Of a stretch of 64,000 nucleotides of DNA, positions 1-64,000 are shown one piece after another; the first letter of the stretch is position 1; every line of letters begins with the position of its first letter. This stretch comes from Sulfurimonas sp. GTDB taxonomy: Bacteria; Campylobacterota; Campylobacteria; Campylobacterales; Sulfurimonadaceae. The translations under genes and the position numbers were made by a program. The notes under the pieces were generated by a model, which was not told where the DNA came from, did not search any database, and saw only the letters and a program-made list of their open reading frames with translations. The stretch spans positions 28,284 through 92,283 of the forward strand of contig PPDH01000042.1 of NCBI GenBank assembly GCA_002899765.1. Direction: 5' to 3'.

Positions 1-1583
1 GTAAAATTGTAGGACCGGATGCAAATCTTCAAACTTTAGCACGCGGTGTAAACACAGTAATGCTTGATACCGGCTCTAAAGAGTTAATTGATTTACATGC
101 AAAGATGTTTAAAAAACACGGTACGACGACTATTAGAAATTTTGATGCACTCAATGATGTGGAAAACCTAAAATATTCAGGTGAGAGAATCGTGCATCAT
201 GGACTAAAACATGAAATTGTTGTGACCATGATGGACTTACCTCCGGGTTGTTACGGTGCTCACACTGTTGAATTTTACGAAAAAACATTGCGTGAGATAT
301 TGGACAGCGGTATTCCTTACAACAGTATCTGTTTTAAAGATGCATCGGGGACATCAAATCCGCAAAAAGTGTTTGAAACTATTCAGATGGCTAGACGTTT
401 AATCCCTGAGGGAACACATTTAAGACTTCATACACATGAGACGGCAGGCGTTTCTGTTGCGGCATACATGGCTGCACTCGAAGCCGGTGTAGACTGAATA
501 GATATGGCAGCAGCACCTGTAAGCGGTGGAACAAGCCAGCCTGATATTTTAACTATGCTTCACGCGACTAAAGGGATGGATTATGATCTTGGTGGTTTAG
601 AGATAAATAAAATTTTAACTTATGAAAAAGAGCTTCAAAACTGTATATCAGATTACTTTATGCCGCCTGAAGCGACAATGGTATCTCCGATAATCCCGTT
701 TTCTCCGATGCCTGGAGGCGCACTTACGGCAAATACTCAAATGATGCGCGATAACGGTATTTTGGATAGATTTCCGGAGGTTATTGCAGCTATGACCGAG
801 GTTGTAGAAAAGGGCGGTTACGGTACATCTGTTACTCCTGTCTCTCAATTCTATTTTCAACAAGCACTCAATAATGTTATGCAAGGTCCTTGGAACGCCA
901 TTGCTCCCGGTTATGGGAAGATGGTTCTTGGGTATTTTGGCAAAACTCCTGTTGCACCGGATCCTGAAGTTGTAAGAATTGCTTCTGAAAAGCTAGGTTT
1001 AGAACCTACTACAGAAAAAGCTCTTGATTTGGCAAATGCCGATGAGAGTAAATCTTTAAGTAACTGGATTAATAAGCTCAAAGAAGAAAATATTGAAATA
1101 ACCGAAGAGAATATTTTCATAGCAGCGGCTTGTCATGAGAAAGGTATCGCTTTTCTCAAAGGAGAGGGCGAGTTAAATGTTCGTAAAATATCAGATATGA
1201 AAAAAGAAGAAGGAAGTTCAAAGATGGGTAATGGAAGCTATACTGTAGTTGTAGACGGTCAAAAATTTAGTGTTCAAGTTGCAGAGGGTAATGTTGATAT
1301 TCAGGTTACAGAGGTAAATGGAGAGAGTACGGAACCTTCGACTCCTAAAGTAGTTACAACATCAGGCACTCAGTTAGATATAAAAGCTCTTTTACCAGGC
1401 AGTGTTTGGAAAATAGTTGCTAATCCGGGTCAGAGCGTAAATGAGGGCGATGTTATTATGATTTTAGAGTCTATGAAGATGGAAATAGACATTGTAGCGC
1501 CAAAAGGCGGTGTTATAAAATCAATAAATGTTGCTACTAACGATAAAGTAGTCGAAGGTCAAGTCGTAGCAGTGCTAGGATAA
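1..1583 (+). pseudogene. oadA: Oxaloacetate decarboxylase alpha subunit / pyruvate carboxylase subunit B (carboxyltransferase barrel plus C-terminal biotinyl domain). The 5' end lies outside the window, and the frame is interrupted by one in-frame TGA at 495-497.
   Basis: The frame is open from nt 3. ORFs 60-497 and 504-1583 share one frame (both starts are multiples of 3). The peptide is contiguous across the stop: ...HTHETAGVSVAAYMAALEAGVD*IDMAAAPVSGGTSQPD. A biotinylation motif ESMKME lies near the C-terminus. oadB follows 6 nt later. Confidence 0.8.
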
Positions 1584-1588
1584 TCTAG

Positions 1589-2923
1589 ATGAAAAAAAAT
1601 GTTATAAAAATTCTTACGCTGCTCATGCTATTTGGTTTTAGCTCGCTCTATGCCTCAGGTTCTGCTGCAGATACTTCTTCACATGAAGTAAGTACTAAAA
1701 AAGTTGAAACATATCAGACACAGTCATTTGGTGAAATGATTGAGGGTTTTATAAATTCTACGGGTATTAAAGCTTTTGTGAGCCCAAATCCAGATGAGTT
1801 AAGTTCTCATGGCGAAAAAATGAGTGATTTTCATAAATCTTGGGGCAGAATAATCATGATACTTATTGCATTTCTGCTCTTTTATCTCGCTATTGCAAAA
1901 GGTTTTGAGCCTCTGCTTCTTTTGCCGATAGGATTTGGCGGGCTTTTGGCAAATATTCCTGTTGCAGGAATCGCAGGACCAGACGGATTTTTAGGTATTA
2001 TGTATGAGATGGGCTTGGCAAACCAGTTTTTCCCTATTCTTATATTTATGGGAGTAGGTGCTATGACTGATTTTGGTCCGCTTCTGTCAAATCCAAAAAC
2101 TGCACTTCTTGGCGGTGCCGCACAGTTTGGGATATTTGGAACACTCGTAGGAGCAGTTGCTCTTGCACAGTATACTCCTCTTTTTGATTTTACGTTGCAA
2201 CAAGCTTCTGCAATCTCGATTATAGGTGGAGCTGACGGTCCAACCTCTATCTTTATTGCAACAAAACTTGCCCCTGAACTGCTAGGTGCGATTGCCGTCG
2301 CTTCTTACTCATATATGGCTATGGTTCCTATAATTCAGCCTCCTATCATGAAGGCACTTACGACTGATGCCGAGAGAAGAATTAAAATGAGTACAATGCG
2401 CCATGTCTCTCGTTTGGAAAAATTAGTTTTCCCTATCATGGTTTTAGTGCTTGCCATCTTGGTTCTTCCTGATGCTACGCCTCTTATCGGTGCGTTTATG
2501 TTTGGTAACTTTCTTAAAGAGAGTGGTGTTGTCGATAGACTCTCAGATACAATGCAAAATGCGCTTATCAATATAGTTACTATCTTTTTAGGATTAGCCG
2601 TTGGTTCAAAATTGGCAGCAGATCAGTTCTTAGTTGCGGATACTTTGGCAATTTTAGCGCTCGGTGTTGTGGCATTCTCGGCAGGAACAGCGGCAGGTGT
2701 TATTATGGCTAAGATTATGAACCTCTTTCCAGGAAATAAGATAAATCCGCTTATCGGTTCTGCAGGTGTTTCTGCCGTTCCAATGGCGGCTCGTGTATCT
2801 AATAAAGTCGGTATGGAGTATGACCGCTCAAATATGCTTTTAATGCATGCAATGGGTCCAAATGTTGCGGGTGTTATCGGTTCGGCCGTTGCTGCGGGTA
2901 TTCTTATATCACTTTTTAGTTAA
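1589..2923 (+). CDS. oadB: Oxaloacetate decarboxylase beta subunit (Na+-translocating decarboxylase membrane subunit), with an extra N-terminal signal/TM-like segment of about 40 aa
   Basis: 444 aa polytopic membrane protein with OadB-type segments ([39 protein letters not shown]). It lies immediately downstream of oadA. Confidence 0.85.
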
Positions 2924-2942
2924 GCCATTTTTATTAAAAATT

Positions 2943-2973
2943 AGAGCTTCCTGCTATTTTACTTGGAAGCTCT
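2943..2973. terminator. Hairpin between convergent oadB and the response-regulator gene; candidate bidirectional terminator
   Basis: Perfect 9-bp inverted repeat AGAGCTTCC (2943-2951) / GGAAGCTCT (2965-2973) in the 79-bp convergent intergenic gap. The loop is rather long and the T-tract is weak. Confidence 0.45.
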
Positions 2974-3002
2974 GATGAGCATTATTCTTTTAATAAATTT
3001 TT

Positions 3003-4517
3003 TTATATGGAATAATTATTTTGAGTTTGTGAGTTTATGTCTATTGATTTAAACTCACGTATAAGTTCTATTTGACGATTAGACAAGTATGCTTTTATAT
3101 CATGGATATTTTTTTGGCTAAGTTCATAAAGAACTACTATATTATAATCACGCTTATTTTCCTCTATCCTATAAATGCTTCCTAATGTACTTATTGTTAT
3201 TAACCTGCCTTTTAATTTTAGGCTTATGACCACTTTGATTCTTGTGCCTACCTCTATTCCGGCGGGGAGAGCATCTGTTTTTAACTTTGCAGAAACCTCT
3301 GATATATCCAAGACACTTGATTCACCGGGAAATTTTATATTTTTAAAGTATAACGTGCATCCATGATTAGCATCAGGTTCTAAGCGGATGTATTTTCTAT
3401 CGGCTGCGCTTCTTGATGCAAAAGTTACATCATCAATGACAATAGTTTGATTGTCAGAATCGATACTTTTTACCGATTTACAAATAACATCTTTTGGGAA
3501 TATTTCTGAGGTTATTGTCATATATCTAGTTATTTGTACAATTTTTAGTTGGGTATTGACTGTTTTTAGTGTGAAACTTTCTTTATTTATCTCTGTTATA
3601 ACTGCAGAGTTAACAATTGTCAATCCTTTATAAAAGTTGTGTATTTTAACTTCTGAAGAGTTGTCTTTAACAACTTGTAGAAGAGTTAAAATAGTCATCT
3701 TATCTTTTGAGTTTTCATCATTTTTTGCTGCATTTGAGTCAAAAAGAGACATTAGGTTTAGCTCTGTAACATCATCAAAAGAGAGAATGTAATAATCCTC
3801 TTTCTCAGGAATACTTCTTAGTTTTAGTATAAGGTGGCGTTTTTCGCCTTTATGGTTTTGTATTTTAGTATGATATAGCTTTCCGAGGTTTTTTACAGCG
3901 GTATTTATCCATTTTGATGAAGGAGTGCTGTATAAAAATTCTTTGTGTTCAAGTAGAAGTTTGTCGGCATCACCATATTTTTCATAGAACTCTTCTATAT
4001 TTTCAATACCAAAAAATTCATCGAAACGTCGGTTTACTAAAACAAATTTGTCTTTGTGCAGCATAATTACAATGTTGTTTTGATAGTTGAAAATATTTTG
4101 CAACTGATTTAAAAAAACACGGCTATTCTCTTCCTTGTGTATAGATATAACTGCATCGTAAAGAGTATTCACAAGTTCCGTTGCTTTTGCAGGTTTATGC
4201 AGGTAAGAAAACACACCCAATTTAATAGCTGTGTACAAATGCTTTTTTTCATCATAAGCCGAGAGGATTATAATTTTGCAATCAGGCTCTATCTCTTTAA
4301 TCTTTTTGATCATTTCAAAACCGTTCATGCCAGGCATATTTAAATCTGTTATAACGATATTGGGTCTAGAATGAATGCACTCAACATAACCTTCTTGACC
4401 ATTATTTGCTATAAAAATAGTTTTAAATATTCTGCTTAAAAGAGAGCGTATATTTTTTGAGAGACCTAAATTGTCTTCAACATACAAAATTGAAATTTTC
4501 TCAGAGAGGTTTTGCAT
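3003..4517 (-). CDS. Hybrid response regulator: N-terminal CheY-like receiver, central sensory/PilZN-like region, C-terminal PilZ-like domain
   Basis: Receiver motifs are present (ILYVEDN, ITDLNMPGMNG, phospho-acceptor Asp context, LHKP). The C-terminus carries RKYIR (RxxxR) followed by DISEVS (a near-canonical D-x-S-x-x-G PilZ motif). Confidence 0.7.
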   Translation of the reverse strand: MQNLSEKISILYVEDNLGLSKNIRSLLSRIFKTIFIANNGQEGYVECIHSRPNIVITDLNMPGMNGFEMIKKIKEIEPDCKIIILSAYDEKKHLYTAIKLGVFSYLHKPAKATELVNTLYDAVISIHKEENSRVFLNQLQNIFNYQNNIVIMLHKDKFVLVNRRFDEFFGIENIEEFYEKYGDADKLLLEHKEFLYSTPSSKWINTAVKNLGKLYHTKIQNHKGEKRHLILKLRSIPEKEDYYILSFDDVTELNLMSLFDSNAAKNDENSKDKMTILTLLQVVKDNSSEVKIHNFYKGLTIVNSAVITEINKESFTLKTVNTQLKIVQITRYMTITSEIFPKDVICKSVKSIDSDNQTIVIDDVTFASRSAADRKYIRLEPDANHGCTLYFKNIKFPGESSVLDISEVSAKLKTDALPAGIEVGTRIKVVISLKLKGRLITISTLGSIYRIEENKRDYNIVVLYELSQKNIHDIKAYLSNRQIELIREFKSIDINSQTQNNYSI

Positions 4518-4607
4518 CTCTTGTATTTTTTAATTCATTAAGTTTTAATCTTTTGTGATAAGGTAATTTATTCTATTTTAAAAAACCTTTAGCACTTATT
4601 AATGGTT

Positions 4608-5564
4608 TTAAGATTTGCCGTTTTTCATATTCATTATTTCTATAATGAGAGGAATTATGTTTTGACTTTTTGTTTTATCTATAAATCCGTCTGCGCCTAA
4701 GACTTCGGCTTCTCTTTTATTATTTGAACCGGTCATTGAGCTATTTACGATAATAGGTATATTTTTGGTTTTTAAAGAGCCTTTCAACAGTTTTACAACT
4801 GTAAATCCCGACATTTCAGGCATCTCTATATCTGTAATTACGGCAGGTATTTTTGAAGCATTATCACCGAGGGAATTTATATAATCAACAAGAAGTTTTC
4901 CATTTTCAAAGAGCTTCATAGATATGTTTGCATTTTCAAAAATCTGTTTTAGATGTTTTTGTGCCGTTTTAGAATCCTCTGCAATTAAAACTGTTCCATT
5001 TTTTAATTTGCCAGGCAGTTCTATATTTTTTAGATTTGCCGGAGATTCAAGTACATTTACCATGGCTTGCGGTATAACGTCTGCTAAAAGTTTTTCATAA
5101 TCCAAAACAAGACATAAACTGCCGTCTTCAAGCCTTGTATCATTCATTACTACATTGTTTTCTCCCATTCTGTAACTCTCAGGTGCATGCATTTCGTTCC
5201 AGTTTTTCTTTAAAACTCTATAAGCGGACATGATTCTTAATCCGATTACTATTCCGTTAAAGTCACAAACAAGGATATTTGATCTGGTTTTTTCTTCTTT
5301 TGTGAGTGATACTCCTAGCCATAAAGGAAGGTTTAGTATCGGTATTTGCATTCCACGAAGAACAATGGTACCCTCAAGCATCTTGTGAGACGAGGGTATT
5401 TGAGTGATAAAATGATTTTTTGATTCCACGACTTCTCGTGTTTTGAAAACATTTATGGCGTAATATGCAGAGTCGGCTTTGTCACTAACTCTAAATACTA
5501 AAAGTTGCAGTTCATTATTTTTTGCTAAATTTGTAGCAGCATCTACATTCTCTAAAACGGACAT
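4608..5564 (-). CDS. cheV: Chemotaxis coupling protein CheV (CheW-like domain plus C-terminal receiver)
   Basis: 318 aa. The N-terminal part is CheW-like (ELQLLVFRV...YAINVFKTREV). The C-terminal part is a REC domain (VLIAEDSKT...ITDIEMPEMSGF). Confidence 0.85.
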   Translation of the reverse strand: MSVLENVDAATNLAKNNELQLLVFRVSDKADSAYYAINVFKTREVVESKNHFITQIPSSHKMLEGTIVLRGMQIPILNLPLWLGVSLTKEEKTRSNILVCDFNGIVIGLRIMSAYRVLKKNWNEMHAPESYRMGENNVVMNDTRLEDGSLCLVLDYEKLLADVIPQAMVNVLESPANLKNIELPGKLKNGTVLIAEDSKTAQKHLKQIFENANISMKLFENGKLLVDYINSLGDNASKIPAVITDIEMPEMSGFTVVKLLKGSLKTKNIPIIVNSSMTGSNNKREAEVLGADGFIDKTKSQNIIPLIIEIMNMKNGKS

Positions 5565-5696
5565 CTACAGCCTTTAAATTATACTTGTACTTATCAGAAG
5601 ATTATACCAAAATTATGATGAAATATGCTTGAATGTTAATAATGAAATGGTAAAATGCACCTAATTATTTTAGGGTAACCTTATAAAGGCTGTTTA

Positions 5697-6494
5697 ATGC
5701 GAATTTTTATTGTTGTTGTTTTACTTTTTAGTTTTTGTCATGCAAAAGTATATTATGCAAATGTTGAACCTTATGAGATGAGTGATATATCCTCAAATGT
5801 TTCAGGTTTAGTAGTCAGTGCAGATGAAGCTTTGATAGGAAGAGTTCTCTCTTCTAGACCATATATAGAGATTGATTCTGAGGTTGATGTAAAAGAGCTT
5901 AGACTTACTAGAGAAAAACTGATGTATATAAAAAATTCTTTAGAGATAAATGAAGCTGTTTTGGTTAACTTAGAAGATTCGCTTGTAAAAAAAAGAGAGA
6001 ACTACAGAAAAATAGAGCCTCTTAAATTTAAATCTTCCGTTGAGAAAGATAGAGAGTTTTATGATTTGATTACAAGTGAAAATCTTTATCTCAACACAAG
6101 AAAAGAGATTCAAAATTTAAAAGTTCAGATATCTGACTTGCAACTAAGAGAAGTTCAGCTTGAGAAAAGCATCAAAGATAAAAAATTGGTTGCAGAGGGT
6201 TTTGTTCTTTATGAGATGCTTGTAAAACCGGGACAAGTTGTAGGTATGGCTGCTCCATTGGCGAAGGTTGCCGATGTATCCAAAGCTCTGCTTAGCGTAT
6301 ATCTTGATGAGTCTGACGTTTTAAATGCAAAAGAAAAAATTGTTTATATTGATGAAAAAAAAACTTCTTATAGAGTATCAAGGCTTTTAAATATTGCCGA
6401 TAGTAAAAATATATCTAAGTACATGGCTCAGATAGTTATAGATTCGCCAGAACTCTTCTCTAAGCTTGTTAAGGTGGAACTAAAAAATGAGTAG
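5697..6494 (+). CDS. HlyD-like / barrel-sandwich periplasmic adaptor protein with signal peptide
   Basis: 265 aa with an N-terminal signal sequence, a lipoyl-like hairpin (SNVSGLVVS...), a central coiled coil and a C-terminal beta region. It overlaps the next gene by 8 nt. Confidence 0.55.
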   Translation: MRIFIVVVLLFSFCHAKVYYANVEPYEMSDISSNVSGLVVSADEALIGRVLSSRPYIEIDSEVDVKELRLTREKLMYIKNSLEINEAVLVNLEDSLVKKRENYRKIEPLKFKSSVEKDREFYDLITSENLYLNTRKEIQNLKVQISDLQLREVQLEKSIKDKKLVAEGFVLYEMLVKPGQVVGMAAPLAKVADVSKALLSVYLDESDVLNAKEKIVYIDEKKTSYRVSRLLNIADSKNISKYMAQIVIDSPELFSKLVKVELKNE

Positions 6495-8220
6495 TGTCAC
6501 GGCATGTCCGCTGGACTGCTATGATGCCTGTGAAATTTTATTTAGCGATGGAAGATTAAAAGGTTTAAAGAGCGGTCATACGCAAGGATTTTTGTGTCCT
6601 CACATGAACCATTATGAAAAACATGCAACTCTGAAGACGCCGCGATACAAAGGCAAAGAGATAAGCCTTGAAGAAGCACTTTTAAAACTTAAAGAGATGA
6701 TATTCTCGCATGAGAAGAGTGAAATACTGCACTATAGAGGAAGTGGTAATTTTGCTTTGATGCAAGAAGTTACAGATCATTTTTTTGCTTCATACGGAGC
6801 GGTTTTAACAGAGGGAACTCTTTGTGACGGAGCAGGTGAAGCGGGGATAATCGAGGGCAGAGGCAGCAATAAAAATATGTCGCTGCATGAGGTGGCAAAG
6901 TCCGAGGTTGTGATATTTTGGGGAAGAAATCCTCATACGACTTCTAGTCATCTTCTGCCTTTTATAAAAGATAAGAAAATTATTGTAATTGACCCGATTA
7001 AAACAAGAATTGCTAAGAGTGCAGATTTGCATCTTCAGTTAAAACCCAACACCGACCTGCTTTTAGCAATGCTGCTTAGTCGTTTTCTGCATATTGAAAA
7101 TGGCTGCGATGAAGAGTTTTTAGACGCACATGCAAGTGATTATGAAGAGTATTATGAGTTAACGCAAAACATCAGGATAAAAGCTGTTTTGGAGCAAATC
7201 GGTGTTTCTTTGGGACAGTTAGGAGAAATCTTAGCTATGGTAAAAGATAAGAGAGTTGCCATAGTCTGCGGTGTGGGTATACAGAAGTATAGCAACGGAG
7301 TTGATGTCATGAGAGCAATTGACGCATTTGCTGCTATGCTTGGGCTTTTTGGCAAAGAGGGATGCGGTGTGAGCTATCTAGGCTCTTCAAGAGAAGGAGT
7401 AGTTTCGCCTTTTAATAAGAAAGCTAAAAAAGTCTCTAAAGTAGATACGGAGTTTGCAGACTTTAAAACGGTTTTTATTCAGGGTGCAAATCCGCTCTCG
7501 CAGATGCCAAATTCGCTTAGAGTAAGAGAATCTATAAGCAAGGCGCGCAATGTTGTCTATTTTGGGCTTTATGAGAATGAGACAAGCGCGGCAGCAGATC
7601 TGGTTATACCTGCTAAGAGTTTTTTATATAAGAATGACGTTAGAACTTCATACTCTCATAACGTGATGTCATTTATGCCAAAAGTTGCGCACAGCGATAT
7701 AGGAATAAGCGAGTACGATTTGGCTGCTTATCTATGCAAAGAGTTTGATATTGAGCTTGAGAGTGAGGATTTTTATATAAAACATTTTAAAAATTTTGCC
7801 GTGCAAAAGATTGACGGTTCTTGGTATGTGGAAAATAGAGAAGAGATACCATACAAAGACGGTTTTGATACAAAGAACAAAGAGTTCGTTTTTTTAGATG
7901 AGCTTGACTATAAAGTGGATGAAGATAAGGGCTTGCATCTTATTACCTGCAAAAGTCCAACAAGCTTAAACTCACAATTCAATCGGGAAGAGAGTGTGCA
8001 TCTGCATAGTTCTTTAGGCTATAAAGAGGGAGAGATGCTAACTATATCTTCGGCAGATGGAAGCGTGGAGTTGAGAGTGAAGCATAATGATGATTTACGT
8101 GAGGATTGTATTTTGATTTACAGTGGAACAAGAGGCGTTAATAATTTGACAACATCAAAACATGCACTCTATGCAAAGAGTGCTATATTTCAAGAAAACA
8201 GAGTGGAGATAAAGAGATGA
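6487..8220 (+). CDS. Cytoplasmic molybdopterin-family oxidoreductase (no Tat signal), N-terminal Cys-cluster motif
   Basis: 577 aa. The N-terminus reads CPLDCYDACE...C (a 4Fe-4S-type motif of the molybdopterin oxidoreductase family). Typical VIFWGRNP and IQGANP segments are present. Confidence 0.7.
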   Translation: MSSVTACPLDCYDACEILFSDGRLKGLKSGHTQGFLCPHMNHYEKHATLKTPRYKGKEISLEEALLKLKEMIFSHEKSEILHYRGSGNFALMQEVTDHFFASYGAVLTEGTLCDGAGEAGIIEGRGSNKNMSLHEVAKSEVVIFWGRNPHTTSSHLLPFIKDKKIIVIDPIKTRIAKSADLHLQLKPNTDLLLAMLLSRFLHIENGCDEEFLDAHASDYEEYYELTQNIRIKAVLEQIGVSLGQLGEILAMVKDKRVAIVCGVGIQKYSNGVDVMRAIDAFAAMLGLFGKEGCGVSYLGSSREGVVSPFNKKAKKVSKVDTEFADFKTVFIQGANPLSQMPNSLRVRESISKARNVVYFGLYENETSAAADLVIPAKSFLYKNDVRTSYSHNVMSFMPKVAHSDIGISEYDLAAYLCKEFDIELESEDFYIKHFKNFAVQKIDGSWYVENREEIPYKDGFDTKNKEFVFLDELDYKVDEDKGLHLITCKSPTSLNSQFNREESVHLHSSLGYKEGEMLTISSADGSVELRVKHNDDLREDCILIYSGTRGVNNLTTSKHALYAKSAIFQENRVEIKR

Positions 8221-9401
8221 GTGATATAGTAGATTTGGATAAAAAGTATGTTTTACCGACATATGCAAGAGCAGATGTTGAGTTTGTAAGCGGTAATAAT
8301 GCTAGATTGGTTGATTCGCATGGCAAAGAGTATATAGATTTTGCTTCAGGTATAGCAGTTGTAAGTGTAGGACATGCAAACAAAAGAGTAAATGACGCGA
8401 TATGTAAACAACTCTCAAATATTACGCACACTTCAAACCTCTACTATATTGCTCCGCAGGCTCGTGCGGCGCAGAAAATAGTTGATGCCAGTGGATATGA
8501 TATGAAGTGTTTTTTTGGAAACAGCGGAGCCGAAGCAAACGAGGGTGCTATAAAGATAGCGAGAAGATTCGGTGAAAAAGACGGTGAGGTAAAGAGATAT
8601 AAAGTTATAACGCTTCAACACTCTTTTCACGGCAGAACGATTACGACGGTAAAAGCAACGGGTCAAGAGAAGATGCACAACTATTTTGGACCTTATCCTG
8701 ACGGGTTTGTCTATGCCGATGATATCAATCATGTAGCATCTCTTGTAGATGAGCATACATGTGCCGTTATGATAGAGCTTGTTCAAGGCGAGGGCGGTGT
8801 TCAGCCTCTTGATAAAGAGGCTGTTCAAAAGTTGGCAAAGTTTTTAAAAGAGAAAAATGTGCTGCTTATGATTGATGAGGTTCAAACGGGAGTTTATAGA
8901 ACAGGAAAATTTTTAGCATCAAACTACTATGACATAGAACCTGATGTCGTTACTCTCGCAAAAGGTCTTGGTGGCGGAGTTCCTATCGGAGTTGTTATGA
9001 CGACTCTAAAAGAAGTCTTTAGTGCGGGAGACCACGGTTCTACATTTGGCGGAAACTTTTTAAGCACTACCGCTGCGTGTGAAGTAATGGATATACTTAA
9101 CGAAATGAACGATAGCGGTAAACTTCAAGAAGGTATAGCGTACTTTGATAGTGAGCTGGAGAAGTTTTATGCTGTTCATAAAGATATATTTACATCTAAG
9201 GTAGGTATTGGGATGATGTGCGGGTTACGCGTAAGAGATGCAGATACTCTTAGTAAAATAATCTCAAATGCAAGGCAAGAGGGTGTAATAGTTTTAAAAG
9301 CTGGACGTGACACACTTAGACTTTTACCGGCACTTACAATAACAAGAGAGGAAATAGATGAAGGCTTCAAAGCTCTTAATCGCGCTGTCGATTCTTTATA
9401 G
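8217..9401 (+). CDS. argD: Acetylornithine aminotransferase (class III PLP aminotransferase)
   Basis: 394 aa with ArgD-like motifs: YVLPTYAR, GIAVVSVGH, FFGNSGAEANEGAIKIAR, DEVQTGVYRTGK, TLAKGLGGG. The ATGA overlap with the upstream gene is at 8217-8220. Confidence 0.85.
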   Translation: MSDIVDLDKKYVLPTYARADVEFVSGNNARLVDSHGKEYIDFASGIAVVSVGHANKRVNDAICKQLSNITHTSNLYYIAPQARAAQKIVDASGYDMKCFFGNSGAEANEGAIKIARRFGEKDGEVKRYKVITLQHSFHGRTITTVKATGQEKMHNYFGPYPDGFVYADDINHVASLVDEHTCAVMIELVQGEGGVQPLDKEAVQKLAKFLKEKNVLLMIDEVQTGVYRTGKFLASNYYDIEPDVVTLAKGLGGGVPIGVVMTTLKEVFSAGDHGSTFGGNFLSTTAACEVMDILNEMNDSGKLQEGIAYFDSELEKFYAVHKDIFTSKVGIGMMCGLRVRDADTLSKIISNARQEGVIVLKAGRDTLRLLPALTITREEIDEGFKALNRAVDSL

Positions 9402-10557
9402 TACACTGCTTTTTTCAGAGGAGCCTCTTGAGGGCTTTATTTCAGAAAATAAAAATGAACAGTTTAGGTATGACTATGAAAAAAATGAAGCTGAGAGCTC
9501 AAAGCTTCGTGATTCATGGATTGCACCTTTAAATCTAAACTACAATTACTCAAAAAGTAATCCTTATACAAAGCAGCAGACTTCCAAGAATGCTTCCATA
9601 AAGATGGATCAGCCTATATTTCAAAGTGGTGGAATTTACTATGGGATTAAGTTTGCACAGGCTTCTAAAATCTACTCCGACTACTCCGTAGATGTTGCGA
9701 AAAGAAAACTTGTTAAAGATGCAGTCTCTCTTTTGATGCAGATAAAACAGATAGATTTGAAGATAAGCAAACAGAAACTGCAGATTGAAAATTCTGAGAT
9801 AAATCTCGCTCAAAAGAGAGAGGATTATCTAAACGGGCAGCTTGATTCAGGTTTTTTAGATAGTGCGATAATCGATAGAAACATTGTTATACAGGCACTT
9901 TATGACCTTCAGACAAACAAAGAGAGATTAATCTCAAAATTTAACGCAATAAGTGATTTGAATCATGAAGAGGCATTTGTTCCGACTTTAAAACTTTTAA
10001 CACAAGAGCAGTTTTTGCAAAATAATATAGTTCTTGGCATGTCTGAGGGCGAGATAGTAAGAAACAGATATGCTCAAGATGTTAGAGTGGCAAAATATCT
10101 TCCAAAGGTAAACCTAACTGCGGGCTATAATTGGGATAAAAGCGATACCCAGTATCAGTTTGGAGCAAATGAGAAAGATTACTACAATATAGGCTTTAAA
10201 GTTACGCTTCCTATTGATATAAACAGCTTTAGAGATGTGGAGTCTGCTAAAATTGACTATTTCAAATCGCAGCTTGTTGCTGAGGATAGAAAAAGAGAGC
10301 TTGTGGCAATTTTTGAACAGGTTATGCAAAATATAGATAATTTTGAGAAGAAAAAACAGCTGAGTGTCGAGAACATGGATATTTACGAGAGACTTTTAGA
10401 AGATACAAATGATTTATTCACAGCAGGATACAAAACGAAGTATGATGTAGAGCTTTTACAAAACTCTGTTGAGATTCAAAAGAGTGATGTGGAGATATAT
10501 GAGATAGATAAACAGCTTGAATTACTCACTCTTTACGAGATGTATAAAGATGATTAG
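9358..10557 (+). CDS. TolC-family outer-membrane efflux protein
   Basis: 399 aa with a signal peptide (MKASKLLIALSILYSTLLFS) and two coiled-coil/beta repeats typical of OEP/TolC proteins. It overlaps the argD 3' end by 44 nt in another frame, with a GAGG ribosome-binding site upstream. Confidence 0.65.
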   Translation: MKASKLLIALSILYSTLLFSEEPLEGFISENKNEQFRYDYEKNEAESSKLRDSWIAPLNLNYNYSKSNPYTKQQTSKNASIKMDQPIFQSGGIYYGIKFAQASKIYSDYSVDVAKRKLVKDAVSLLMQIKQIDLKISKQKLQIENSEINLAQKREDYLNGQLDSGFLDSAIIDRNIVIQALYDLQTNKERLISKFNAISDLNHEEAFVPTLKLLTQEQFLQNNIVLGMSEGEIVRNRYAQDVRVAKYLPKVNLTAGYNWDKSDTQYQFGANEKDYYNIGFKVTLPIDINSFRDVESAKIDYFKSQLVAEDRKRELVAIFEQVMQNIDNFEKKKQLSVENMDIYERLLEDTNDLFTAGYKTKYDVELLQNSVEIQKSDVEIYEIDKQLELLTLYEMYKDD

Positions 10558-10586
10558 AGCTAAAGGTCAATGCAGCGAGGCACTAA

Positions 10587-11585
10587 ATGCCGAGTCGTAG
10601 ATTTAGCGACTACATGTCGGAGTGGCTCTACGGTAAAGAGGGTTACTATGCAACCTATAAAAATATAGGCAAAAGCGGTGATTTCTACACTTCAGTCAGT
10701 ACAAGCAAGTTTTTCGGCGGCACAATCGCAAAGCATATTATCTCTCTTGTTGATGAGGGTTTTTTAGATAAAGATGCTACTATCTGTGAGATAGGTGCGC
10801 ATCACGGCTATTTTTTGGCGGATGTCATAGAGTTCATCTACACACTGCGTCCTGAACTTTTAGAGAGCTTTAACTTTGTCATAATAGAGAGATTTGAAGC
10901 ACTTAGAGAGTTTCAAAAAAACTACTTTGCCGAGAGTTTCGGTGATGCCCTAAAACTTACTCACTATGAATCACTCAGCTCTCTTAAGTGTAAAAATGCC
11001 TTTTTCATAGCAAATGAGATATTTGACGCATTTCCATGCGAGCTCTACTACAAAGGTAAAAGCGCAATAGTAGAGGGTCATGAAGTCATTTTTGACGTAG
11101 ATAATATGTGGGTAGAGCAAAAAGCAAAAAAGTATCATAAAGACAGAGGCGAGATAGCTCTTGGATATGAAGAGTTTGCTCTTGAGATGGCATCTACATG
11201 TGATAAATTTGAGTTTATGAGTTTTGATTACGGAGAGATGCAGGCACGTCCTGATTTTTCATTAAGAGTCTACGCAAAACATGAAGTTATCCCGTTCTTC
11301 GATGAAAATATAAAAACAGAAGAGCTGTTTGCAAAGTCGGATATTACATATGATGTAACATTTGAACATGTAAAGGATGCTTACGAAGAAGCAGGGGTAG
11401 AGTTTATAGAGCTAAAAGCTCAGATGAGCGCTCTTGTTAACATGGGGATTCTAGAGCTTTTAGAGATACTTAAAGAAAACGTCAAAGAAGAGATATATAA
11501 GCAAGAGCTTGAGAAAGTAAAAATATTGATACTGCCAAATTTTCTCGGTGAAAGATTTAAGATGATACGGTTTAGAAAGGGTTAA
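10587..11585 (+). CDS. SAM-dependent methyltransferase, MidA/DUF185-like
   Basis: 332 aa with the pattern YYA...GDFYTSVSTSKFFG ... EIGAHHG ... ANEIFDAFP, as in MidA/NDUFAF7-type methyltransferases. Confidence 0.6.
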   Translation: MPSRRFSDYMSEWLYGKEGYYATYKNIGKSGDFYTSVSTSKFFGGTIAKHIISLVDEGFLDKDATICEIGAHHGYFLADVIEFIYTLRPELLESFNFVIIERFEALREFQKNYFAESFGDALKLTHYESLSSLKCKNAFFIANEIFDAFPCELYYKGKSAIVEGHEVIFDVDNMWVEQKAKKYHKDRGEIALGYEEFALEMASTCDKFEFMSFDYGEMQARPDFSLRVYAKHEVIPFFDENIKTEELFAKSDITYDVTFEHVKDAYEEAGVEFIELKAQMSALVNMGILELLEILKENVKEEIYKQELEKVKILILPNFLGERFKMIRFRKG

Positions 11586-11586
11586 A

Positions 11587-11618
11587 ATATGACATGTCAA
11601 AGGGCATGTCATATTTTT
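11587..11618. terminator. Rho-independent, probably bidirectional terminator between the methyltransferase gene and pilT
   Basis: Perfect 10-bp inverted repeat ATATGACATG (11587-11596) / CATGTCATAT (11605-11614), followed by TTTTT. It sits in a convergent gap. Confidence 0.7.
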
Positions 11619-12699
11619 ACATATTGTGAATTATCTTCATCAACTCTTCGGGTCTGTTTGAAGCCGTAATTGCGACCTCTTTTGAAATAACTTTTTTACG
11701 AAGCAGCACTAATAGTTGGTCTGTTTGTGTAGTCATATTTGTCTCATTCTGGTTTAACTGCATTTGAGAGTAGATTTGGTGGACTTTATCTTCTCTGATT
11801 AAGTTTTGAATAGCAGGATTTGTTATGAGAACTTCTTGCGTTGCAACTATACCGCCTCCGATTCTTGGCATAAGAGATTGGGATATGACAGAGATAAGCG
11901 AAGATGCGAGCTGTGCTCTTACTTGTGCCTGCTCTCCTGCATCAAAAACATCGATAATACGGTTGATTGTTGCAGGTGCGGAATTTGTATGCAGAGTTCC
12001 AAAAACTATGTGTCCGGTCTCAGCTGCGGTAAGAGCTGCAGAAATAGTCTCTTTATCTCTCATTTCACCTACTAGAATAACATCGGGATCTTGTCTTAGT
12101 GCATATTTGAGAGCTGTTGCAAATGAGTTTGTGTCTGCACCGACTTCTCTTTGAGAAAAAAGTGATTTGATGTTTGTATGAACAAACTCAACCGGATCTT
12201 CGATAGTAATGATATGCTTACTTACGGTCAAATTAATTTCATGAAGCATTGATGCAAGAGTAGTTGACTTACCGCTGCCCGTAGGTCCTGTTACGAGAAT
12301 AAGCCCCTTTTCTCTTTTGACAAGCTCTTTAAAGATTGGGTTGTTGTTAAATTTCTCAAGCGGCGGAATATCTATGGGAATCATACGAAATGCACATGCA
12401 ATACCGCCGATTGTTCTGTAGTAGTTAGCACGAAAACGTCCAACATTTTCAAGTTCAAAAGAGAAGTCAAGTTCATTTTTCTCTTCAAATATTTTCTTTT
12501 GCTTATCCTCAATAAGAGCATAAGCCATCTCTTCTATCTCTTTGGCATTTAATATAGGAAGGTTAAGAGGTTTTAGTGATTTGTCAATTCTGATTTGAGG
12601 TTCACTCCCCGGAACAAGATGTAAGTCCGAAGAGTCAAAGTGTAAAACACTTTTGAGCAGTTTTTTGATATCAATGGGTTTTTTTGTTTCTTCACTCAT
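11617..12699 (-). CDS. pilT: Type IV pilus retraction ATPase PilT-family protein
   Basis: 360 aa with a Walker A motif (GPTGSGKSTT), Asp box, Walker B (ILVGEMRD) and the PilT-specific motif HIVFGTLHTNSA. Confidence 0.85.
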   Translation of the reverse strand: MSEETKKPIDIKKLLKSVLHFDSSDLHLVPGSEPQIRIDKSLKPLNLPILNAKEIEEMAYALIEDKQKKIFEEKNELDFSFELENVGRFRANYYRTIGGIACAFRMIPIDIPPLEKFNNNPIFKELVKREKGLILVTGPTGSGKSTTLASMLHEINLTVSKHIITIEDPVEFVHTNIKSLFSQREVGADTNSFATALKYALRQDPDVILVGEMRDKETISAALTAAETGHIVFGTLHTNSAPATINRIIDVFDAGEQAQVRAQLASSLISVISQSLMPRIGGGIVATQEVLITNPAIQNLIREDKVHQIYSQMQLNQNETNMTTQTDQLLVLLRKKVISKEVAITASNRPEELMKIIHNM

Positions 12700-12713
12700 A
12701 GCATGTCACGGTA

Positions 12714-13004
12714 TTACTCAATTATCTTAGGAACAATAAAGAAGTTATCGTCGCTAAGCGGTGCATTTTTAAGTATGCTCTCGTTTATATCCGTATTGCA
12801 ATATGGAGTGTCCTCTCTTAGCAGAGTTGCTTCGTCGTTCATTGCAAATTTATCATCCACGCTCTCAGTATTTAACTCACTTAAATTATCTACAAAACTT
12901 ACAATTTCGGAGAGCTGATTTATAATCTCTTCTCTTTTTTCATCTGAAACTTTTAAAAATGAGAGTTTTTCAAGCCTGCTTAAGAGTTCATTATCTACTT
13001 GCAT
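12714..13004 (-). CDS. gatC: Asp-tRNA(Asn)/Glu-tRNA(Gln) amidotransferase subunit C
   Basis: 96 aa with a GatC-like sequence (LSRLEKLSFLKVSDEKREEIINQLSEIVSFVDNLSELN). Confidence 0.8.
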   Translation of the reverse strand: MQVDNELLSRLEKLSFLKVSDEKREEIINQLSEIVSFVDNLSELNTESVDDKFAMNDEATLLREDTPYCNTDINESILKNAPLSDDNFFIVPKIIE

Positions 13005-13113
13005 GTAACTATTCCTTCATAACGATTTATAGGATTGTAACAAAAAATATCTATCTATTTGATGAAACTTTAACAAACTATGCGATATTATTTTGAACTT
13101 TTAATGATTAGAG

Positions 13114-13716
13114 ATGAAAAGGAATATTTTGAGCTTACAAGAGAATATCAAAATGGTAAAAGAGGAGTTAAACTCCGAAGAAAAGTTTTTTGAAAAAGCG
13201 GTAATGACTGAGAAATTTGTAAAAAAATATAAAAATGTAATGATAGCTTCAGTAGTTGCCGTAATTTTGCTCGTGGGTGCAAATATCGTATATGATATTA
13301 GTGAAGAAAATAAAATTACAGCGGCGAATAGTGCTCTTTTAAAACTGCAAACAGATTCAACTGACACCGCTTCACTTGCAGAATTAAAAAACCTAAGTCC
13401 AAATTTGCATGATGCATGGTTATATTTGCAAGCAGTTACAAATAAAGACATGGAGGCAATCAAGAGTTTAGAAAGTTCAAAAGCGTTAATCGTAAACGAC
13501 TTGGCTAAATACGAAGCAGCTGCAAACCCTGCGTCGCTTGAGGAGTATGCTTCAAAGCAAAATGCAATATATAGAGACTTTGCATTGGTTCAAAGTGCCG
13601 TAATGCTTTTAAATGAAAATAAAATAGATAAAGCACGAAGCGTACTTTCAAAAGTATCAAAAGAGTCCTCATTAAACGACTTAGTTGCAGTTCTTATGCA
13701 CTATGGAGTGAAATAA
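13114..13716 (+). CDS. YfgM-like membrane-anchored TPR-type protein
   Basis: 200 aa with a single N-terminal TM helix (MIASVVAVILLVGANIV) and a helical C-terminal domain. It is followed by a beta-propeller lipoprotein, as in the E. coli yfgM-bamB arrangement. Confidence 0.45.
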   Translation: MKRNILSLQENIKMVKEELNSEEKFFEKAVMTEKFVKKYKNVMIASVVAVILLVGANIVYDISEENKITAANSALLKLQTDSTDTASLAELKNLSPNLHDAWLYLQAVTNKDMEAIKSLESSKALIVNDLAKYEAAANPASLEEYASKQNAIYRDFALVQSAVMLLNENKIDKARSVLSKVSKESSLNDLVAVLMHYGVK

Positions 13717-13720
13717 TATT

Positions 13721-14716
13721 TTGAAAACTTTATTTCTAGTTCTTATATCGCTATTTGTTCTTGTTTTTAGCGCATGCAGCTCCAAAGAAGTATATAAACC
13801 TTTAAATGTTAAAGATGATTGGAAACACTGCGCAAGCAGCAACATGACAATAGAAGATATATCGCCTGATGCAGCATTGGTTGAAGGTAGAAAAGTTTTG
13901 CTTAAAGGTAAGGTTATCGATATCATGATTCCTGAGCAAGATAAGCTTTTGGGTTATAGTGACGGATGGGTAATGCATGCCGATATTGACGGAAATTTAA
14001 CTCTTAACTATGCAACAGATAGCAAAATGATAGAGAAGTTTAGTCTAAAAAGAACTATAGCAACTGCAGGGATTAAAGATGACCTTCTTGCCGTTCTTTT
14101 TGCAAACAATGAGATGGCTTTGTACTCAATAGCCGATAAATCGCTTCTTTTAAAAGAGCAGGGTGATGCACCGATAGTTGTAAATTCAAAGATAGTAAAA
14201 CCATATATCAAAGACGATTTGGTTATATTTTCAACACTTGACGGAAAAGTTGTTATTATAAATTCAAAAACTAAAAAGAAACTTAGAACCGTGATAGTGG
14301 GCACTCAAGAACAATTCAACAACATTATATATTTCAATCTTTTAGAAAATAAAATTATTGCCGCAACGGGGCATAAGATTCTCTCACTTGCTCAAAAAGA
14401 GATTAGGTCCGAACATGATATTCGAAATGTTGTCTCTGATGAAAAAAATATTTATATTGCGACCAAACAGGGCGAAATTATATCTTTAACTTCCGAGCTT
14501 CAACAAAATGCGGTATTAAAGTTTCCTTTTGCCCACTTTATGGGAATGATTGTTCATGGAGAGCATCTATATGCTTTAGAAAAAGAGGGATATATTATTG
14601 AAATCTCAAAAGATTTAGCAAAATACAGTGTTTATGAAGCATGCATAGATGAGGGTTATGTGTATATTGAGGGAAAAATCTTTTTTGTAGGCGATAAATA
14701 TATATCGGTAGAGTAG
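13721..14716 (+). CDS. Lipoprotein, PQQ/BamB-like beta-propeller
   Basis: 331 aa. Lipobox (LVFSAC) follows the signal peptide. Repeated strand motifs are present (DIDGNLTL, STLDGKVVIIN, ATKQGEIISL). Confidence 0.5.
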   Translation: MKTLFLVLISLFVLVFSACSSKEVYKPLNVKDDWKHCASSNMTIEDISPDAALVEGRKVLLKGKVIDIMIPEQDKLLGYSDGWVMHADIDGNLTLNYATDSKMIEKFSLKRTIATAGIKDDLLAVLFANNEMALYSIADKSLLLKEQGDAPIVVNSKIVKPYIKDDLVIFSTLDGKVVIINSKTKKKLRTVIVGTQEQFNNIIYFNLLENKIIAATGHKILSLAQKEIRSEHDIRNVVSDEKNIYIATKQGEIISLTSELQQNAVLKFPFAHFMGMIVHGEHLYALEKEGYIIEISKDLAKYSVYEACIDEGYVYIEGKIFFVGDKYISVE

Positions 14717-14719
14717 ACA

Positions 14720-15547
14720 ATGTCAAGCGAGCTAGAGGCATTTATTGAATATATAAGTGTTATAAAAGCTCTTAGTAAAAAAAGTGTTCAAGCATATCAA
14801 AGCGATTTAGTAGGTCTTGAGGAGATTCTTAAAAAACCTCTTATAAAACTTGATTCTAATTTGCTTTTTAGCGCTCTTAGCATGTATAAAAATAAAAGAA
14901 CGCTAAATCGAAAACTCTCTTCGGTAAACGCCTTTTTTGATTTTTGTTATAAAAGTCAATTCTGCGGTGAAAAAACAAAACTAAAATTTTCAAAAATCCC
15001 AAAACTTCTTCCAAAGTTTTTATCATACACTGAGATACAAAACGGATTAGAACAGATTGATAGGAGCACTTTAACCGGAGTACGCGATTATGCACTCATC
15101 ATTTTTTTATATGCAACCGGTACAAGGATAAGCGAATGTCTTGGGCTAAGTAAAGAAGATATAGAAGGCGAATGGCTTCATGTAAGACATGCAAAAGGGG
15201 AGAAAGAGCGTATGGTTCCCATTGCAAAAGTTGCTCTAAAAGCTCTGCAGGAGTACATAAGTCAAAAGAAGAGAGAGGATGCTTTTGTCTGGTCCAACTA
15301 TAAAGGCGGCAAACTTAGCCGTATATCGGCATATAAGATAACGCAAAAGTATTTGGGAGTATCTCCACATGTACTTCGCCACTCTTATGCGACATCACTA
15401 ATATCGGGAGGAGCAGATTTGCGTGTAGTTAAAGAGCTTTTAGGGCATGCCTCTCTTTTGACTACGCAAATTTATACGCATATACAAAAGCAAGACCTCA
15501 AAGAAACTGTGGAAGTATGTCATCCTATGGCAAAGGAGAGTTTATGA
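14720..15547 (+). CDS. Tyrosine site-specific recombinase, Xer family
   Basis: 275 aa with catalytic motifs: ATGTRISE (Arg I), HVLRHSYAT (H-x-x-R), LLGHASLLTTQIYTH (catalytic Tyr). I see no flanking att-like repeats or cargo, so I read it as chromosomal Xer rather than a mobile-element integrase. Confidence 0.75.
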   Translation: MSSELEAFIEYISVIKALSKKSVQAYQSDLVGLEEILKKPLIKLDSNLLFSALSMYKNKRTLNRKLSSVNAFFDFCYKSQFCGEKTKLKFSKIPKLLPKFLSYTEIQNGLEQIDRSTLTGVRDYALIIFLYATGTRISECLGLSKEDIEGEWLHVRHAKGEKERMVPIAKVALKALQEYISQKKREDAFVWSNYKGGKLSRISAYKITQKYLGVSPHVLRHSYATSLISGGADLRVVKELLGHASLLTTQIYTHIQKQDLKETVEVCHPMAKESL

Positions 15548-16017
15548 ATAGAGTAAAAAACAGTTTCTTCTCCAGACCCTTTTTAGAGTCGCTTTTTTTC
15601 ATTCAAAACAAGTGGCATCAATACGGAGTCTTGCTTCATACACTTCGAGTTTTATACTATATTTTAAAAGCAGGAGAGTTTAAATTTTTTGCCGCAGGAA
15701 TTTTACATGATATCGGCAAGCCGTTTTGTGCTTATAAAAAAGATGATGAAGACAGAGAATTTGGGGAGTATAGTTTTACCGACCATGAAGAGAGAAGTTA
15801 TGAGATAATAAAAGATTGGCCTTTTGTAAGTGAATATACAAAAAAAATTGTCCGTTATCACTACTTAATAAGAGATATTGTTAAAAGTAAAGAAGAAGAT
15901 TTGCTAAGATACGAGAGTAAAAAAAAGATTTGGGAGACTCTGGATTTGGAATTAAAAAAAGATTTGGAAAAATTTATGTTATTTGATTATTTAGGAAAAG
16001 GAAAAAAAAGAAGATAG
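15544..16017 (+). CDS. Small HD-domain phosphohydrolase
   Basis: HD motif (GILHDIGKP). I prefer the ATG at 15544, which has AAGGAG 7 nt upstream and overlaps the xer stop as ATGA, over the longer ORF-track start at 15517. Confidence 0.65.
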   Translation: MNRVKNSFFSRPFLESLFFIQNKWHQYGVLLHTLRVLYYILKAGEFKFFAAGILHDIGKPFCAYKKDDEDREFGEYSFTDHEERSYEIIKDWPFVSEYTKKIVRYHYLIRDIVKSKEEDLLRYESKKKIWETLDLELKKDLEKFMLFDYLGKGKKRR

Positions 16018-16092
16018 ATTTGGCTCCAAATCTAGCACAAATGTAACAAAAAGAGTGTAAAATTTATTTTTATTTAAGATAGAAGGTTTGTA

Positions 16093-16596
16093 ATGAAAAA
16101 AATTATCCCTTTATACGTAGTTTTGATTTTAGTTGTATTGATTGTTGTAATCTTTTTTTCTTTAGGCACATCTACAAAAATGGTTGTCGTAAAAGATGGA
16201 AATATCAAACAAATTCCAATTGAAATGCAAATCGGTGTATATCAAGACGGTGATTGCGGAATGGTTATAGATGAGCTAAAGGATGCTTCTCAGGTTATTA
16301 TAAAAAGTGGAAAAACTTGGTTTTTTCATGACCACGGCGGATTTGTCAGATGGCTTGAAGATAAAGAGTTTAGAGATAGTGCAAAAATATGGGTTATGAG
16401 CAGAGATACAAAGAGATGGATAGATGCCAAAGAAGCATTTTACTCTCGTGTAGATGAGACACCGATGGGATACGGTTTTGGTGCTTATGAAAAAAATAGA
16501 GAAGATTTTATAGATTTTGATACAATGCGTCTTAGAATGTTAAGGGGAGAAACGCTGCGTAATCCGCTTATCAGAAAACAGCTTTTAGGAAAATAG
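16093..16596 (+). CDS. NosL-like membrane-anchored metallochaperone-type protein
   Basis: 167 aa with an N-terminal TM helix, the motif DGDCGMVI, a later WVMSRDTKRWIDAKEAFY and TPMGYGFGAY, all matching the NosL family pattern as I remember it. Confidence 0.5.
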   Translation: MKKIIPLYVVLILVVLIVVIFFSLGTSTKMVVVKDGNIKQIPIEMQIGVYQDGDCGMVIDELKDASQVIIKSGKTWFFHDHGGFVRWLEDKEFRDSAKIWVMSRDTKRWIDAKEAFYSRVDETPMGYGFGAYEKNREDFIDFDTMRLRMLRGETLRNPLIRKQLLGK

Positions 16597-16606
16597 TAAA
16601 AAAATA

Positions 16607-17320
16607 ATGGAAACGGTAAATATACTAAGCATTATCAGCATCGCATTTTTAGGCTCATTTGGACATTGTATAGGGATGTGCGGCGGTATAGTTCTGGCAT
16701 ATTCAACCATAAAAATTGATCCAAAAAGCTCCAAAGTTTCGCAGAGTACCGCGCATCTGCTTTATTCGTTTGGCAGAGTATTTACCTACTCAATTTTAGG
16801 TGCAATATTTGGAGCACTCGGCGGAGTTGTAACATTTAGTAATACTGCAAACGGTGTGATGCTTCTTATTGCAGGGGTAGCAATGGTTCTTGCAGGACTC
16901 TCTCTTATGGGTAAAATAAAATTTTTAACCTTAATAGAGCACTCATTTTCATCATCGTCGTTTTATAGAAATTTATTTAAAAAAGTATTAAATTCCAAAT
17001 CAAACTCTAGTTTTTTTATTCTTGGCATGTTAAACGGTCTTCTGCCATGCGGATTTGTCTATTTTTTTGCCATAACGGCGGCAAGTACGGCAAGTCCTTT
17101 CTATGGCGCCTTGGTTATGGCAATATTTGGTTTAAGTACAATTCCCGCAATGTTTTCTCTGGGTTTTTTAGCATCTTTATCAAGTGCTACAAACTTTAGA
17201 AATATGATGGTGAGTCTCTCTTCTTTTGCAGTTATTGTTTATGGCGTTTATACGATTTACAACGGCTATGATTATATAGTTAGACCTGAAAAAACATTAA
17301 CTGAGTGCCATAGTAAATAA
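16607..17320 (+). CDS. UreH-like / DsbD_2-family integral membrane protein (TauE/SafE-like)
   Basis: 237 aa, six predicted TM segments, signature GHCIGMCGG in TM1 and LLPCGFVY later. Confidence 0.6.
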   Translation: METVNILSIISIAFLGSFGHCIGMCGGIVLAYSTIKIDPKSSKVSQSTAHLLYSFGRVFTYSILGAIFGALGGVVTFSNTANGVMLLIAGVAMVLAGLSLMGKIKFLTLIEHSFSSSSFYRNLFKKVLNSKSNSSFFILGMLNGLLPCGFVYFFAITAASTASPFYGALVMAIFGLSTIPAMFSLGFLASLSSATNFRNMMVSLSSFAVIVYGVYTIYNGYDYIVRPEKTLTECHSK

Positions 17321-17337
17321 TTTTTTTGGCTTTTACT

Positions 17338-17346
17338 TGCTATAAT
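17338..17346 (+). promoter_or_regulatory. Extended -10 promoter element (TGnTATAAT) upstream of the HDOD-polA gene string
   Basis: TGCTATAAT at 17338-17346, preceded by a T-rich tract, 24 nt upstream of the TTG start at 17370. Confidence 0.45.
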
Positions 17347-17369
17347 AAGTACTAAAAAAGGTATCAACT

Positions 17370-18185
17370 TTGAAAAGCTCAATTATTGATAGCATAAAGT
17401 CGCTCCCTCCTCTTTCTGCTACGATTGTAGAAATAAACAGAATTTATGCCGATGAAAATTCAACAATAAAAGATATGGCAAAAGCAATAGAGCATGACCA
17501 TATGATTATTGCAAATATTTTAAAGATTGCAAATTCACCTCTTTATGGGTTTGGCAAAGAGATTAAAAATGCCGCTCAAGCAGTTAGTCTTTTTGGAATG
17601 AATATGACCCGTACTATTGCACTGGGAAATTCGGTAAAAAAACTTTTAAACGTGGATATGCAGCCTTATAAAATTACCTCTGAAGAGTTTGCACATATCT
17701 CATCGCTTCAAGCAGCATTGATGTTTAACTGGTATATAAAAATCAATAGACATAAAGCTGAAGAACTCTATTTGGCAGCTTTTTTACAAGAGACGGGAAA
17801 GATACTCATAGCGAGCGAAATTATTCAAAATGATGAAACCATAAGCTTTGCAAGCGAAATAGAAAATTCCAATAATATCGCCACGGTTGAGAAAGCTTAT
17901 TTGGATGCTACAAGCGGGGAGGTTACGGCATTGGTGTTTAAGCATTGGGGATTTGAGAGTGATTTTATCGAGATGATAAAATATTCGGACAATCCATCAG
18001 AAGCTCCTGATGATATAAAAGAGTTCTCAACGGCTCTAAATATTATAAAAACCATAGTTCCTATAAACAAACCTTTTTCTGAGATGTCCATAAATTTCGG
18101 ATTGAAAAAGGCAAGTGATGCAGGTTACAATGTTGCTCTTTTAGAAGAGGCTATCGCTCAAACAGCGGATAGTTTAAATACATGA
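17370..18185 (+). CDS. HDOD-domain signalling protein
   Basis: 271 aa. LPPLSATIVEINRIYADENSTIKDMAKAIEHDHMIIANILKIANSPLYGF is a typical HDOD N-terminus. It has a TTG start with an AAAGG ribosome-binding site, and an ATGA overlap with polA. Confidence 0.75.
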   Translation: MKSSIIDSIKSLPPLSATIVEINRIYADENSTIKDMAKAIEHDHMIIANILKIANSPLYGFGKEIKNAAQAVSLFGMNMTRTIALGNSVKKLLNVDMQPYKITSEEFAHISSLQAALMFNWYIKINRHKAEELYLAAFLQETGKILIASEIIQNDETISFASEIENSNNIATVEKAYLDATSGEVTALVFKHWGFESDFIEMIKYSDNPSEAPDDIKEFSTALNIIKTIVPINKPFSEMSINFGLKKASDAGYNVALLEEAIAQTADSLNT

Positions 18186-20902
18186 GTAAAACAGTTACGA
18201 TAATAGATACGTTTGGTTTTTTCTTTCGTAGTTTTTATGCACTTCCTCAATATCTTAAAAATGCTCAGGGTTTTCCCACTGGTTTGTTAACGGGCTTTAC
18301 AAATTTTATTTCTACTCTTCAAAAACAACATGACAGTGACTATCTGATTTTTGCCATTGATTCCAAAGGTCCAACATTTAGAAACGAGATAGATGCAAAC
18401 TATAAAGCACACAGAATTGCCCCTCCAGAAGAGCTTATGATGCAGCTTCCAATCGCCATTGAATGGATAGATAAAATGGGCTATAAAACGCTCGGGCGCG
18501 TCGGTTATGAAGCAGATGATATTATTGCTACCGTCGTGCGCTTCGCCAAAGAGAAGGGCTATAATGTGAGAGTGGTCTCTCATGATAAAGATCTTTTTCA
18601 ACTTATAGATGACGGCAAAGTAGTTTTGGTTGATGCTATAAAGAAAAAAGTTATGGACGAGGATGCATGTTTAGAAAAATACGGCATATTTCCAAAACAG
18701 TTTATAGATTATCAGGCGATTTTAGGTGATTCTGCGGATAATATCCCCGGTGTTAGAGGAATAGGAAAAGTTGGAGCCGAGAAGCTTTTAGTTCAGTATA
18801 AAACACTTGATAATATTTATGCAAATATAGATGAAATCAAACCTCCTGGTATTCAAAAAAAACTTATAGAGTTTAAAAATTATGCCTACAGATCAAGAGA
18901 GCTTGTGACCCTCAAAGAGGATGCTTTAGAGAGTTTTGATTTTGAAGATTATAAAATGGACGTAGAACACCCTTTTTTAAATATATATGACGAGCTTGTA
19001 AAGTATGAACAAAATGCAATACTAAGAACCCTGCAGGCTAAAAATATGGTGAGTGAGCAGACGCACCAAAAAGCTGTTACAAAAATAGAGACACAGATAC
19101 AGAGCGATAAAAAACTAGATTTTAAAACAACTCTTATTACAGACGCAAAAGAACTTCATAGAGTGTTGAATTCACTGGACAAAGAGACTATTGTCGCTTT
19201 TGACACAGAGACTACGGGGCTTGATTATGAGCATGACTCTTTAGTCGGCTTTAGTTTTAGTTTTAATAATAATGAAGGATTTTATGTTCCTATCGCCCAC
19301 TTTTACCTTGGAGTGCCCCAGCAGATAAATCATGATGATGCCACAAAGGCCATAAGAAAGATATTTAAATCACATGTAGTAGGACATAACATAAAATTTG
19401 ATCTGCATTTTGTCTGCAGATTTTTACAAGAGAGTAAGTTAGAGATTTTTGCCGACTCAATGATACTCGCTTGGCTGGTAAATCCAGAGGATGCTCTCTC
19501 GCTTGACAAGCTATCCGACAAGCTTTTAGGGCATCAGATGCTCTCTTTTAAAGAAACGGTAAAAAAGGGTGAAACATTTGCGGGTGTTGCGCTTGAAGAT
19601 GCATGTAAGTACGCTGCCGAAGATGCTGTTATAACTTTGAAGCTTTATCATCTGCTTTTAGAAAAACTCTCTCTTGGTGGTGCAAAACATCTTATCAAAG
19701 AGGCGGTAGAAGTAGAGTTTCCTTTTATTCAAACGCTTCTGAAGATGGAGAGAGAGGGTATAGCTCTAGATAGTTCGTTTTTACAAAAATTTCTTGTTGA
19801 GGTCAAAGATACATTGAGTGATTTGACAAAGAAGATTTATGCTTTAGCGGGCAGAGAGTTCAATATAAACTCCACTCAGCAGTTGGGTGTTGTACTTTTT
19901 GAGGATTTAGGTCTCTCAACCGGCAAAAAAACAAAAACCGGTTACTCGACAAATGAGCAGGTTTTAAGTTCACTAAAGGATGAGCATGAAATTGTTCCCC
20001 ATCTTTTAGAGTACCGCGAAGTGTATAAGCTTTTTTCAACCTATATTGAGCCGTTGTTAAAACTAAGCCGTGAGGATAAAGAGGGTCGTATCCATACCTC
20101 TTTTGTGCAGAGTGGAACGGCAACTGGAAGACTAAGTTCAAAAAATCCAAACTTACAAAATATCCCTACTAGAACAAAGCTCGGCACAAAAATAAGAGAA
20201 GCGTTCATTGCCCCAAAGGGTAAAAAGCTTATCGGCATAGATTATTCTCAGATTGAACTTAGACTGCTTGCGCATTTTACGCAGGATGAGGTTTTGGTGG
20301 ATGCGTTTAAGAGCAACAAAGATATTCATCGTCAAACTGCCGTGGCTCTTTTTGGCGAGGATGAAGCAGATGCAAAAAGAAACATTGCAAAAACTGTAAA
20401 TTTCGGACTTCTTTACGGAATGGGGCAGAAAAAACTCTCTGATACTTTAGGCATAACTACCAAGGAAGCAAAAGAGATAATAGAGAAGTATTTTAACAGT
20501 TTTCCTACAGTAAGAGCTTGTTTTCGTTTAATTGTTGAAGATTCAAAAGAGCTTGGATATGTGGAGACACTTTTGGGGCGCAGAAGGTATTTTGACTATA
20601 AAAATGCTTCTCCGATGTTTAGGGCAGCTTACGAGAGAGAGTCTGTAAACAGCGTCTTTCAGGGAAGTGCCAGCGACCTTATAAAACTAAGCATGAATAA
20701 AATACACAGAGTAATAGAAGATGAAAAACTAGATGCAAAAATGCTTCTTCAGATACATGATGAACTCATTTTTGAGGTTGGCGAGGATGAAGCTGAAGTC
20801 TTGGGAGGAAGATTTAAAGAGATTATGGAAAGCATAATGGAGCTTAATATTCCTCTAAAGGCAAGTATGAACATTGGAGATAACTGGAGTGAGTTAAAGT
20901 AG
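18182..20902 (+). CDS. polA: DNA polymerase I (5'-nuclease, 3'-5' exonuclease and polymerase domains)
   Basis: 906 aa with FDTETTGL (Exo I), motif A DYSQIELR, motif B RNIAKTVNFGLLYGM, motif C QIHDELIFE. Confidence 0.95.
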   Translation: MSKTVTIIDTFGFFFRSFYALPQYLKNAQGFPTGLLTGFTNFISTLQKQHDSDYLIFAIDSKGPTFRNEIDANYKAHRIAPPEELMMQLPIAIEWIDKMGYKTLGRVGYEADDIIATVVRFAKEKGYNVRVVSHDKDLFQLIDDGKVVLVDAIKKKVMDEDACLEKYGIFPKQFIDYQAILGDSADNIPGVRGIGKVGAEKLLVQYKTLDNIYANIDEIKPPGIQKKLIEFKNYAYRSRELVTLKEDALESFDFEDYKMDVEHPFLNIYDELVKYEQNAILRTLQAKNMVSEQTHQKAVTKIETQIQSDKKLDFKTTLITDAKELHRVLNSLDKETIVAFDTETTGLDYEHDSLVGFSFSFNNNEGFYVPIAHFYLGVPQQINHDDATKAIRKIFKSHVVGHNIKFDLHFVCRFLQESKLEIFADSMILAWLVNPEDALSLDKLSDKLLGHQMLSFKETVKKGETFAGVALEDACKYAAEDAVITLKLYHLLLEKLSLGGAKHLIKEAVEVEFPFIQTLLKMEREGIALDSSFLQKFLVEVKDTLSDLTKKIYALAGREFNINSTQQLGVVLFEDLGLSTGKKTKTGYSTNEQVLSSLKDEHEIVPHLLEYREVYKLFSTYIEPLLKLSREDKEGRIHTSFVQSGTATGRLSSKNPNLQNIPTRTKLGTKIREAFIAPKGKKLIGIDYSQIELRLLAHFTQDEVLVDAFKSNKDIHRQTAVALFGEDEADAKRNIAKTVNFGLLYGMGQKKLSDTLGITTKEAKEIIEKYFNSFPTVRACFRLIVEDSKELGYVETLLGRRRYFDYKNASPMFRAAYERESVNSVFQGSASDLIKLSMNKIHRVIEDEKLDAKMLLQIHDELIFEVGEDEAEVLGGRFKEIMESIMELNIPLKASMNIGDNWSELK

Positions 20903-20908
20903 TGTTAC

Positions 20909-22108
20909 ATGTTAAAACAGTATAAAGAAGCCATTGAAAAAAGCAATATTATCTCAAAAACAGACCTTGAGGGGATAATAACTTTTGTCAATGATGAGTT
21001 TTGTACAATCAGTAAATACTCAAAAGATGAGCTTATAGGTAAGAATCATAATATTTTAAGACATCCTGATGTTCCACCCGAGAAGTTCTATCTTCTTTGG
21101 GAGACTATAAAAAATAAAGATATATATAAAGACACCGTTAAAAATTTAGCTAAAGACGGCACGACATTTTACGTAAATACAACAATAATCCCCATTCTTG
21201 ATAAGAGTGACGCTATCGTCGAATATATTGCGATACGATATGATGTAACAAAAGAGATGCTCTTAAGAGAAGAACTTTTAAAAAAAGAGTCAGAGTATGA
21301 AGAGTTAAACAGAAGTTTAGAGAAGATGGTAGAAGAACAGACTAGAGAGCTAAAAGAGTTAAACCAGACGCTAGAGGAGCGAGTGAAAGAGGAGATAGCA
21401 AAAAACGAAGAGAGACAGCGTGTTATGTTTTGGCAATCACGACATGCAAGTCTGGGTCAAATGCTCGCAAATATTGCACATCAGTGGAGACAACCGCTTA
21501 CAGAACTCTCTTTGGCGATGTTTAATATTAAAAAAGCTATGCAAAACGGTAGTGAAAATGATGTATCGAAATTTTATGCAGAGAGCAAACATATTATAAA
21601 AAATATGTCTGAGACTATAGATGATTTTACAAACTTTTTTTCTCCCGATAAAGAGAAGCACTATTTTAATATCAGTGAGAGTATTATGGAATCTATCGGG
21701 CTTTTAGAGAGCGTGATTGATGATGAGATGATAACCATAAAAACAACATTTGAGGATATAGAGGTTTTGGGAATTACAAATGAGCTTACTCAAGTTATCA
21801 TAAATCTTATCAATAACTCAAAAGATGCGTTTATACACAACAGTATTCTTCTTAGAGAGATAACAATAGTTACAAAAAGAGAGAATGGTTTTGCTGTTAT
21901 CGAGGTACATGATAATGCAGGCGGAATAGCAAAAGAGAACTTGGAGAAAATTTTTGAGCCATACTTTACTACAAAACATAAAAGCCGCGGAACGGGTTTG
22001 GGACTTTTTATGTCACGAATGATTTGTGAACGTGGACTTGGCGGTACACTTGATGTTAAGAGCAAAAAAAATACGACAACATTTAATATAAAGATTCCTT
22101 TGGATTAA
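20909..22108 (+). CDS. Cytoplasmic PAS-domain sensor histidine kinase
   Basis: 399 aa with an N-terminal PAS domain (ITFVNDEFCTISKYSKDELIGKNHNILRH), a coiled coil, an H-box (ANIAHQWRQPL), an N-box and a G-box (GTGLGLFMS). Confidence 0.85.
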   Translation: MLKQYKEAIEKSNIISKTDLEGIITFVNDEFCTISKYSKDELIGKNHNILRHPDVPPEKFYLLWETIKNKDIYKDTVKNLAKDGTTFYVNTTIIPILDKSDAIVEYIAIRYDVTKEMLLREELLKKESEYEELNRSLEKMVEEQTRELKELNQTLEERVKEEIAKNEERQRVMFWQSRHASLGQMLANIAHQWRQPLTELSLAMFNIKKAMQNGSENDVSKFYAESKHIIKNMSETIDDFTNFFSPDKEKHYFNISESIMESIGLLESVIDDEMITIKTTFEDIEVLGITNELTQVIINLINNSKDAFIHNSILLREITIVTKRENGFAVIEVHDNAGGIAKENLEKIFEPYFTTKHKSRGTGLGLFMSRMICERGLGGTLDVKSKKNTTTFNIKIPLD

Positions 22109-22109
22109 G

Positions 22110-22787
22110 ATGAAAAATAGAGCGCTAAAAGATATTAAGGTTTTACTCGTAGAGGATGAAGAAAATCTCGCAAGGCTTCTAAAAGAAGCAATCGGCGATA
22201 ATTTTCATAGTTTTAATATTGCAGTCGACGGTGTGCAGGGGCTAGAGCTTTTTAAAAAGATAAAACCAGATATCGTTATAACCGATATTATGATGCCGCG
22301 CCTCTCAGGGCTTGATATGGCAAAAGAGATAAAGCAACTCAGCCCAAAAACTCCTATAATAATACTTAGTGCTTTTAGTGAAAAGGAGAAGCTCTTTAGT
22401 GCCATCGATATAGGCATAACCAAATATTTTTTAAAACCATTTGATACTGATGAACTCTTGGAGTACATAGGCAGTATTACTCCGAAACTCGGTAAAAAAT
22501 CACTAAAGTTAAATGAGGAATTTGTTTTCAATAAAGGAACAAGCTCCCTTTATAAAAATGATAGATACGTGGCACTCTCTAGAAATGAGACTAAGTTTTT
22601 GACTCTTTTACTTGATGGAAAAAATAGAGTTGTAAGTGATATCGAGATAAAAGAGAGCCTGTGGGGGGAAGATGTTAGCGATGAGAGAGTGAGAACTTTT
22701 ATCAGAAGATTTCGAGAAAAAACCTCGAAAAAATTTGTGAAAAACGTAAAAGGAGTCGGATACAAACTCTCTTTTAACGAAAAGTAG
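22110..22787 (+). CDS. OmpR/PhoB-type response regulator (REC plus winged helix)
   Basis: 225 aa with VLLVEDEE, ITDIMMPRLSG, KYFLKPF and a C-terminal VKGVGYKL winged-helix motif. It starts 2 nt after the kinase gene. Confidence 0.85.
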   Translation: MKNRALKDIKVLLVEDEENLARLLKEAIGDNFHSFNIAVDGVQGLELFKKIKPDIVITDIMMPRLSGLDMAKEIKQLSPKTPIIILSAFSEKEKLFSAIDIGITKYFLKPFDTDELLEYIGSITPKLGKKSLKLNEEFVFNKGTSSLYKNDRYVALSRNETKFLTLLLDGKNRVVSDIEIKESLWGEDVSDERVRTFIRRFREKTSKKFVKNVKGVGYKLSFNEK

Positions 22788-24477
22788 TTCTCTCTATCTT
22801 TGGTTTATAGTGAGGATCCTCACCTTCTATGGTCCAGAGTTTTTTGCTAAGGTAGCTTATTGCATTATGAAAATTCTCATCTACATGTTCCCAAAAATCA
22901 AGCTCTGCAAACTCTTTTTTTAACAACTCTTTTTCATACTCAAAGCTTTGTAAGTTTTGTAGCTTCGGCACTATAATAGTGTTTTTTGTTTCAAGATTTG
23001 CTAAAACCCACAGAGATAAAAACTCCTCACTGCAATGAATTAAAACTTTGCTTGCATACTCCTCAAAATCGCTATAACCGCTAAGCTCAAAGAGTCTTAT
23101 AATTAATGATACAGTCTCGTTTAGATGGACAAAGGGCACCATTGAGAAGAGTTGACGTCCGACAGATGCACCGTTGGAGTGCTCGGCGCCCAAAAATATT
23201 CTGGCTCCGCCCTCAGTATCGCCGAAGTTGTTTGTTTTTAGCCCGATAAGACCTATATCTGTATGTCTATGTCTTCCACACCCCTTTGCACATCCTGAAA
23301 ATCCGACCTGTATTCGATGTTCATTTATCTTATCAAGCGGAAGATAAGATGTCTCATCTTTTATGCTCCAAACAGCGTATGGACAAAGATTACCCGCACA
23401 TGCAACTATTGTTTCGCTGAGAGCCTGCGACTTTATAGGTGAGATTGGTTCTTTAAGACCGATGAGATAGATATTTTGATCTATGCCGAATCTAATTTCA
23501 AGAGCGTTTTGTGTTGCAAAATCGGCAATACTTTTAATCTCATCAGTAGTTAGTCTTGAAAAATCTGTTTGGTAGCAAAAGGCATAGGTTGCATCTTTTA
23601 GCTTGTGAAACTCACGAAACTCTTTTTTCTCAAGTATAAGTTCGCCTTCGCTTTGGAAATCATTTTGGTACTCTTTTTTAATATGAGCCTTAAGGGTGTC
23701 CATGCCGATATCTTCAATCATATGAAAGATACGGGTTTTAGAGCGAGAAAAACGTGAACCGTGAAGATAAAATGCCTCTACAAAAGCTTTAAAAAAATCA
23801 AATACTTCCTCTTTTTTTAAAAAAATATCGGCGCTGCGTGCCACTTCTGTATTTTTACCGCCCATATAGACGTTAAATCCAAAAACACCCTCTTTTTTTG
23901 CCAATGCAAAATATATATCATTTGCAAAAAATGAAGTTACATTTGCACGGTTTCCAGATATGCCTACGGATACGCGGCGAGGAAGCATACCGACATAACG
24001 AGGATTTTTTACGATATAGTCATGCATCTGCATTATCAGCGGGTAAGTCTCTATTTCCGAGAACTCCCCGCACCCGTCATACGGGTCTGTAACTATGTTT
24101 CTTACGTTATCTCCAAAGCTCTGCCATGTAGAGACGCCAAGAGCATTTATGCGCTTGTGGATAGTTAAAACATCATCCACATCTACATCATGAAGCTGTA
24201 TGCCCGAGCGCGCCGTCAAAATAATTGTTAAGTTATACTCATCCACTATGTCGGCAATTTTTTGAAAATTCTCAGCACTGATTTTCCCACCGGGAATGCG
24301 GATTCTAATTGTAAACTCATCTTCTAAAAAGTTGGTATTAAATATTCCAAAATCTTGAAGATAAAATCTATCAGCCTCAGTTAAGCTCTCAAAATCAATT
24401 TTATCAAAATCTTTATAGTACTCAATTGGTTTTAGCTGCGCTTTGTAACGCTCTCTTTTATTTAGTTTATTTTCCAT
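22774..24477 (-). CDS. Nitrite/sulfite reductase family hemoprotein (siroheme/4Fe-4S type) with a C-terminal extension
   Basis: 567 aa with duplicated NIR_SIR ferredoxin-like halves and a Cys cluster segment (GFSGCAKGCGRHRHTDIGLIG ... CAGNLCPYA). Confidence 0.65.
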   Translation of the reverse strand: MENKLNKRERYKAQLKPIEYYKDFDKIDFESLTEADRFYLQDFGIFNTNFLEDEFTIRIRIPGGKISAENFQKIADIVDEYNLTIILTARSGIQLHDVDVDDVLTIHKRINALGVSTWQSFGDNVRNIVTDPYDGCGEFSEIETYPLIMQMHDYIVKNPRYVGMLPRRVSVGISGNRANVTSFFANDIYFALAKKEGVFGFNVYMGGKNTEVARSADIFLKKEEVFDFFKAFVEAFYLHGSRFSRSKTRIFHMIEDIGMDTLKAHIKKEYQNDFQSEGELILEKKEFREFHKLKDATYAFCYQTDFSRLTTDEIKSIADFATQNALEIRFGIDQNIYLIGLKEPISPIKSQALSETIVACAGNLCPYAVWSIKDETSYLPLDKINEHRIQVGFSGCAKGCGRHRHTDIGLIGLKTNNFGDTEGGARIFLGAEHSNGASVGRQLFSMVPFVHLNETVSLIIRLFELSGYSDFEEYASKVLIHCSEEFLSLWVLANLETKNTIIVPKLQNLQSFEYEKELLKKEFAELDFWEHVDENFHNAISYLSKKLWTIEGEDPHYKPKIERTTFR

Positions 24478-24523
24478 GGAGCGTATTTTATCTAATAATG
24501 AATGTTATTTATATTGATATATA

Positions 24524-25225
24524 TCATCTAAAAATGATTTGGATGTCTTTGTGTAGAAGTGAGCGGTTAAATTTATTTTTGGACTCTTTTAAATCTGCAA
24601 TGCTTGTACCTGTATCTAAAAACTCTTGTATATAGTAGACATTTTTGTAGCCTCTGGTTTTTAAATCATATATAATTTTATTTATATCGTTTTCGTCTAA
24701 TAAATCTCTGTGGATAGTAGTTCTGGCTTCAAAAGAGATGTCGCTCTTGATTAAAAAATCAAGTGTCTTTGAAAATTCGTCAAATTTATTTGAGTGTGTT
24801 ATCCGGCTGAATTTTTCTTCGGGTGCTTTATAGTCAAGTGCCACATAATCCAAAAGATTTAGTTCAAGAAGCTCTTTTACATGTGTAAAATTTGTACCGT
24901 TGGTGTCGAGTTTTATCTTAAAACCAAGCTCTTTTATTTTGCGGCAAAATGGAACTAAATCATAAGAAGAGGCTTCGCCGCCCGATAAGACAACCGCTTC
25001 GAGCAGATTTACTCTTGTTTTTAAAAAATCGAGGATATCGTTATAGCTGTATTTGCCCTCTTTGGCAAAAACTATATCTTTGTTGTAGCAGTAATCGCAT
25101 CGCATATTTCACCCACTAAACCACACTATACACGATAGGTGGTCTGGATAATCCAAGTGGGTAAATGATGTTAAATCATATATAAACTTAGCACTCAGTG
25201 AATTGTTTTCTCTGTTTGTGCTCAC
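24524..25225 (-). pseudogene. nrdG: Anaerobic ribonucleotide reductase activating protein (radical SAM), with an in-frame TGA (25109-25111) at the position of the first Cys of CX3CX2C. Candidate GTG start at 25225.
   Basis: The ORF-track ORF starts MRCDYCYNKD. Reading upstream in the same frame gives ...KFIYDLTSFTHLDYPDHLSCIVWFSG*NMRCDYCYNKD. This is the canonical activase N-terminus (DYPG...V.F..GCN.RC..C.N) with TGA in place of Cys. The frame is open back to TAG at 25235-25237. Confidence 0.75.
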
Positions 25226-25340
25226 CGGTTTTCCCTACGTTAAAACTCTCAACAGGTCTGTGATAACCCATAACTCTTGTGTAAACGATACATTTTTGTC
25301 TTCTGTCTTTTAACATAGCCAAAGCTTCATTTTTGCTCAT
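25188..25340 (-). CDS. 50-codon ORF encoding the class III RNR glycyl-radical motif as a stand-alone peptide (not in the ORF track)
   Basis: My translation: MSKNEALAMLKDRRQKCIVYTRVMGYHRPVESFNVGKTGEHKQRKQFTEC. RV-x-GY-x-RPV..(F/W)N.GK..E...R..F is the NrdD C-terminal glycyl-radical signature. GGAGG (25349-25353) lies 8 nt upstream of the ATG (25338-25340). The frame differs from nrdD. Confidence 0.7.
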   Translation of the reverse strand: MSKNEALAMLKDRRQKCIVYTRVMGYHRPVESFNVGKTGEHKQRKQFTEC

Positions 25341-25357
25341 TATTTTTACCTCCTTTA

Positions 25358-27454
25358 CTAAGATGCGATTGTGACTTCGCTTAAAAGCTCTTCGTCACAT
25401 TTTGGACAAAACTCATGTTCGCCTGCTATATACCCATGTTTTGGACATACAGAAAAGAGCGGTGTCACCGTAATATACGGAAGTCTGAAGTTTGTAATTA
25501 CATTTTTAACCAGTTTTCTACAAGCTTCTGTAGAACTTATTTTCTCTTGCATGTAGAGATGAAGAACGGTTCCTCCCGTATATTTGCACTGCAAATCATC
25601 TTGAAGTTCGAGCGCTCTAAACGGATCATCTGTTAAATCAACCGGAATTTGAGATGAGTTTGTATAGTAAATATTCTCTCCCATTCCTGCTTGAAGAATT
25701 GAATCGCCGTAACGTTTCTTATCCTCTTTTGCAAATCTGTAAGTAGTTCCCTCGGCAGGAGTTGCTTCAAGGTTATAAAGGTTTCCGGTCTCTTCTTGAA
25801 ACTGAACCATTCTATCACGAATGTACTCTAAAAGTTCGATTGCAAACTCTTCTCCACGTTTATCGGCGATATCATAACTGTCACTTGTAAAATTGCGAAT
25901 CATCTCGTTTATACCGTTAACCCCGATAGTTGAGAAATGATTTCTAAATCCCGGCAGATAACGTTTTGTATAAGGGAAAAGTCCTCTGTCATACATCTCT
26001 TGGATAAACACGCGTTTCTTCTCTAGTGTAGATTTTGCCATCTCCATAAGTTCATCCAAACGCTTGTAAATACCCTCTTTGTTGCCTTTATACAAGAATC
26101 CCAAGCGAGCCATATTTATGGTAACAACGCCGATTGAACCTGTCATCTCAGCTGAACCGAATAAACCGCCTCCACGCTTTAGAAGCTCACGTAAATCCAG
26201 TTGAAGTCTGCAGCACATACTTCTTACATGTCCAGGTTTATAAGCCTCTTCATTTGGTACAAGGTTTCCTTGAGCATCACGTTTATATTGTGAACCGATG
26301 AAATTTTGAAAGTATGACGAACCTACTTTTGCCGTATTCTCAAAAAGGATGTCGGTATTTTCTCCATACCAGTCAAAGTCTTCGGTAATATTTACCGTAG
26401 GAATCGGAAATGTAAACGGCTGACCCGTTAAATCCCCTTCAGTCATAATCTCATAGTATGCTTTGTTAATGAGATTCATCTCCGGTTGAAAATGTTTGTA
26501 TGTCATAGATTCAAGTGCTTTTGCACCTCTTATTTTCGCCTCTTCTTCAAGTTCGCTGTCTAAAACATTTTTAAAAAGGTGAAGCTGCATAGAAGTAGGT
26601 GTCTGATCTTTTAAATCATCGGGCACAGTCCAGTCTATAGTTATATTTGTAAACGGTGATTGTCCCCAGCGAGCAGGTACATTTAGGTTGTAAACAAAAC
26701 TTCTGATTGCTTTTTTAACTTCATTATACGGCAGTTTGTCTTTAAAAACGTACGGTGCCAAATAGGTGTCAAACGAGCTGAATGCTTGCGCACCCGCCCA
26801 CTCTGATTGGAGTATTCCTAAGAAGTTTGCCATTTGACCTAATGCTTCGCGGAAATGTCTTGGCGCACTGCTCTCAACTCTTCCTCTTACACCGTTAAAT
26901 CCTTCATCAAGCAGAACACGCAGAGACCATCCCGCGCAGTAGCCCGTAAGACAATCTAAATCATGGATATGATAGTCGCCGTTACGGTGTGCATATCCTT
27001 CTTCTTTGGAGTAGATTTTATCTAGCCAGTAGTTTGCTATAACTTTGCCCGCCGTGTTATTTACAAGACCTGCGTTGGAGTAACCCGTGTTTGAGTTGGC
27101 TTTGATGCGCCAATCGGTTCCTAAGATGTACTCTTCGATAGTTTGTGTGGAGTTGATATATGTAGTATCTTCATCGAGAACATGTTCTCTTTGCATTTTG
27201 TGTGTATGACGATATACCATAAACGAGCGCATTACATCAAAATATCTTGCTTTGTAGAGCTCTTTTTCTATTGAGTCTTGAATGTCTTCTACTGCAACAA
27301 CTCTTTTGTTTTTGATGCTATCAAGAACATTAAAAAATACTGCACTGTCATAGATAACATTTTGAGACTCAAAAGCTTTTTTAATAGCGTCTTCAATTTT
27401 AAAAGGCAAAAACTCTTTATACGTGCCATCTCTCTTTAAAATATTTTCAACCAT
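25358..27454 (-). CDS. nrdD: Anaerobic ribonucleoside-triphosphate reductase (class III) large polypeptide, lacking the glycyl-radical C-terminus
   Basis: 698 aa with an N-terminal ATP-cone-like segment, an NrdD core and a C-terminal Zn-ribbon (CPKHGYIAGEHEFCPKC). It ends ...LLSEVTIAS with no RVxGY motif. Confidence 0.9.
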   Translation of the reverse strand: MVENILKRDGTYKEFLPFKIEDAIKKAFESQNVIYDSAVFFNVLDSIKNKRVVAVEDIQDSIEKELYKARYFDVMRSFMVYRHTHKMQREHVLDEDTTYINSTQTIEEYILGTDWRIKANSNTGYSNAGLVNNTAGKVIANYWLDKIYSKEEGYAHRNGDYHIHDLDCLTGYCAGWSLRVLLDEGFNGVRGRVESSAPRHFREALGQMANFLGILQSEWAGAQAFSSFDTYLAPYVFKDKLPYNEVKKAIRSFVYNLNVPARWGQSPFTNITIDWTVPDDLKDQTPTSMQLHLFKNVLDSELEEEAKIRGAKALESMTYKHFQPEMNLINKAYYEIMTEGDLTGQPFTFPIPTVNITEDFDWYGENTDILFENTAKVGSSYFQNFIGSQYKRDAQGNLVPNEEAYKPGHVRSMCCRLQLDLRELLKRGGGLFGSAEMTGSIGVVTINMARLGFLYKGNKEGIYKRLDELMEMAKSTLEKKRVFIQEMYDRGLFPYTKRYLPGFRNHFSTIGVNGINEMIRNFTSDSYDIADKRGEEFAIELLEYIRDRMVQFQEETGNLYNLEATPAEGTTYRFAKEDKKRYGDSILQAGMGENIYYTNSSQIPVDLTDDPFRALELQDDLQCKYTGGTVLHLYMQEKISSTEACRKLVKNVITNFRLPYITVTPLFSVCPKHGYIAGEHEFCPKCDEELLSEVTIAS

Positions 27455-27625
27455 GACAGCTCCTCTTTTTTATATAATTGCGCATTTTATAAGATAAGAA
27501 GTTAAAAACTTATAATGAAATATGTCACACTCGCGTCACTAAAAGCTCTATTAATTGCCCTAGGGTATAATTGTGAGGTGGCAAAAATTTATAAAAAAAT
27601 TTATCTTAGAGAAGAAGCGCAAAAA

Positions 27626-28177
27626 ATGCAAAAATATTTAATAACATCAGAAGAATTTTACACGAATATTCCGGAAATTTTTCTCTCTAAAATGAATTTA
27701 CAACTCAAAAAACATCGCCCTTCACATGTTCTTTATAGAGATAAATCAAATCAAAACTATAGCAAACTCTCTTCTGTTTTTGCAGCGGTTTGTGCTGAGT
27801 ATAAAGATATAAAAAGTTTTATACATCAAGATATCGAGTTATCAAAAGAGCTACATGTCAGTGGAGTCCATCTTACGTCTGCACAATCACATGAGATAGT
27901 AAAAGCAAAAGAGTTAAATCTTGAAGTTATCATCAGCACACATACACACGAGGAGGTTTTGCAGGCTCAAAAACTGGGTGCCGATGCGGTAACTTACAGT
28001 CCGATTTTTGCATCGCCTGAGAAAGGCAGACCAAAGGGAGTAGAAGATTTAAAGGAACTCTTAGAAATATGCGAGATAAAGGTTTTCGCGCTTGGCGGGA
28101 TTGTGACAAAAGAACATGTAGATATGATTGCGCAGACGAAGGCTTACGGGTTTGCTTCTATCAGATACTTTTATTAG
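27626..28177 (+). CDS. Thiamine-phosphate synthase family protein (ThiE/TenI-like)
   Basis: Motifs VSGVHLTS, ISTHTHEE, GADAVTYSPIF and VFALGGI are present. I prefer the ATG at 27626 (MQKYLITSEE) over the ORF-track start at 27515, which would run through the nrdD promoter region. Confidence 0.6.
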   Translation: MQKYLITSEEFYTNIPEIFLSKMNLQLKKHRPSHVLYRDKSNQNYSKLSSVFAAVCAEYKDIKSFIHQDIELSKELHVSGVHLTSAQSHEIVKAKELNLEVIISTHTHEEVLQAQKLGADAVTYSPIFASPEKGRPKGVEDLKELLEICEIKVFALGGIVTKEHVDMIAQTKAYGFASIRYFY

Positions 28178-28179
28178 AG

Positions 28180-29424
28180 TTATTTCATAACTTTTCCCGC
28201 TAAATATCCGCTGGAAAAACTCCACTGCAGATTGTAGCCTCCGCATGGGCCGTCAAGATTTACAACTTCTCCGCAAAAATACAAACCGTTGATAATCTTG
28301 CTTTGCATATTTTTTGGATTTATCTCTTTTAAATCAACTCCTCCGCGGGTAATCATGGCCATTTTAAAGCCCTCATGACCCGTGATTGTAAGCGGCGTCC
28401 AAGCAAGCAGACTTATCAGTTTTGCTTTTGGTGCTCCTGCAATTTTGCCGTATGTCACTTTTGTGTCTACTTCTGCGAGTTGACATAACGCATTTGAGAG
28501 AGAAGTCGGTGCAATTGTGGATAAAAGTTCAATAATAGTTGCATGCGGATTTTTTATTGCCTCATTTTTAAGATGCTTTGCAATCTGATCTTCATTCATT
28601 CCTTTTGTGAGATTTAACATAATCGGTACTTCGCCGTATTTGTCTAAAAGCGGGGTCAAATCTCTTGCCGCATCCAAAACAACGGGACCTCGCAAGCCGT
28701 TTTTTGTAAAGATTAAATCTCCGTGTACTCTTAGTTTGCTATGTTTTTTTAAAGCAACTCTAAGTTCTACTTTTGCTATGGTATCCGCACGGCAGCTCTC
28801 AACCCACTTCTCTTTGACATGTAGGGGCATCATGGCAGGATGCAGCTCTGTTACTTTGTGCCCAATCTCTTCTGCCATGTCATGTCCGTCGCCCTCGGCT
28901 CCAAGAGAGGGGTATCCAAGCCCGCCTGTTGCAACTATGACGTTTTTTGCGTAAAAAGTTTGTGTATGAGTTTTGACTCCGATGATTTGAGTGTCTGCAT
29001 GTAGAAGTTTTTCGACCTTTTGCGAGGTTAAAATCTCCACGCCGACCCTTTGCATCTCTTCTAAAAGCGCTGAAATAATCGTTTGTGAGCTATGTGAGAG
29101 AGGAAAAACTCTAAAGCCGTCGGGTGCATGAGTCTCAACACCTATCTCTCTAAAAAAGTTTATAAGGGCTTTGTGGTCAAACTCTTTTAAAGCATCCTGC
29201 ATAAAACGGCCGTTGCTACCGAATTTTGCCATGAAATCTTCACTGCTTAGGGTATTTGTAAGATTGCAGCGTCCGCCGCCAGTAGCTTTTAATTTTGCAC
29301 CTACGAGGGATAATTTTTCCAAAAGAAGAACGCTTTTTCCTTCTCTTGCGGCAGTTATAGCCCCAATCATTCCTGCAGGTCCGCCGCCGACAACTATAAG
29401 ATCGTACTCTTTTTTAAAATTCAT
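28180..29424 (-). CDS. HI0933/BaiN-like FAD-dependent flavoprotein
   Basis: 414 aa with an N-terminal dinucleotide fold (YDLIVVGGGPAGMIGA), GGGRCNLTN, and a C-terminal FCGEVVNLDGPCGGYNLQWSFSSG typical of the HI0933 family. Confidence 0.75.
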   Translation of the reverse strand: MNFKKEYDLIVVGGGPAGMIGAITAAREGKSVLLLEKLSLVGAKLKATGGGRCNLTNTLSSEDFMAKFGSNGRFMQDALKEFDHKALINFFREIGVETHAPDGFRVFPLSHSSQTIISALLEEMQRVGVEILTSQKVEKLLHADTQIIGVKTHTQTFYAKNVIVATGGLGYPSLGAEGDGHDMAEEIGHKVTELHPAMMPLHVKEKWVESCRADTIAKVELRVALKKHSKLRVHGDLIFTKNGLRGPVVLDAARDLTPLLDKYGEVPIMLNLTKGMNEDQIAKHLKNEAIKNPHATIIELLSTIAPTSLSNALCQLAEVDTKVTYGKIAGAPKAKLISLLAWTPLTITGHEGFKMAMITRGGVDLKEINPKNMQSKIINGLYFCGEVVNLDGPCGGYNLQWSFSSGYLAGKVMK

Positions 29425-29467
29425 ACGATATTTTAGTGTAATTACTGCTTTTTTGCATACTCAAAAT

Positions 29468-30218
<751 letters not shown>

Positions 30219-30226
<8 letters not shown>

Positions 30227-33200
30227 GATTTTTATAACCTAAGGAGAAATTGTAGAGGGCAGGAAGATAAAAAAGATTTAGTATCGTTCCCCATAAAAGC
30301 CCAAAGCCGATAGCAATAGCTAGCGGTTGAAATGTCACGGCTTGTGCCGTTGCAAAAAACATTAGTGATGAAAGCCCTATGATTGTAGTGACGGATGTAA
30401 GCATAATTGGTCTAAATCTTCTTGCGGCAAGAGTGAAAATATCATCTTTATGTGTTGCAGTTTTTATTGTTGCCATCATTAATATGCCGTCATTTACAAT
30501 AACGCCTGCCAATCCCAAAGCGCCGATAAGAGAGGGCAGGGAGATATTAAGACCCATGATAAAATTACCTGTATAAACGCCAAGAAGCGAGAAGGGTATA
30601 ACCGACATTACTATGAGAGTTTCTCTTATGGAGTTAAAAAGATACAAAATAGAGATAAAGATTAAAACCATGGCAACTATTGATGCAAGTATCATCTCTG
30701 ACTGCATGCTCTTTTTTTGCTCGGCTTCTCCTTTAAGTTTTAACTCTAATCCTTCTTCTCTTAATTTGAGGATTGTCGGTTCTATTTTTTGCAACACTTC
30801 CGTTGCCGTTATTTTAGAGGGGTCTACATTTGCAAAAACATAAAAGGTCGTATGAGCGTCATCTTTAACAAGCATCTCTAAAGCGGTCACTTTTTCAAAT
30901 TCGCAAATATCTTCAAGCTTTACAAAGGTGTTGTCTTGCAGTGGAATTTCGAGTTTTTTAAAACTATCTAAATCATCTTTAAAGTTTAGCGATTTTATTT
31001 TTACGTCTAAAAGCTCTTTTCCGTCATAGATTGTGGCAATCTTAAGACTTAGGTAGAGTTTTGAGATATAGTTGCCTAGAAGTTTTTCGGTAATACCAAG
31101 CTCTTCACCGTAACTGTTGAGTTTAAGTTTAATCTCATCGGTACCGACTTTTATATTGTTGCCGAAATACTCTATGCCCTCAATGCTGCTAAAACTATCT
31201 TCAATTGTTTTGACGGCTCTTATCGCTTTTTGATAATCATCACTAATGACGCCAATGCGAATATCTGCTTTTGTGTTCCCCATCTTATTTTCTACTACCA
31301 TGAGGTTGTTTAAATTAAATCTATGTTTATACTTCTGCTCTTTTAGCCAAACTCTCAAATCTTTTGAAATATCCTGCGAAGATAGATCTCTGATTCTGCC
31401 TTTTGGATCATAATAAAAACTAAGGTAAGGCGTGATGTATTTATCTACAAAATTTTCAGGTTTCATTTTATGCAGCTCTAGTGATATATAGCCTACATAC
31501 GGGTATATTTCGGTAGTACCGGTAGCACTTCTTCTATATCCCGCAGTAGAGCTTACATGTTTTACAAAAAATCTTTTTTGTTGTTTTAGAATCTCTTTTT
31601 CCAAAGTCTGCACAATATTCAAAGACTCTTCAAGCGTTGTTGTGGGAGTTGCTTTAAAAGTGATGTTTATAGATGAGTCGTCAAAAGGCTGAAACATTTG
31701 AAATTTTGATTTTTGTACACCGTAAAAGATTAAAAGAGGCACAATGATGATAAATGTCAACAGAAAACTTTTTTGATAACGAACAAGAAAACCTAAAGCT
31801 TTTTGATATAACAGATTTATTTTTTGCCATGAAAGCGTTTTTGATTTTGAATCTAAGATATGCGTAGCATGAATCGGTAGAAAAATAAACGACTCTATCA
31901 GTGAAGCGACAACAAGTGCGCTAAAGGCAATCGGTATAAGCTGTACTATCTCTCCAAGTTTTCCGCTTATCATTAAAAGAGGTATAAAAGAAAATATAGT
32001 GGTCAAAGAGGCTATGACTACAGGTTTTGCAACCTCTTTTGTTCCTAAAAAAGCCGCATCTTTTGCACTGTAGCCTTTCTCAATATACTGCTGGATATTT
32101 TCACTAACTACAATGGCATCATCGACAATAATCCCTATAGCGATTAAAACTCCGATAAGTGAATTTATATTGATACTGTGACCCGTAAAATAAAAATAGA
32201 TAGCACCCATAACAAAAGAGGTGGGAATACCCAGTGCAATAACAAGAGCCATTCGGATATTGATTAAAACTGCCGTAAGGAGAGTGATAAGAAGAACGCC
32301 GAATAAAATGTTTGATATAACAATGTTTAGCCTGTCTTTTATGATGGTTGAAGAATCCATTCTCACGCTAAACTCAATATCTTCAATCTTCATTTTAGAT
32401 ATGAGTCTGTTTATATCATCTGCTATGGTAATGGCATTGCCCTTTGGATTTTGAGATATAGCAAGCGTGATAGAGTTTTTTCCGTCCGTGCTTGCAAGAG
32501 TTGAGGCATCTTCATACTTCTTGCTTATAGAAGCTATATCTTTTAAGACAATTTGCTGATTGTTTATGTTGAGTATCGTATTTTCAAGCTCATGTGAGAA
32601 TTTTTTATCATTATGTGTTGATATAAAGTAAGGCTCTTTGGTGTTGTCTATCTTTCCTAGAGGAAATATGTAAGAGACTTCTGAGAAAAGACGCAAAACT
32701 TCGCTCATGGAGAGGTTGTATGCATTTACTTTTTTTTCATCAATCAAAACTTCATAAAAAAGTTCAGAATCTCCAAAGATAGTTACATCCGATATATCTT
32801 TGATAGATAGCAGTTTGCTTTTAAAGTTTTTGGACAGCTCTTTTAATTTGTCTCTAGAAACTTTTGAGGAGAGAATCGAGATATGCATAATGCTTCTTGA
32901 GTGGGCAACTCCTCTGATAACGGGATCGTCCATGTCACTAGGAAGATTGGTTTTCACAAGAGAGAGCGCATCTTCGGCGTCACGAATAGCAGCTGCTTTA
33001 TCTACTCCTTTGTCAAGTTCAAGGATTACGCTGAATTTTCCAGGTGTTATTACGGATGAGACGCTCTGTACACCTGTAATATTTTTAACTTCATCTTCTA
33101 TCTCTTGAACCGCCATAGTGTTTAAGCTATCTACCGAAGCTCCTTGGTACGAGCCTCGAATGGTTATAGAGTCAGGTTCGATTGCAGGAGATATCTCTTT

Positions 33201-33305
33201 TGGTATTTTTGTATAAGAGTAGATACCCACTGCAAAAACTAAAAAAAACAGAGTGTAATTTACTTTATAGTTCTCAATAAAAAACTTTATTATTCTTTCA
33301 AACAT
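30219..33305 (-). CDS. RND-superfamily (AcrB-like) inner-membrane transporter, with no adjacent adaptor or outer-membrane partner
   Basis: 1028 aa with 12-TM/2-loop RND architecture and typical segments (GIIVDDAIVVSENI, VIPFSLLGV, GVIVNDGILM). It overlaps tonB by 8 nt. Confidence 0.8.
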
Positions 33306-33335
33306 TTATTACACTTTTTCCTTTATCAACTGAAA

Positions 33336-34142
33336 TTACGCTCTATTTTCATAGCCATAAGATTCATGAGCCAGTATCGCAGCACCTAAAGAGGTCGTTA
33401 TCTGAGGAAACTCGGGGATAAAAATCCGTTTGCCCAACTCATTTTCGATTGCGCTGACAAGACCGCCGTTTAGTGCAGGGCCGCCGTCAAAGTAGATACC
33501 CTCTTTTATGCCGACTCGCTTTACCAGTTTGATGATTCTTTTTGCTATTGAGTAGTGAACGCCTGCTACGATATCTTCTACACTGTTGTCGTTGCCTAAG
33601 AGTCCTATGATTTCCGATTCGGCAAATACCGCACATGTACTGTTGATTGCCAGCGGCGTACCTTTTGATTTGAAGTGATATTCGCCTAATTCATCTACTT
33701 CAATCTCTAAATTCATAGCGACAACATCTAGAAATTTTCCCGTTCCTGCCGCACATCTGTCATTCATGGCAAAGTTGACTACATGTACTTCGCCATCTAG
33801 TGAAATGGCTTTTGAATCTTGACCGCCTATGTTTATGATGGTTCTGATGTCGCATTTTCCCTCTGCTGCCGCCATAGCACCCATAGCATTTGCGGTAATT
33901 TCGCTTATGTTTTCGTCCGCTTCTTTAAAAAGTTTTCTTCCATAGCCTGTAGCGACCGTATAGACCAAACTCTCCTCATCGACACCAAGCTCGTTTAGCA
34001 TCTCTTTGAGCGCTTGTTTTGCATATTTGTAAAACATACTTCCGCTCGCACTTATCTTATGTCCTGAGAGTTTTTTATTCTCATCCACAATCGCAATTTT
34101 AATCGCCGTTGAGCCTATATCTATTCCCGCAAAATAACGCAC
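33336..34142 (-). CDS. BcrAD/BadFG/HgdC-type ATPase ('archerase', activator of 2-hydroxyacyl-CoA dehydratase / double-cubane protein reductase)
   Basis: 268 aa with the ASKHA-fold N-terminus GIDIGSTAIKIAIV, IGGQDSKAI, and NDRCAAGTGKFLD (the cluster-bridging Cys motif of HgdC-like activases). It has a GTG start overlapping the upstream stop by 1 nt. Confidence 0.8.
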   Translation of the reverse strand: MRYFAGIDIGSTAIKIAIVDENKKLSGHKISASGSMFYKYAKQALKEMLNELGVDEESLVYTVATGYGRKLFKEADENISEITANAMGAMAAAEGKCDIRTIINIGGQDSKAISLDGEVHVVNFAMNDRCAAGTGKFLDVVAMNLEIEVDELGEYHFKSKGTPLAINSTCAVFAESEIIGLLGNDNSVEDIVAGVHYSIAKRIIKLVKRVGIKEGIYFDGGPALNGGLVSAIENELGKRIFIPEFPQITTSLGAAILAHESYGYENRA

Positions 34143-35407
34143 TATTGTCTCCTTTTTCTATTTTTAAGTGATTCTATAAAAGCTTCTATTCTTGTTGTTA
34201 ATTGTCCTAAATGGCTTGGAGAGTAGTCTGTCTCAAGATAGAGTATCGGCACTCCCGCCTTCTCCATCGCCTCTAAAACAGATCTCTGCTCCATCTCATA
34301 GACCTGACATCCTGCAAATGCCTGATAAACTACACCGTCGGCTTTATAGTCCCTAACTAGGTCCAATATTCTTCTTTTTCTATCCTCATTTTTGGTAAAA
34401 ATAGGGCAGGTGCATCCTTTGAGATATCTGTCTGCTATGGAATCAACCATATCGTACATAAGCCATTCATCCACGCTTACCATGTCATTGAACATTCTGT
34501 TTGACGAGCATGTTTCATCCGCTACGATAATAGCATCGGAGAGCTCTATCAAGAGAGGGATTTTGAGATTTGGAAATATCGGCGGCGAACCCGTATAGAC
34601 GATGCGAGGGCTTCTTTTTGAAGCTACGGCTACTTCATCTTTAACTCTCTGCTCACACTCATTTGCAAGAGCTTCCATTGCATCAATCCAGTTATCTATC
34701 TTGTCAAAGAAAAAAGCGTTGGTTACCAAAAACATATCCTTGCCCAAAATAGGGGAGGTTGCATTTTTTCTTAGTATATTTAGCTTATGGTAGAGATGCT
34801 GCGCATATCCCACTTTTTTAATGGCATCTTTTAGTTTTTTCCTTGAGAGTTTTGTGTTGAGGTTATTCGAGAGATCTTTCGTAAACTTTCTCACGCTTCG
34901 TCTCCAGTACTCTCTGCTCTCATGACTCTCTTTGGTTCTTGGAAACTCCATATCGTAAACTTCAAATCCCATGTTCTCTATAATCGCACCCGATTTTGCT
35001 TTTTGATCACATGTAGTAGGAGAGATAACGATATCGGGCTTGTCAGAGAAGTTGTTGGAAGCGAATTGTCCAACCGTCGCTTTTACCAAAGGGCATGATT
35101 TTGAGGGGAGCAGGTCGCTTCCTATCTCATCATCCGTGTAAAAACCGTTGCAAAGTCTTAGCGGAACCGCATCAAGCGCATGGATTATCTCAGATGGAAC
35201 TTGAATACACATGGTTCCGACTTTAGCTTTGTCGCTGTGAAGAGGCTCATGTTTACAATGCACTCTCTCATAGAGGTCGTAAAAGTACTCCATCGCTTTT
35301 GGAGTCTCTTTAAAATCATGTTTTATCTTCTCCAAAACGGCAGCAGCTTCCATCGCCTTATGGCGGTTTTGTCTCTCTTTTGGCGTCTCAATTTTATGTT
35401 CAGTCAT
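34142..35407 (-). CDS. HgdB/BcrB-family (2-hydroxyacyl-CoA dehydratase / double-cubane cluster protein-like) protein
   Basis: About 421 aa from the ATG at 35407 (GGAG ribosome-binding site; the ORF track's longer start at 35452 is less likely). It is Cys-rich with HgdB-family-like segments (PTTCDQKAK, DETCSSNRMF, GCTCPIF, FAGCQVY) and is translationally coupled to the activase gene. Confidence 0.65.
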   Translation of the reverse strand: MTEHKIETPKERQNRHKAMEAAAVLEKIKHDFKETPKAMEYFYDLYERVHCKHEPLHSDKAKVGTMCIQVPSEIIHALDAVPLRLCNGFYTDDEIGSDLLPSKSCPLVKATVGQFASNNFSDKPDIVISPTTCDQKAKSGAIIENMGFEVYDMEFPRTKESHESREYWRRSVRKFTKDLSNNLNTKLSRKKLKDAIKKVGYAQHLYHKLNILRKNATSPILGKDMFLVTNAFFFDKIDNWIDAMEALANECEQRVKDEVAVASKRSPRIVYTGSPPIFPNLKIPLLIELSDAIIVADETCSSNRMFNDMVSVDEWLMYDMVDSIADRYLKGCTCPIFTKNEDRKRRILDLVRDYKADGVVYQAFAGCQVYEMEQRSVLEAMEKAGVPILYLETDYSPSHLGQLTTRIEAFIESLKNRKRRQ

Positions 35408-36380
35408 CTTTTTTCTCCAACTTATCCATCTCCATCCTTTTTGCAAAGCCACCTTTTGTCGATGTAAATAGCTTCATATTTAAAATATCTACATGCAGGG
35501 CATCATCCTCAGTACAAGCGGCTACACACTTCATACAAAAGATGCAGTCGTCTCTGAGTATATTTGTACTTTTGACATCATCGGCGATATCTTTTATCTG
35601 CATATCGCAGACATTGTAGCAGTCACCGCATTTTGTACATTTGTCGCCCTCTTTTTTGAGTTTTAAAAGTGCGGCGTCGCTAAATATGTAGTGCATGGCA
35701 CTCATCGGGCAAAAAAAGCAGAAAAACCTTTTCTTAAAAAATGACCCAATAAGAAAAAGACCTGTGAAAATCAGGCCCAGTGTAGTGAGTATCATCGCTG
35801 TTTTTGTTGAAAAATCCAAGCTCCACTGAGATACATCGCCTACAAAAAGAGGTGTTATCATCCTGCCGGGGCATATTTCGCAAAATGCGGTTCTCCACTC
35901 GCCGCCAAGAAGCCCCATGCCAACACCCATCGGTGCTAAAATCACAAGGGCTAGCATGATATATTTTATCTTTTTGAGCTTGTCAAACTGAGGCTGTGTG
36001 TAGCTGCTAAATCTAATGCCCATCTTTTTTCGCAGTCCCGTAATCCAGTCCTGCATAGTTCCAAGAGGACAGGCATAGCCGCACCATGCTTTGTTAAAGA
36101 TGATAAACCAGAGTAAAAAAGTGACAAAACCGATTAAAACCGAAATGCTTGCCGCACTAAAGAGTACATCCAAAGGGCGGGCAAGCTGATGCTGAAGCGG
36201 CAGAAAATAGCACATTCCTCCGACTTCTCTATCATATCCGCAGGAAAAAACAGGAATGCTGTTTCCCAGATTGATGGCAAAGTAACCGCCGTAGATAAAG
36301 ATGACAAAAAAGAAGAGCTGCAGCCAAAATCGAAACTTTCTGATATCTGCCTTATTGATAAAATCTCTAATCCTTTTCAT
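35400..36380 (-). CDS. NapH/NosH-like membrane polyferredoxin (4 TM plus two cytoplasmic 4Fe-4S motifs)
   Basis: CGYACPLGTMQDW and CFFCPMSAM membrane CxxCP motifs, with a C-terminal CTKCGDCYNVC ... CIFCMKCVAAC. The preferred start is MKRIRDF at 36380 (AAAGAGG ribosome-binding site). Confidence 0.7.
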   Translation of the reverse strand: MKRIRDFINKADIRKFRFWLQLFFFVIFIYGGYFAINLGNSIPVFSCGYDREVGGMCYFLPLQHQLARPLDVLFSAASISVLIGFVTFLLWFIIFNKAWCGYACPLGTMQDWITGLRKKMGIRFSSYTQPQFDKLKKIKYIMLALVILAPMGVGMGLLGGEWRTAFCEICPGRMITPLFVGDVSQWSLDFSTKTAMILTTLGLIFTGLFLIGSFFKKRFFCFFCPMSAMHYIFSDAALLKLKKEGDKCTKCGDCYNVCDMQIKDIADDVKSTNILRDDCIFCMKCVAACTEDDALHVDILNMKLFTSTKGGFAKRMEMDKLEKKDD

Positions 36381-39123
36381 TGAAAGATACCTCTTTAAAC
36401 GGTTTTTGTCTTCTTGCTCTATACCAGTAGATAGCAAATCCGGATACGATTATACTTAGCAGAGCCGCAGATAATCCGTAGGCGTAAGAGCTGTACTGTG
36501 AGCTGTTTGGATAGTAGAAAGAGGGATATGTTGCGCTATATCTAATCTTCTCATACTTTGTACTGTTTATATCTCCCTCTATATCTCTCATGTAAGATGC
36601 CGTTAATAAAAACTCGTTTTTATATCTTTTGTTAAATTCGCTCCACTTTGGAAAATAGTCTTCAATAAGCTCAAAAGTTGCAACTCCATCTTTATCGGTT
36701 TTTAGACTCTTAGACCAGAGAGTTTTTGTGCTTAGCTTTACATCCGCTCCCTCAAGAGGCTCTCCCTCAAGCAGAACCTGAACTCTTATCTTTTCGCCAG
36801 AGTATAGATTGTGGTAAAAAGTCTCATCATCTTCTCTGATTCTTACTATATCAAAAGGAGTCTCTTTGATTGTATGTGCTGCCATCTTCTCTTTGTCATA
36901 AACTGCATCGTTACTGTGGTTAAATCTCATAAACTCATACTTTGCGGTTTTTACATGCAGTGTATCGTCATGTATCTTTTTATCTATATAAAAAAGGTTG
37001 TAGTACCCGTTGTCGGGCATTTTAAAGCTTACGGATTTGCATCCCGGGCTTTTTGAAGCTGCTGTCTGTGTTGTGTTTAGATTTGCATCAAGCAGGTATA
37101 GCTCCGCTTCTATCGTGCCTAGACAATTTTTGTTGCCCATGTCGTCTTCAAAAACAGGCCACACCTCTTTTGTCGGAACTCTATCTCTTGCTCCGCCGTG
37201 ATTGTGTCCGCCGCCGTAACCTTTTTTCTTGATTGCAGGATTTTCCTGTGAAAAATATATGCTGTCGTTTATCGCAGGTTTTTTAAAAGTATATGTGTTT
37301 GCGGGTCTAAAATCTTTAAGAGCATTTTTATACGCTTCATCAAATGTAACAATCTCTCCGCCGTTTGCTTTTACAAACTCCAAGGCATCGTTTTTATCTG
37401 CAAAAGCAAACTTGCTGCTTTTTGTCATAATGCCTCTTTGTCTGCTTCCTAAAACATAATAAGCCTCTTTTGCGTTTATAAATTTTAAGCTCTTCGCATC
37501 AACAGCTTGAAGATCTTTTAGTTCTGTTTTGTTGATTGAGACCTCCTGCGCTAAACAGTGCATGGAGCAAAACTGTTTTATCTCACCGTTCTGTTTTGCC
37601 GCATGGTTGGCTTTGTAGGAGTTTGAGAGAGTCATACCGCATGTCGCACAGCTCTTTTTATCTTTGCCTTGTTGTAAAAGTGTCGCTTTATCGGCAGGAA
37701 CACTTTGGAAAAGTTTTTCGCTTCCGTGATTTCCATGTCCCCCTGATGCTTTGCCGTAAGTTTTAAATACATAACCCGTGTACATGTTGACACCGAGAAA
37801 AAAGATGATTAAAGAGGCTGCAAAAGGAAAAGCGGCTATTTTTCTTAGTCTTGACACTTCTAAGAGTTTTACTCTTTTGTATAGAATGATAACTGCCCAA
37901 ATGATTGCAACCCATTTTAGCAAACCAAATACATGTAGCCAGCCATCCCCTCTGTTTGCCAAAGGTGCCACATCTAAAGTAAATCCAAATCCATAAGCAA
38001 ATCCCTCTGTTATATGCTCGTAGCCTTTGAGAAAAAACATCTCAAGAGAATGGGCGATTGAACCGAGTATAAAGAGAGGCGCATAGGAGTATCCCAAATC
38101 ATAAAACGTAGCGTTAAAATCTTTTTTGAGTATTTTAGAGGCTATAAACATGCCTATAAGTGCGGCTGAAATAGTAAAAATAAGTGCATAAACAAAGGCA
38201 AACAAGCCGATAGTGTCGATAGAGCCAAAATCTATATAGTTTTTTAAAAATTCGGCTGTTTGCGACCAGATCATGATATCTGCTGCATTGCTTCTTCCAA
38301 TGCCGTGATGAAACGACATACTGATGGATATGGAAGCAAGGATAAGTATATATGCCCAAACCTCAGCTTTAAGGGGTTGAAGTTTTGAAAAAAGAGAAAA
38401 TGATGGCTTTTTAAATTTAAAACTAACGGCTTCACATGCGCTGCTGCAGTCCATGCAGAGCGTACAGTCCGTCATGGAGTTTCTGTTATCAAACGTAAAT
38501 GGTTTTAGATTGTAAGGACATGCAGTAGCACACTCAAAAGTTCTGCAATCGCTGCATGCGCTCTTGTATGTGCCAAGCCAAGTAAAAGAGAGTTTTGCAT
38601 AGGCTCTTGTAAATGTTCCGATGGGGCAGATGTATTTGCAGTAGCTCATATCTTTGTAGAGAAAGTAAACTACAAAAGCGATAAGCGTCATAACAGTAAA
38701 TAAAATCGCCGTGCCTTGAGCAGTTCTAAAGAGCCCAGGAAACATATAGTAAACGCCCCACCACCCAAATACAAGTAGCAGCACCCCTATAAATCTGTTT
38801 TGCATCCATTTTGGCATGGTTTTTTTAAGACCATATTTAGTGATATATTTTCCCATAAATCCATGAGGGCAGATACCACAAAAGATGCGTCCAAACGAGG
38901 GAAGAGTCAGAACCATAAACAAAGACCAGAAAATTCCCCAAAAAACAGCTGTGGTAAATGTGTTCTCTTTGCCGGTGTGTGCAAAACCAAAGTAAAGAGC
39001 GTATACAAACAGCACCGAGACTGCTATCTTTAATGAGAGTAGAAATTTTTGATTTTTAAACAAAAAACCAAGAATTGGTTTTGCATAAATATCATCTTTA
39101 TCACGTTTTATAAAATTTACCAT
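36367..39123 (-). CDS. 918-aa multidomain membrane protein: NapH-like polyferredoxin N-terminus, additional TM bundle, NosL-like metal-binding domain, DUF4198/NikM-like beta-sandwich, C-terminal TM anchor
   Basis: The polyferredoxin part reads FCGICPHG, YCKYICPIG, CSDCRTFECATACP ... CTLCMDCSSAC. The NosL-like part reads SCATCGMTLS...FCSMHC ... AKEAYYVLGS ... FVKANGGEIVTFDEAY. The DUF4198-like part reads GEKIRVQVLLEGEPLEGADVKL. The terminal TM is LSAALLSIIVSGFAIYWY. Confidence 0.6.
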   Translation of the reverse strand: MVNFIKRDKDDIYAKPILGFLFKNQKFLLSLKIAVSVLFVYALYFGFAHTGKENTFTTAVFWGIFWSLFMVLTLPSFGRIFCGICPHGFMGKYITKYGLKKTMPKWMQNRFIGVLLLVFGWWGVYYMFPGLFRTAQGTAILFTVMTLIAFVVYFLYKDMSYCKYICPIGTFTRAYAKLSFTWLGTYKSACSDCRTFECATACPYNLKPFTFDNRNSMTDCTLCMDCSSACEAVSFKFKKPSFSLFSKLQPLKAEVWAYILILASISISMSFHHGIGRSNAADIMIWSQTAEFLKNYIDFGSIDTIGLFAFVYALIFTISAALIGMFIASKILKKDFNATFYDLGYSYAPLFILGSIAHSLEMFFLKGYEHITEGFAYGFGFTLDVAPLANRGDGWLHVFGLLKWVAIIWAVIILYKRVKLLEVSRLRKIAAFPFAASLIIFFLGVNMYTGYVFKTYGKASGGHGNHGSEKLFQSVPADKATLLQQGKDKKSCATCGMTLSNSYKANHAAKQNGEIKQFCSMHCLAQEVSINKTELKDLQAVDAKSLKFINAKEAYYVLGSRQRGIMTKSSKFAFADKNDALEFVKANGGEIVTFDEAYKNALKDFRPANTYTFKKPAINDSIYFSQENPAIKKKGYGGGHNHGGARDRVPTKEVWPVFEDDMGNKNCLGTIEAELYLLDANLNTTQTAASKSPGCKSVSFKMPDNGYYNLFYIDKKIHDDTLHVKTAKYEFMRFNHSNDAVYDKEKMAAHTIKETPFDIVRIREDDETFYHNLYSGEKIRVQVLLEGEPLEGADVKLSTKTLWSKSLKTDKDGVATFELIEDYFPKWSEFNKRYKNEFLLTASYMRDIEGDINSTKYEKIRYSATYPSFYYPNSSQYSSYAYGLSAALLSIIVSGFAIYWYRARRQKPFKEVSFNEKD

Positions 39124-39135
39124 TTTTGTCCTTTG

Positions 39136-39795
39136 TTAAAGTATTAAAATACCATTGAGAACAAGCACTCCTACTATCATAAGCAAAAGTGCCGCCGCGC
39201 GTTCTATAAAAAGCCTGTAAGAGGAGAACTGAATCATAAATCCCTTAATAACTTTTGATACTATAAATCCGTAAAACAGAATTGAAAACATAACGGCTCC
39301 GAGTCCGAAAAATAGCCCCAGCCCTATAGTGTTATAAATATTGCTGCTGTTTGCCGCAACTGCCAAAAGTGCCATTATCGGGGCACATGGATTTACGGAC
39401 ATCGTTGCACCGATAGCAAAAAAACCAAATTTATCTGATTTAGGTTTCTTTATTAGCTGTGTTGTGTGTTGGCATGAAGAGGTGGGGTTGAAACTTTTAT
39501 AGAGCAAAAATGCTCCCATGCCGATAGTGCTAAAGCCCAAAATAAATCCGAACAAAGAGTTGTCGTTAAGTAGTTGTTTTACCCAAGCAGAGCTAAGATA
39601 GGCAACCATGGCTATAAGCGTATAGCTCATTATCCTGCCCAAACTAAAGGGCAGGATAATTCTCAGTGCTTGTTTTGTAGTGTTTGAATTACTAACAAGC
39701 AGAGGCGTTAAAAACGGCATACATGAGAACATACATGCCGTTGCTCCATAAGAGAGACCTATGATAAAGATTGAAAAAAAAGCCGTAAATTCCAT
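39136..39795 (-). CDS. UreH-like / DsbD_2-family integral membrane protein (paralogue of 16607-17320)
   Basis: 219 aa, polytopic, with Cys motifs ATACMFSCMPF and VNPCAPIM in TM segments. Confidence 0.55.
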   Translation of the reverse strand: MEFTAFFSIFIIGLSYGATACMFSCMPFLTPLLVSNSNTTKQALRIILPFSLGRIMSYTLIAMVAYLSSAWVKQLLNDNSLFGFILGFSTIGMGAFLLYKSFNPTSSCQHTTQLIKKPKSDKFGFFAIGATMSVNPCAPIMALLAVAANSSNIYNTIGLGLFFGLGAVMFSILFYGFIVSKVIKGFMIQFSSYRLFIERAAALLLMIVGVLVLNGILIL

Positions 39796-39813
39796 AAATA
39801 ATCTCTTTTTCGG

Positions 39814-40194
39814 CTAGTTTTTTTCTGCAACTATTCCAAGATTTGTAAAGTTTTTTTGTATTAAAGCATCCAAAAGAATTACAAAGTGGTCAAACTTTGC
39901 ATTTTTATCACAATTTATATGAATAGGCGTATCTTCTTTATAGTCACATAATTTGTGCTCTACGTCATCTATGAGAACAACCGTTTTGTCAAAGAGAATC
40001 TTTCCGTCTTGTTTAATTGTAATAGTTAAATTTTTTTTATTTTCCTGTTTTGCTGCTACTTCTGACTCCGGAAGATCAACAGGAATAACTCCCTTCGCAA
40101 CAAAAGTAGCAGTGGTTAATACTATTACAAGAAGTACAAGCATGATGTCTATAAAAGGCACGACATTGATAGAATCAAATTTTTTAATTTGCAT
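39814..40194 (-). CDS. exbD: Biopolymer transport protein ExbD
   Basis: 126 aa. INVVPFIDIMLVLLVIVL is the typical ExbD/TolR TM segment. It overlaps exbB by 11 nt. Confidence 0.85.
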   Translation of the reverse strand: MQIKKFDSINVVPFIDIMLVLLVIVLTTATFVAKGVIPVDLPESEVAAKQENKKNLTITIKQDGKILFDKTVVLIDDVEHKLCDYKEDTPIHINCDKNAKFDHFVILLDALIQKNFTNLGIVAEKN

Positions 40195-40627
40195 GTTTTT
40201 TCTTTTGATGAATATCCCAAAGAGCTAAAACAACCTCGATTTTTCTAGCCAAATGGTTATAAAACACCGTAGCAGGGATAGCTACTAAAAGACCCATCGC
40301 CGTAGCTTTAAGAGCAAGTGCCAAAGATGTCATGATTATCTTAACATCCAAATCATTGCTTTGCCCCATGGCATAAAAGGTGATGATTATCCCAAATACG
40401 GTACCCAAAAGACCAATATATGGAGCATTTGAACCAAATGTTGAGATAATGTTGATATTGTTTGTAAGAACGATTTCAAGTTCTTCTTTTGTCTCAAAAT
40501 TGCTTACATCTATGCTTTTATAAAACATAAGTCTCTCAATCCAAAACCAAAAAGCGATGAAACTCATAACTCAAAGAAGTCCAATAATGCCATAATCAAC
40601 ACCATCTTTAATTAGTTCTATGTTCAT
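40184..40627 (-). pseudogene. exbB: ExbB/MotA/TolQ-family proton channel, with the N-terminal 18 codons cut off by an in-frame TGA at 40571-40573
   Basis: The ORF-track ORF is 127 aa. The same frame continues upstream: ATG(40625-40627) MNIELIKDGVDYGIIGLL*VMSFIAFWFWIERLMFY. The C-terminal part carries the ExbB signature (APYIGLLGTVFGII ... ALKATAMGL). Confidence 0.75.
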
Positions 40628-40641
40628 ATATCTGCCTAATA

Positions 40642-42825
40642 TTAAAATTTAACCGACAACCCTGCCGTATATACTCTGCCTGGATTTACCGTAATTGATA
40701 AATCTTCTGCATTAAAAAGACCGTCTTCATTTCTGTCACCGCTTGATCTTGCCGTGTTGTAGTAAAACTTATCAAAAACATTGTCTACTCTTGCAAAAAG
40801 GTTATACTGATAATCACCTATTTTATTTGTGTAGCTTGCAAGCAGGTTTAATGTTGCATGACCCGGTATCTTGATTTGATTTAAATCATCTGCGTAATAC
40901 TCGGATTTTGCATTTACCTCTGATGTTAGTTTTAGCTCATTTATCGGCATATAGTCTAAAATAAGATTTAACTGATGCTTCGGAGTTCTAGGGATTTGGT
41001 TGTTAGTTGCATCAAAAAATGTAACAATTGAACTACGATAACTACCGTCTAAATCAATACCGAAATTATCATACTTTGTATAATATGCATCAAGATAGGT
41101 ATATGCAGCATTAAATGACAACTTATCAATAACATTGCCTATTACAGAGAGCTCTAAACCTCTATGTTTCGCACCTCCGACATTATCCCACATGTCTGTA
41201 GTATCCGTATCTCCATAGTTACCTGATGTTTTCATGATAAAGTCTTCTCTGTCAATTTGAAAAATTGCAGCTTCGTACGTGATTCCTTTTGCTTTTGCTC
41301 TAAGACCTATCTCATAGTTAAATGATTTTTCAGGATCTAAGTCGGGATTGTTTTGGGTGCTTCCCCATGCACTAGTGTCTCCGGCGTAAAGTTGATTAAC
41401 CGTAGGTGCTCTAAAACCCGTTGAGTAATTTGCATAAATATTTAAATCATCGTTTATCTTATAGTTCATTCCCAGTCTGTATGAGTAAACTTTGAAGTCA
41501 TTTTTAATATTGTTGTTTTGGTAATCTTTATAGTCCAGTTTAATTAAATCATAGCGAATGTTTGCAGTTGCACTTAAATCTTTTGTAATTTCCTGCTTGT
41601 ACTCACCATAAATAGCGTAAACGTTTTCATCTGTAGTATCATCGCTCTTTGCATCGCCTGCTAAGTAGTAATCAGGAGTTACGGAGTAAGAAGGGTAGTA
41701 TCTTACCAAAGCTTGATTGACTCTGTAGGTAGATTTGTTTTCATACTCGTTAAATCTTAAATCAAGACCCAAGAGAGTAGCAAACGTGTCAAACGAACTT
41801 CTATATTCACTCTTTACTCCTCTTTGTATTTGTGCATACTCGTTGTCATAAGTATAATCACTATCATCAAGAGAAGGATCCGAAGCTCCGCTGCCGTCTT
41901 TTGTTTGCGGTGCTGACATGTAAGACGTGTCGTCTGTATAGATATATCCGTTTACAAGCAGATTTGAGTTGCTGCTAAAATCTTTAGAGTATGTAAGAAA
42001 GAGTTTTAATAGTTCAACATCATAATCTCTTGTGTAATCTCTATTGTCTTGATTTCCATCATAAACAGATTCTGGATTTGTTCTTGCCGCTGTTTCTCCG
42101 CCTACGGTTCCGTGTGTATCTTTTGCTCTGTCTGAATACTCAAAGCCAAAAGATATGTCAGATGTATCATCAAGATAGTATTGAATTTTACCGTTTAAAT
42201 ATTTTGTTTTATAGTCTGAATCTTCCCAGTAACCATCAGATTTTCTTTGACTTGCCTGAATATGAAAACTTAAGTCATCATTTGCGTAACCGCTTCTTGC
42301 CAGGACTTTTTGATAGCCGTCGCTGCCGAACTCAACCGCTCCGTAATTGTGGTTGTATTTTGCACCTTTTTTTGTTGTAATAATAATCGCACCTGAGAGT
42401 GCATCATCTCCAAATAGGTATGAAGCCCCGCCTTTGATTACTTTTATACTCTCTACATTATCAAGGTCAATATTTACCTTTCCTGTTCTCTCAAATACAG
42501 GAACACCGTCGATAACAACGGCAACGCCTGGTTTTTCACCCATATACATCTGGTTCTCTACACCTCTGAGGTGAATTTTTAGCGAATCACCTGAAGTATA
42601 CTCTGTCGTTACCCCGGGAATTGATTGTAAAAGCTGCTGCACACTTTCTGCATGTGCTTCATCAACTTTTTCGCCGCTAATCGTAGTCGTAGTTGAAACC
42701 TCAGTTTTTTTTGTGTCAAACTTACTGTCGATAGTAGAGGACTCAACCTGGATTGTTCCTAAATCCGACGCAGAGGCACCAATTGCCAGAGCGCAGATTG
42801 CTGAAAGATATACCCTTTTTTTCAT
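40642..42825 (-). CDS. TonB-dependent outer-membrane receptor
   Basis: 727 aa with a signal peptide, a plug domain (IKVIKGGASYLFGDDALSGAIIITTKKG), a 22-strand barrel and a terminal aromatic residue (...TAGLSVKF). Confidence 0.9.
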   Translation of the reverse strand: MKKRVYLSAICALAIGASASDLGTIQVESSTIDSKFDTKKTEVSTTTTISGEKVDEAHAESVQQLLQSIPGVTTEYTSGDSLKIHLRGVENQMYMGEKPGVAVVIDGVPVFERTGKVNIDLDNVESIKVIKGGASYLFGDDALSGAIIITTKKGAKYNHNYGAVEFGSDGYQKVLARSGYANDDLSFHIQASQRKSDGYWEDSDYKTKYLNGKIQYYLDDTSDISFGFEYSDRAKDTHGTVGGETAARTNPESVYDGNQDNRDYTRDYDVELLKLFLTYSKDFSSNSNLLVNGYIYTDDTSYMSAPQTKDGSGASDPSLDDSDYTYDNEYAQIQRGVKSEYRSSFDTFATLLGLDLRFNEYENKSTYRVNQALVRYYPSYSVTPDYYLAGDAKSDDTTDENVYAIYGEYKQEITKDLSATANIRYDLIKLDYKDYQNNNIKNDFKVYSYRLGMNYKINDDLNIYANYSTGFRAPTVNQLYAGDTSAWGSTQNNPDLDPEKSFNYEIGLRAKAKGITYEAAIFQIDREDFIMKTSGNYGDTDTTDMWDNVGGAKHRGLELSVIGNVIDKLSFNAAYTYLDAYYTKYDNFGIDLDGSYRSSIVTFFDATNNQIPRTPKHQLNLILDYMPINELKLTSEVNAKSEYYADDLNQIKIPGHATLNLLASYTNKIGDYQYNLFARVDNVFDKFYYNTARSSGDRNEDGLFNAEDLSITVNPGRVYTAGLSVKF

Positions 42826-42923
42826 CTATTTACTCCATTTAAGTAATTTTTAATTTTGTCATACGGCGAAGTATAATAAACAAGTGTTACTTTTGTGTTA
42901 ATTTTAAGATTTAAATAAAATTT

Positions 42924-42942
42924 AATAATGAAATGTATTATG
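42924..42942. promoter_or_regulatory. Fur-box-like palindrome upstream of the TonB-dependent receptor operon
   Basis: AATAATGAAATGTATTATG matches 13 of 19 positions of the classical GATAATGATAATCATTATC consensus, with ATAAT-N7-ATTAT dyad symmetry. It lies about 100 bp upstream of the receptor start codon. Confidence 0.3.
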
Positions 42943-43039
42943 AAGGTGTATAAATTTTTCCCAGATAGGCGTTTTGGTTCGGAATAATAGAGTTTTTTAC
43001 TCTCTTTTTAGATTGCCTCACTTCTCATTTGCAATAACT

Positions 43040-43070
43040 GTCATTGCGAGAAGCCTGCGACGAAGCAATC
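43040..43070. repeat. REP/MITE-like element GTCATTGCGAG-N-GCAATC, copy A
   Basis: GTCATTGCGAGAAGCCTGCGACGAAGCAATC lies 18 nt downstream of the stop of the minus-strand flavoprotein gene. It belongs to the same family as 55136-55161 and 60101-60194. Confidence 0.65.
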
Positions 43071-43087
43071 ATAAGTATAATCATTTT

Positions 43088-44287
43088 TTAGCGGTTTTTT
43101 ATCCTGTTTTTATACCCTGTGTTGATACGCAGGCGAAGTCCGAGATAGTAAGCGTATGTTATAGCTTTTTTGAGCAGATAAGCACTGTATCCTTTTACTT
43201 TTATCACACCAAAAAGCTCACCGCTTGCCCAGTTTCCGCCAAGAGCGATAAATACGCCAAGTACTTTTGCATCAAATGGTTTTATATTTTTTTTGTCTAT
43301 TTTTTTACGGATAGATTCTGCCACATACTCCGCACTTCTCTCGGCAGTTTGCGCAGTCGGGGGCAATATATTTTGTTTTGCATCTCTAATCTCGACACAA
43401 TCTCCTATGGCAAAAACATTCTCTTTGGTGCCGATATTTAGCATCTCATCGGGAATAAACTGAGAAATTCTATTTTTTTGTGTATCTACACTCTCGTTTA
43501 GTTCAGATGCCTTGATACCGCCCGTAAAAATCATAAAGTGGTACTGCAGCGTATCTCCGTTTTTAAAGTAGATGGTTTTGTCATCCATTTTCTGGATAAA
43601 AGCGTCTGTTAAAATATTGACTCCAAGAGATTCAAGTCTTTTGTGCGTACTCTTTACTAAAAAATCGCTCATTCCTGGTAAAATCGTCTTGCTTGCATCT
43701 ATAAGGTGGATTTTTATGCCCTCGACTCTGTTTCCTAGTGTTTTTTTATAGACTGAAACAACATTTGCCATCTCCGCAGCCACTTCAACACCGCTTAGTC
43801 CTGCTCCTCCTATGGTCAAATTTATATCCTGCGAAGCATCTTCATTTTGAAGTTTTTTATAGATAATATTTTCAAATTCTACTCTGAAGTTGTGCGCTCT
43901 ATTTAAATTTTTTACACCGAAACTATGTTCTCTAAGCCCCTCGATAAATGAGAAAAAGTTTGTTTTTGCCCCTGTTGCGATTATAAGATAATCGTACGTT
44001 ATTTTACCGCTGCATACTTCTACATGTTGGGATTCAAAATCGATACATAGCGCATTGTCATAAACAAAATTGATTTTTTTCTCAAATCCGTTGCACCAAT
44101 CCTGCAGGTCAATAACCACGTCATGTAAGTCAAATCTGCCTGCTATATAACCATACGCTTCTGTTTGGAGATAGTGATAGGGATGTTTATCTATAAGCGT
44201 TACATCTATATCTTCATGTTTTGCCAAAAATTCGATAGCGCGAAGTCCGCCGTATCCTCCGCCTATAACAACTACTTTTTTACTCAA
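43088..44287 (-). CDS. Type II NADH:quinone oxidoreductase-like FAD flavoprotein (NDH-2 / SQR-related)
   Basis: 399 aa with two dinucleotide folds (VVVIGGGYGGLRA; LTIGGAGLSGVE) and AIGDC near the C-terminal third. Confidence 0.7.
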   Translation of the reverse strand: MSKKVVVIGGGYGGLRAIEFLAKHEDIDVTLIDKHPYHYLQTEAYGYIAGRFDLHDVVIDLQDWCNGFEKKINFVYDNALCIDFESQHVEVCSGKITYDYLIIATGAKTNFFSFIEGLREHSFGVKNLNRAHNFRVEFENIIYKKLQNEDASQDINLTIGGAGLSGVEVAAEMANVVSVYKKTLGNRVEGIKIHLIDASKTILPGMSDFLVKSTHKRLESLGVNILTDAFIQKMDDKTIYFKNGDTLQYHFMIFTGGIKASELNESVDTQKNRISQFIPDEMLNIGTKENVFAIGDCVEIRDAKQNILPPTAQTAERSAEYVAESIRKKIDKKNIKPFDAKVLGVFIALGGNWASGELFGVIKVKGYSAYLLKKAITYAYYLGLRLRINTGYKNRIKNR

Positions 44288-44346
44288 ATTTTGCCTTTTG
44301 CGCCATAAAATGGCTAGAATTATACAAAAAATTACTTAGGTTAAGA

Positions 44347-45267
44347 ATGACGATTGAACAAATAAGAGAACTGTTGCAAAACAGCGCTAAAGATGCAGCA
44401 GATGAGTTTAAAAGACTCTTTCACGGGCGCGGCGGACTTTATGAAGGGTACAAACATTTAACTATAGACTCAATTGATACTATCTTACATGTATCGCTCT
44501 ATTTCCAAGAGAGAGGTGAAAATGAACTCATAGAGATGTTAAAAGAGTTTGCAGCTTCAAGCAGATATAAAACTGTCGTAGTTCAAAGACGCTATATAAA
44601 GGGTGCTCCAAGCGAAGTTATTCTAGGAGATTTAGAAGAGAATCTCTTTGTAGTTGAAAATAACATGAAGCTAAAACTCAATCTTCTCTCAAATCAAAAC
44701 AGCTTCTACTTTCCCGATATGAAAAACGGCAGAGCGTTTGTGAGAGAAAACGCAAAAGATAAAAATGTGCTTAACCTCTTTAGCTATACATGTGCCTTTA
44801 GCGTCGCGGCAAAACTCGGCGGCGCACGAAGTGTGGTAAATATCGACATGAGCAAAGGCGCACTTTCTGTAGGGCGTGCTAATCATCATCTTAACGATAT
44901 AGATACAAAAGGTGTTAGTTTTTTACCTTACAATATTTTAAAATAATTCTCACGCATAAAGAAAAAAGGATTGTACGATTTGATTATCATAGATCCGCCG
45001 AGCTTTCAAAAAGGGAGTTTTGAAGCTACAAAAGATTACCAAAAAATCATCAAAAAACTGCCCGAAATTGCATCGCAGGAGTGTATACTGCTTGCATGTC
45101 TGAATTCACCGGATTTGGACTCAGATTTTTTGATAGAGCTTATACGCGAGTTTGCTCCCGGTTTTACATTTATAGAGCGTCTTGAAAATGTAAAAGAGTT
45201 TGCAAGTCAAGATGAAGAGAGAAGTCTTAAAAATCTTGTATTTAAAACAAAGGTAACATCTGTGTAG
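44347..45267 (+). pseudogene. RlmI/YccW-like class I SAM-dependent methyltransferase, interrupted by an in-frame TAA at 44944-44946
   Basis: ORFs 44347-44946 and 44971-45267 share one frame. The peptide ...VLNLFSYTCAFSVAAKLGG...VSFLPYNILK*FSRIKKKGLYDLIIIDPPSF is contiguous with the RlmI pattern (DVFKLL...GEKFDVIVMDPPKF). Confidence 0.7.
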
Positions 45268-45305
45268 CCTTTTTAATTTATAATCGCACAAAAAAAAGGA
45301 ATGTA

Positions 45306-45677
45306 TTGCGCGATTTTTTTAAAAAATATACGGAAATAATTACTGCCACTCTCATTTTTTTAACGATATTTACACTTAAGTATGATTTTTATAAAGTAAT
45401 TATACTTATGCTTGAATTTATTGTGATTATTGAAGTAGTAAAAATGATTTCTGATTTTATACTCAAAAGAAAACTAAGGCTTCGTTTTGTGATTGATGTC
45501 TTTATCATCTTTCTAATCAGAGATGTCATAATTTTATCGACACATAAAGTAAAAGAGTATAACGATATACTCTTTTTACTCTTTGTGATTTTTGTCTTTT
45601 TTATCTTTATAATATTTGCTATTCGCTACTCTCCTACACAATTTACAAACAGTAAGTCGCTAAAAGAGCGGATTTGA
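45306..45677 (+). CDS. PsiE-like small membrane protein
   Basis: 123 aa with 4 TM segments and a PsiE-like core (EFIVIIEVVKM...FLIRDVII). It has a TTG start with an AAGGAA ribosome-binding site. Confidence 0.45.
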   Translation: MRDFFKKYTEIITATLIFLTIFTLKYDFYKVIILMLEFIVIIEVVKMISDFILKRKLRLRFVIDVFIIFLIRDVIILSTHKVKEYNDILFLLFVIFVFFIFIIFAIRYSPTQFTNSKSLKERI

Positions 45678-46200
45678 CTTCGCTGTATTTCTGAGTGCCT
45701 TTTAATTTTTTGACTATTTGCAGACCAAAGCAGATAGCCGTTGCTGGTCCTCGTGATGTCATAACATTAGCGTCTTGCACGACCATCTCTTTGTCGCTGA
45801 ATCCATCTTCTCTAATCTGTTCTTCCATGCTTGGATAACATGTATAGTTGTGTTTCAAAACTCCTGCCGTATGAAGTGCGAGAGGTGCGGCGCAGATGGC
45901 TCCTATGTTTTTGCCCTCTTTATCCATCTCTTTGAGAATTCTTTGGATATTTACATCATCACGCAAAGCTACAGTTCCGCCCCAGCCTCCGGGCAGCACT
46001 ATCATGTCAAGAGTTTTTATATCAACGTCGTCTATAGTCATGTCGGCTAAAACTCTCACGTTATGCGCGCCTTGAACCGTCATAGCGGCATCCAAAGAGG
46101 CAACCAAAACCTCAATCCCGCCTCTTCTTAAAACATCTATAATATTTATCGCCTCAATCTCTTCAAAACCGTTTGCCAAAGGCACTAAAACTCTGCTCAT
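45643..46200 (-). CDS. DJ-1/PfpI (ThiJ/YajL-like) family protein
   Basis: 185 aa with GFEEIEA, LPGG, and the nucleophile-elbow AICAAP. Confidence 0.8.
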   Translation of the reverse strand: MSRVLVPLANGFEEIEAINIIDVLRRGGIEVLVASLDAAMTVQGAHNVRVLADMTIDDVDIKTLDMIVLPGGWGGTVALRDDVNIQRILKEMDKEGKNIGAICAAPLALHTAGVLKHNYTCYPSMEEQIREDGFSDKEMVVQDANVMTSRGPATAICFGLQIVKKLKGTQKYSEVKSALLATYCL

Positions 46201-46365
46201 AATCTCTCCTCATATTTCTATATTTTAAATTCTATACTTTTAATGTTAGGATTTGCTTAACTCTGATAAGAAACGAGAAAGAGTGAGAATGGGTCTGTGT
46301 ATAAAGCGCTCTTTACTTTTTTTTAGTATAATCACTAAATTTTAACAAAGGTAAAAGAGAACCTC

Positions 46366-47424
46366 ATGATAGATTATCAAACCATTAAACCTTGGCTCTT
46401 TAAGCTAGAACCGGAGAGCGCACACCATCTTGCGGAATTTGTTCTTAGATTGCCAAATATCTGCCAAATACCTTTCAACCCGTTTTTGGAGTCCCACTTT
46501 GTAACAAACGAGATTTTAAAACAGGAGCTGTTCGGGCGTACTTTTTTAAATCCGATAGGACTTGGTGCAGGATTTGACAAAAATGCTACCATGATTCGCG
46601 GCATGCAGATTTTAGGATTTGGTTTTACCGAGATAGGAACCGTTACGCCTAAGCCTCAAGAGGGAAATCCAAAACCCAGAATGTTCCGCCATATTGAGGA
46701 GCAAAGCATTCAAAATGCGATGGGCTTTAACAATGACGGACTCTTGATGGTGCAAAAAAGATTAAAGCAGAGATTTCCTTTTACAACCCCTATTGGCATA
46801 AATATCGGCAAAAATAAAATCACGCCTGAAGCCGAAGCTATAAACGATTATACGACGCTTATCAAAGCGCTTCATGAGCTGGGGGATTATCTGGTTATCA
46901 ATATCTCATCGCCAAACACTCCTGGTTTAAGAGATTTGCAAAACGAAGAGTTTATAACAAGACTTTTTCAAGAGGCAAAAGCGATAACCACAAAGCCGAT
47001 TTTACTAAAAATAGCGCCCGACATGAGTAAAGAGGATGCAGTAGCACTCACAACGCTTGCGGTAGAAAAGGGGGCTGATGGCATCATAGCTACAAACACA
47101 ACCGTTGATTACTCGCTTGTAAAACACCCAAAGGAGATAGGCGGACTTAGCGGCGCAGTTCTTTGTGAGAAGAGTTTTGAGATGTTTGAAGCGGTTGCAA
47201 AAGAGCTTTACGGTAAAACGACACTTATATCAGTCGGCGGTATTGACTCTGCCAAAGAGGCTTACAGACGCATAAAAGCAGGAGCTTCTCTTGTTCAAAT
47301 CTACAGCGGTCTTATCTTTGGCGGACCCGACATGATAAAAGATATAAACATGGAGCTTACCGAGCTTATCCTTGCAGACGGTTACACAAATATCACACAA
47401 GCAATAGGCGCGGATAGAAAATAG
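46366..47424 (+). CDS. pyrD: Dihydroorotate dehydrogenase (quinone), class 2
   Basis: 352 aa with GLGAGFDKN, GFTEIGTVTP, NISSPNTPGLR, IATNTT and GGI..A. A TATAAT lies at 46327-46332. Confidence 0.9.
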   Translation: MIDYQTIKPWLFKLEPESAHHLAEFVLRLPNICQIPFNPFLESHFVTNEILKQELFGRTFLNPIGLGAGFDKNATMIRGMQILGFGFTEIGTVTPKPQEGNPKPRMFRHIEEQSIQNAMGFNNDGLLMVQKRLKQRFPFTTPIGINIGKNKITPEAEAINDYTTLIKALHELGDYLVINISSPNTPGLRDLQNEEFITRLFQEAKAITTKPILLKIAPDMSKEDAVALTTLAVEKGADGIIATNTTVDYSLVKHPKEIGGLSGAVLCEKSFEMFEAVAKELYGKTTLISVGGIDSAKEAYRRIKAGASLVQIYSGLIFGGPDMIKDINMELTELILADGYTNITQAIGADRK

Positions 47425-47425
47425 C

Positions 47426-48724
47426 ATGAAATTTCTTTTGGCACTCACACTAATTTTAGGAACATTAATGGCATCATCACTACCAAAATATGAAACAAAA
47501 ACACTCAAGAATGGACTGCAAATTGTTGTTATACCGTTAAAGAACAATACAAACGTCATCAGCACCGATATCTTTTACAAAGTCGGAAGCAGAAATGAAG
47601 TTATGGGCAAAACAGGAATTGCACACATGTTAGAGCACATGAACTTTAAATCTACAAAAAACCTCTCTGCCGGTGAGTTTGATAAAGAGGTAAAGAGTAT
47701 AGGCGGCATAAACAACGCTTCAACAAGCTTTGACTACACACATTACTACATAAAATCAAGCACGCAAAATCTTGATAAATCGCTTGAACTCTATGCAGAA
47801 CTTATGCAGAACCTAAATCTAAAAGACAAAGAGTTTCAGCCTGAGCGTGATGTTGTAGCCGAAGAGAGACGCTGGAGAACAGAGAACTCTCCTCTTGGTT
47901 ATCTCTACTTTGCCCTCTTTAACAACGCTTATGTTTACCACCCTTATCACTGGACACCGATTGGTTTTATGAATGATATCCAAACATGGACGATTCAAGA
48001 TATCAAAGATTTTCACAAAACATACTACCAGCCAAATAACGCGATTTTGATGGTAACGGGTGATGTAGATCCAAAAGAAGTTTTTAAAAAAGCCAAAAAA
48101 AGATTCGGACATGTAAAAAACGGAACTAAAATCCCTGAGTTTAAATTTGTAGAACCTGAACAAGACGGACAAAAAAGAGTTACTATAAAAAGAGAGAGTG
48201 AAGTTGAGATGATTGCTCTTACTTTTCACATACCCGACTTTAAGCATGAAGATCAAGTAACGCTGAGTGCAATATCTGAGATTTTATACTCGGGCAAAAG
48301 CTCAAGACTTTACAAAGAACTTATGGATAAGAAGCATCTTGTAAACAGTGTATATGCGTACAATATGGAAAATATAGACCCGGGTCTTTTTATATTTTTG
48401 GCTACATGTAATCCTGGAGTAAAAGCCGAAGATGTTGAAAGTGAGCTTATAAAACAGATAGAGTTGATAAAAAACAAACCGGTAACGCAAAAAGAGCTTG
48501 AGAAAGTAAAGATAAATTCTAAAGCTGATTTTATCTACTCACTGGAGAGCTCAACTTCGGTAGCAAATCTTTTTGGAAGTTATCTTGTACGCGGAGATTT
48601 GACACCGCTTTTGACTTATGAAGAAAATATTGAAAAAATTACACAAGAAAAAGTACAAGAGGTCGCAAACAAGTACTTTAACTTTGACAAATCAACAACA
48701 CTTATTTTAAAAAAAGGGAACTAA
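47426..48724 (+). CDS. M16-family zinc peptidase (periplasmic, signal peptide)
   Basis: 432 aa with the inverted zinc motif HMLEHM and a downstream Glu region. Confidence 0.8.
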   Translation: MKFLLALTLILGTLMASSLPKYETKTLKNGLQIVVIPLKNNTNVISTDIFYKVGSRNEVMGKTGIAHMLEHMNFKSTKNLSAGEFDKEVKSIGGINNASTSFDYTHYYIKSSTQNLDKSLELYAELMQNLNLKDKEFQPERDVVAEERRWRTENSPLGYLYFALFNNAYVYHPYHWTPIGFMNDIQTWTIQDIKDFHKTYYQPNNAILMVTGDVDPKEVFKKAKKRFGHVKNGTKIPEFKFVEPEQDGQKRVTIKRESEVEMIALTFHIPDFKHEDQVTLSAISEILYSGKSSRLYKELMDKKHLVNSVYAYNMENIDPGLFIFLATCNPGVKAEDVESELIKQIELIKNKPVTQKELEKVKINSKADFIYSLESSTSVANLFGSYLVRGDLTPLLTYEENIEKITQEKVQEVANKYFNFDKSTTLILKKGN

Positions 48725-49618
48725 ATGGATATCGTAACAGGTTCAACAACTGCGCTAATCACTCCGTTTAAAAATGGAAAACTTGATGAACAAACCTATG
48801 CGGATTTGATAAAAAGACAGATTAAAAACGGCATAAACGCAGTTTGTCCGGTCGGAACAACCGGAGAGAGCGCTACTCTTACCTATGAAGAGGACAGACG
48901 ATGTATAGAGATAGCGGTTGAAGTCTGCCGCGGTACAGATACTAAGGTGCTCGCAGGTGCAGGAAGCAACTCGACGGCAGAAGCGGTAGAAGCCGCAAAA
49001 ACAGCTCAAAAATGCGGGGTTGATGCTATATTTTCCGTTGCACCTTACTATGTAAAACCGTCTCAAGAAGGTCTCTATCAGCACTATAAAACTATAGCCC
49101 AAGCCGTTCCTGAACTTCCTTTTATGCTCTATAATGTTCCAGGGCGCACAGTTGTCGATATAAGTGCGGATACCGTGATAAGACTATTTGATGATGTTAA
49201 AAATATCTACGGCATAAAAGAAGCAACGGGAAGTATAGAGCGAAGCGTAGAGCTTCTCTCTCGCAGACCAGAACTTAAAGTATTTAGCGGCGATGACGCG
49301 ATTGACTACCCAATCCTTGCAAACGGAGGAGCAGGCATAACTTCCGTTACGGCAAACCTGCTTCCAGACCTCAAAAGTGAACTTGTAAAATTAGCTCTTA
49401 GCGGTGATTTAAAAGGCTCAAAAGCACTAAATGATATGCTTTTTCCTATCAATAAGGCGCTTTTTTTAGAGTCAAACCCTATCATGATAAAAGCTGCCAT
49501 GTATATAGCAGGACTTATTACTACATTGGAGTACAGACTCCCTCTTGTCGCCCCAAGTTTGCAAAATATGAAGATACTAGAAGAAGTTATGAAAAACTAT
49601 AAGATTAAGGGATTGTAA
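48725..49618 (+). CDS. dapA: 4-hydroxy-tetrahydrodipicolinate synthase
   Basis: 297 aa with GTTGES, YNVPGRT and IYGIKEATG (the Schiff-base Lys context). Confidence 0.9.
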   Translation: MDIVTGSTTALITPFKNGKLDEQTYADLIKRQIKNGINAVCPVGTTGESATLTYEEDRRCIEIAVEVCRGTDTKVLAGAGSNSTAEAVEAAKTAQKCGVDAIFSVAPYYVKPSQEGLYQHYKTIAQAVPELPFMLYNVPGRTVVDISADTVIRLFDDVKNIYGIKEATGSIERSVELLSRRPELKVFSGDDAIDYPILANGGAGITSVTANLLPDLKSELVKLALSGDLKGSKALNDMLFPINKALFLESNPIMIKAAMYIAGLITTLEYRLPLVAPSLQNMKILEEVMKNYKIKGL

Positions 49619-49619
49619 A

Positions 49620-50387
49620 ATGAAGGGAAAAACTTTATTTGTAAGCGGTGGAACTCGTGGAATAGGCAGAGCGATTGTTTATGCTTTTGCTGCAAAAGGG
49701 TGTGATGTTGCATTTACTTATGCGACAAAAGCAGATACCGCAAATGAGATTATCGCAGACATTGAGTCAAAATACGGCATAAAAGCGCGTGCTTATGCGC
49801 TTAATATACTTGAACCTGAAACGTACAAAGATGTATATGCAGAGTTTGACAAGGATTTTGAAAGACTTGACTTTTTTATATCAAATGCCATTATATCGGG
49901 TCGCGCAGTTGTCGGCGGATTTGGTCCTTTTATGAGACTTAAACCAAAAGGTTTAAACAATATATATATAGCAACCGTAGATGCTTTTGTCGTAGGTGCT
50001 CAAGAAGCGGCTAAGAGAATGGAGAAAACGGGCGGCGGAAGCATCATCAGCATGAGCTCAACAGGCAATCTTGTATACACTCCAAACTATGCAGGGCATG
50101 GAACAAATAAAGCTGCAGTTGAAGCAATGGTTCGCTACGCAGCAGCAGAACTCGGTGAGAAAAATATCAGAGTAAACGCAGTAAGCGGCGGGCCGATTGA
50201 TACGGACGCTCTTAAAGCTTTTCCAAACTATGAAGAGGTAAAAAATGAGGTTGTTCGCCGCTCTCCGCTATCTCGCATGGGAGAAACTGAAGATTTAACG
50301 GGTGCATGTCTCTTTCTTTGCGGAAGTGAATCTTCATGGCTGACAGGACAGACAATCGTTATTGACGGCGGAACTACTTTCCAATAA
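49620..50387 (+). CDS. fabL: SDR-family oxidoreductase, FabL-like enoyl-[ACP] reductase
   Basis: 255 aa with GGTRGIGRA, SSTG...Y...K, and NAVSGGPIDTDALKAFPN, which closely matches the B. subtilis FabL segment as I remember it. Confidence 0.55.
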   Translation: MKGKTLFVSGGTRGIGRAIVYAFAAKGCDVAFTYATKADTANEIIADIESKYGIKARAYALNILEPETYKDVYAEFDKDFERLDFFISNAIISGRAVVGGFGPFMRLKPKGLNNIYIATVDAFVVGAQEAAKRMEKTGGGSIISMSSTGNLVYTPNYAGHGTNKAAVEAMVRYAAAELGEKNIRVNAVSGGPIDTDALKAFPNYEEVKNEVVRRSPLSRMGETEDLTGACLFLCGSESSWLTGQTIVIDGGTTFQ

Positions 50388-50466
50388 CTACACATATTTT
50401 TTGAGATAAATATTTTTCAAATCTCTTTTGAGGAATATTTACTCATATGATGTTATCATCCAACCT

Positions 50467-51369
50467 ATGAAAAACATAGAAGAACTCATTGAATCATTAA
50501 ATCTTATCTATTATGAGTATGAAAAAAGCTCTAACTCTTTTATACTTGATAGAAACTATTCTAATGAGCATATCTTTGAAGAACTTATAAAAATAACCTA
50601 TCTTCTGAGCAAGCACAATATAAATTTTTTTGTCGATGAAAAAAAATCTCTCGTACTAAATGCCGATGACTCCTTTTTTTCAAAAATAAAAAGATACATC
50701 GGTTCATTTTTTCAAAACATCAGAAACAGCTCTTTAAACATCTATATTTTAAACGACAAAAAAGTCAAATGGGCTAAAAATATGCCGGTTATCAAGATAG
50801 AAACAATAAAAGTCGACTTTGATTTTTCAAAATATGACGCACTTATTTTTACATCTAAAAATGCAATCTACTCGCTAAACTCATACAATCAAGAGTGGAG
50901 GGCAAAACCTATTTACGCTATTGCTCCTCAAACTGCAAAAGTTGCCAGCAATCTGGGGGCAAAAATTAAATTTGTAGGCAAAGAAAAACATGGCGATGAA
51001 TTTGCAAAAGAGTTGGTTCCTCTTTTAAAAAATAAAAAAGTGCTCTATATAAGAGGCTCAAAAGTTGTCTCAAATCTTGTTGATACTCTTAATGCAAACG
51101 GAGCAGTTTGTGATGAAGCGATTGTCTATGAAACAGTTTGCGTCAGCTTCAAAAAAAAGATTAAGCTTCCAAAAAAATCTCTAATAATCTTCTCTTCACC
51201 CTCTACGATAGAGTGTTTTTTAAAAAATTTTCAGTGGGATGATAGTTATAAAGCAATCTCCATAGGACACACTACCAAAAATTATTTTCCGCCTTTTATA
51301 ACTCCTCATGTATCTGAAACTACCTCTTTAGACTCTTGCGTAAAAAAAGCCATTGAGTTAAGCAATTAA
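50467..51369 (+). CDS. hemD: Uroporphyrinogen-III synthase-like protein with an uncharacterised N-terminal extension of about 100 aa
   Basis: The C-terminal ~200 aa are HemD-like (DALIFTSKNAI, AIAPQTA, IIFSSPST). An alternative TTG start lies at 50428. Neither start has a clear ribosome-binding site. Confidence 0.55.
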   Translation: MKNIEELIESLNLIYYEYEKSSNSFILDRNYSNEHIFEELIKITYLLSKHNINFFVDEKKSLVLNADDSFFSKIKRYIGSFFQNIRNSSLNIYILNDKKVKWAKNMPVIKIETIKVDFDFSKYDALIFTSKNAIYSLNSYNQEWRAKPIYAIAPQTAKVASNLGAKIKFVGKEKHGDEFAKELVPLLKNKKVLYIRGSKVVSNLVDTLNANGAVCDEAIVYETVCVSFKKKIKLPKKSLIIFSSPSTIECFLKNFQWDDSYKAISIGHTTKNYFPPFITPHVSETTSLDSCVKKAIELSN

Positions 51370-51438
51370 AAAATTTAATATCTGATTGAATATTGAAGAG
51401 TATAATTGTATCAAATACATATTGAGGAGAAATTTAGT

Positions 51439-51972
51439 ATGAAATCTATAAAGACCGTAACAAAAATTATGTTAGGTACTCTTATGTTTGGCACTGCTGC
51501 AACGGCTGAGCCAAACCTTCCTCCACCGATTGGGGACATGGTTAAGATTGAGAAAATTGCAGGACCCGCAGGAGCGTTTGTAGCAAAAGAGAACTTTCCA
51601 AAAGATTACTTTTTGATACCAAAAAATCTTCCCTATTTGGTAGGAATGACGCTTTATGACTCTTCTAGTTCAAAGTTAGGGTTGTCTCAAAAACAGATAG
51701 ACGCTATTTTGAAAGTCAAAGAAGATTTAATGTCAAAAGCCGTAAAAAAAGCTCTTGTTATTAAAAAACTTGAACTTGATATGATGCAGCAAATATCTTT
51801 TAAGCATAAAAGCCAGAAGGTAACAGAACTTTATCCGAGAGTTGATGAGATAGCAAAATTAAGAGCTGAACTTACAAAAATTCATTTAGAGTGTATCGAG
51901 AAAGTAAAAGCCGTTTTAACACCTGAACAGTTTGAAGAGATGCTTGATTACGGCGTTGTAAATATGTTCTAA
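51439..51972 (+). CDS. Periplasmic Spy/CpxP-like (LTXXQ) protein
   Basis: It has a signal peptide (MKSIKTVTKIMLGTLMFGTAATA), a helical body and an LTPEQ motif. The ATG at 51439 has GAGGAG upstream (the ORF track starts earlier, at 51406). Confidence 0.5.
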   Translation: MKSIKTVTKIMLGTLMFGTAATAEPNLPPPIGDMVKIEKIAGPAGAFVAKENFPKDYFLIPKNLPYLVGMTLYDSSSSKLGLSQKQIDAILKVKEDLMSKAVKKALVIKKLELDMMQQISFKHKSQKVTELYPRVDEIAKLRAELTKIHLECIEKVKAVLTPEQFEEMLDYGVVNMF

Positions 51973-51973
51973 A

Positions 51974-51997
51974 GTACATCGCCTCTTGGCGATATAC
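51974..51997. terminator. Hairpin between convergent genes (Spy-like gene / hsp20)
   Basis: GTACATCGCC-TCTT-GGCGATATAC, a 9-bp stem with one mismatch. There is no clear U-tract. Confidence 0.35.
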
Positions 51998-52007
51998 TCA
52001 TGTTAGA

Positions 52008-52454
52008 TTACTTTATAGCAATCTTTTTAGAAGATTTCTGCTCAATTTGAAGTTTTGGGATTACGACCTCTAAAACGCCGTCTTCACATGCTGCTCTAAT
52101 ATTTTCAGTATCAACTTTTTCAGGAAGCGTAAAACTTCTTTCAAATTTACCGTAGCTGCTCTCTAGTCTGTAGTAGTCTTCTTCTTTAACTTCACTTTTC
52201 GCCTCTCTTTTACCTGAAATGGTAAGCATATTGTTCTCCACGCTGACATCAATATCCTCTTTTTTCACACCGGGCAAATCAACATCTATATGATAAGCGT
52301 CTTTGCCCTCTCTCGTGTTTACGGCAGGTTTAAAATCTACCAACGAGTCACTGCTTACATTTTCATCTAAAGAGCTTAGAAAATCATTGAAAAAATCAAC
52401 ACCTCTTTTTCTTCTATAAGATTCTACCGGATTTAAATATCTTGAAATTAACAT
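52008..52454 (-). CDS. Hsp20/alpha-crystallin small heat-shock protein
   Basis: 148 aa with an alpha-crystallin domain (YHIDVDLPGVKKEDIDVSVENNMLTISGKRE ... FERSFTLPE ... GVLEVVIPK). Confidence 0.9.
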   Translation of the reverse strand: MLISRYLNPVESYRRKRGVDFFNDFLSSLDENVSSDSLVDFKPAVNTREGKDAYHIDVDLPGVKKEDIDVSVENNMLTISGKREAKSEVKEEDYYRLESSYGKFERSFTLPEKVDTENIRAACEDGVLEVVIPKLQIEQKSSKKIAIK

Positions 52455-52539
52455 AACAAACTCCTTGTCTTTAAATTATTTTAACTCAAACACTCATTTA
52501 AGTTGAGAAAATAATATAGGAATTTTAAAAAAAGTTTTG

Positions 52540-53223
52540 CTACTTATGTAGCATTTTTGTTGATTTTTCAAGCAGTTTTTGAAGGTTTACGATTTTAATA
52601 TCTTTTCTTCTTGTATGAATAATTTTTTCTTGCTTTAGCTCTTTTATTGCCCGCTCAACTACATGTCGAACCGTTCCGAGAAGTTTTGATATTTCGCTGT
52701 TTGAGAGATTTTGAAGAAGTTTATATTTAAAAGTGCTCTGCGGATTTATATTTTCTAAAAGAAGATGCATAAGCCTCTCTTTGACATCATAAAGTGAGAT
52801 TTCACTTGCCAGAGTCTCTACGTGTCTCATCTTAGCGGCTAAATATGGAAAAAAAATCCTGTTAAAAGTAGTGTTGTTCTCTATCCAGTATCTTACTTTT
52901 TCGATTGGCAGCTGAAGTACCCGGCAATCTTCCAATACTTCATATGCAACTTCATGCGGCTTCTCATCCAAAAGCGATATGACGTCAAACATATCTCCTC
53001 TTTTGTATATAAAAATAGTCTGTTCTTTGGCATTTTCAAAGTTTATCTGATATGTTTTTACTCTGCCTTCTATTACTATATAAAAATGTTTCAACAGGTC
53101 ATCAACAGAGAAAGGAGATGAGCCTTTTGAACAGCTTAATGTTTTTGAGCAGCGGTAAAACTCCTCTTCAAACTCTTTGTCGGCATCATGAAGCAACTCT
53201 ATATCGTAAGATTTTGTACTCAC
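52540..53223 (-). CDS. Crp/Fnr-family transcriptional regulator
   Basis: 227 aa with a cNMP-binding-like beta-roll and a C-terminal HTH (LSNSEISKLLGTVRHVVERAIKELK). No N-terminal FNR Cys cluster is evident. Confidence 0.75.
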   Translation of the reverse strand: MSTKSYDIELLHDADKEFEEEFYRCSKTLSCSKGSSPFSVDDLLKHFYIVIEGRVKTYQINFENAKEQTIFIYKRGDMFDVISLLDEKPHEVAYEVLEDCRVLQLPIEKVRYWIENNTTFNRIFFPYLAAKMRHVETLASEISLYDVKERLMHLLLENINPQSTFKYKLLQNLSNSEISKLLGTVRHVVERAIKELKQEKIIHTRRKDIKIVNLQKLLEKSTKMLHK

Positions 53224-53306
53224 TTGTTCCTCCGTACATGTAGATTCCCTCTATTCTATCATTTTTGATATAATTTTAACAATTTTACGTCACAAAAGGA
53301 AAATTT

Positions 53307-53636
53307 TTGACAAGTTTTTTATTAGAATTTAGTATGTTTCCTACCTCAAGCGAGTGCAGAGACGGCTCTTCCGTATCTAAACATGTAATCAAAATTATAG
53401 ATGCCATTGATAAGTCGGGTGTGGCATACCAGTTAACGCCTATGGGTACGGTTATAGAGACTGAGACTATGAAAGAGGCACTCGCAATCATAGAGTTGGC
53501 GTATGAACAGCTTAAAGATTGCGAGAGAGTCTACTCATCTTTAAAATTTGACATTAGGCACAACCAAAAAAATAGATTAAAAACAAAGATTGCCTCTGTA
53601 GAGAAGGTTTTAAAGAGAAAGATAAATCAGGTATGA
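53307..53636 (+). CDS. MTH1187/YkoF-family (UPF0045) small protein
   Basis: 109 aa. FSMFP...SVSKHV...IDKSGVAYQLTPMGTVIE is typical of the family. Confidence 0.65.
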   Translation: MTSFLLEFSMFPTSSECRDGSSVSKHVIKIIDAIDKSGVAYQLTPMGTVIETETMKEALAIIELAYEQLKDCERVYSSLKFDIRHNQKNRLKTKIASVEKVLKRKINQV

Positions 53637-53667
53637 AAAAACAGGTTTTTAAAAAGGAAATAATTTA

Positions 53668-55068
53668 ATGTATATTTACGATTCTGTACAAAAAACAAAA
53701 AGAGAATTTATCCCGCAGGAGAGCGGTAAAGTTTCGCTTTATGTCTGTGGACCCACTGTTTATGACGATGCTCATCTGGGACATGCAAAAAGCGCTTTGG
53801 TTTTTGATTTGCTTTCGCGTGTGTTAAAGGCAAACGGTTATGAAGTGGTTTATGCCAGAAATATCACGGATATCGACGATAAAATTATCAAAAAAGCGCA
53901 GGAGAGCGGCAAAGAGATAAAAGAGATAACTGATTTTTATACAAATGCTTTTCATGAAGAGATGGGCAAGCTAGGAGTTATCAGACCGACTATCGAGCCA
54001 AAAGCAACAGAGTCTCTTGAGGCAATGTTTGCACTCATACAAAAACTTCTTGATAACAAACATGCATATAAAACAAGCCAAGGCGACATCTATTTTGACA
54101 CATCAAGCGATAGCCAATATCTCAAACTCTCACATAGAATTCAAGATGAAAATGAGAAAAAACAGCGCGTAGAGAGTTCTTTGGAGAAAAAAAACAGTGC
54201 AGATTTTGCTCTATGGAAAAGCGTAAAAGACGGCAGTATATCTTTTGAGTCTTCTTTTGGAAAAGGTCGTCCCGGCTGGCACTTAGAGTGTTCTGCCATG
54301 ATAGAAAAACACCTTGCAAAACCAAATCAAAAATTTGCGGTAGATATCCACGGAGGCGGGGCGGATCTGCTCTTCCCACACCATGAAAATGAAGCGGCAC
54401 AAACCAGATGCGCCACAAATCATGCGCTGGCTGCATACTGGATGCATAACGGTTTTGTAAATATTGAGGGCGAAAAGATGTCTAAGAGTATTGGTAACAG
54501 TTTTTTCCTCAAAGATGCGCTTAAAATCTATGACGGCGAAGTTTTACGCTTTTATCTTTTAAGTACGCACTACAGAAGCAACTTTAACTTTAACGAAGAG
54601 GATTTGCTAAGTTCTAAAAAAAGACTCGATAAAATCTACAGACTTAAAAAGCGTCTTTTTGGACTCTCTTTTGAAAATGTAAAAACTTCGTTTCAAAATG
54701 CGTTGCTCGAAACGCTCAGTGACGATCTCAATATTTCGGCTTCTTTGGCGCTAATTGATGAAATGATTTCCCATGCAAACGAAACGCTTGACACGGCAGG
54801 AAAGCATAAAGAACTTAAACATGACACGCTCTCAAATTTGGCGTATATCGAAGAGATTTTGGGATTTGGTGTTAAAAATCCATATAAATATTTTCAATTC
54901 GGCGTTGATGAAGAGACAAAAAGAAAAATTGACATGCTTATCAAACAAAGAGATGAAGCAAAAAAAGCAAAAGATTTTGCATCTTCAGACGCGCTGCGCA
55001 ACGATATTTTAGCTTATGGAGTCAACTTGATGGATACTCCTCAAGGAACATTTTGGGAAAAGATATAA
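53668..55068 (+). CDS. cysS: Cysteine--tRNA ligase
   Basis: 466 aa with a HIGH motif (HLGHA), KMSKS, and GRPGWHLECSAM. Confidence 0.95.
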   Translation: MYIYDSVQKTKREFIPQESGKVSLYVCGPTVYDDAHLGHAKSALVFDLLSRVLKANGYEVVYARNITDIDDKIIKKAQESGKEIKEITDFYTNAFHEEMGKLGVIRPTIEPKATESLEAMFALIQKLLDNKHAYKTSQGDIYFDTSSDSQYLKLSHRIQDENEKKQRVESSLEKKNSADFALWKSVKDGSISFESSFGKGRPGWHLECSAMIEKHLAKPNQKFAVDIHGGGADLLFPHHENEAAQTRCATNHALAAYWMHNGFVNIEGEKMSKSIGNSFFLKDALKIYDGEVLRFYLLSTHYRSNFNFNEEDLLSSKKRLDKIYRLKKRLFGLSFENVKTSFQNALLETLSDDLNISASLALIDEMISHANETLDTAGKHKELKHDTLSNLAYIEEILGFGVKNPYKYFQFGVDEETKRKIDMLIKQRDEAKKAKDFASSDALRNDILAYGVNLMDTPQGTFWEKI

Positions 55069-55135
55069 GAGTATCTCTAAAAACGCACTTTTAGACTGTC
55101 ACGACTTCTTTGAAGTATCGCAGTGACTAGGTTTC

Positions 55136-55161
55136 GTCATTGCGAGCAAAGCGCGGCAATC
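55136..55161. repeat. REP/MITE-like element GTCATTGCGAG-N-GCAATC, copy B
   Basis: GTCATTGCGAGCAAAGCGCGGCAATC lies 68 nt downstream of cysS. It is preceded by a second small hairpin (GTCAC...GTGAC, 55098-55127). Confidence 0.6.
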
Positions 55162-55225
55162 TAGTTTTTAGAGGTGTCCATGATTCTAGTTTGATATTAA
55201 AAATTTTAAAAAAATAAAGGTACAC

Positions 55226-56497
55226 ATGCAAGCCGATAAAAAGACCATCTACTCTTGGGCGCTTTACGACTGGGCGAACTCGGCTTACGCTACTACGGTC
55301 ATGGCGGGCTTTTTCCCGCTCTTTTTTAAATCCTACTACAGCGCGGACACACTGGCTACTACAAGTACCGCAAACCTTGGAATTGCGAGTTCCGTATCCA
55401 GCCTTGTTATAGTCCTTATAGCACCGCTTTTAGGAGCAGTCGCAGATGCAGGCTCGTTTAAAAAAAGGTTTCTTTTTATCTTTGCTTATCTCGGCATCTT
55501 GATGAGCGCAATGCTCTCGCTTGTCGGAGCGGGAGAGTGGCAGGCGGCACTTTTTATATATATTCTCGGCAATATCGGCTTTATGGGTTCAAATATATTT
55601 TATGACGGACTTTTAAAATCCGTCTCAACTAAAAAAAGTGTCGATTTTGTCTCAGGGTTAGGTTTTGCACTCGGATATCTCGGCGGCGGAGTACTCTTTA
55701 GTATCAATGTCTGGATGTTTGAGGATTTTGCTTTTTTTGGATTTGAGAATCAAGCCGCTGCCATAAAAGCAGCATTTGTAAGTGTCGCACTTTGGTGGGC
55801 GCTCTTTTCTATCCCTCTGTTGCTGTTTGTAAGAGAGGATAAAAGCACACATGTAACTACAACTACAAAGCTAAAAGAGGGATATTTAAGACTCAAAAAA
55901 ACTTTTGTTAAAATCAGACAGCTTAGGCATCTTTCCCTTTTTTTAGTCGCTTACTGGCTCTACATCGACGGCGTAGATACTATTATCAGAATGGCGGTTG
56001 ATTACGGTATGGCGCTTGGATTTGACTCCTCAAACCTTATTTTAGCTCTCTTGCTTGTTCAGTTTGTAGGATTTCCCGCGACACTTCTTTTTACTAAAAT
56101 ATCTGAGCTTACAGGAACAAAGGGTGCGATTTATCTTGCTATCTCTATCTACCTGTTTATAATTATGTGGGCGGCTGCAATGAATGAGGTTTGGGAGTTT
56201 TATATGCTTGCCGTCATGATTGCTCTCGTTCAAGGCGGTATTCAGGCACTTAGCCGTTCTTACTATTCAAGAATGATTCCGGATGGGTATTCGGCTGAAT
56301 TTTTCGGTTTTTATAACTTTATAGGAAAATTTGCGGCAATTTTTGGACCTCTTCTTATCGCTGTTGTAGCGCTTGCTACCCAAAACTCAAGAGTCTCCAT
56401 TGCTTCTATTTCCATTTTATTTATATTAGGTGCAGTTCTGCTCTATTTTGTTGATGAGAAAAAGGGAGAAAAAGAGCTCCATAATGCGCTTACTTAG
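55226..56497 (+). CDS. MFS transporter (UMF1/Atg22-like)
   Basis: 423 aa with 12 predicted TM segments. The N-terminal WALYDWANSAY is typical of the UMF1 family. Confidence 0.7.
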   Translation: MQADKKTIYSWALYDWANSAYATTVMAGFFPLFFKSYYSADTLATTSTANLGIASSVSSLVIVLIAPLLGAVADAGSFKKRFLFIFAYLGILMSAMLSLVGAGEWQAALFIYILGNIGFMGSNIFYDGLLKSVSTKKSVDFVSGLGFALGYLGGGVLFSINVWMFEDFAFFGFENQAAAIKAAFVSVALWWALFSIPLLLFVREDKSTHVTTTTKLKEGYLRLKKTFVKIRQLRHLSLFLVAYWLYIDGVDTIIRMAVDYGMALGFDSSNLILALLLVQFVGFPATLLFTKISELTGTKGAIYLAISIYLFIIMWAAAMNEVWEFYMLAVMIALVQGGIQALSRSYYSRMIPDGYSAEFFGFYNFIGKFAAIFGPLLIAVVALATQNSRVSIASISILFILGAVLLYFVDEKKGEKELHNALT

Positions 56498-57710
56498 AGG
56501 ACTCTAGCTCACTCTTTATAGCGTCTCTTACTTTTTTTATTATCTCTGCGTACTCCATAGACTGCGGCTCTATGGGTTTTAAAAATGTCACTTTTATCTT
56601 TCTGGGTCTTGGAAAAAGCATTCCCGCTCCAAGTGCCTCATAACTCCCCTCGATTACAACGGGAACGATAGGCGTGGCGAATGTTTTTGAGAGCATTGCA
56701 AAGTAGGGTCTAAACTCCAAAAGTTTTCTATCACGACTCCTCGCTCCTTCTGGGAAAATCACTAGATTATTTCCGCTTCTTATAGGAAGCGCGCAGTAAA
56801 TCATCGTCTCTTTGAGGTTTTCGTTTGCATCTATCAAAATAGTCTGCCCATGTTTTGCGATTGGACTTAAGAGTTTTGTACCAAAAACCTGTTTATATGC
56901 TAAAAAGAAAGTTTTTTTTAAAATTTTGTAAGTAAGGGCAGACTCTATCAAAAACCCGTCAAGCATACTTTGATGCGAAGGCGCTATGATACATGTATAT
57001 GAGGGGATATTCTCGACTCCTCTGACTTCAAGACGAAAATAGAGCCGAAAAAGCGGATAAAGAAGAGTCTTGTAAAGAGACATGATAAGCGCAGAGTATA
57101 TTAATTTCTTATCGATATTTTCCCTTAGCAGCTCTTCGTAATCAAATATAACAGGCTTTACATGTAGACTCTGTTCTTTAACATAGGCATAAAGCGAGTT
57201 AACACTCATCATATGTGAAAAGAGCGCCTCCTCCATTTTTACGCCAAAACTACGCTCTATGAATACAAAAAGCTTCACATAGTTAAGCGAATCTAGTTCA
57301 AGGTCAAGTTCAAGATGAGAAGAGGGCAGAATCTCTTTTTCGGTCATAGTTGCTATGTATGATTTTAAAACTCTATATACCTCGTCATTTGGCTCTATCT
57401 CATGTGCTGCTTGTTTCTCTTTTTTAATCAACTCTTGCGGTATATTGCTTCCAAGCGGAGCCGTTAAAATTTTAAAACCCTTTATTTTCTCGCTCTCTTT
57501 GGCTTTCATGTTGTAGAGTTCGACGGCGTACCATCGTATCTCCTCTTTGATATTGATGATTTTTGCCTCTTTTAGAGCCTCAAAATCGGGATAGATAAAT
57601 GCAAAGGGATGTTCTTTATGTATGATTACCGCTATCTCTTTTACAAAGTGCGAATATGAGAGAACTTTTTCTTCTATTTTTTTTAAATCCATTTTATCTC
57701 TTAGCTCCAA
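56490..57710 (-). CDS. Fusion protein: AMP-ligase C-terminal-like segment, carrier-protein (DSL) domain, PlsC-type lysophospholipid acyltransferase
   Basis: 406 aa with LELDLELDSLNYVKLF (a phosphopantetheine-attachment-like DSL), APSHQSMLDG (the HX4D acyltransferase motif) and IFPEGARS. Confidence 0.65.
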   Translation of the reverse strand: MELRDKMDLKKIEEKVLSYSHFVKEIAVIIHKEHPFAFIYPDFEALKEAKIINIKEEIRWYAVELYNMKAKESEKIKGFKILTAPLGSNIPQELIKKEKQAAHEIEPNDEVYRVLKSYIATMTEKEILPSSHLELDLELDSLNYVKLFVFIERSFGVKMEEALFSHMMSVNSLYAYVKEQSLHVKPVIFDYEELLRENIDKKLIYSALIMSLYKTLLYPLFRLYFRLEVRGVENIPSYTCIIAPSHQSMLDGFLIESALTYKILKKTFFLAYKQVFGTKLLSPIAKHGQTILIDANENLKETMIYCALPIRSGNNLVIFPEGARSRDRKLLEFRPYFAMLSKTFATPIVPVVIEGSYEALGAGMLFPRPRKIKVTFLKPIEPQSMEYAEIIKKVRDAIKSELESSK

Positions 57711-57804
57711 TATTGGCTTTATAATACCTAAGAGATAAAGAGAATGTCAAGCCCTCTTTAAGAGCCAAAAAGCTAAAATACGCAATAAATTCATAAGGCT
57801 TTTT

Positions 57805-58356
57805 TTGTTAAATCTACCTAATATTTTGGCATCTTCACGTATTATTTTGGCTCCGATTATGTTTTGGATTATCTTAAATCCAGACTACTTTACGGATGCG
57901 GGTTATCATGTCTCGTGGAACTACTATTTTGCCTCGCTTCTTTTTGTTCTAGCAAGCGTAACGGACTTTTTTGACGGTTACATCGCAAGAGAGTGGAACC
58001 AGATGACAATGCTTGGCGCAATCATCGACCCGCTCGCCGACAAGATGCTTATAATCGCCGCATTTTTGGGACTAATGATGATAGGAGAAGCAAGCGCTTG
58101 GGCTATCTACATTATCATCATCCGCGAGCTTTTTATCACTGGAATCCGCACCGTAGCGGTAAGTGAAGGGTTAAGCGTAAAAGCCTCATGGGCGGGAAAA
58201 GTAAAAACCGTTGTGCAGATGATTGCCATCGGATTTTTGCTTATGCACTGGCCCCTTGGTAGTGAACTTCTCTGGTTGGCGGTAGCGCTCACGCTCTACT
58301 CAGGTTTTGAGTATCTTTGGGCGTTTAGAATAGCACTTTTAGGAGTTAAAAAGTAA
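57805..58356 (+). CDS. pgsA: CDP-diacylglycerol--glycerol-3-phosphate 3-phosphatidyltransferase
   Basis: 183 aa with the CDP-alcohol phosphotransferase motif DFFDGYIAR...G..IDPLADK. It has a TTG start with a TAAGG ribosome-binding site. Confidence 0.85.
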   Translation: MLNLPNILASSRIILAPIMFWIILNPDYFTDAGYHVSWNYYFASLLFVLASVTDFFDGYIAREWNQMTMLGAIIDPLADKMLIIAAFLGLMMIGEASAWAIYIIIIRELFITGIRTVAVSEGLSVKASWAGKVKTVVQMIAIGFLLMHWPLGSELLWLAVALTLYSGFEYLWAFRIALLGVKK

Positions 58357-59408
58357 TGAGTTTTTTAGTATCTTTAATAGTAATATCCGCACTTATCTTT
58401 TTTCACGAACTCGGTCACTACTTTGCAGCTCGTGCAATGGGTGTGTATGTAGAAGTTTTCAGCATAGGTTTTGGACGAAAAATAGCCTCGTTTAAAAGAT
58501 GGGGAACTTAGTGGAAAATAGCAGTAATCCCTCTTGGGGGATATGTGAAAATGAAAGGTCAGGATGACAGCGACCCTACGAGGAAGAGTTATGATGAAGA
58601 CAGCTACAATGTAAAAACACCTTCGCAAAAGATTTTTATCCTGCTTGCAGGTCCATTGGCAAATTTTGTTTTGGCTTTTTTGCTCTACTTTGTTATCGCT
58701 CTTGGCGGACCAAATATCCTCTCTCCCGTGATAGGAAATGTAGTAAAAGATTCTCCCGCTTTCGTTGCAGGTTTGGAGACAAACGACACCATACGCTCCA
58801 TAAACGGTACTTTGATTACTACATGGAAAGAGATGGCAGAGGTTATAGAAACATCTGAGGGTCAGCTGAATTTTGAGATTGAGAGAGCGGGTCGTCTTTA
58901 CTTTATAGCACTTTCGCCAAAAATAACACAAACCACAAATATGTTTAATGAAGTGATAGAAAAAAAGATGATTGGCATAGGAAGTGCGGGAGTTTCGCAT
59001 AAACTTGAACTCGGTATGGGAGAAACACTCTCTTATGCAAGTGAGCAGACTGCCTTTGCTTCTACTTTGATATTTACGGTACTTAAAAAACTCATAGTAG
59101 GAGAAGTTCCCGCAAACGAGCTTGGCGGGATAATCTCCATAGTAAAACTGACATCGGATGCAACCGATGCAGGCTGGATGAGCGTTCTGTTTTTTGCCGC
59201 ACTCATCTCCGTAAACTTGGGGGTTTTAAACCTTCTTCCTATTCCTGCGCTCGATGGCGGACATATCATGTTTAACCTCTATGAGCTTATTTTTAGACGT
59301 GAGGTAAACGAAGAGATTATGGTAAAATTAACCATTGCGGGCTGGGTGATACTTTTTTCACTTATGGGGCTTGGACTGTATAACGATATAAATAGACTGG
59401 TGGGGTAA
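58356..59408 (+). pseudogene. rseP: RseP/site-2 zinc metalloprotease (M50), interrupted by an in-frame TAG at 58509-58511
   Basis: The ATG at 58356 (TAATG overlap with pgsA) gives MSFLVSLIVISALIFFHELGHYFAARAMGVYVEVFSIGFGRKIASFKRWGT*WKIAVIPLGGYVKM.... This is contiguous with ORF 58545-59408 in the same frame. HELGH and the C-terminal NLLPIPALDGGH motifs are both present. Confidence 0.8.
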
Positions 59409-59410
59409 AA

Positions 59411-60097
59411 ATGAAAACCGAAATGAATGATGAAGAGTACAAAATCTATATTGACGACATAATAAGAAGAGTAGAGTTTGCAAGAGTAAGATTTGATGAA
59501 AAACATATAGTTAAAATCGTAGCAATAAGCAAATACTCTAACGCAGATGAGATAGCTAAACTCTACCGCATAGGACAACGTGCCTTTGGCGAAAACAAGG
59601 TGCAGGATCTGCGCGCAAAAAGCAGCGAGCTTGAAGATTTGCCGCTTGAGTGGCACTTTGTGGGAAATCTTCAAAAAAACAAGATAAACAACCTGCTAGA
59701 TATAAACCCCGCTCTTTTTCATGCGCTGGATTCGCTAGAACTTGCACATGAGTTGCAAAAAAAGTTAGAAGCAAGAGAGATGACTCTTGAAGCGCTTCTT
59801 CAGATAAACTCCGCAAAAGAGGAGTCCAAACACGGCGTAATGCCCGAAGATGCGGTTGCGATTTATAACCAGATAAAAAAAGAGTGTCCGAATATTCACT
59901 TAAGAGGCGTTATGAGCATCGGCGCACACACCGAAGATAAAGCGGTAATAAAAAAGAGTTTTGAGACTACTTACGGCATCTACAAACAATTAGAAGGCGC
60001 AACAATCTGCTCCATGGGAATGATCGGCGACTTTGAACTAGCTATCGAGTGCGGCTCCAACATGGTAAGGCTTGGTTCTTTGATGTTTAATAAGTAA
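59411..60097 (+). CDS. yggS: YggS-family pyridoxal-phosphate homeostasis protein
   Basis: 228 aa with VAISKY (the PLP Lys context), FGENKVQ, WHFVGNLQKNK and MSIG. Confidence 0.85.
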   Translation: MKTEMNDEEYKIYIDDIIRRVEFARVRFDEKHIVKIVAISKYSNADEIAKLYRIGQRAFGENKVQDLRAKSSELEDLPLEWHFVGNLQKNKINNLLDINPALFHALDSLELAHELQKKLEAREMTLEALLQINSAKEESKHGVMPEDAVAIYNQIKKECPNIHLRGVMSIGAHTEDKAVIKKSFETTYGIYKQLEGATICSMGMIGDFELAIECGSNMVRLGSLMFNK

Positions 60098-60100
60098 CTT

Positions 60101-60194
60101 CTGCCGCATCATTGCAAGTTCCCACTCTGTCATTGAGATTGCCGCGCTTGTCATTGCGAGGCTTTAGCCGCGGCAATCTCTAAGTGCGGCAATC
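60101..60194. repeat. Composite cluster of GTCATTGCGAG/GCAATC elements (copy C) forming a strong hairpin; probable bidirectional terminator
   Basis: CATCATTGCAAG, GTCATTGAGATTGCCGCGC, GTCATTGCGAGGCTTTAGCCGCGGCAATC and GTGCGGCAATC occur in series. There is a perfect 12-bp inverted repeat GAGATTGCCGCG (60135-60146) / CGCGGCAATCTC (60169-60180). Confidence 0.7.
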
Positions 60195-60648
60195 AAATCT
60201 TTAAAAATTCTCTAAAATTATGAATAATATACTCTTTTGTTATTTTTTCTTTTGTCTCTTTTAGCTTTTTTAGTCTTTGAGAGAGTATATATTTCTCTAC
60301 TATATTTAAATTCTTTATTTTGTTATAAATAGTAATAATAAACTCAAAATCTTTATTCATATCTTCTGCGCATGATTCTACAAACAACTTTTCTATATCC
60401 TTGGTATCTTGTAGTTCAAAAATTTTACCATATATATAAAATATTTCTTCATATGTAAATAGAGGTTTTATAGATTCTTTTGCATATTTTTCTAAGACTA
60501 TATTTATCTCTCTAAGTTTATCGGCGTTATCACTCTCTTTTTTATAGCTAAACAGATATGCATAAAGATTGGGCTTGCTTTTTTTCCAGTTACGCAGAGT
60601 AGCTCTTGATACTTCAAATTTATTTACGATATCTTTTATCTGTATCAA
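60193..60648 (-). CDS. Small HTH (MerR/excisionase-like) DNA-binding protein, lineage-specific
   Basis: 151 aa. The N-terminal IKDIVNKFEVSRATLRNWKK is a helix-turn-helix motif. The gene is very AT-rich and flanked by a 318-bp extremely AT-rich spacer. Confidence 0.5.
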   Translation of the reverse strand: MIQIKDIVNKFEVSRATLRNWKKSKPNLYAYLFSYKKESDNADKLREINIVLEKYAKESIKPLFTYEEIFYIYGKIFELQDTKDIEKLFVESCAEDMNKDFEFIITIYNKIKNLNIVEKYILSQRLKKLKETKEKITKEYIIHNFREFLKI

Positions 60649-60966
60649 ATTATTTATCCTTTTAGTTTATACAAAATGATACATTTAAAATAATTAGACA
60701 AAAAATATCCATAAATCTAGGTTATACTAAACTATTTAACATCATTTTAATAAATTTATAAATATTATTGGCAATATATGAAATATTTTATATTGCTCAA
60801 TTTTATTTATTAAAAAAGACAAAGGAGAATAAATAATTATTAGTTAGATTATACACGGCGTACTTTATAATATATATGTAACATTTTTTATATCTATGTA
60901 CTACACAAATTAAAAAGATTATAAAATGTAACGCTAAATATAACATTTAATGTTTAATATACACAA

Positions 60967-61644
60967 ATGCAAAAGATAAAAATATTAATAATAGAAGATG
61001 CAAGAACTCAAGCTATGAAACTAAAGAGTCTATTAGAATCGACAGGCTATAAAGTAGTCGGTGTTGCATCCGACTCCAATACCGCGATTGCTTTTGTAAA
61101 ATCTACAAATATTGACATTATTATTACGGATATACAGATTAAAGGCGAACTAAACGGCATCCAAGCCATAGAATTAATTCACAAAACAAGAGAAATACCT
61201 ACGATTTTTCTTACTGCTTTTCATGATGATGCCATATTAAGAGAAGTTTCTAAAGTGAATTTTACAGGTTATATAGTAAAACCCTATCTTGATGAGCAGC
61301 TGCTAAGAGAAGTTAGACTCGCTACTCTTCGCTATGGGTTAGAAAATATTAAAGCAGTTACCGAAATAGGAAACGGTTATCATTTTAATCAAAACGAAAG
61401 AAATCTCTACTGCTGCGACAAGATTATTGAACTTACAAAGCAAGAGCTAGCACTGATGCAGCTACTTATACAAAATATCGGGCAAGTTGTGACTATGGAG
61501 GCTGTTGAATTGATGCTTTGGTATGACAAAGCCGTAAGTGAGAGTAGCCGTAGACAGCTGCTCTTTAGACTAAAAGCAAAGATTCATGGACTTAATATAG
61601 AAACGGTTAAAGGTGTAGGTTACAAACTTCATAAAGAAGTTTAG
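60967..61644 (+). CDS. Orphan OmpR-type response regulator (REC plus winged helix)
   Basis: 225 aa with ILIIEDA, ITDIQIKGELNG, YIVKPY and a C-terminal VKGVGYKL. No kinase gene is adjacent. Confidence 0.8.
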   Translation: MQKIKILIIEDARTQAMKLKSLLESTGYKVVGVASDSNTAIAFVKSTNIDIIITDIQIKGELNGIQAIELIHKTREIPTIFLTAFHDDAILREVSKVNFTGYIVKPYLDEQLLREVRLATLRYGLENIKAVTEIGNGYHFNQNERNLYCCDKIIELTKQELALMQLLIQNIGQVVTMEAVELMLWYDKAVSESSRRQLLFRLKAKIHGLNIETVKGVGYKLHKEV

Positions 61645-61859
61645 TCGCTTCCTATTTTACATGTTATCTTTTTGGAAACGAGGTTGAAACCTCGTCAACG
61701 ACGAAGCTAAAGTATCACTTCCAAACAACAATATTTCACACATTAACATCTTGACTAATTTCTTTACAAATTAAACTAATATAACACTGGATATAACGAT
61801 GGATGAGTAAACTACCCTGTTTATCAAACTAAAAATCAAATACAAGGCAGGATTAAGTT

Positions 61860-64000
61860 ATGGAAGAAAGCAAGTTACTTTTAGCGGAGTTGTACACGGC
61901 ATACTTTAATAGAGCGCCTGATGCGGCAGGGTTGGCGTATTGGGTAGGTGAACTAGAGGGCGGCGTTATGAACTTTGACCAAATAGCTTCAAACTGGGCA
62001 AATGAGCAACCGGAATTTACCGATACTTATGGTGAAGATGTTGATAGCGACGCGCTAATCACTCAAGTATATGCAAATGTACTAGGACGAGAACCTGACG
62101 TTGATGGTGCAGCTTACTGGAGTGCAGAGCTATCAAATTGAAACATTCCTATGAATCAGTTTATTCAAGCTATAGTCAACGGCGCAAAAGCAGCTAGCGG
62201 AAGCGCGAGCGATGCAACACTTCTAAGCAATAAGGCTCAAGTCGGTGTAGCAATGGCAGATAGCGGCATAAATGATTTGGCTTTTGCTGCGCAAGTTGTT
62301 GCAACAGTAACGGCAGACCAAAGCACGGTCGGTATAGTTGAGAGTATTATAACTATGGCAGCGGCTGATACGGCTGGACTTGCAAATGCAACGTCAACAC
62401 TAGCGTCAGTTCAAGTTATCTTAGCAGATACTGATTCAGCAGCTACTCTTACGACAACTCTAGCAAATCTTAAGACCGTTATGCAAAACCTAACAGAAGA
62501 TATAACAGCGGGTACAGTAACAGATATCGCTGCTACTCTAACTGCGGCAACAGCGACGGTAGAAGCAGCGACAAAAGATGCATCGTTTGTAGCGGAGCCT
62601 GAAACACTTGCAAATAGTATAGCAACTAATCCGAGCGCGGTTGAAGAGAGTGCTGCTGCGGTTGTCGAAGAGGCTGCTACTCCTACTGAATCTACAACAC
62701 CGACGACTACTCCTTCAAGCTGCGGAAGTTCAACGCCTGCTCCGACTTTTACGGTAACAAATACGGAAGATTTCATAACATTCGGCGGAACTGCGACGGG
62801 AGATATCTCGATGAGTATAACTGATGATGTTGCTACATTTACAAGAGGCGGCATTGATGCGACGACGACTGCTGCTCTTGGCGGTACTGATGCTATCGCA
62901 GGAATTACCGTTGCTAGCGGACAAACACTAGCGGACACTGCGGCTGATTTGACTGGATTGACAATTGACGGTGAGGGAACCGTTAATGTAACTGCACTTG
63001 AAGATACTTTAGATGCCGATTTATCGGGGATTACGGCTACTACGGTTACGGCGACAGTAGTAGGGACAGACATAAGCACTCCATTAAATATGGAAACAAA
63101 CTTTGGAAAAGCTGTAGTTACGCTTACTGAGGGTTCAATCGATATTGCAGGGCTGGTAACATTAGGCACTGCCTCTTTCATTGTGGATGCAGGGGCAACG
63201 CTTAGAGTTGAGCAGAGTCTTATAAGCGGGCTTAATGTAACAGGTGAGGGTAATGTCTACGCAAATTTTGATGGTACTAATAATGATGCCGATTTATCTA
63301 ATGTACAGGTTGAAGGTGGAACCTCTGCAATAGTCATAGGTAATGCTGATCTTTCACAAAACACCACTTTGGATAATGTTAATGCCTTTAGTGTTTGGGA
63401 GACAAATTACACTCTTACTCTGACTGCAGAACAAGCAGCTAATGCACAGATTGTTAATGTTGGTAGTGTGATTATAAAAGATATCGATAGTACCACAGAC
63501 TTTTCAAATTTAATTGTTGCAGATACTCTAGCTGCTGTAGAAGGAGTTGTAGCTACTACTGTTAATCTTAGCAGTGTAGATCTATCTAAACTGACTGCTC
63601 TTACAGTTGACGATGAAGCAGATACTGTAGTCACGGCTACGGTAACCCCTGAACAATACGCAGCGTTAGTCGGAAAAGTCACACTGGGTACTAATGATAC
63701 ACTGGTTTCTACAGATACAGACATCCCGACTTCGACTATTGCTTCAGCTGCATTTGATGAGAACACAGGCACTTTCACACTAACAGGTACAAATTTTAAT
63801 ACCATCTTAGAAACTACGGAAGATGCCACAACCGATGTAAAAGCGAGACTTGACTGGAACAAACTGAGCTGGGATATAAACGGCGACGATGATTCTACGA
63901 CAAATGTAAGTTTTGCAGTAAGCGATATCGGCTCCGCAAAAGTTACAGATGCGACTACGCTTACAATCACGCTGACAAATACAAAAACAGCGGCACTCAT
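61860..64000 (+). pseudogene. Giant repetitive Thr/Ala/Asp-rich surface or secreted protein with N-terminal DUF4214 repeats. It runs off the window end and carries an in-frame TGA at 62139-62141.
   Basis: I translated the ATG 61860 frame codon by codon. Apart from the TGA at 62139-62141 it is open to nt 64000 (more than 710 codons). The peptide across the stop reads ...GREPDVDGAAYWSAELSN*NIPMNQFIQAIVNGAKA (DUF4214 pattern). The downstream part is absent from the ORF track only because it has no stop inside the window. Confidence 0.7.

Follow-up and report, generated by a model that had tools for sequence, protein, structure and literature searches.

In-frame stop codons in a Sulfurimonas contig belong to an assembly-private set of G:C→T:A changes

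Why do several otherwise uninterrupted genes in one stretch of a Sulfurimonas genome each carry a single in-frame stop codon? The stretch analysed here, hereafter the window, comprises 64,000 nucleotides of contig PPDH01000042.1 from a metagenome-assembled genome (MAG; GCA_002899765.1). An earlier note, made from the letters of the window, listed six such genes and offered three readings: stops kept by reinitiation or read-through, a hypermutator or mutagenised lineage, and substitution errors in the assembly.

Interrupted genes and their counterparts in sister assemblies

All six stops (in oadA, nrdG, exbB, the PF10672 methyltransferase, rseP and the DUF4214 gene) were located at the coordinates reported, and Pfam agrees with the gene identities and with a single homologous frame per gene, both halves lying in register on one family model. 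The count itself was one short, as a TAA at 4532-4530 in a response-regulator gene had been overlooked. The seven interrupted genes, in window coordinates, are:

3..1583, plus strand: oadA-like gene (HMGL-like, PYC_OADA and biotinyl domains); GGA (Gly)→TGA at 495-497, by G>T at 495.
3003..4538, minus strand: response-regulator gene (receiver domain and an unknown C-terminal part); GAA→TAA at 4532-4530, codon 3, by plus-strand C>A at 4532.
24524..25225, minus strand: nrdG (anaerobic ribonucleotide reductase activase, radical SAM); TGC→TGA at 25111-25109, by plus-strand G>T at 25109.
40184..40627, minus strand: exbB (MotA/ExbB family); GGA→TGA at 40573-40571, codon 19, within the first transmembrane helix, by plus-strand C>A at 40573.
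44347..45267, plus strand: SAM-dependent methyltransferase (PF10672, RlmI/RlmK-like); TCA→TAA at 44944-44946, by C>A at 44945.
58356..59408, plus strand: rseP (M50 site-2 protease with a PDZ domain); GAG→TAG at 58509-58511, by G>T at 58509.
61860..64000, plus strand, continuing past the window end: giant DUF4214/RTX-like surface protein; GGA→TGA at 62139-62141, by G>T at 62139.

The window was compared with three sister sequences: the ENA assembly ERZ794998 NODE_136, the Logan contigs of run X1 (a metagenome consensus of ~61x) and a JGI assembly. Identity to the ENA and X1 sequences is 99.9%, and the alignment to the sister assemblies is gap-free over 61.6 kb, in agreement with the reported absence of frameshifted genes. 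The ENA assembly and X1 have none of the seven stops, and the DUF4214 stop is the sole one found in the JGI assembly. The products of oadA (598 aa), the methyltransferase gene (306 aa) and rseP (350 aa) are intact in both the ENA and JGI contigs, where the response regulator is called at 511 aa, versus 504 aa in the window; nrdG is intact (233 aa) in the related loci L001-L004. A search of GTDB returned relatives of at most 97% amino-acid identity.

The nrdG stop takes the place of the leading Cys in the CxxxCxxC motif, a residue retained by all 18 related loci, and the site of the rseP stop is E, Q, D, K or R across 104 related loci. A shared nrdG stop in locus L005 (193-aa gene call) was considered and rejected, since it reflects a start-site call and the Cys codon is present. 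Two of the genes carry a further change in the window: M>I at 4374 in the response-regulator gene, common to the JGI assembly, and G>V at 59080 in rseP. In the JGI assembly exbB has an altered start codon instead of the stop (ATG>ATT at 40625), so that its N-terminus has been struck independently in the two assemblies (p about 0.003). The source MAG contig is 95,679 bp long, with neighbouring proteins PNV82137-PNV82144 (locus_tag prefix C0627_), and the changes described here sit in its consensus.

Spectrum, context and coding effect of the private changes

Relative to the X1 consensus and the independent ENA assembly, both of the same strain, the window has 59 single-base differences and 0 indels. 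G:C→T:A changes account for 54 of these private differences, running G>T or C>A from the relatives to the window; the remaining five are T>C at 29150, C>G at 29379, T>A at 39860, A>C at 57231 and A>G at 57261. Wherever they cover a site, close and distant relatives show the X1 letter, and the T/A alleles of the window are therefore derived. Normal strain divergence in this species consists of 72% transitions, which makes the window spectrum foreign to ordinary divergence. G:C→T:A changes occur at ~0.84 per kb (2.3 per 1000 G:C pairs), and neither their clustering along the window nor their strand runs depart from random, except for one 8.9-kb gap.

All seven stops belong to the set of 54, as GGA→TGA (three times), TGC→TGA, TCA→TAA, GAG→TAG and GAA→TAA. 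Alignment with orthologs, which the earlier note had put forward as the way to the ancestral codons and the mutation spectrum, gave the same answer, with sense codons at the sites and every stop a G:C→T:A change.

The 3' neighbour of the mutated G is a purine in 45 of the 54 cases. Among the first 53 changes it is A or G in 44 and T in only one (chi-square p=6.5e-6), and the 54th, at 63692, has A. The commonest trinucleotides centred on the mutated G are AGA and TGA (10 each), followed by TGG, GGA and CGG, the last of these covering five changes. Mutated Gs lie on the transcribed strand in 29 of 50 cases, against an expected 40% (p=0.0135). In its near-exclusive G:C→T:A changes the window resembles MutY (GO-system)-deficient mutators and their human equivalents, the signatures COSMIC SBS36/SBS18. 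The MUTYH-deficiency signature has mutated AGA/TGA and GG sites, with GAA/GAG codons driven to stops (PMC5478212), and the window shares with such tumours both the purine 3' of the oxidised G (AGA, TGA, GG) and the drift to stops from GAA, GAG and GGA; the transcribed-strand asymmetry is weak in the window and none is reported in that study.

By coding effect, the 54 changes comprise 31 missense, 13 synonymous, seven nonsense and three intergenic, where a neutral context-weighted model expects 34.6, 8.9, 8.9 and 1.6, respectively. The class proportions thus give no sign of purifying selection, nonsense changes being at seven observed versus 8.9 neutral, and the claim that interruption of about one gene in ten exceeds expectation fails on the same comparison. 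An excess of synonymous changes appeared as a candidate sign of selection under a flat model (p=0.018) and was lost once the 3'-purine context was modelled (p=0.08-0.13). Invariant residues are altered as well: the NrdG cluster Cys, an RseP Gly at 59080 and a Ser of a YggS-like protein at 60024. About one-sixth of such G:C→T:A changes creates a stop, and in an AT-rich genome in which GAA, GAG, GGA, TGC and TCA codons are common this proportion leads to the truncation of about one gene in eight. Extrapolated to 2.2 Mb, the load amounts to ~1,900 substitutions and ~240 truncated genes.

These observations make it very probable that the stops are by-products of a burst of G:C→T:A changes and not a form of recoding. 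They are best explained as ordinary loss-of-function nonsense mutations with no translational device, and, under either origin of the burst, the six stops first reported should not be taken as a translational recoding system.

Start codons downstream of the stops and the case for recoding

An ATG does follow each of the four TGAs closely, at +3, +2, +2 and +4 codons, as had been pointed out, and the TAA of the response-regulator gene has one at +5. The proximity could be the footprint of a selection filter acting on a mutator background, in which nonsense changes persist where UGA is leaky or an in-frame AUG is near. Four of the seven stops have an ATG within four codons, whereas the share is 10.4% among all nonsense sites that G:C→T:A change could create (p=0.003), and TGA makes up four of the seven stops, where 21% is expected (p=0.037). 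The judgement that the proximity is unlikely by chance thus holds numerically, but it concerns a pattern picked post hoc and without functional support. Nor is nonsense depleted (seven versus 8.9 expected), as it should be had unrescued stops been purged; selection cannot, moreover, raise the absolute count of rescued stops, and four are seen against 0.9 expected among 53 changes (p=0.013 even so).

The predicted restart products argue in the same direction. NrdG restarted at its ATG would be without the leading Cys of CxxxCxxC, ExbB would lose half of the first transmembrane helix, and OadA would be split inside its carboxyltransferase domain; read directly, the sequence 5' of the ATGs contains no AGGAG-like motif. 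With nonsense at a neutral level, NrdG and ExbB restart products predicted to be damaged and no Shine-Dalgarno sequence, the reading that the stops are kept by reinitiation or read-through finds no support. A start codon two to four codons after four of the stops is what the window has in common with termination-reinitiation and translational coupling; unlike in those systems, there is here no conservation and no Shine-Dalgarno sequence, the downstream products would be without essential parts, and the stops are derived rather than ancestral boundaries. We consider a selection filter of this kind improbable. Equally hard to credit is its fuller version, an extreme G:C→T:A hypermutator in a bioreactor with roughly 12% of its genes truncated and its stops enriched for UGA with an AUG a few codons on, since termination-reinitiation or UGA read-through softens their cost. 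Were it true, the window would preserve, in situ, the trace of translational rescue acting on the set of nonsense mutations that a mutator is able to bear.

Programmed recoding, whether as selenocysteine at the nrdG Cys codon, stop reassignment or a suppressor tRNA, has in its favour that the nrdG TGA falls exactly at a Cys position and that all three stop codons are represented. However, the ENA assembly, X1 and the covering Sulfurimonas loci have ordinary sense codons at the sites, as does the JGI assembly except for the DUF4214 stop; no tRNA genes are present in the window; and the stops are part of a 54-member set of one mutation class. All three codons end normal ORFs, TGA in eight of the 58, TAA in 29 and TAG in 20, and the ATGA overlaps at 8217-8220 and 18182-18185, seen in the ORF list, bear out the earlier exclusion of whole-genome TGA reassignment. 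The chance that programmed recoding accounts for the stops is negligible, and we regard it as effectively refuted.

Origin of the G:C→T:A burst

Both the hypermutator or mutagenised-lineage reading and the substitution-error reading survive the comparison, every stop being an assembly-private G:C→T:A change in an 8-oxoguanine context. On balance we incline towards changes that arose in vivo, in a mutator or mutagenised sub-lineage, over oxidative damage fixed in the consensus. In such a sub-lineage 8-oxoguanine would pair with adenine and the mispair would be left uncorrected, producing dense G:C→T:A transversions. The source may have been cells with failed 8-oxoG repair (e.g. a mutY defect) or a survivor of heavy oxidative mutagenesis, which would have risen in a bioreactor sample distinct from that with the ancestral ~61x consensus. 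The truncated genes would simply be inactivated, and the nearby ATGs would be coincidental.

The alternative, to which we give a smaller though appreciable probability, is that guanine was oxidised before or during library construction, or that other processing intervened, and that the deposited consensus took on G>T errors for good. This could have come about if the assembly drew on very few template molecules or on amplified DNA, or if the consensus was edited; the genes would then be intact and the stops absent from living cells. Purely neutral class proportions and the destruction of catalytically essential residues fit such errors, and the lack of visible purifying selection together with altered invariant residues weakens the case for an origin in vivo. 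In k-mer searches with variant-bearing words, no indexed public run, the ~61x sister sample included, carries any derived allele, and X15, another sample of the same study, has the ancestral letter at each of the 11 variant sites that it covers; both results count against a living source. Two low-depth assemblies of the study have private G>T changes of their own (site 665 in ERZ794995 and site 60496 in X15), so G>T noise in its libraries is conceivable. Of the five non-G>T differences, four have a G>T neighbour within 31 bp or 229 bp, a clustering at read or fragment scale that resembles single-molecule errors. The load is also heavy for a lineage abundant enough to assemble: at known mutator rates it would take some 10^4 generations or more, unless a burst of mutagenesis supplied it.

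The classically reported shearing artefact has the context CCG>CAG, i.e. CGG on the G strand, which covers no more than 5 of the 54 changes. Oxidation during sample processing is a known source of artefacts (Costello et al. 2013, as cited in PMC6974700), and the 8-oxoG library artefact (COSMIC SBS45) is like the window in class, in guanine-oxidation chemistry and in indifference to gene function; such artefacts are low-frequency read errors with an orientation bias, whereas the changes in the window are consensus and two recur in another assembly. A library artefact would be expected at a low allele fraction and to be outvoted in a deep consensus, whereas the changes here appear in the consensus of the 95,679-bp contig. 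Damage to individual reads, at most about 1e-3 per G, should be swamped by correct reads when a contig this long is assembled de novo; roughly single-template coverage would be needed, and a metagenome bin is not expected to have it.

The JGI assembly, an independent one, has two of the 54 changes in common with the window (4374 and 62139; chance probability 5e-5) and three G:C→T:A changes of its own that the window does not have. Neither independent random damage nor nested thresholds on one read set would readily give this pattern, which favours the in-vivo origin, as do the presence of the changes in the contig consensus, the independent hits to the N-terminus of exbB in both assemblies and the transcribed-strand excess of mutated Gs, which would be unexpected for an in-vitro process.

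As for the repair defect behind MutY-deficient mutators, Pfam identified no DNA repair gene in the 64-kb window, and tblastn with an E. coli MutY query found no MutY/Nth homologue in the window or the 173 loci compared with it. To our knowledge, MutM is generally absent from Campylobacterota. The mutator lines of the E. coli long-term evolution experiment, whose lineages, generation counts and mutator alleles are reportedly all known, are like the window in accumulating single-class, near-neutral substitutions by the thousands, with gene knockouts and little visible purifying selection, and the apparent setting here, continuous bioreactor culture, resembles their long-term culture. Unlike in that experiment, the evidence here is one 64-kb MAG window. 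For an environmental population of free-living cells, a density of 2.3 per 1000 G:C pairs is high.

If technical, the changes mean that a deposited MAG can hold about one error per kb of a single class, and that such errors pass as pseudogenes and would distort counts of pseudogenes, dN/dS estimates and recoding searches. If real, they would mean that the MAG captures a hypermutator in the environment, its 8-oxoguanine signature clean and roughly one in eight of its genes inactivated, a natural counterpart to the mutator genome decay of laboratory evolution. The parallel damage to exbB and the shared knockout of the giant surface protein would then hint at selection in the reactor on TonB-dependent uptake and surface structures, with phage as a possible agent.

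In-frame stops within a G:C→T:A substitution set

Three other sources cover the region of the window: the ENA assembly ERZ794998 (contig NODE_136, 95,625 bp at coverage 56), two contigs of JGI 3300007102, and X1, a bioreactor run of 2017 whose Logan contigs have a word depth of ~61-67x there. The gene content of the window is that of Sulfurimonas, and in the GTDB set it is Sulfurimonas MAGs that match best. When compared with the sister sequences, the window contains zero gaps and 59 substitutions in 64 kb; read from sister to window, 54 of these are G→T or C→A. The T and A alleles are derived in the window, because more distant strains and species carry the sister letter wherever they cover a site. 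Strain differences within the species are unlike this set: the related contigs L003 and L001 differ by 680 substitutions, 72% of them transitions.

The earlier note had described six genes, each as one homologous frame with a single stop. Translation agrees, with both halves of each gene mapping to consecutive stretches of one Pfam family model, and a seventh, overlooked stop was identified in a response regulator.

In-frame stop codons of the window and the codon changes behind them.
495-497, oadA: GGA→TGA
3003-4538, response regulator, stop at codon 3: GAA→TAA
25111-25109, minus strand, nrdG: TGC→TGA
40573-40571, minus strand, exbB: GGA→TGA
44944-46, PF10672 methyltransferase: TCA→TAA
58509-11, rseP: GAG→TAG
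62139-41, DUF4214 giant protein: GGA→TGA

The nrdG stop replaces the first cysteine of the radical-SAM CxxxCxxC motif (…WFSG*NMRCDYCYN…), a site occupied by Cys in 18 of 18 related loci, and 104 loci have E, Q, D, K or R at the RseP site. In the sister assemblies the ancestral residue is Gly in OadA and ExbB and Ser in the methyltransferase. Since all six stops noted earlier belong to the G→T/C→A set and their orthologues have sense codons, the explanation is mutational, or an error of mutational kind, rather than recoding, reassignment or designed reinitiation. Whole-genome reassignment of TGA had already been excluded in the earlier note, rightly, as TGA, TAG and TAA all end normal ORFs in the window; no tRNA genes were found within these 64 kb. 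The stops are very probably by-products of an 8-oxoguanine-type burst of G:C→T:A changes unique to the assembly of the window.

Among the first 53 changes, the base 3' of the mutated G was A in 28, G in 16, C in 8 and T in 1 (chi-square p=6.5e-6). AGA and TGA head the trinucleotides with 10 each, followed by TGG, GGA and CGG. The same pattern has been described in MUTYH-defective tumours, where 8-oxoguanine goes unrepaired (PMC5478212). The mutated Gs lie on the transcribed strand in 29 of 50 changes, against 40% expected (p=0.0135). The asymmetry is concentrated at 22.8-44.3 kb (22781-44300), a block of minus-strand genes in which the G is on the plus (transcribed) strand in 13 of 15 changes versus 42% expected (p=0.0008); in the two blocks of plus-strand genes the trend has this direction too but is slight.

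Along the window the G→T positions are largely Poisson-like, with one 8.9-kb gap that contains no private change, that is, no difference from both the ENA assembly and X1 (5783-14704; p=0.016). By exact-sequence look-up the PolA of the window is found in NCBI nr on a single contig of 95,679 bp; the unmutated proteins neighbouring it there are PNV82137-PNV82144 (locus_tag prefix C0627_), with the label "MAG: … [Sulfurimonas sp.]". In the 8.4 kb that precede the window (positions 1-8412 of the sister locus L086), five proteins (1,615 aa) show no amino-acid difference between this MAG and the sister assembly. The gap and the identical proteins hint at a block structure, arising by recombination with an ancestral population or from a mosaic consensus.

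Four of the five differences that are not G→T lie close to one, at 57231/57252/57261 (31 bp; A>C, C>A, A>G) and 29150/29217/29379 (229 bp; T>C, G>T, C>G). Single faulty molecules could account for such clusters, as could grouped oxidative lesions or error-prone patch repair.

Number of stops and their proximity to ATG

The earlier note had judged the frequency of broken genes to be far above expectation. We compared the 54 changes with a neutral model in which each G:C site of the ancestral window, as reconstructed, has a weight taken from the 3'-neighbour rates seen in the data; the stops, which affect about one gene in eight, proved to be at the neutral level.

Expected and observed classes of the 54 changes under the neutral model.
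Missense: expected 34.6, observed 31
Synonymous: expected 8.9, observed 13
Nonsense: expected 8.9, observed 7
Intergenic: expected 1.6, observed 3

The four classes do not depart from the model (chi-square p=0.28), and dN/dS is ~0.6, not significant; a flat model had given a synonymous excess (p=0.018), which is lost when the model includes sequence context. The matching count makes the stops simply the output of this mutation class in AT-rich coding sequence.

The in-frame ATGs reported soon after the four TGAs were confirmed, at +3, +2, +2 and +4 codons. The window offers 2,670 sites at which a G:C→T:A change could create a stop, and at 10.4% of them an ATG follows in frame within four codons. 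Against this background the 4 of 7 seen is in excess (p=0.003), as is the number of ATG-proximal stops among 53 changes (4 seen, 0.9 expected; p=0.013) and the share of TGA (4 of 7 versus 21% of possible stops; p=0.037). The pattern is real, though spotted post hoc. While this proximity beyond chance would favour survival of the stops through translational restart or leaky UGA read-through, as the earlier note had suggested, we regard such rescue as very improbable: the restart products would lack the first cluster cysteine (nrdG) or half of the first transmembrane helix (exbB) or break the carboxyltransferase domain in two (oadA), no Shine-Dalgarno-like motif was found upstream of the ATGs at the four TGA-ATG junctions, and selection cannot bring the absolute count of such stops to more than mutation supplies.

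Mutator lineage or technical origin

The earlier note had offered both a hypermutator and assembly error, and both survive. We lean modestly towards a real mutator or mutagenised sub-lineage and hold a technical origin of the G:C→T:A changes to be possible but less probable, the probability left over falling to unknown processing steps or minor rivals. The kind of phenomenon is already known, and the window is a new example of it, or else an assembly-quality problem.

The changes stand in the consensus of a 95.7-kb contig, where read-level damage should be unable to outvote correct reads. Furthermore, the JGI assembly differs from the ENA assembly and X1 at only five positions in 53 kb, all five G:C→T:A; two are common to the window (4374 and the DUF4214 stop at 62139; P by chance 5e-5) and three are not (40625, 49698 and 54614), a sharing pattern that looks like branching sub-lineages and not independent noise. 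One of the latter (40625, in Ga0102541_1301719) destroys the exbB start codon (ATG→ATT) 18 codons before the stop of the window, so that the exbB N-terminus was struck independently twice within the same 60 bp (p about 0.003); in both assemblies the internal ATG at 40567 is the first usable start. The excess of oxidised Gs on the transcribed strand also argues against a technical origin. A further point for an in-vivo origin is that 54 changes of one class against 5 others is about the proportion expected from a roughly 100-fold rise in a single class, as in mutY mutators.

In favour of a technical origin, selection is not detectable and invariant residues are altered, and a mutator lineage would carry an extrapolated load of ~1,900 substitutions and ~240 stops per 2.2 Mb. 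The derived alleles were not found in any indexed run, and a second sample of the same study (X15) has the ancestral letter at each of the 11 variant sites that it covers. Private G→T changes occur in two low-depth assemblies of that study (665 in ERZ794995, 60496 in X15), and the proximity of four of the five other differences to a G→T is as expected from single molecules.

Within its 3.7 kb the TonB-dependent uptake cluster (39136-42825, minus strand) has five private changes that are non-synonymous: the ExbB stop, K>I in ExbD, P>Q in a DsbD-like protein, and two in the TonB-dependent receptor (S>Y, L>I). This number does not significantly exceed the local rate, but is notable beside the loss of the JGI exbB start.

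The nrdD junction, gene calls and repeats

The product of nrdD (25358-27454, minus strand) stops after 698 aa. The glycyl-radical motif (…TRVMGYHRP…) is encoded downstream in a separate ORF of 50 aa (25188-25340, minus strand), which has its own AGGAGG site and overlaps the nrdG start. The earlier note had allowed for a frameshift here, but all five related contigs (L001-L005) share this arrangement; the split is therefore not among the mutations of the window, and appears to be natural for this class III ribonucleotide reductase. A 193-aa nrdG call in L005 (3211-3792) was rejected as a shared stop, as L005 has an intact Cys codon. Several gene-call lengths (L005 and the JGI contigs L090/L091) differ between sources through start-site choice only, which makes ORF length alone a poor test for shared stops.

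Short related intergenic sequences at ~55149-55170 (AAGCGCGGCAATC…) and 60182-60203 (AAGTGCGGCAATC…) coincide in X1 with loose contig ends, with a joint between contigs (60180→55149) and with a spike in depth (about 303x versus 64x), and are probably a small multi-copy repeat element.

What the first reader, a model, noticed from the sequence alone, without database searches (positions are those of the whole stretch)
25188..25340. Glycyl-radical domain of the anaerobic RNR encoded as a separate 50-codon gene
The 698-aa NrdD ends right after its Zn-ribbon (CPKHGYIAGEHEFCPKC...EVTIAS) and has no RVxGY motif. Seventeen nt after its TAG, in a different frame and preceded by GGAGG, an unlisted ORF encodes MSKNEALAMLKDRRQKCIVYTRVMGYHRPVESFNVGKTGEHKQRKQFTEC. 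This is the glycyl-radical loop and following helix that normally form the NrdD C-terminus. A detachable radical-bearing peptide would be conceptually similar to the GrcA/YfiD spare part for pyruvate formate-lyase. The alternative is a recent 1-nt frameshift: the mini-ORF frame is open back to 12 codons before the nrdD TAG stop (just after CPKC), so an indel anywhere in that stretch would restore a fused protein (...ILVKEVKIMSKNEA...). The mini-ORF also overlaps the extended nrdG frame by 38 nt.
Basis: partly seen in the sequence, partly recalled or inferred. Interest (0 to 1): 0.65.

Follow-up and report, generated by a model that had tools for sequence, protein, structure and literature searches.

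The report
Two-gene anaerobic ribonucleotide reductase, separate radical peptide
This Sulfurimonas genome, like many other bacteria, encodes the radical-carrying glycine loop of its anaerobic ribonucleotide reductase as a separate, conserved 50-residue gene, an arrangement that databases annotate but that I could not find described or tested in the literature.

Summary
nrdD (25358-27454, 698 aa) stops 12 residues after its zinc ribbon and has no glycyl-radical loop. Seventeen nt later, behind GGAGG, a 50-codon ORF (25188-25340) encodes exactly the missing loop (Pfam NRDD positions 531-562 of 562). Its 3' end overlaps nrdG by 38 nt.

It is not a frameshift artefact. All 76 complete Campylobacterota loci have a stop between ribbon and loop. 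All three frame offsets occur, with overlaps, short spacers, or one or two genes in between. The same split occurs on Cupriavidus necator H16 pHG1 and Bradyrhizobium plasmids, and the peptide is also encoded on Ralstonia, Paracoccus, Thiothrix and Allochromatium replicons. All 150 listed clusters (50% identity) are stand-alone proteins of 49-145 aa. The ORF evolves as a protein (pN/pS 0.14, synonymous sites saturated).

Most likely it is an obligate small subunit: NrdG puts the radical on Gly25, and the loop docks non-covalently into the NrdD barrel. It resembles GrcA/YfiD in concept but is not a homologue or a back-up copy. An exchangeable role after oxygen damage is plausible but untested.

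I found no description in the literature. The TGA in this window's nrdG is unsupported by public reads.

The parts
25358..27454 (-). nrdD large subunit, 698 aa. It has an ATP-cone, the class III RNR barrel, a finger-loop SMCCRL motif (Cys414/415) and a zinc ribbon (CPKH...CPKC), and ends 12 residues after the ribbon. It has no glycyl-radical loop.
   Evidence: PF03477 and PF13597 positions 2-532 of 562; NF006126 at 1090 bits. (aligns to P. copri and T. maritima NrdD up to their zinc ribbons). (SMCCRL motif shared with fused relatives).
25341..25357 (-). 17-nt intergenic spacer containing the Shine-Dalgarno sequence GGAGG (25349..25353) for the mini-ORF.
   Evidence: sequence. (GGAG-type SD before the mini-ORF wherever relatives have a spacer).
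25188..25340 (-). Gene for a 50-aa glycyl-radical peptide, the small subunit of the split NrdD: MSKNEALAMLKDRRQKCIVYTRVMGYHRPVESFNVGKTGEHKQRKQFTEC. The radical glycine candidate Gly25 is codon 25266..25268. Cys17 sits at -8 from it and is conserved.
   Evidence: matches the last ~32 positions of the NrdD models. (large family of stand-alone proteins). (invariant core). (pN/pS 0.14).
24524..25225 (-). nrdG activase (radical SAM), 233 codons counted from GTG 25225. Its first 38 nt overlap the mini-ORF. In this window the frame is interrupted by TGA at 25109..25111, in place of the first Cys of the CxxxCxxC motif.
   Evidence: TIGR02495. (TGC or TGT in 50 of 50 relatives). (233-aa gene called on the 99.9% identical contig). 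(no public run supports the T at 25109). (overlap conserved in 79 of 85 loci).
25109..25111 (-). In-frame TGA in nrdG, at the position of the first cluster-binding cysteine. Probably an assembly error or a rare variant, not selenocysteine.

Best explanation
This is a naturally split class III (anaerobic) ribonucleotide reductase. The catalytic subunit is made from two genes. The first is a 698-aa protein carrying the ATP-cone, the ten-stranded barrel, the finger-loop cysteines and the zinc ribbon. The second is a 50-aa peptide carrying the glycyl-radical loop (TRVMG25Y) and the stretch that follows it.

The gene fission lies in the short linker that, in fused relatives, joins the second CxxC of the zinc ribbon to the Gly loop.

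Proposed mechanism:
1. The peptide is translated from its own SD and ATG. Its gene overlaps, and is probably translationally coupled to, nrdG, which encodes the activase.
2. NrdG, a radical-SAM enzyme, abstracts the hydrogen atom from Gly25 of the peptide, either free or docked.
3. The loop inserts non-covalently into the barrel of the large subunit, next to Cys414/415. It then plays the same role as the covalent C-terminus of ordinary NrdD.

Because the large subunit never has a Gly loop of its own, the peptide is an obligate subunit. A likely but unproven benefit follows from this: oxygen cleavage at the glycyl radical would destroy only a 6-kDa peptide that can be replaced, not the 80-kDa enzyme.

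Shown here: the gene structure, homology, conservation, purifying selection, linkage to nrdG and transcription. Inferred: translation, activation by NrdG, docking and exchange.
For: 1. Complementary homology. The large ORF covers NRDD positions 2-532 and the mini-ORF 531-562. The same holds for PRK08270, and the mini-ORF also matches the end of TIGR02487.

2. Conservation as a separate gene.
- 76 of 76 complete Campylobacterota loci have a stop between ribbon and loop, with all three frame offsets. Arrangements include overlaps (ATGA and overlaps up to 31 nt), 10-30 nt spacers with an SD, longer spacers, and one or two intervening genes.
- The same split is annotated on C. necator H16 pHG1 (676 aa, then 66 aa, then nrdG) and on a Bradyrhizobium plasmid. 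The peptide is also encoded on about 160 further Ralstonia, Cupriavidus, Paracoccus, Thiothrix and Allochromatium replicons; I did not inspect the large-subunit gene in those.

3. Family size. A profile search gave 2232 clusters (50% identity) at E<=1e-3. The best 150 listed are all 49-145 aa. Of the 149 retrieved, 144 start with Met and none of the 148 with the motif has a CxxC upstream, so they are not fragments of fused proteins.

4. Selection on the protein. Mean pS is 0.77 and pN 0.11, a ratio of 0.14, the same as a conserved nrdD block (0.16). Invariant residues are encoded by 2-5 different codons.

5. Fission point. Fused relatives in the same clade have only 4-11 residues between CPxC and the Gly-loop segment: Acidiphilium cryptum pACRY03 (CPRC, 11 aa, CEVWTRVMGY) and Geoalkalibacter. 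The split forms have an 8-30 aa tail on the large subunit plus an N-terminal extension on the peptide.

6. Linkage to the activase. The nrdG ORF overlaps the 3' end of the mini-ORF in 79 of 85 loci, whereas the nrdD-to-mini distance is variable.

7. Transcription. Metatranscriptome contigs of relatives span nrdG, the mini-ORF and nrdD. RNA-seq contigs of a cultured relative cover the mini cistron at very high depth.

8. Background from papers. Glycyl-radical domains are mobile and must leave the barrel to be activated (PMC11226230, PMC4493059).
Against: - There is no direct evidence here that the peptide is made, that it carries the radical, or that it binds the large subunit.
- My only structure model, an artificial fusion with a shallow alignment, failed (mean pLDDT 44.8), so docking is inferred from homology alone.
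- The peptide alone and a 27-sequence profile of it found no PDB chain by sequence.
- I could inspect only one window, not the whole genome, so a second, fused nrdD elsewhere in this genome cannot be excluded.
- In this window nrdG carries a TGA. If that were real, the system would be inactive in this strain. Public reads argue against it.
- The exchange or repair advantage is a rationale, not a result.
Confidence: 0.82

Rival explanations
1. Sequencing or assembly indel, or a recent frameshift: the true gene is one fused nrdD and the 50-codon ORF is its displaced C-terminus (a pseudogene or an artefact).
For: The mini-ORF frame is open back to about 11 codons before the nrdD stop, so a single indel could fuse them. 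The same window carries a probably erroneous base in nrdG. One related assembly, L085, does have a 1-nt error inside the mini-ORF.
Against: Contigs from five other samples that encode an identical NrdD have the same stop, spacer and ATG arrangement. So do 76 of 76 species-level loci, with frame offsets 0, 1 and 2, spacers from overlap to about 850 nt, and intervening genes, and so do completely sequenced replicons of C. necator H16 and Bradyrhizobium. Laid DNA contigs show no indel at the junction (section 4: none).
Confidence: 0.01
2. Programmed recoding: ribosomal frameshifting or stop read-through at the nrdD end produces a single fused NrdD polypeptide in vivo.
For: In this window the offset is small and the frame is open across the junction. 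Many relatives have ATGA-type overlaps.
Against: The required recoding event would differ from genome to genome: +1, +2, or in-frame stops, 29 to 912 nt from the nrdD stop to the Gly motif, sometimes across one or two other genes. The mini-ORF always has its own ATG and, where there is a spacer, its own SD. There is no conserved slippery site, and folding of the mini-ORF region on either strand shows no unusual structure.
Confidence: 0.02
3. A GrcA-like spare part in the strict sense: the peptide's main job is to rescue an oxygen-damaged full-length NrdD encoded elsewhere, and the neighbouring 698-aa protein works in some other way.
For: It is conceptually similar to GrcA/YfiD. A review states that spare parts are known for formate lyases (PMC13450708). 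An archaeal virus, ANMV-1, encodes a stand-alone 144-aa zinc-ribbon plus Gly-loop protein that looks like a true spare part.
Against: In every locus examined the adjacent large subunit lacks a Gly loop, so it needs a partner. The large subunit is strongly conserved (85-95% identity among the listed homologues; NF006126 at 1090 bits). For C. metallidurans the genome paper lists NrdDG only as Rmet_5137 and Rmet_5139 (PMC2864759); by my inference Rmet_5138, between them, would be the small ORF. The peptide has no PF01228 match.
Confidence: 0.05
4. The region functions mainly as an RNA (a small or antisense RNA) and the ORF is incidental. The very high RNA depth over it would reflect a stable non-coding RNA.
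For: RNA-seq contigs of a cultured relative show word depth of 1e5 to 3.5e5 over about 25230-25347, against 270-1180 on the flanking genes, in four runs. The strand is unknown because contigs carry no direction.
Against: Synonymous sites are saturated while the amino-acid sequence is nearly invariant. That is the signature of a translated protein, not of a conserved RNA. There is no Rfam match at or near a gathering score, no tRNA or tmRNA, and folding energy is no better than shuffled sequence on either strand (z = -0.54 and -0.01). Two metatranscriptomes show no break in assembly there.
Confidence: 0.05

Closest known systems
Canonical (fused) class III ribonucleotide reductase NrdD with activase NrdG, for example T4, E. 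coli, T. maritima and P. copri NrdD; within the same clade, the fused NrdD of Acidiphilium cryptum pACRY03
   Same: Same family: NRDD barrel, ATP-cone, SMCCRL finger loop, zinc ribbon, TRVMGY glycine loop, adjacent radical-SAM activase. The chemistry is presumably the same.
   Different: The Gly loop is on a separate polypeptide with its own start codon. Fused relatives have a 4-11 residue linker where the split forms have a stop codon, a spacer and a new N-terminal extension.
GrcA/YfiD (and phage T4 Y06I), the autonomous glycyl-radical cofactor of pyruvate formate-lyase
   Same: A small, separately encoded protein that carries the radical glycine, is activated by the cognate activase, and supplies the Gly loop to a barrel that lacks a working one. 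Organisms named among the hits (Sulfurimonas, Arcobacter, Cupriavidus, Ralstonia, Bradyrhizobium, Paracoccus) are, from general knowledge, mostly microaerophiles, denitrifiers or facultative anaerobes.
   Different: It is not homologous: no PF01228 match. GrcA is a back-up for a full-length enzyme that has its own Gly domain, whereas here the large subunit never has one, so the peptide is obligatory. It is also much smaller (50-70 aa against 127 aa) and lacks the rest of the domain. A 2026 review says spare-part proteins are known only for formate lyases (PMC13450708).
Split class II ribonucleotide reductase NrdJa/NrdJb of Pseudomonas aeruginosa (PMC4520616; discussed in PMC9669993)
   Same: An RNR catalytic chain encoded as two consecutive genes, with the C-terminal functional module (zinc finger and redox tail) on the second polypeptide.
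   Different: A different RNR class and a different break point. NrdJb is a sizeable folded protein and carries no radical. In the case here the separated piece is the radical-storage element itself.
Small subunits of other glycyl-radical enzymes (benzylsuccinate synthase beta/gamma, 4-hydroxyphenylacetate decarboxylase gamma). This comparison rests on my own knowledge.
   Same: Glycyl-radical enzymes that need extra small polypeptides.
   Different: In those enzymes the radical glycine stays on the large catalytic subunit, and the small subunits are accessory proteins that bind FeS clusters.

Membership tests
Class III ribonucleotide reductase (NrdD) | RNR/GRE ten-stranded barrel domain (Pfam NRDD, NCBIfam NrdD models) | tested here: met
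   PF13597 at 535 bits; NF006126 at 1090 bits (cutoff 548); TIGR02487 at 409 bits (cutoff 326) for the 698-aa ORF.
Class III ribonucleotide reductase (NrdD) | C-terminal glycyl-radical loop (RVxGY) on the same polypeptide as the barrel | tested here: not met
   The large ORF ends after the zinc ribbon. The loop TRVMGY is on the separate 50-aa ORF, which matches model positions 531-562 of 562. The feature exists in the system but not in one chain.
Class III ribonucleotide reductase (NrdD) | Zinc-ribbon metal site preceding the Gly loop | tested here: met
   C-P-K-H ... C-P-K-C in the large ORF aligns with the CxxC...CPKC site of P. copri NrdD and with the C...H...CPVC site of T. maritima NrdD. 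Metal binding itself was not tested.
Class III ribonucleotide reductase (NrdD) | Finger-loop radical cysteine | tested here: inconclusive
   The SMCCRLQLD motif (Cys414/415) is shared with fused relatives. The PDB alignments did not cover this loop and the structure model failed.
Class III ribonucleotide reductase (NrdD) | Adjacent radical-SAM activase NrdG with a CxxxCxxC motif | tested here: met
   TIGR02495 at 150.9 bits (cutoff 131). The motif is intact in 50 of 50 relatives. The window's TGA at the first Cys is unsupported by reads.
Class III ribonucleotide reductase (NrdD) | Glycyl radical formation and ribonucleotide reduction | not testable with these tools
   Needs EPR and activity assays.
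GrcA/YfiD autonomous glycyl-radical cofactor | Homology to the PFL C-terminal Gly_radical domain (PF01228) | tested here: not met
   At E<=0.1 the 50-aa protein matches only PF13597 (NRDD).
GrcA/YfiD autonomous glycyl-radical cofactor | Acts as a back-up for a full-length enzyme that has its own Gly domain | tested here: not met
   In 76 of 76 loci the partner large subunit lacks any Gly loop.
NrdD2 subtype (thioredoxin-dependent, sensu Wei et al. 2014 as summarised in PMC4493059) | A third active-site Cys plus a Glu | not tested
   The adjacent CC in the finger loop and the best match to NF006126, 'ribonucleoside triphosphate reductase', are leads only. The residues were not mapped.

The most novel reading that the evidence does not exclude
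The 50-aa peptide is a consumable, exchangeable radical cofactor. It would be made in large molar excess over the 80-kDa barrel, as the roughly 300-fold RNA spike over its cistron in one cultured Sulfurimonas relative suggests. It would be activated by NrdG as a free peptide, co-translationally coupled to the activase, and swapped into the barrel after each oxygen hit. That would let microaerophiles and denitrifiers keep a class III RNR working at oxic-anoxic interfaces. It would be the first glycyl-radical enzyme whose radical resides on a dissociable peptide, and a natural minimal substrate for studying how an activase recognises a glycyl-radical enzyme.
Probability: 0.3. Interest if true: 0.85.

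Novelty: new variant of a known kind. Interest (0 to 1): 0.68.

Why it matters
Glycyl-radical enzymes are normally described as storing their radical on a glycine in the C-terminal domain of the catalytic chain itself. Oxygen cleaves the chain at that glycine and destroys the enzyme.

A conserved, widespread class III RNR whose radical glycine sits on a separately encoded ~6-kDa peptide would change that picture for RNRs in three ways:
- It would give a natural two-piece system for studying how the activase reaches a buried glycine. That is an open structural question, because the domain must leave the barrel to be activated.
- It would suggest a cheap repair route after oxygen exposure in organisms that live at oxic-anoxic boundaries.
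- It matters for annotation. The small gene is missing or labelled "hypothetical" in many listed plasmid/chromid records. The 676-698-aa "NrdD" is then easily taken for a complete enzyme, for example in expression and reconstitution experiments on Cupriavidus, Ralstonia or Sulfurimonas enzymes.

Genetically tractable hosts such as C. necator H16 carry the split, so it is directly testable.

Tried and rejected
1. Selenocysteine in NrdG. The in-frame TGA sits exactly at the first Cys of the CxxxCxxC motif, which looked like a Sec-for-Cys candidate. I rejected this: 50 of 50 relatives have TGC or TGT. A 99.9% identical contig has TGC. All four DNA runs, including the best-matching sample, read G or A at 25109 on the + strand and never T.

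2. Structure of the complex. I built an artificial NrdD-plus-peptide fusion.
- MAFFT misaligned a block alignment that included the peptides (A3).
- With large-subunit homologues only (A4, all at least 85% identical to the window protein) AlphaFold2 gave mean pLDDT 44.8 and pTM 0.32.
- The model is unusable, so I ran no fold search.

3. Sequence search of the PDB with the peptide and with a 27-sequence profile of it: no hits, because the query is too short.

4. Non-coding RNA explanations for the RNA spike: no credible Rfam match, no tRNA or tmRNA, no unusual folding on either strand, and no convincing promoter or terminator.

5. Identifying the RNA-seq organism and repeating the RNA analysis in S. 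denitrificans or C. necator.

6. Literature. Nine full-text searches and several targeted reads found no description of a split NrdD. Siedow et al. 1999 (PMC93980) and Wei et al. 2014 (PMC4246965) are not held, so I could not check whether they mention it.
Full report
**1. The observation**

All features lie on the minus strand.
- nrdD occupies 25358..27454 and encodes 698 aa, ending ...SVCPKHGYIAGEHEFCPKCDEELLSEVTIAS-TAG.
- A 17-nt spacer follows (25341..25357), with GGAGG at 25349..25353.
- A 50-codon ORF then runs 25340..25188 and encodes MSKNEALAMLKDRRQKCIVYTRVMGYHRPVESFNVGKTGEHKQRKQFTEC.
- In that frame the sequence is open for 18 codons upstream of the ATG.
- The ORF's last 38 nt overlap the extended nrdG frame, which starts at GTG 25225.

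Profile searches show that the two ORFs are complementary parts of one family model.
- Pfam NRDD: the large ORF covers positions 2-532 of 562 and the mini-ORF covers 531-562, above the gathering score.
- NCBIfam PRK08270: 2-657 of 684 for the large ORF and 649-682 for the mini-ORF. The mini-ORF also matches TIGR02487 at 549-580 of 581.
- The large ORF also has an ATP-cone. By sequence it aligns to the solved P. copri and T. maritima NrdD structures up to their zinc ribbons and no further.

In those enzymes the radical glycine (Gly711 and Gly621) follows the ribbon within about ten residues (PMC11226230, PMC4493059). The only refinement is that the zinc-ribbon half of the canonical glycyl-radical domain stays on the large protein.

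**2. Artefact or real gene?**

A protein search with the 50-aa sequence returned 1057 hits. The best 120 are all proteins of 49-77 aa from Sulfurimonas, Arcobacteraceae and other Campylobacterota. Some are annotated "anaerobic ribonucleoside-triphosphate reductase" and others "hypothetical protein".

A scan of one genome per species with the large subunit gave 80 loci. In the 76 that are complete across the junction:
- nrdD always has a stop codon between the zinc ribbon and the Gly motif.
- The frame offset of the small ORF is +1 in 37 loci, +2 in 27 and 0 in 12.
- The tail after CPxC is 8-30 residues.
- The nrdD stop lies 29 to 912 nt upstream of the TRVMGY motif.
- Arrangements include ATGA overlaps, overlaps of up to 31 nt, 10-30 nt spacers with GGAG, longer spacers, and one or two complete genes in between.

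Contigs from five other samples encode an identical NrdD; the four fetched have the same arrangement, and one of them is 99.9% identical to the window over 7.1 kb. Laid DNA contigs show no indel at the junction.

This excludes a sequencing indel or a recent frameshift. It also excludes programmed frameshifting or read-through, since the recoding event would have to differ in every lineage.

**3. Is it a translated protein?**

Across 79 loci the 34-codon core has mean synonymous divergence pS = 0.77, which is saturated, and pN = 0.11. The ratio is 0.14, the same as a conserved block of nrdD (0.16). Invariant residues such as Thr, Arg, Val, Gly, Pro and Ser are encoded by two to five different codons.

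Twenty-three positions are invariant in a 27-sequence alignment spanning several Campylobacterota genera. The constraint therefore acts on the amino-acid sequence in this frame, not on an RNA.

**4. Breadth**

A profile of the peptide was searched against 1.84 billion cluster representatives (50% identity). It found 2232 proteins at E<=1e-3 and 520 at E<=1e-10. The best 150 listed are all 49-145 aa. Of the 149 retrieved, 144 start with Met and none of the 148 with the motif has a CxxC upstream. They fall into a YTRVMGY group and a larger WTRVMGY group.

tblastn against plasmids and chromids placed the WTRVMGY group in Cupriavidus, Ralstonia, Bradyrhizobium, Paracoccus, Thiothrix, Allochromatium, Azospira and others.
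- On C. necator H16 pHG1, RefSeq annotates a 676-aa "ribonucleoside triphosphate reductase", a 142-nt spacer, a 66-aa "nrdD", and an overlapping nrdG.
- Bradyrhizobium has the same layout.

Fused members of the same clade exist. Acidiphilium cryptum pACRY03 has one 627-aa protein reading ...CPRC-AAEEPATIPRV-CEVWTRVMGYHRPVSSFNIGKQ..., and Geoalkalibacter has a fused form with a 4-residue linker. The fission therefore lies in the short linker between the ribbon and the loop. The split forms replace that linker with a C-terminal tail on the large chain and a 16-45 residue N-terminal extension on the peptide.

**5. Linkage**

The small gene is tied more tightly to nrdG than to nrdD. In 79 of 85 loci the nrdG ORF overlaps the 3' end of the small ORF. 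The distance from the small ORF's stop to the CxxxCxxC codons is almost constant, with a median of 76 nt. The nrdD-to-small-gene distance, by contrast, varies widely. This suggests translational coupling between the peptide substrate and its activase.

**6. Transcription**

Metatranscriptome contigs of relatives span nrdG, the small ORF and nrdD as single contigs (runs X27 and X31).

In four RNA-seq runs of a cultured relative ("organism B") the picture is different.
- Word depth over about 25230-25347 is 1e5 to 3.5e5, against 540-1180 on nrdD, 270-560 on nrdG, and 15-1060 elsewhere in a 20-kb stretch.
- The boundary is sharp at about 25350, which is the 5' side if the RNA is sense. The other end tapers towards 25175-25240.
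- Loose ends continue into that organism's own nrdD 3' end, so this is the same locus and not a paralogue.

Contigs have no strand, and their depth is a crude measure. I found no Rfam family, no tRNA, no unusual folding, and no convincing promoter or terminator. The most economical reading is an abundant sense transcript of the peptide cistron, but this is unexplained and needs stranded data.

**7. Mechanism**

Shown here: the gene structure, homology, conservation, selection, linkage and transcription.

Inferred from the biology of class III RNRs and other glycyl-radical enzymes:
1. The peptide is translated.
2. NrdG generates the radical on Gly25.
3. The loop occupies the usual site in the barrel, opposite the finger-loop cysteines. 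The SMCCRL motif is shared with fused relatives.

Published structures show that the glycyl-radical domain is mobile and that the glycine must leave the barrel to be activated (PMC11226230, PMC4493059). From my own knowledge, PFL activase accepts short peptides as substrates. A non-covalent version is therefore plausible.

Because the large chain never has its own loop, the peptide is an obligate subunit and not a spare part. The idea that separation allows cheap replacement after oxygen cleavage fits the lifestyles, as I know them, of organisms named among the hits: microaerophiles, denitrifiers and facultative anaerobes. It also fits the RNA excess seen in one organism. It remains a hypothesis.

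**8. Comparison with what is known**

- The system belongs to the class III RNR family, with one defining feature, the Gly loop on the catalytic chain, not met.
- It works like GrcA/YfiD in concept, but it is not a homologue (no PF01228 match) and not a back-up copy.
- It parallels the split class II NrdJa/NrdJb (PMC4520616, PMC9669993) as a two-gene RNR, but the separated module here is the radical store itself.
- Nine full-text searches and targeted reading of RNR phylogeny papers found no mention of a split NrdD.
- Two relevant older papers were not available.
- Databases do annotate many of these ORFs, so the sequence fact is visible there. The biological point appears undescribed.

**9. 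Side findings**

- The TGA in this window's nrdG replaces the first cluster cysteine. It is unique to the window and unsupported by public reads. Five of the seven differences from the 99.9% identical contig are G-to-T changes on the + strand, which suggests error rather than biology.
- Some Sulfurovum and Arcobacteraceae-type loci carry a PAC_bac-like gene, with or without an IscU/NifU-like gene, between nrdD and the peptide gene.
- An archaeal virus encodes a stand-alone zinc-ribbon plus Gly-loop protein.

**10. Verdict**

The feature is a conserved, widespread two-gene form of the anaerobic RNR: a new variant of a known kind, with a testable and potentially important mechanistic twist.

Noticed in passing
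window 25109-25111 (minus strand), inside nrdG 24524-25225: An in-frame TGA sits exactly where the first Cys of the radical-SAM CxxxCxxC motif should be (FSG*NMRCDYCYN). All 50 relatives with a detectable motif have TGC or TGT, as does a 99.9% identical contig. No public DNA run has T at 25109; they read G or A. It is probably an assembly error or a rare variant, not selenocysteine.
   Followed up: yes
window about 25197-25350 (the mini-ORF cistron); runs X26, X28, X29, X30: In RNA-seq contigs of one cultured relative, word depth over the mini-ORF is 1e5 to 3.5e5, against a few hundred to about a thousand on nrdD, nrdG and the surrounding 20 kb. One edge is sharp, near 25350, and the other is ragged. 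The strand is unknown. Two metatranscriptomes show no such break. There is no Rfam match and no unusual fold.
   Followed up: partly
window 23049, 23679, 25109, 25841, 29217 compared with locus L081: Five of the seven differences between the window and a 99.9% identical JGI contig are G-to-T changes on the + strand. That one-sided pattern looks more like damage or sequencing error than natural variation.
   Followed up: partly
L015 6094-6919, L020 6103-6888, L068 6097-6907, L069 6097-6907, L070 6091-6429, L076 about 3969-4361: In some Sulfurovum and Arcobacteraceae-type loci, a ~110-aa PAC_bac (PF21758) protein lies between nrdD and the peptide gene. In four of them a ~160-aa NifU/IscU-like protein ending in Q(Q/T)(S/T)C(G/N) is there as well. 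Class II RNR C-termini are reported to contain IscU-like domains (PMC9669993), so these could be accessory or redox partners.
   Followed up: partly
L089 2686-3120 (ANMV-1 virus, KP703175.1): A virus of uncultured methane-seep archaea encodes a stand-alone 144-aa protein made of an NrdD-type zinc ribbon (CPKC) plus the Gly loop (SRIVGYLRPVNQWNKGK). I saw no NrdD barrel gene among the annotated neighbours within 3 kb on either side. It is a candidate true spare part for a host class III RNR.
   Followed up: partly
mini-ORF Cys17 (window 25290-25292) and family-wide: A cysteine eight residues before the radical glycine is present in 139 of 148 representative clusters and in the fused A. cryptum enzyme. 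Its role is unknown. The large subunit's ribbon here is C-x2-H...C-x2-C rather than four cysteines.
   Followed up: no
L079 (Fontibacter flavus CCM 7650, Bacteroidota): A Bacteroidota isolate assembly carries a Campylobacterota-type split nrdD (77% identical), the peptide gene and nrdG on a 109-kb contig. This is either horizontal transfer or contamination.
   Followed up: no
L085 about 3200-3353 (GCA_942491315.1): This related assembly has a 1-nt shorter A-run at the start of the peptide gene (ATGAGCAAAATG), so the gene caller predicted only 42 aa. It is an example of how easily the small gene is damaged or missed in assemblies.
   Followed up: no
L092 1246-3129 (Acidiphilium cryptum JF-5 pACRY03): A fused NrdD (627 aa, apparently without an ATP-cone) carries a Gly-loop segment 82% identical to the split-type proteobacterial peptides. 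It is either the ancestral state or a secondary re-fusion, and a useful natural control.
   Followed up: partly
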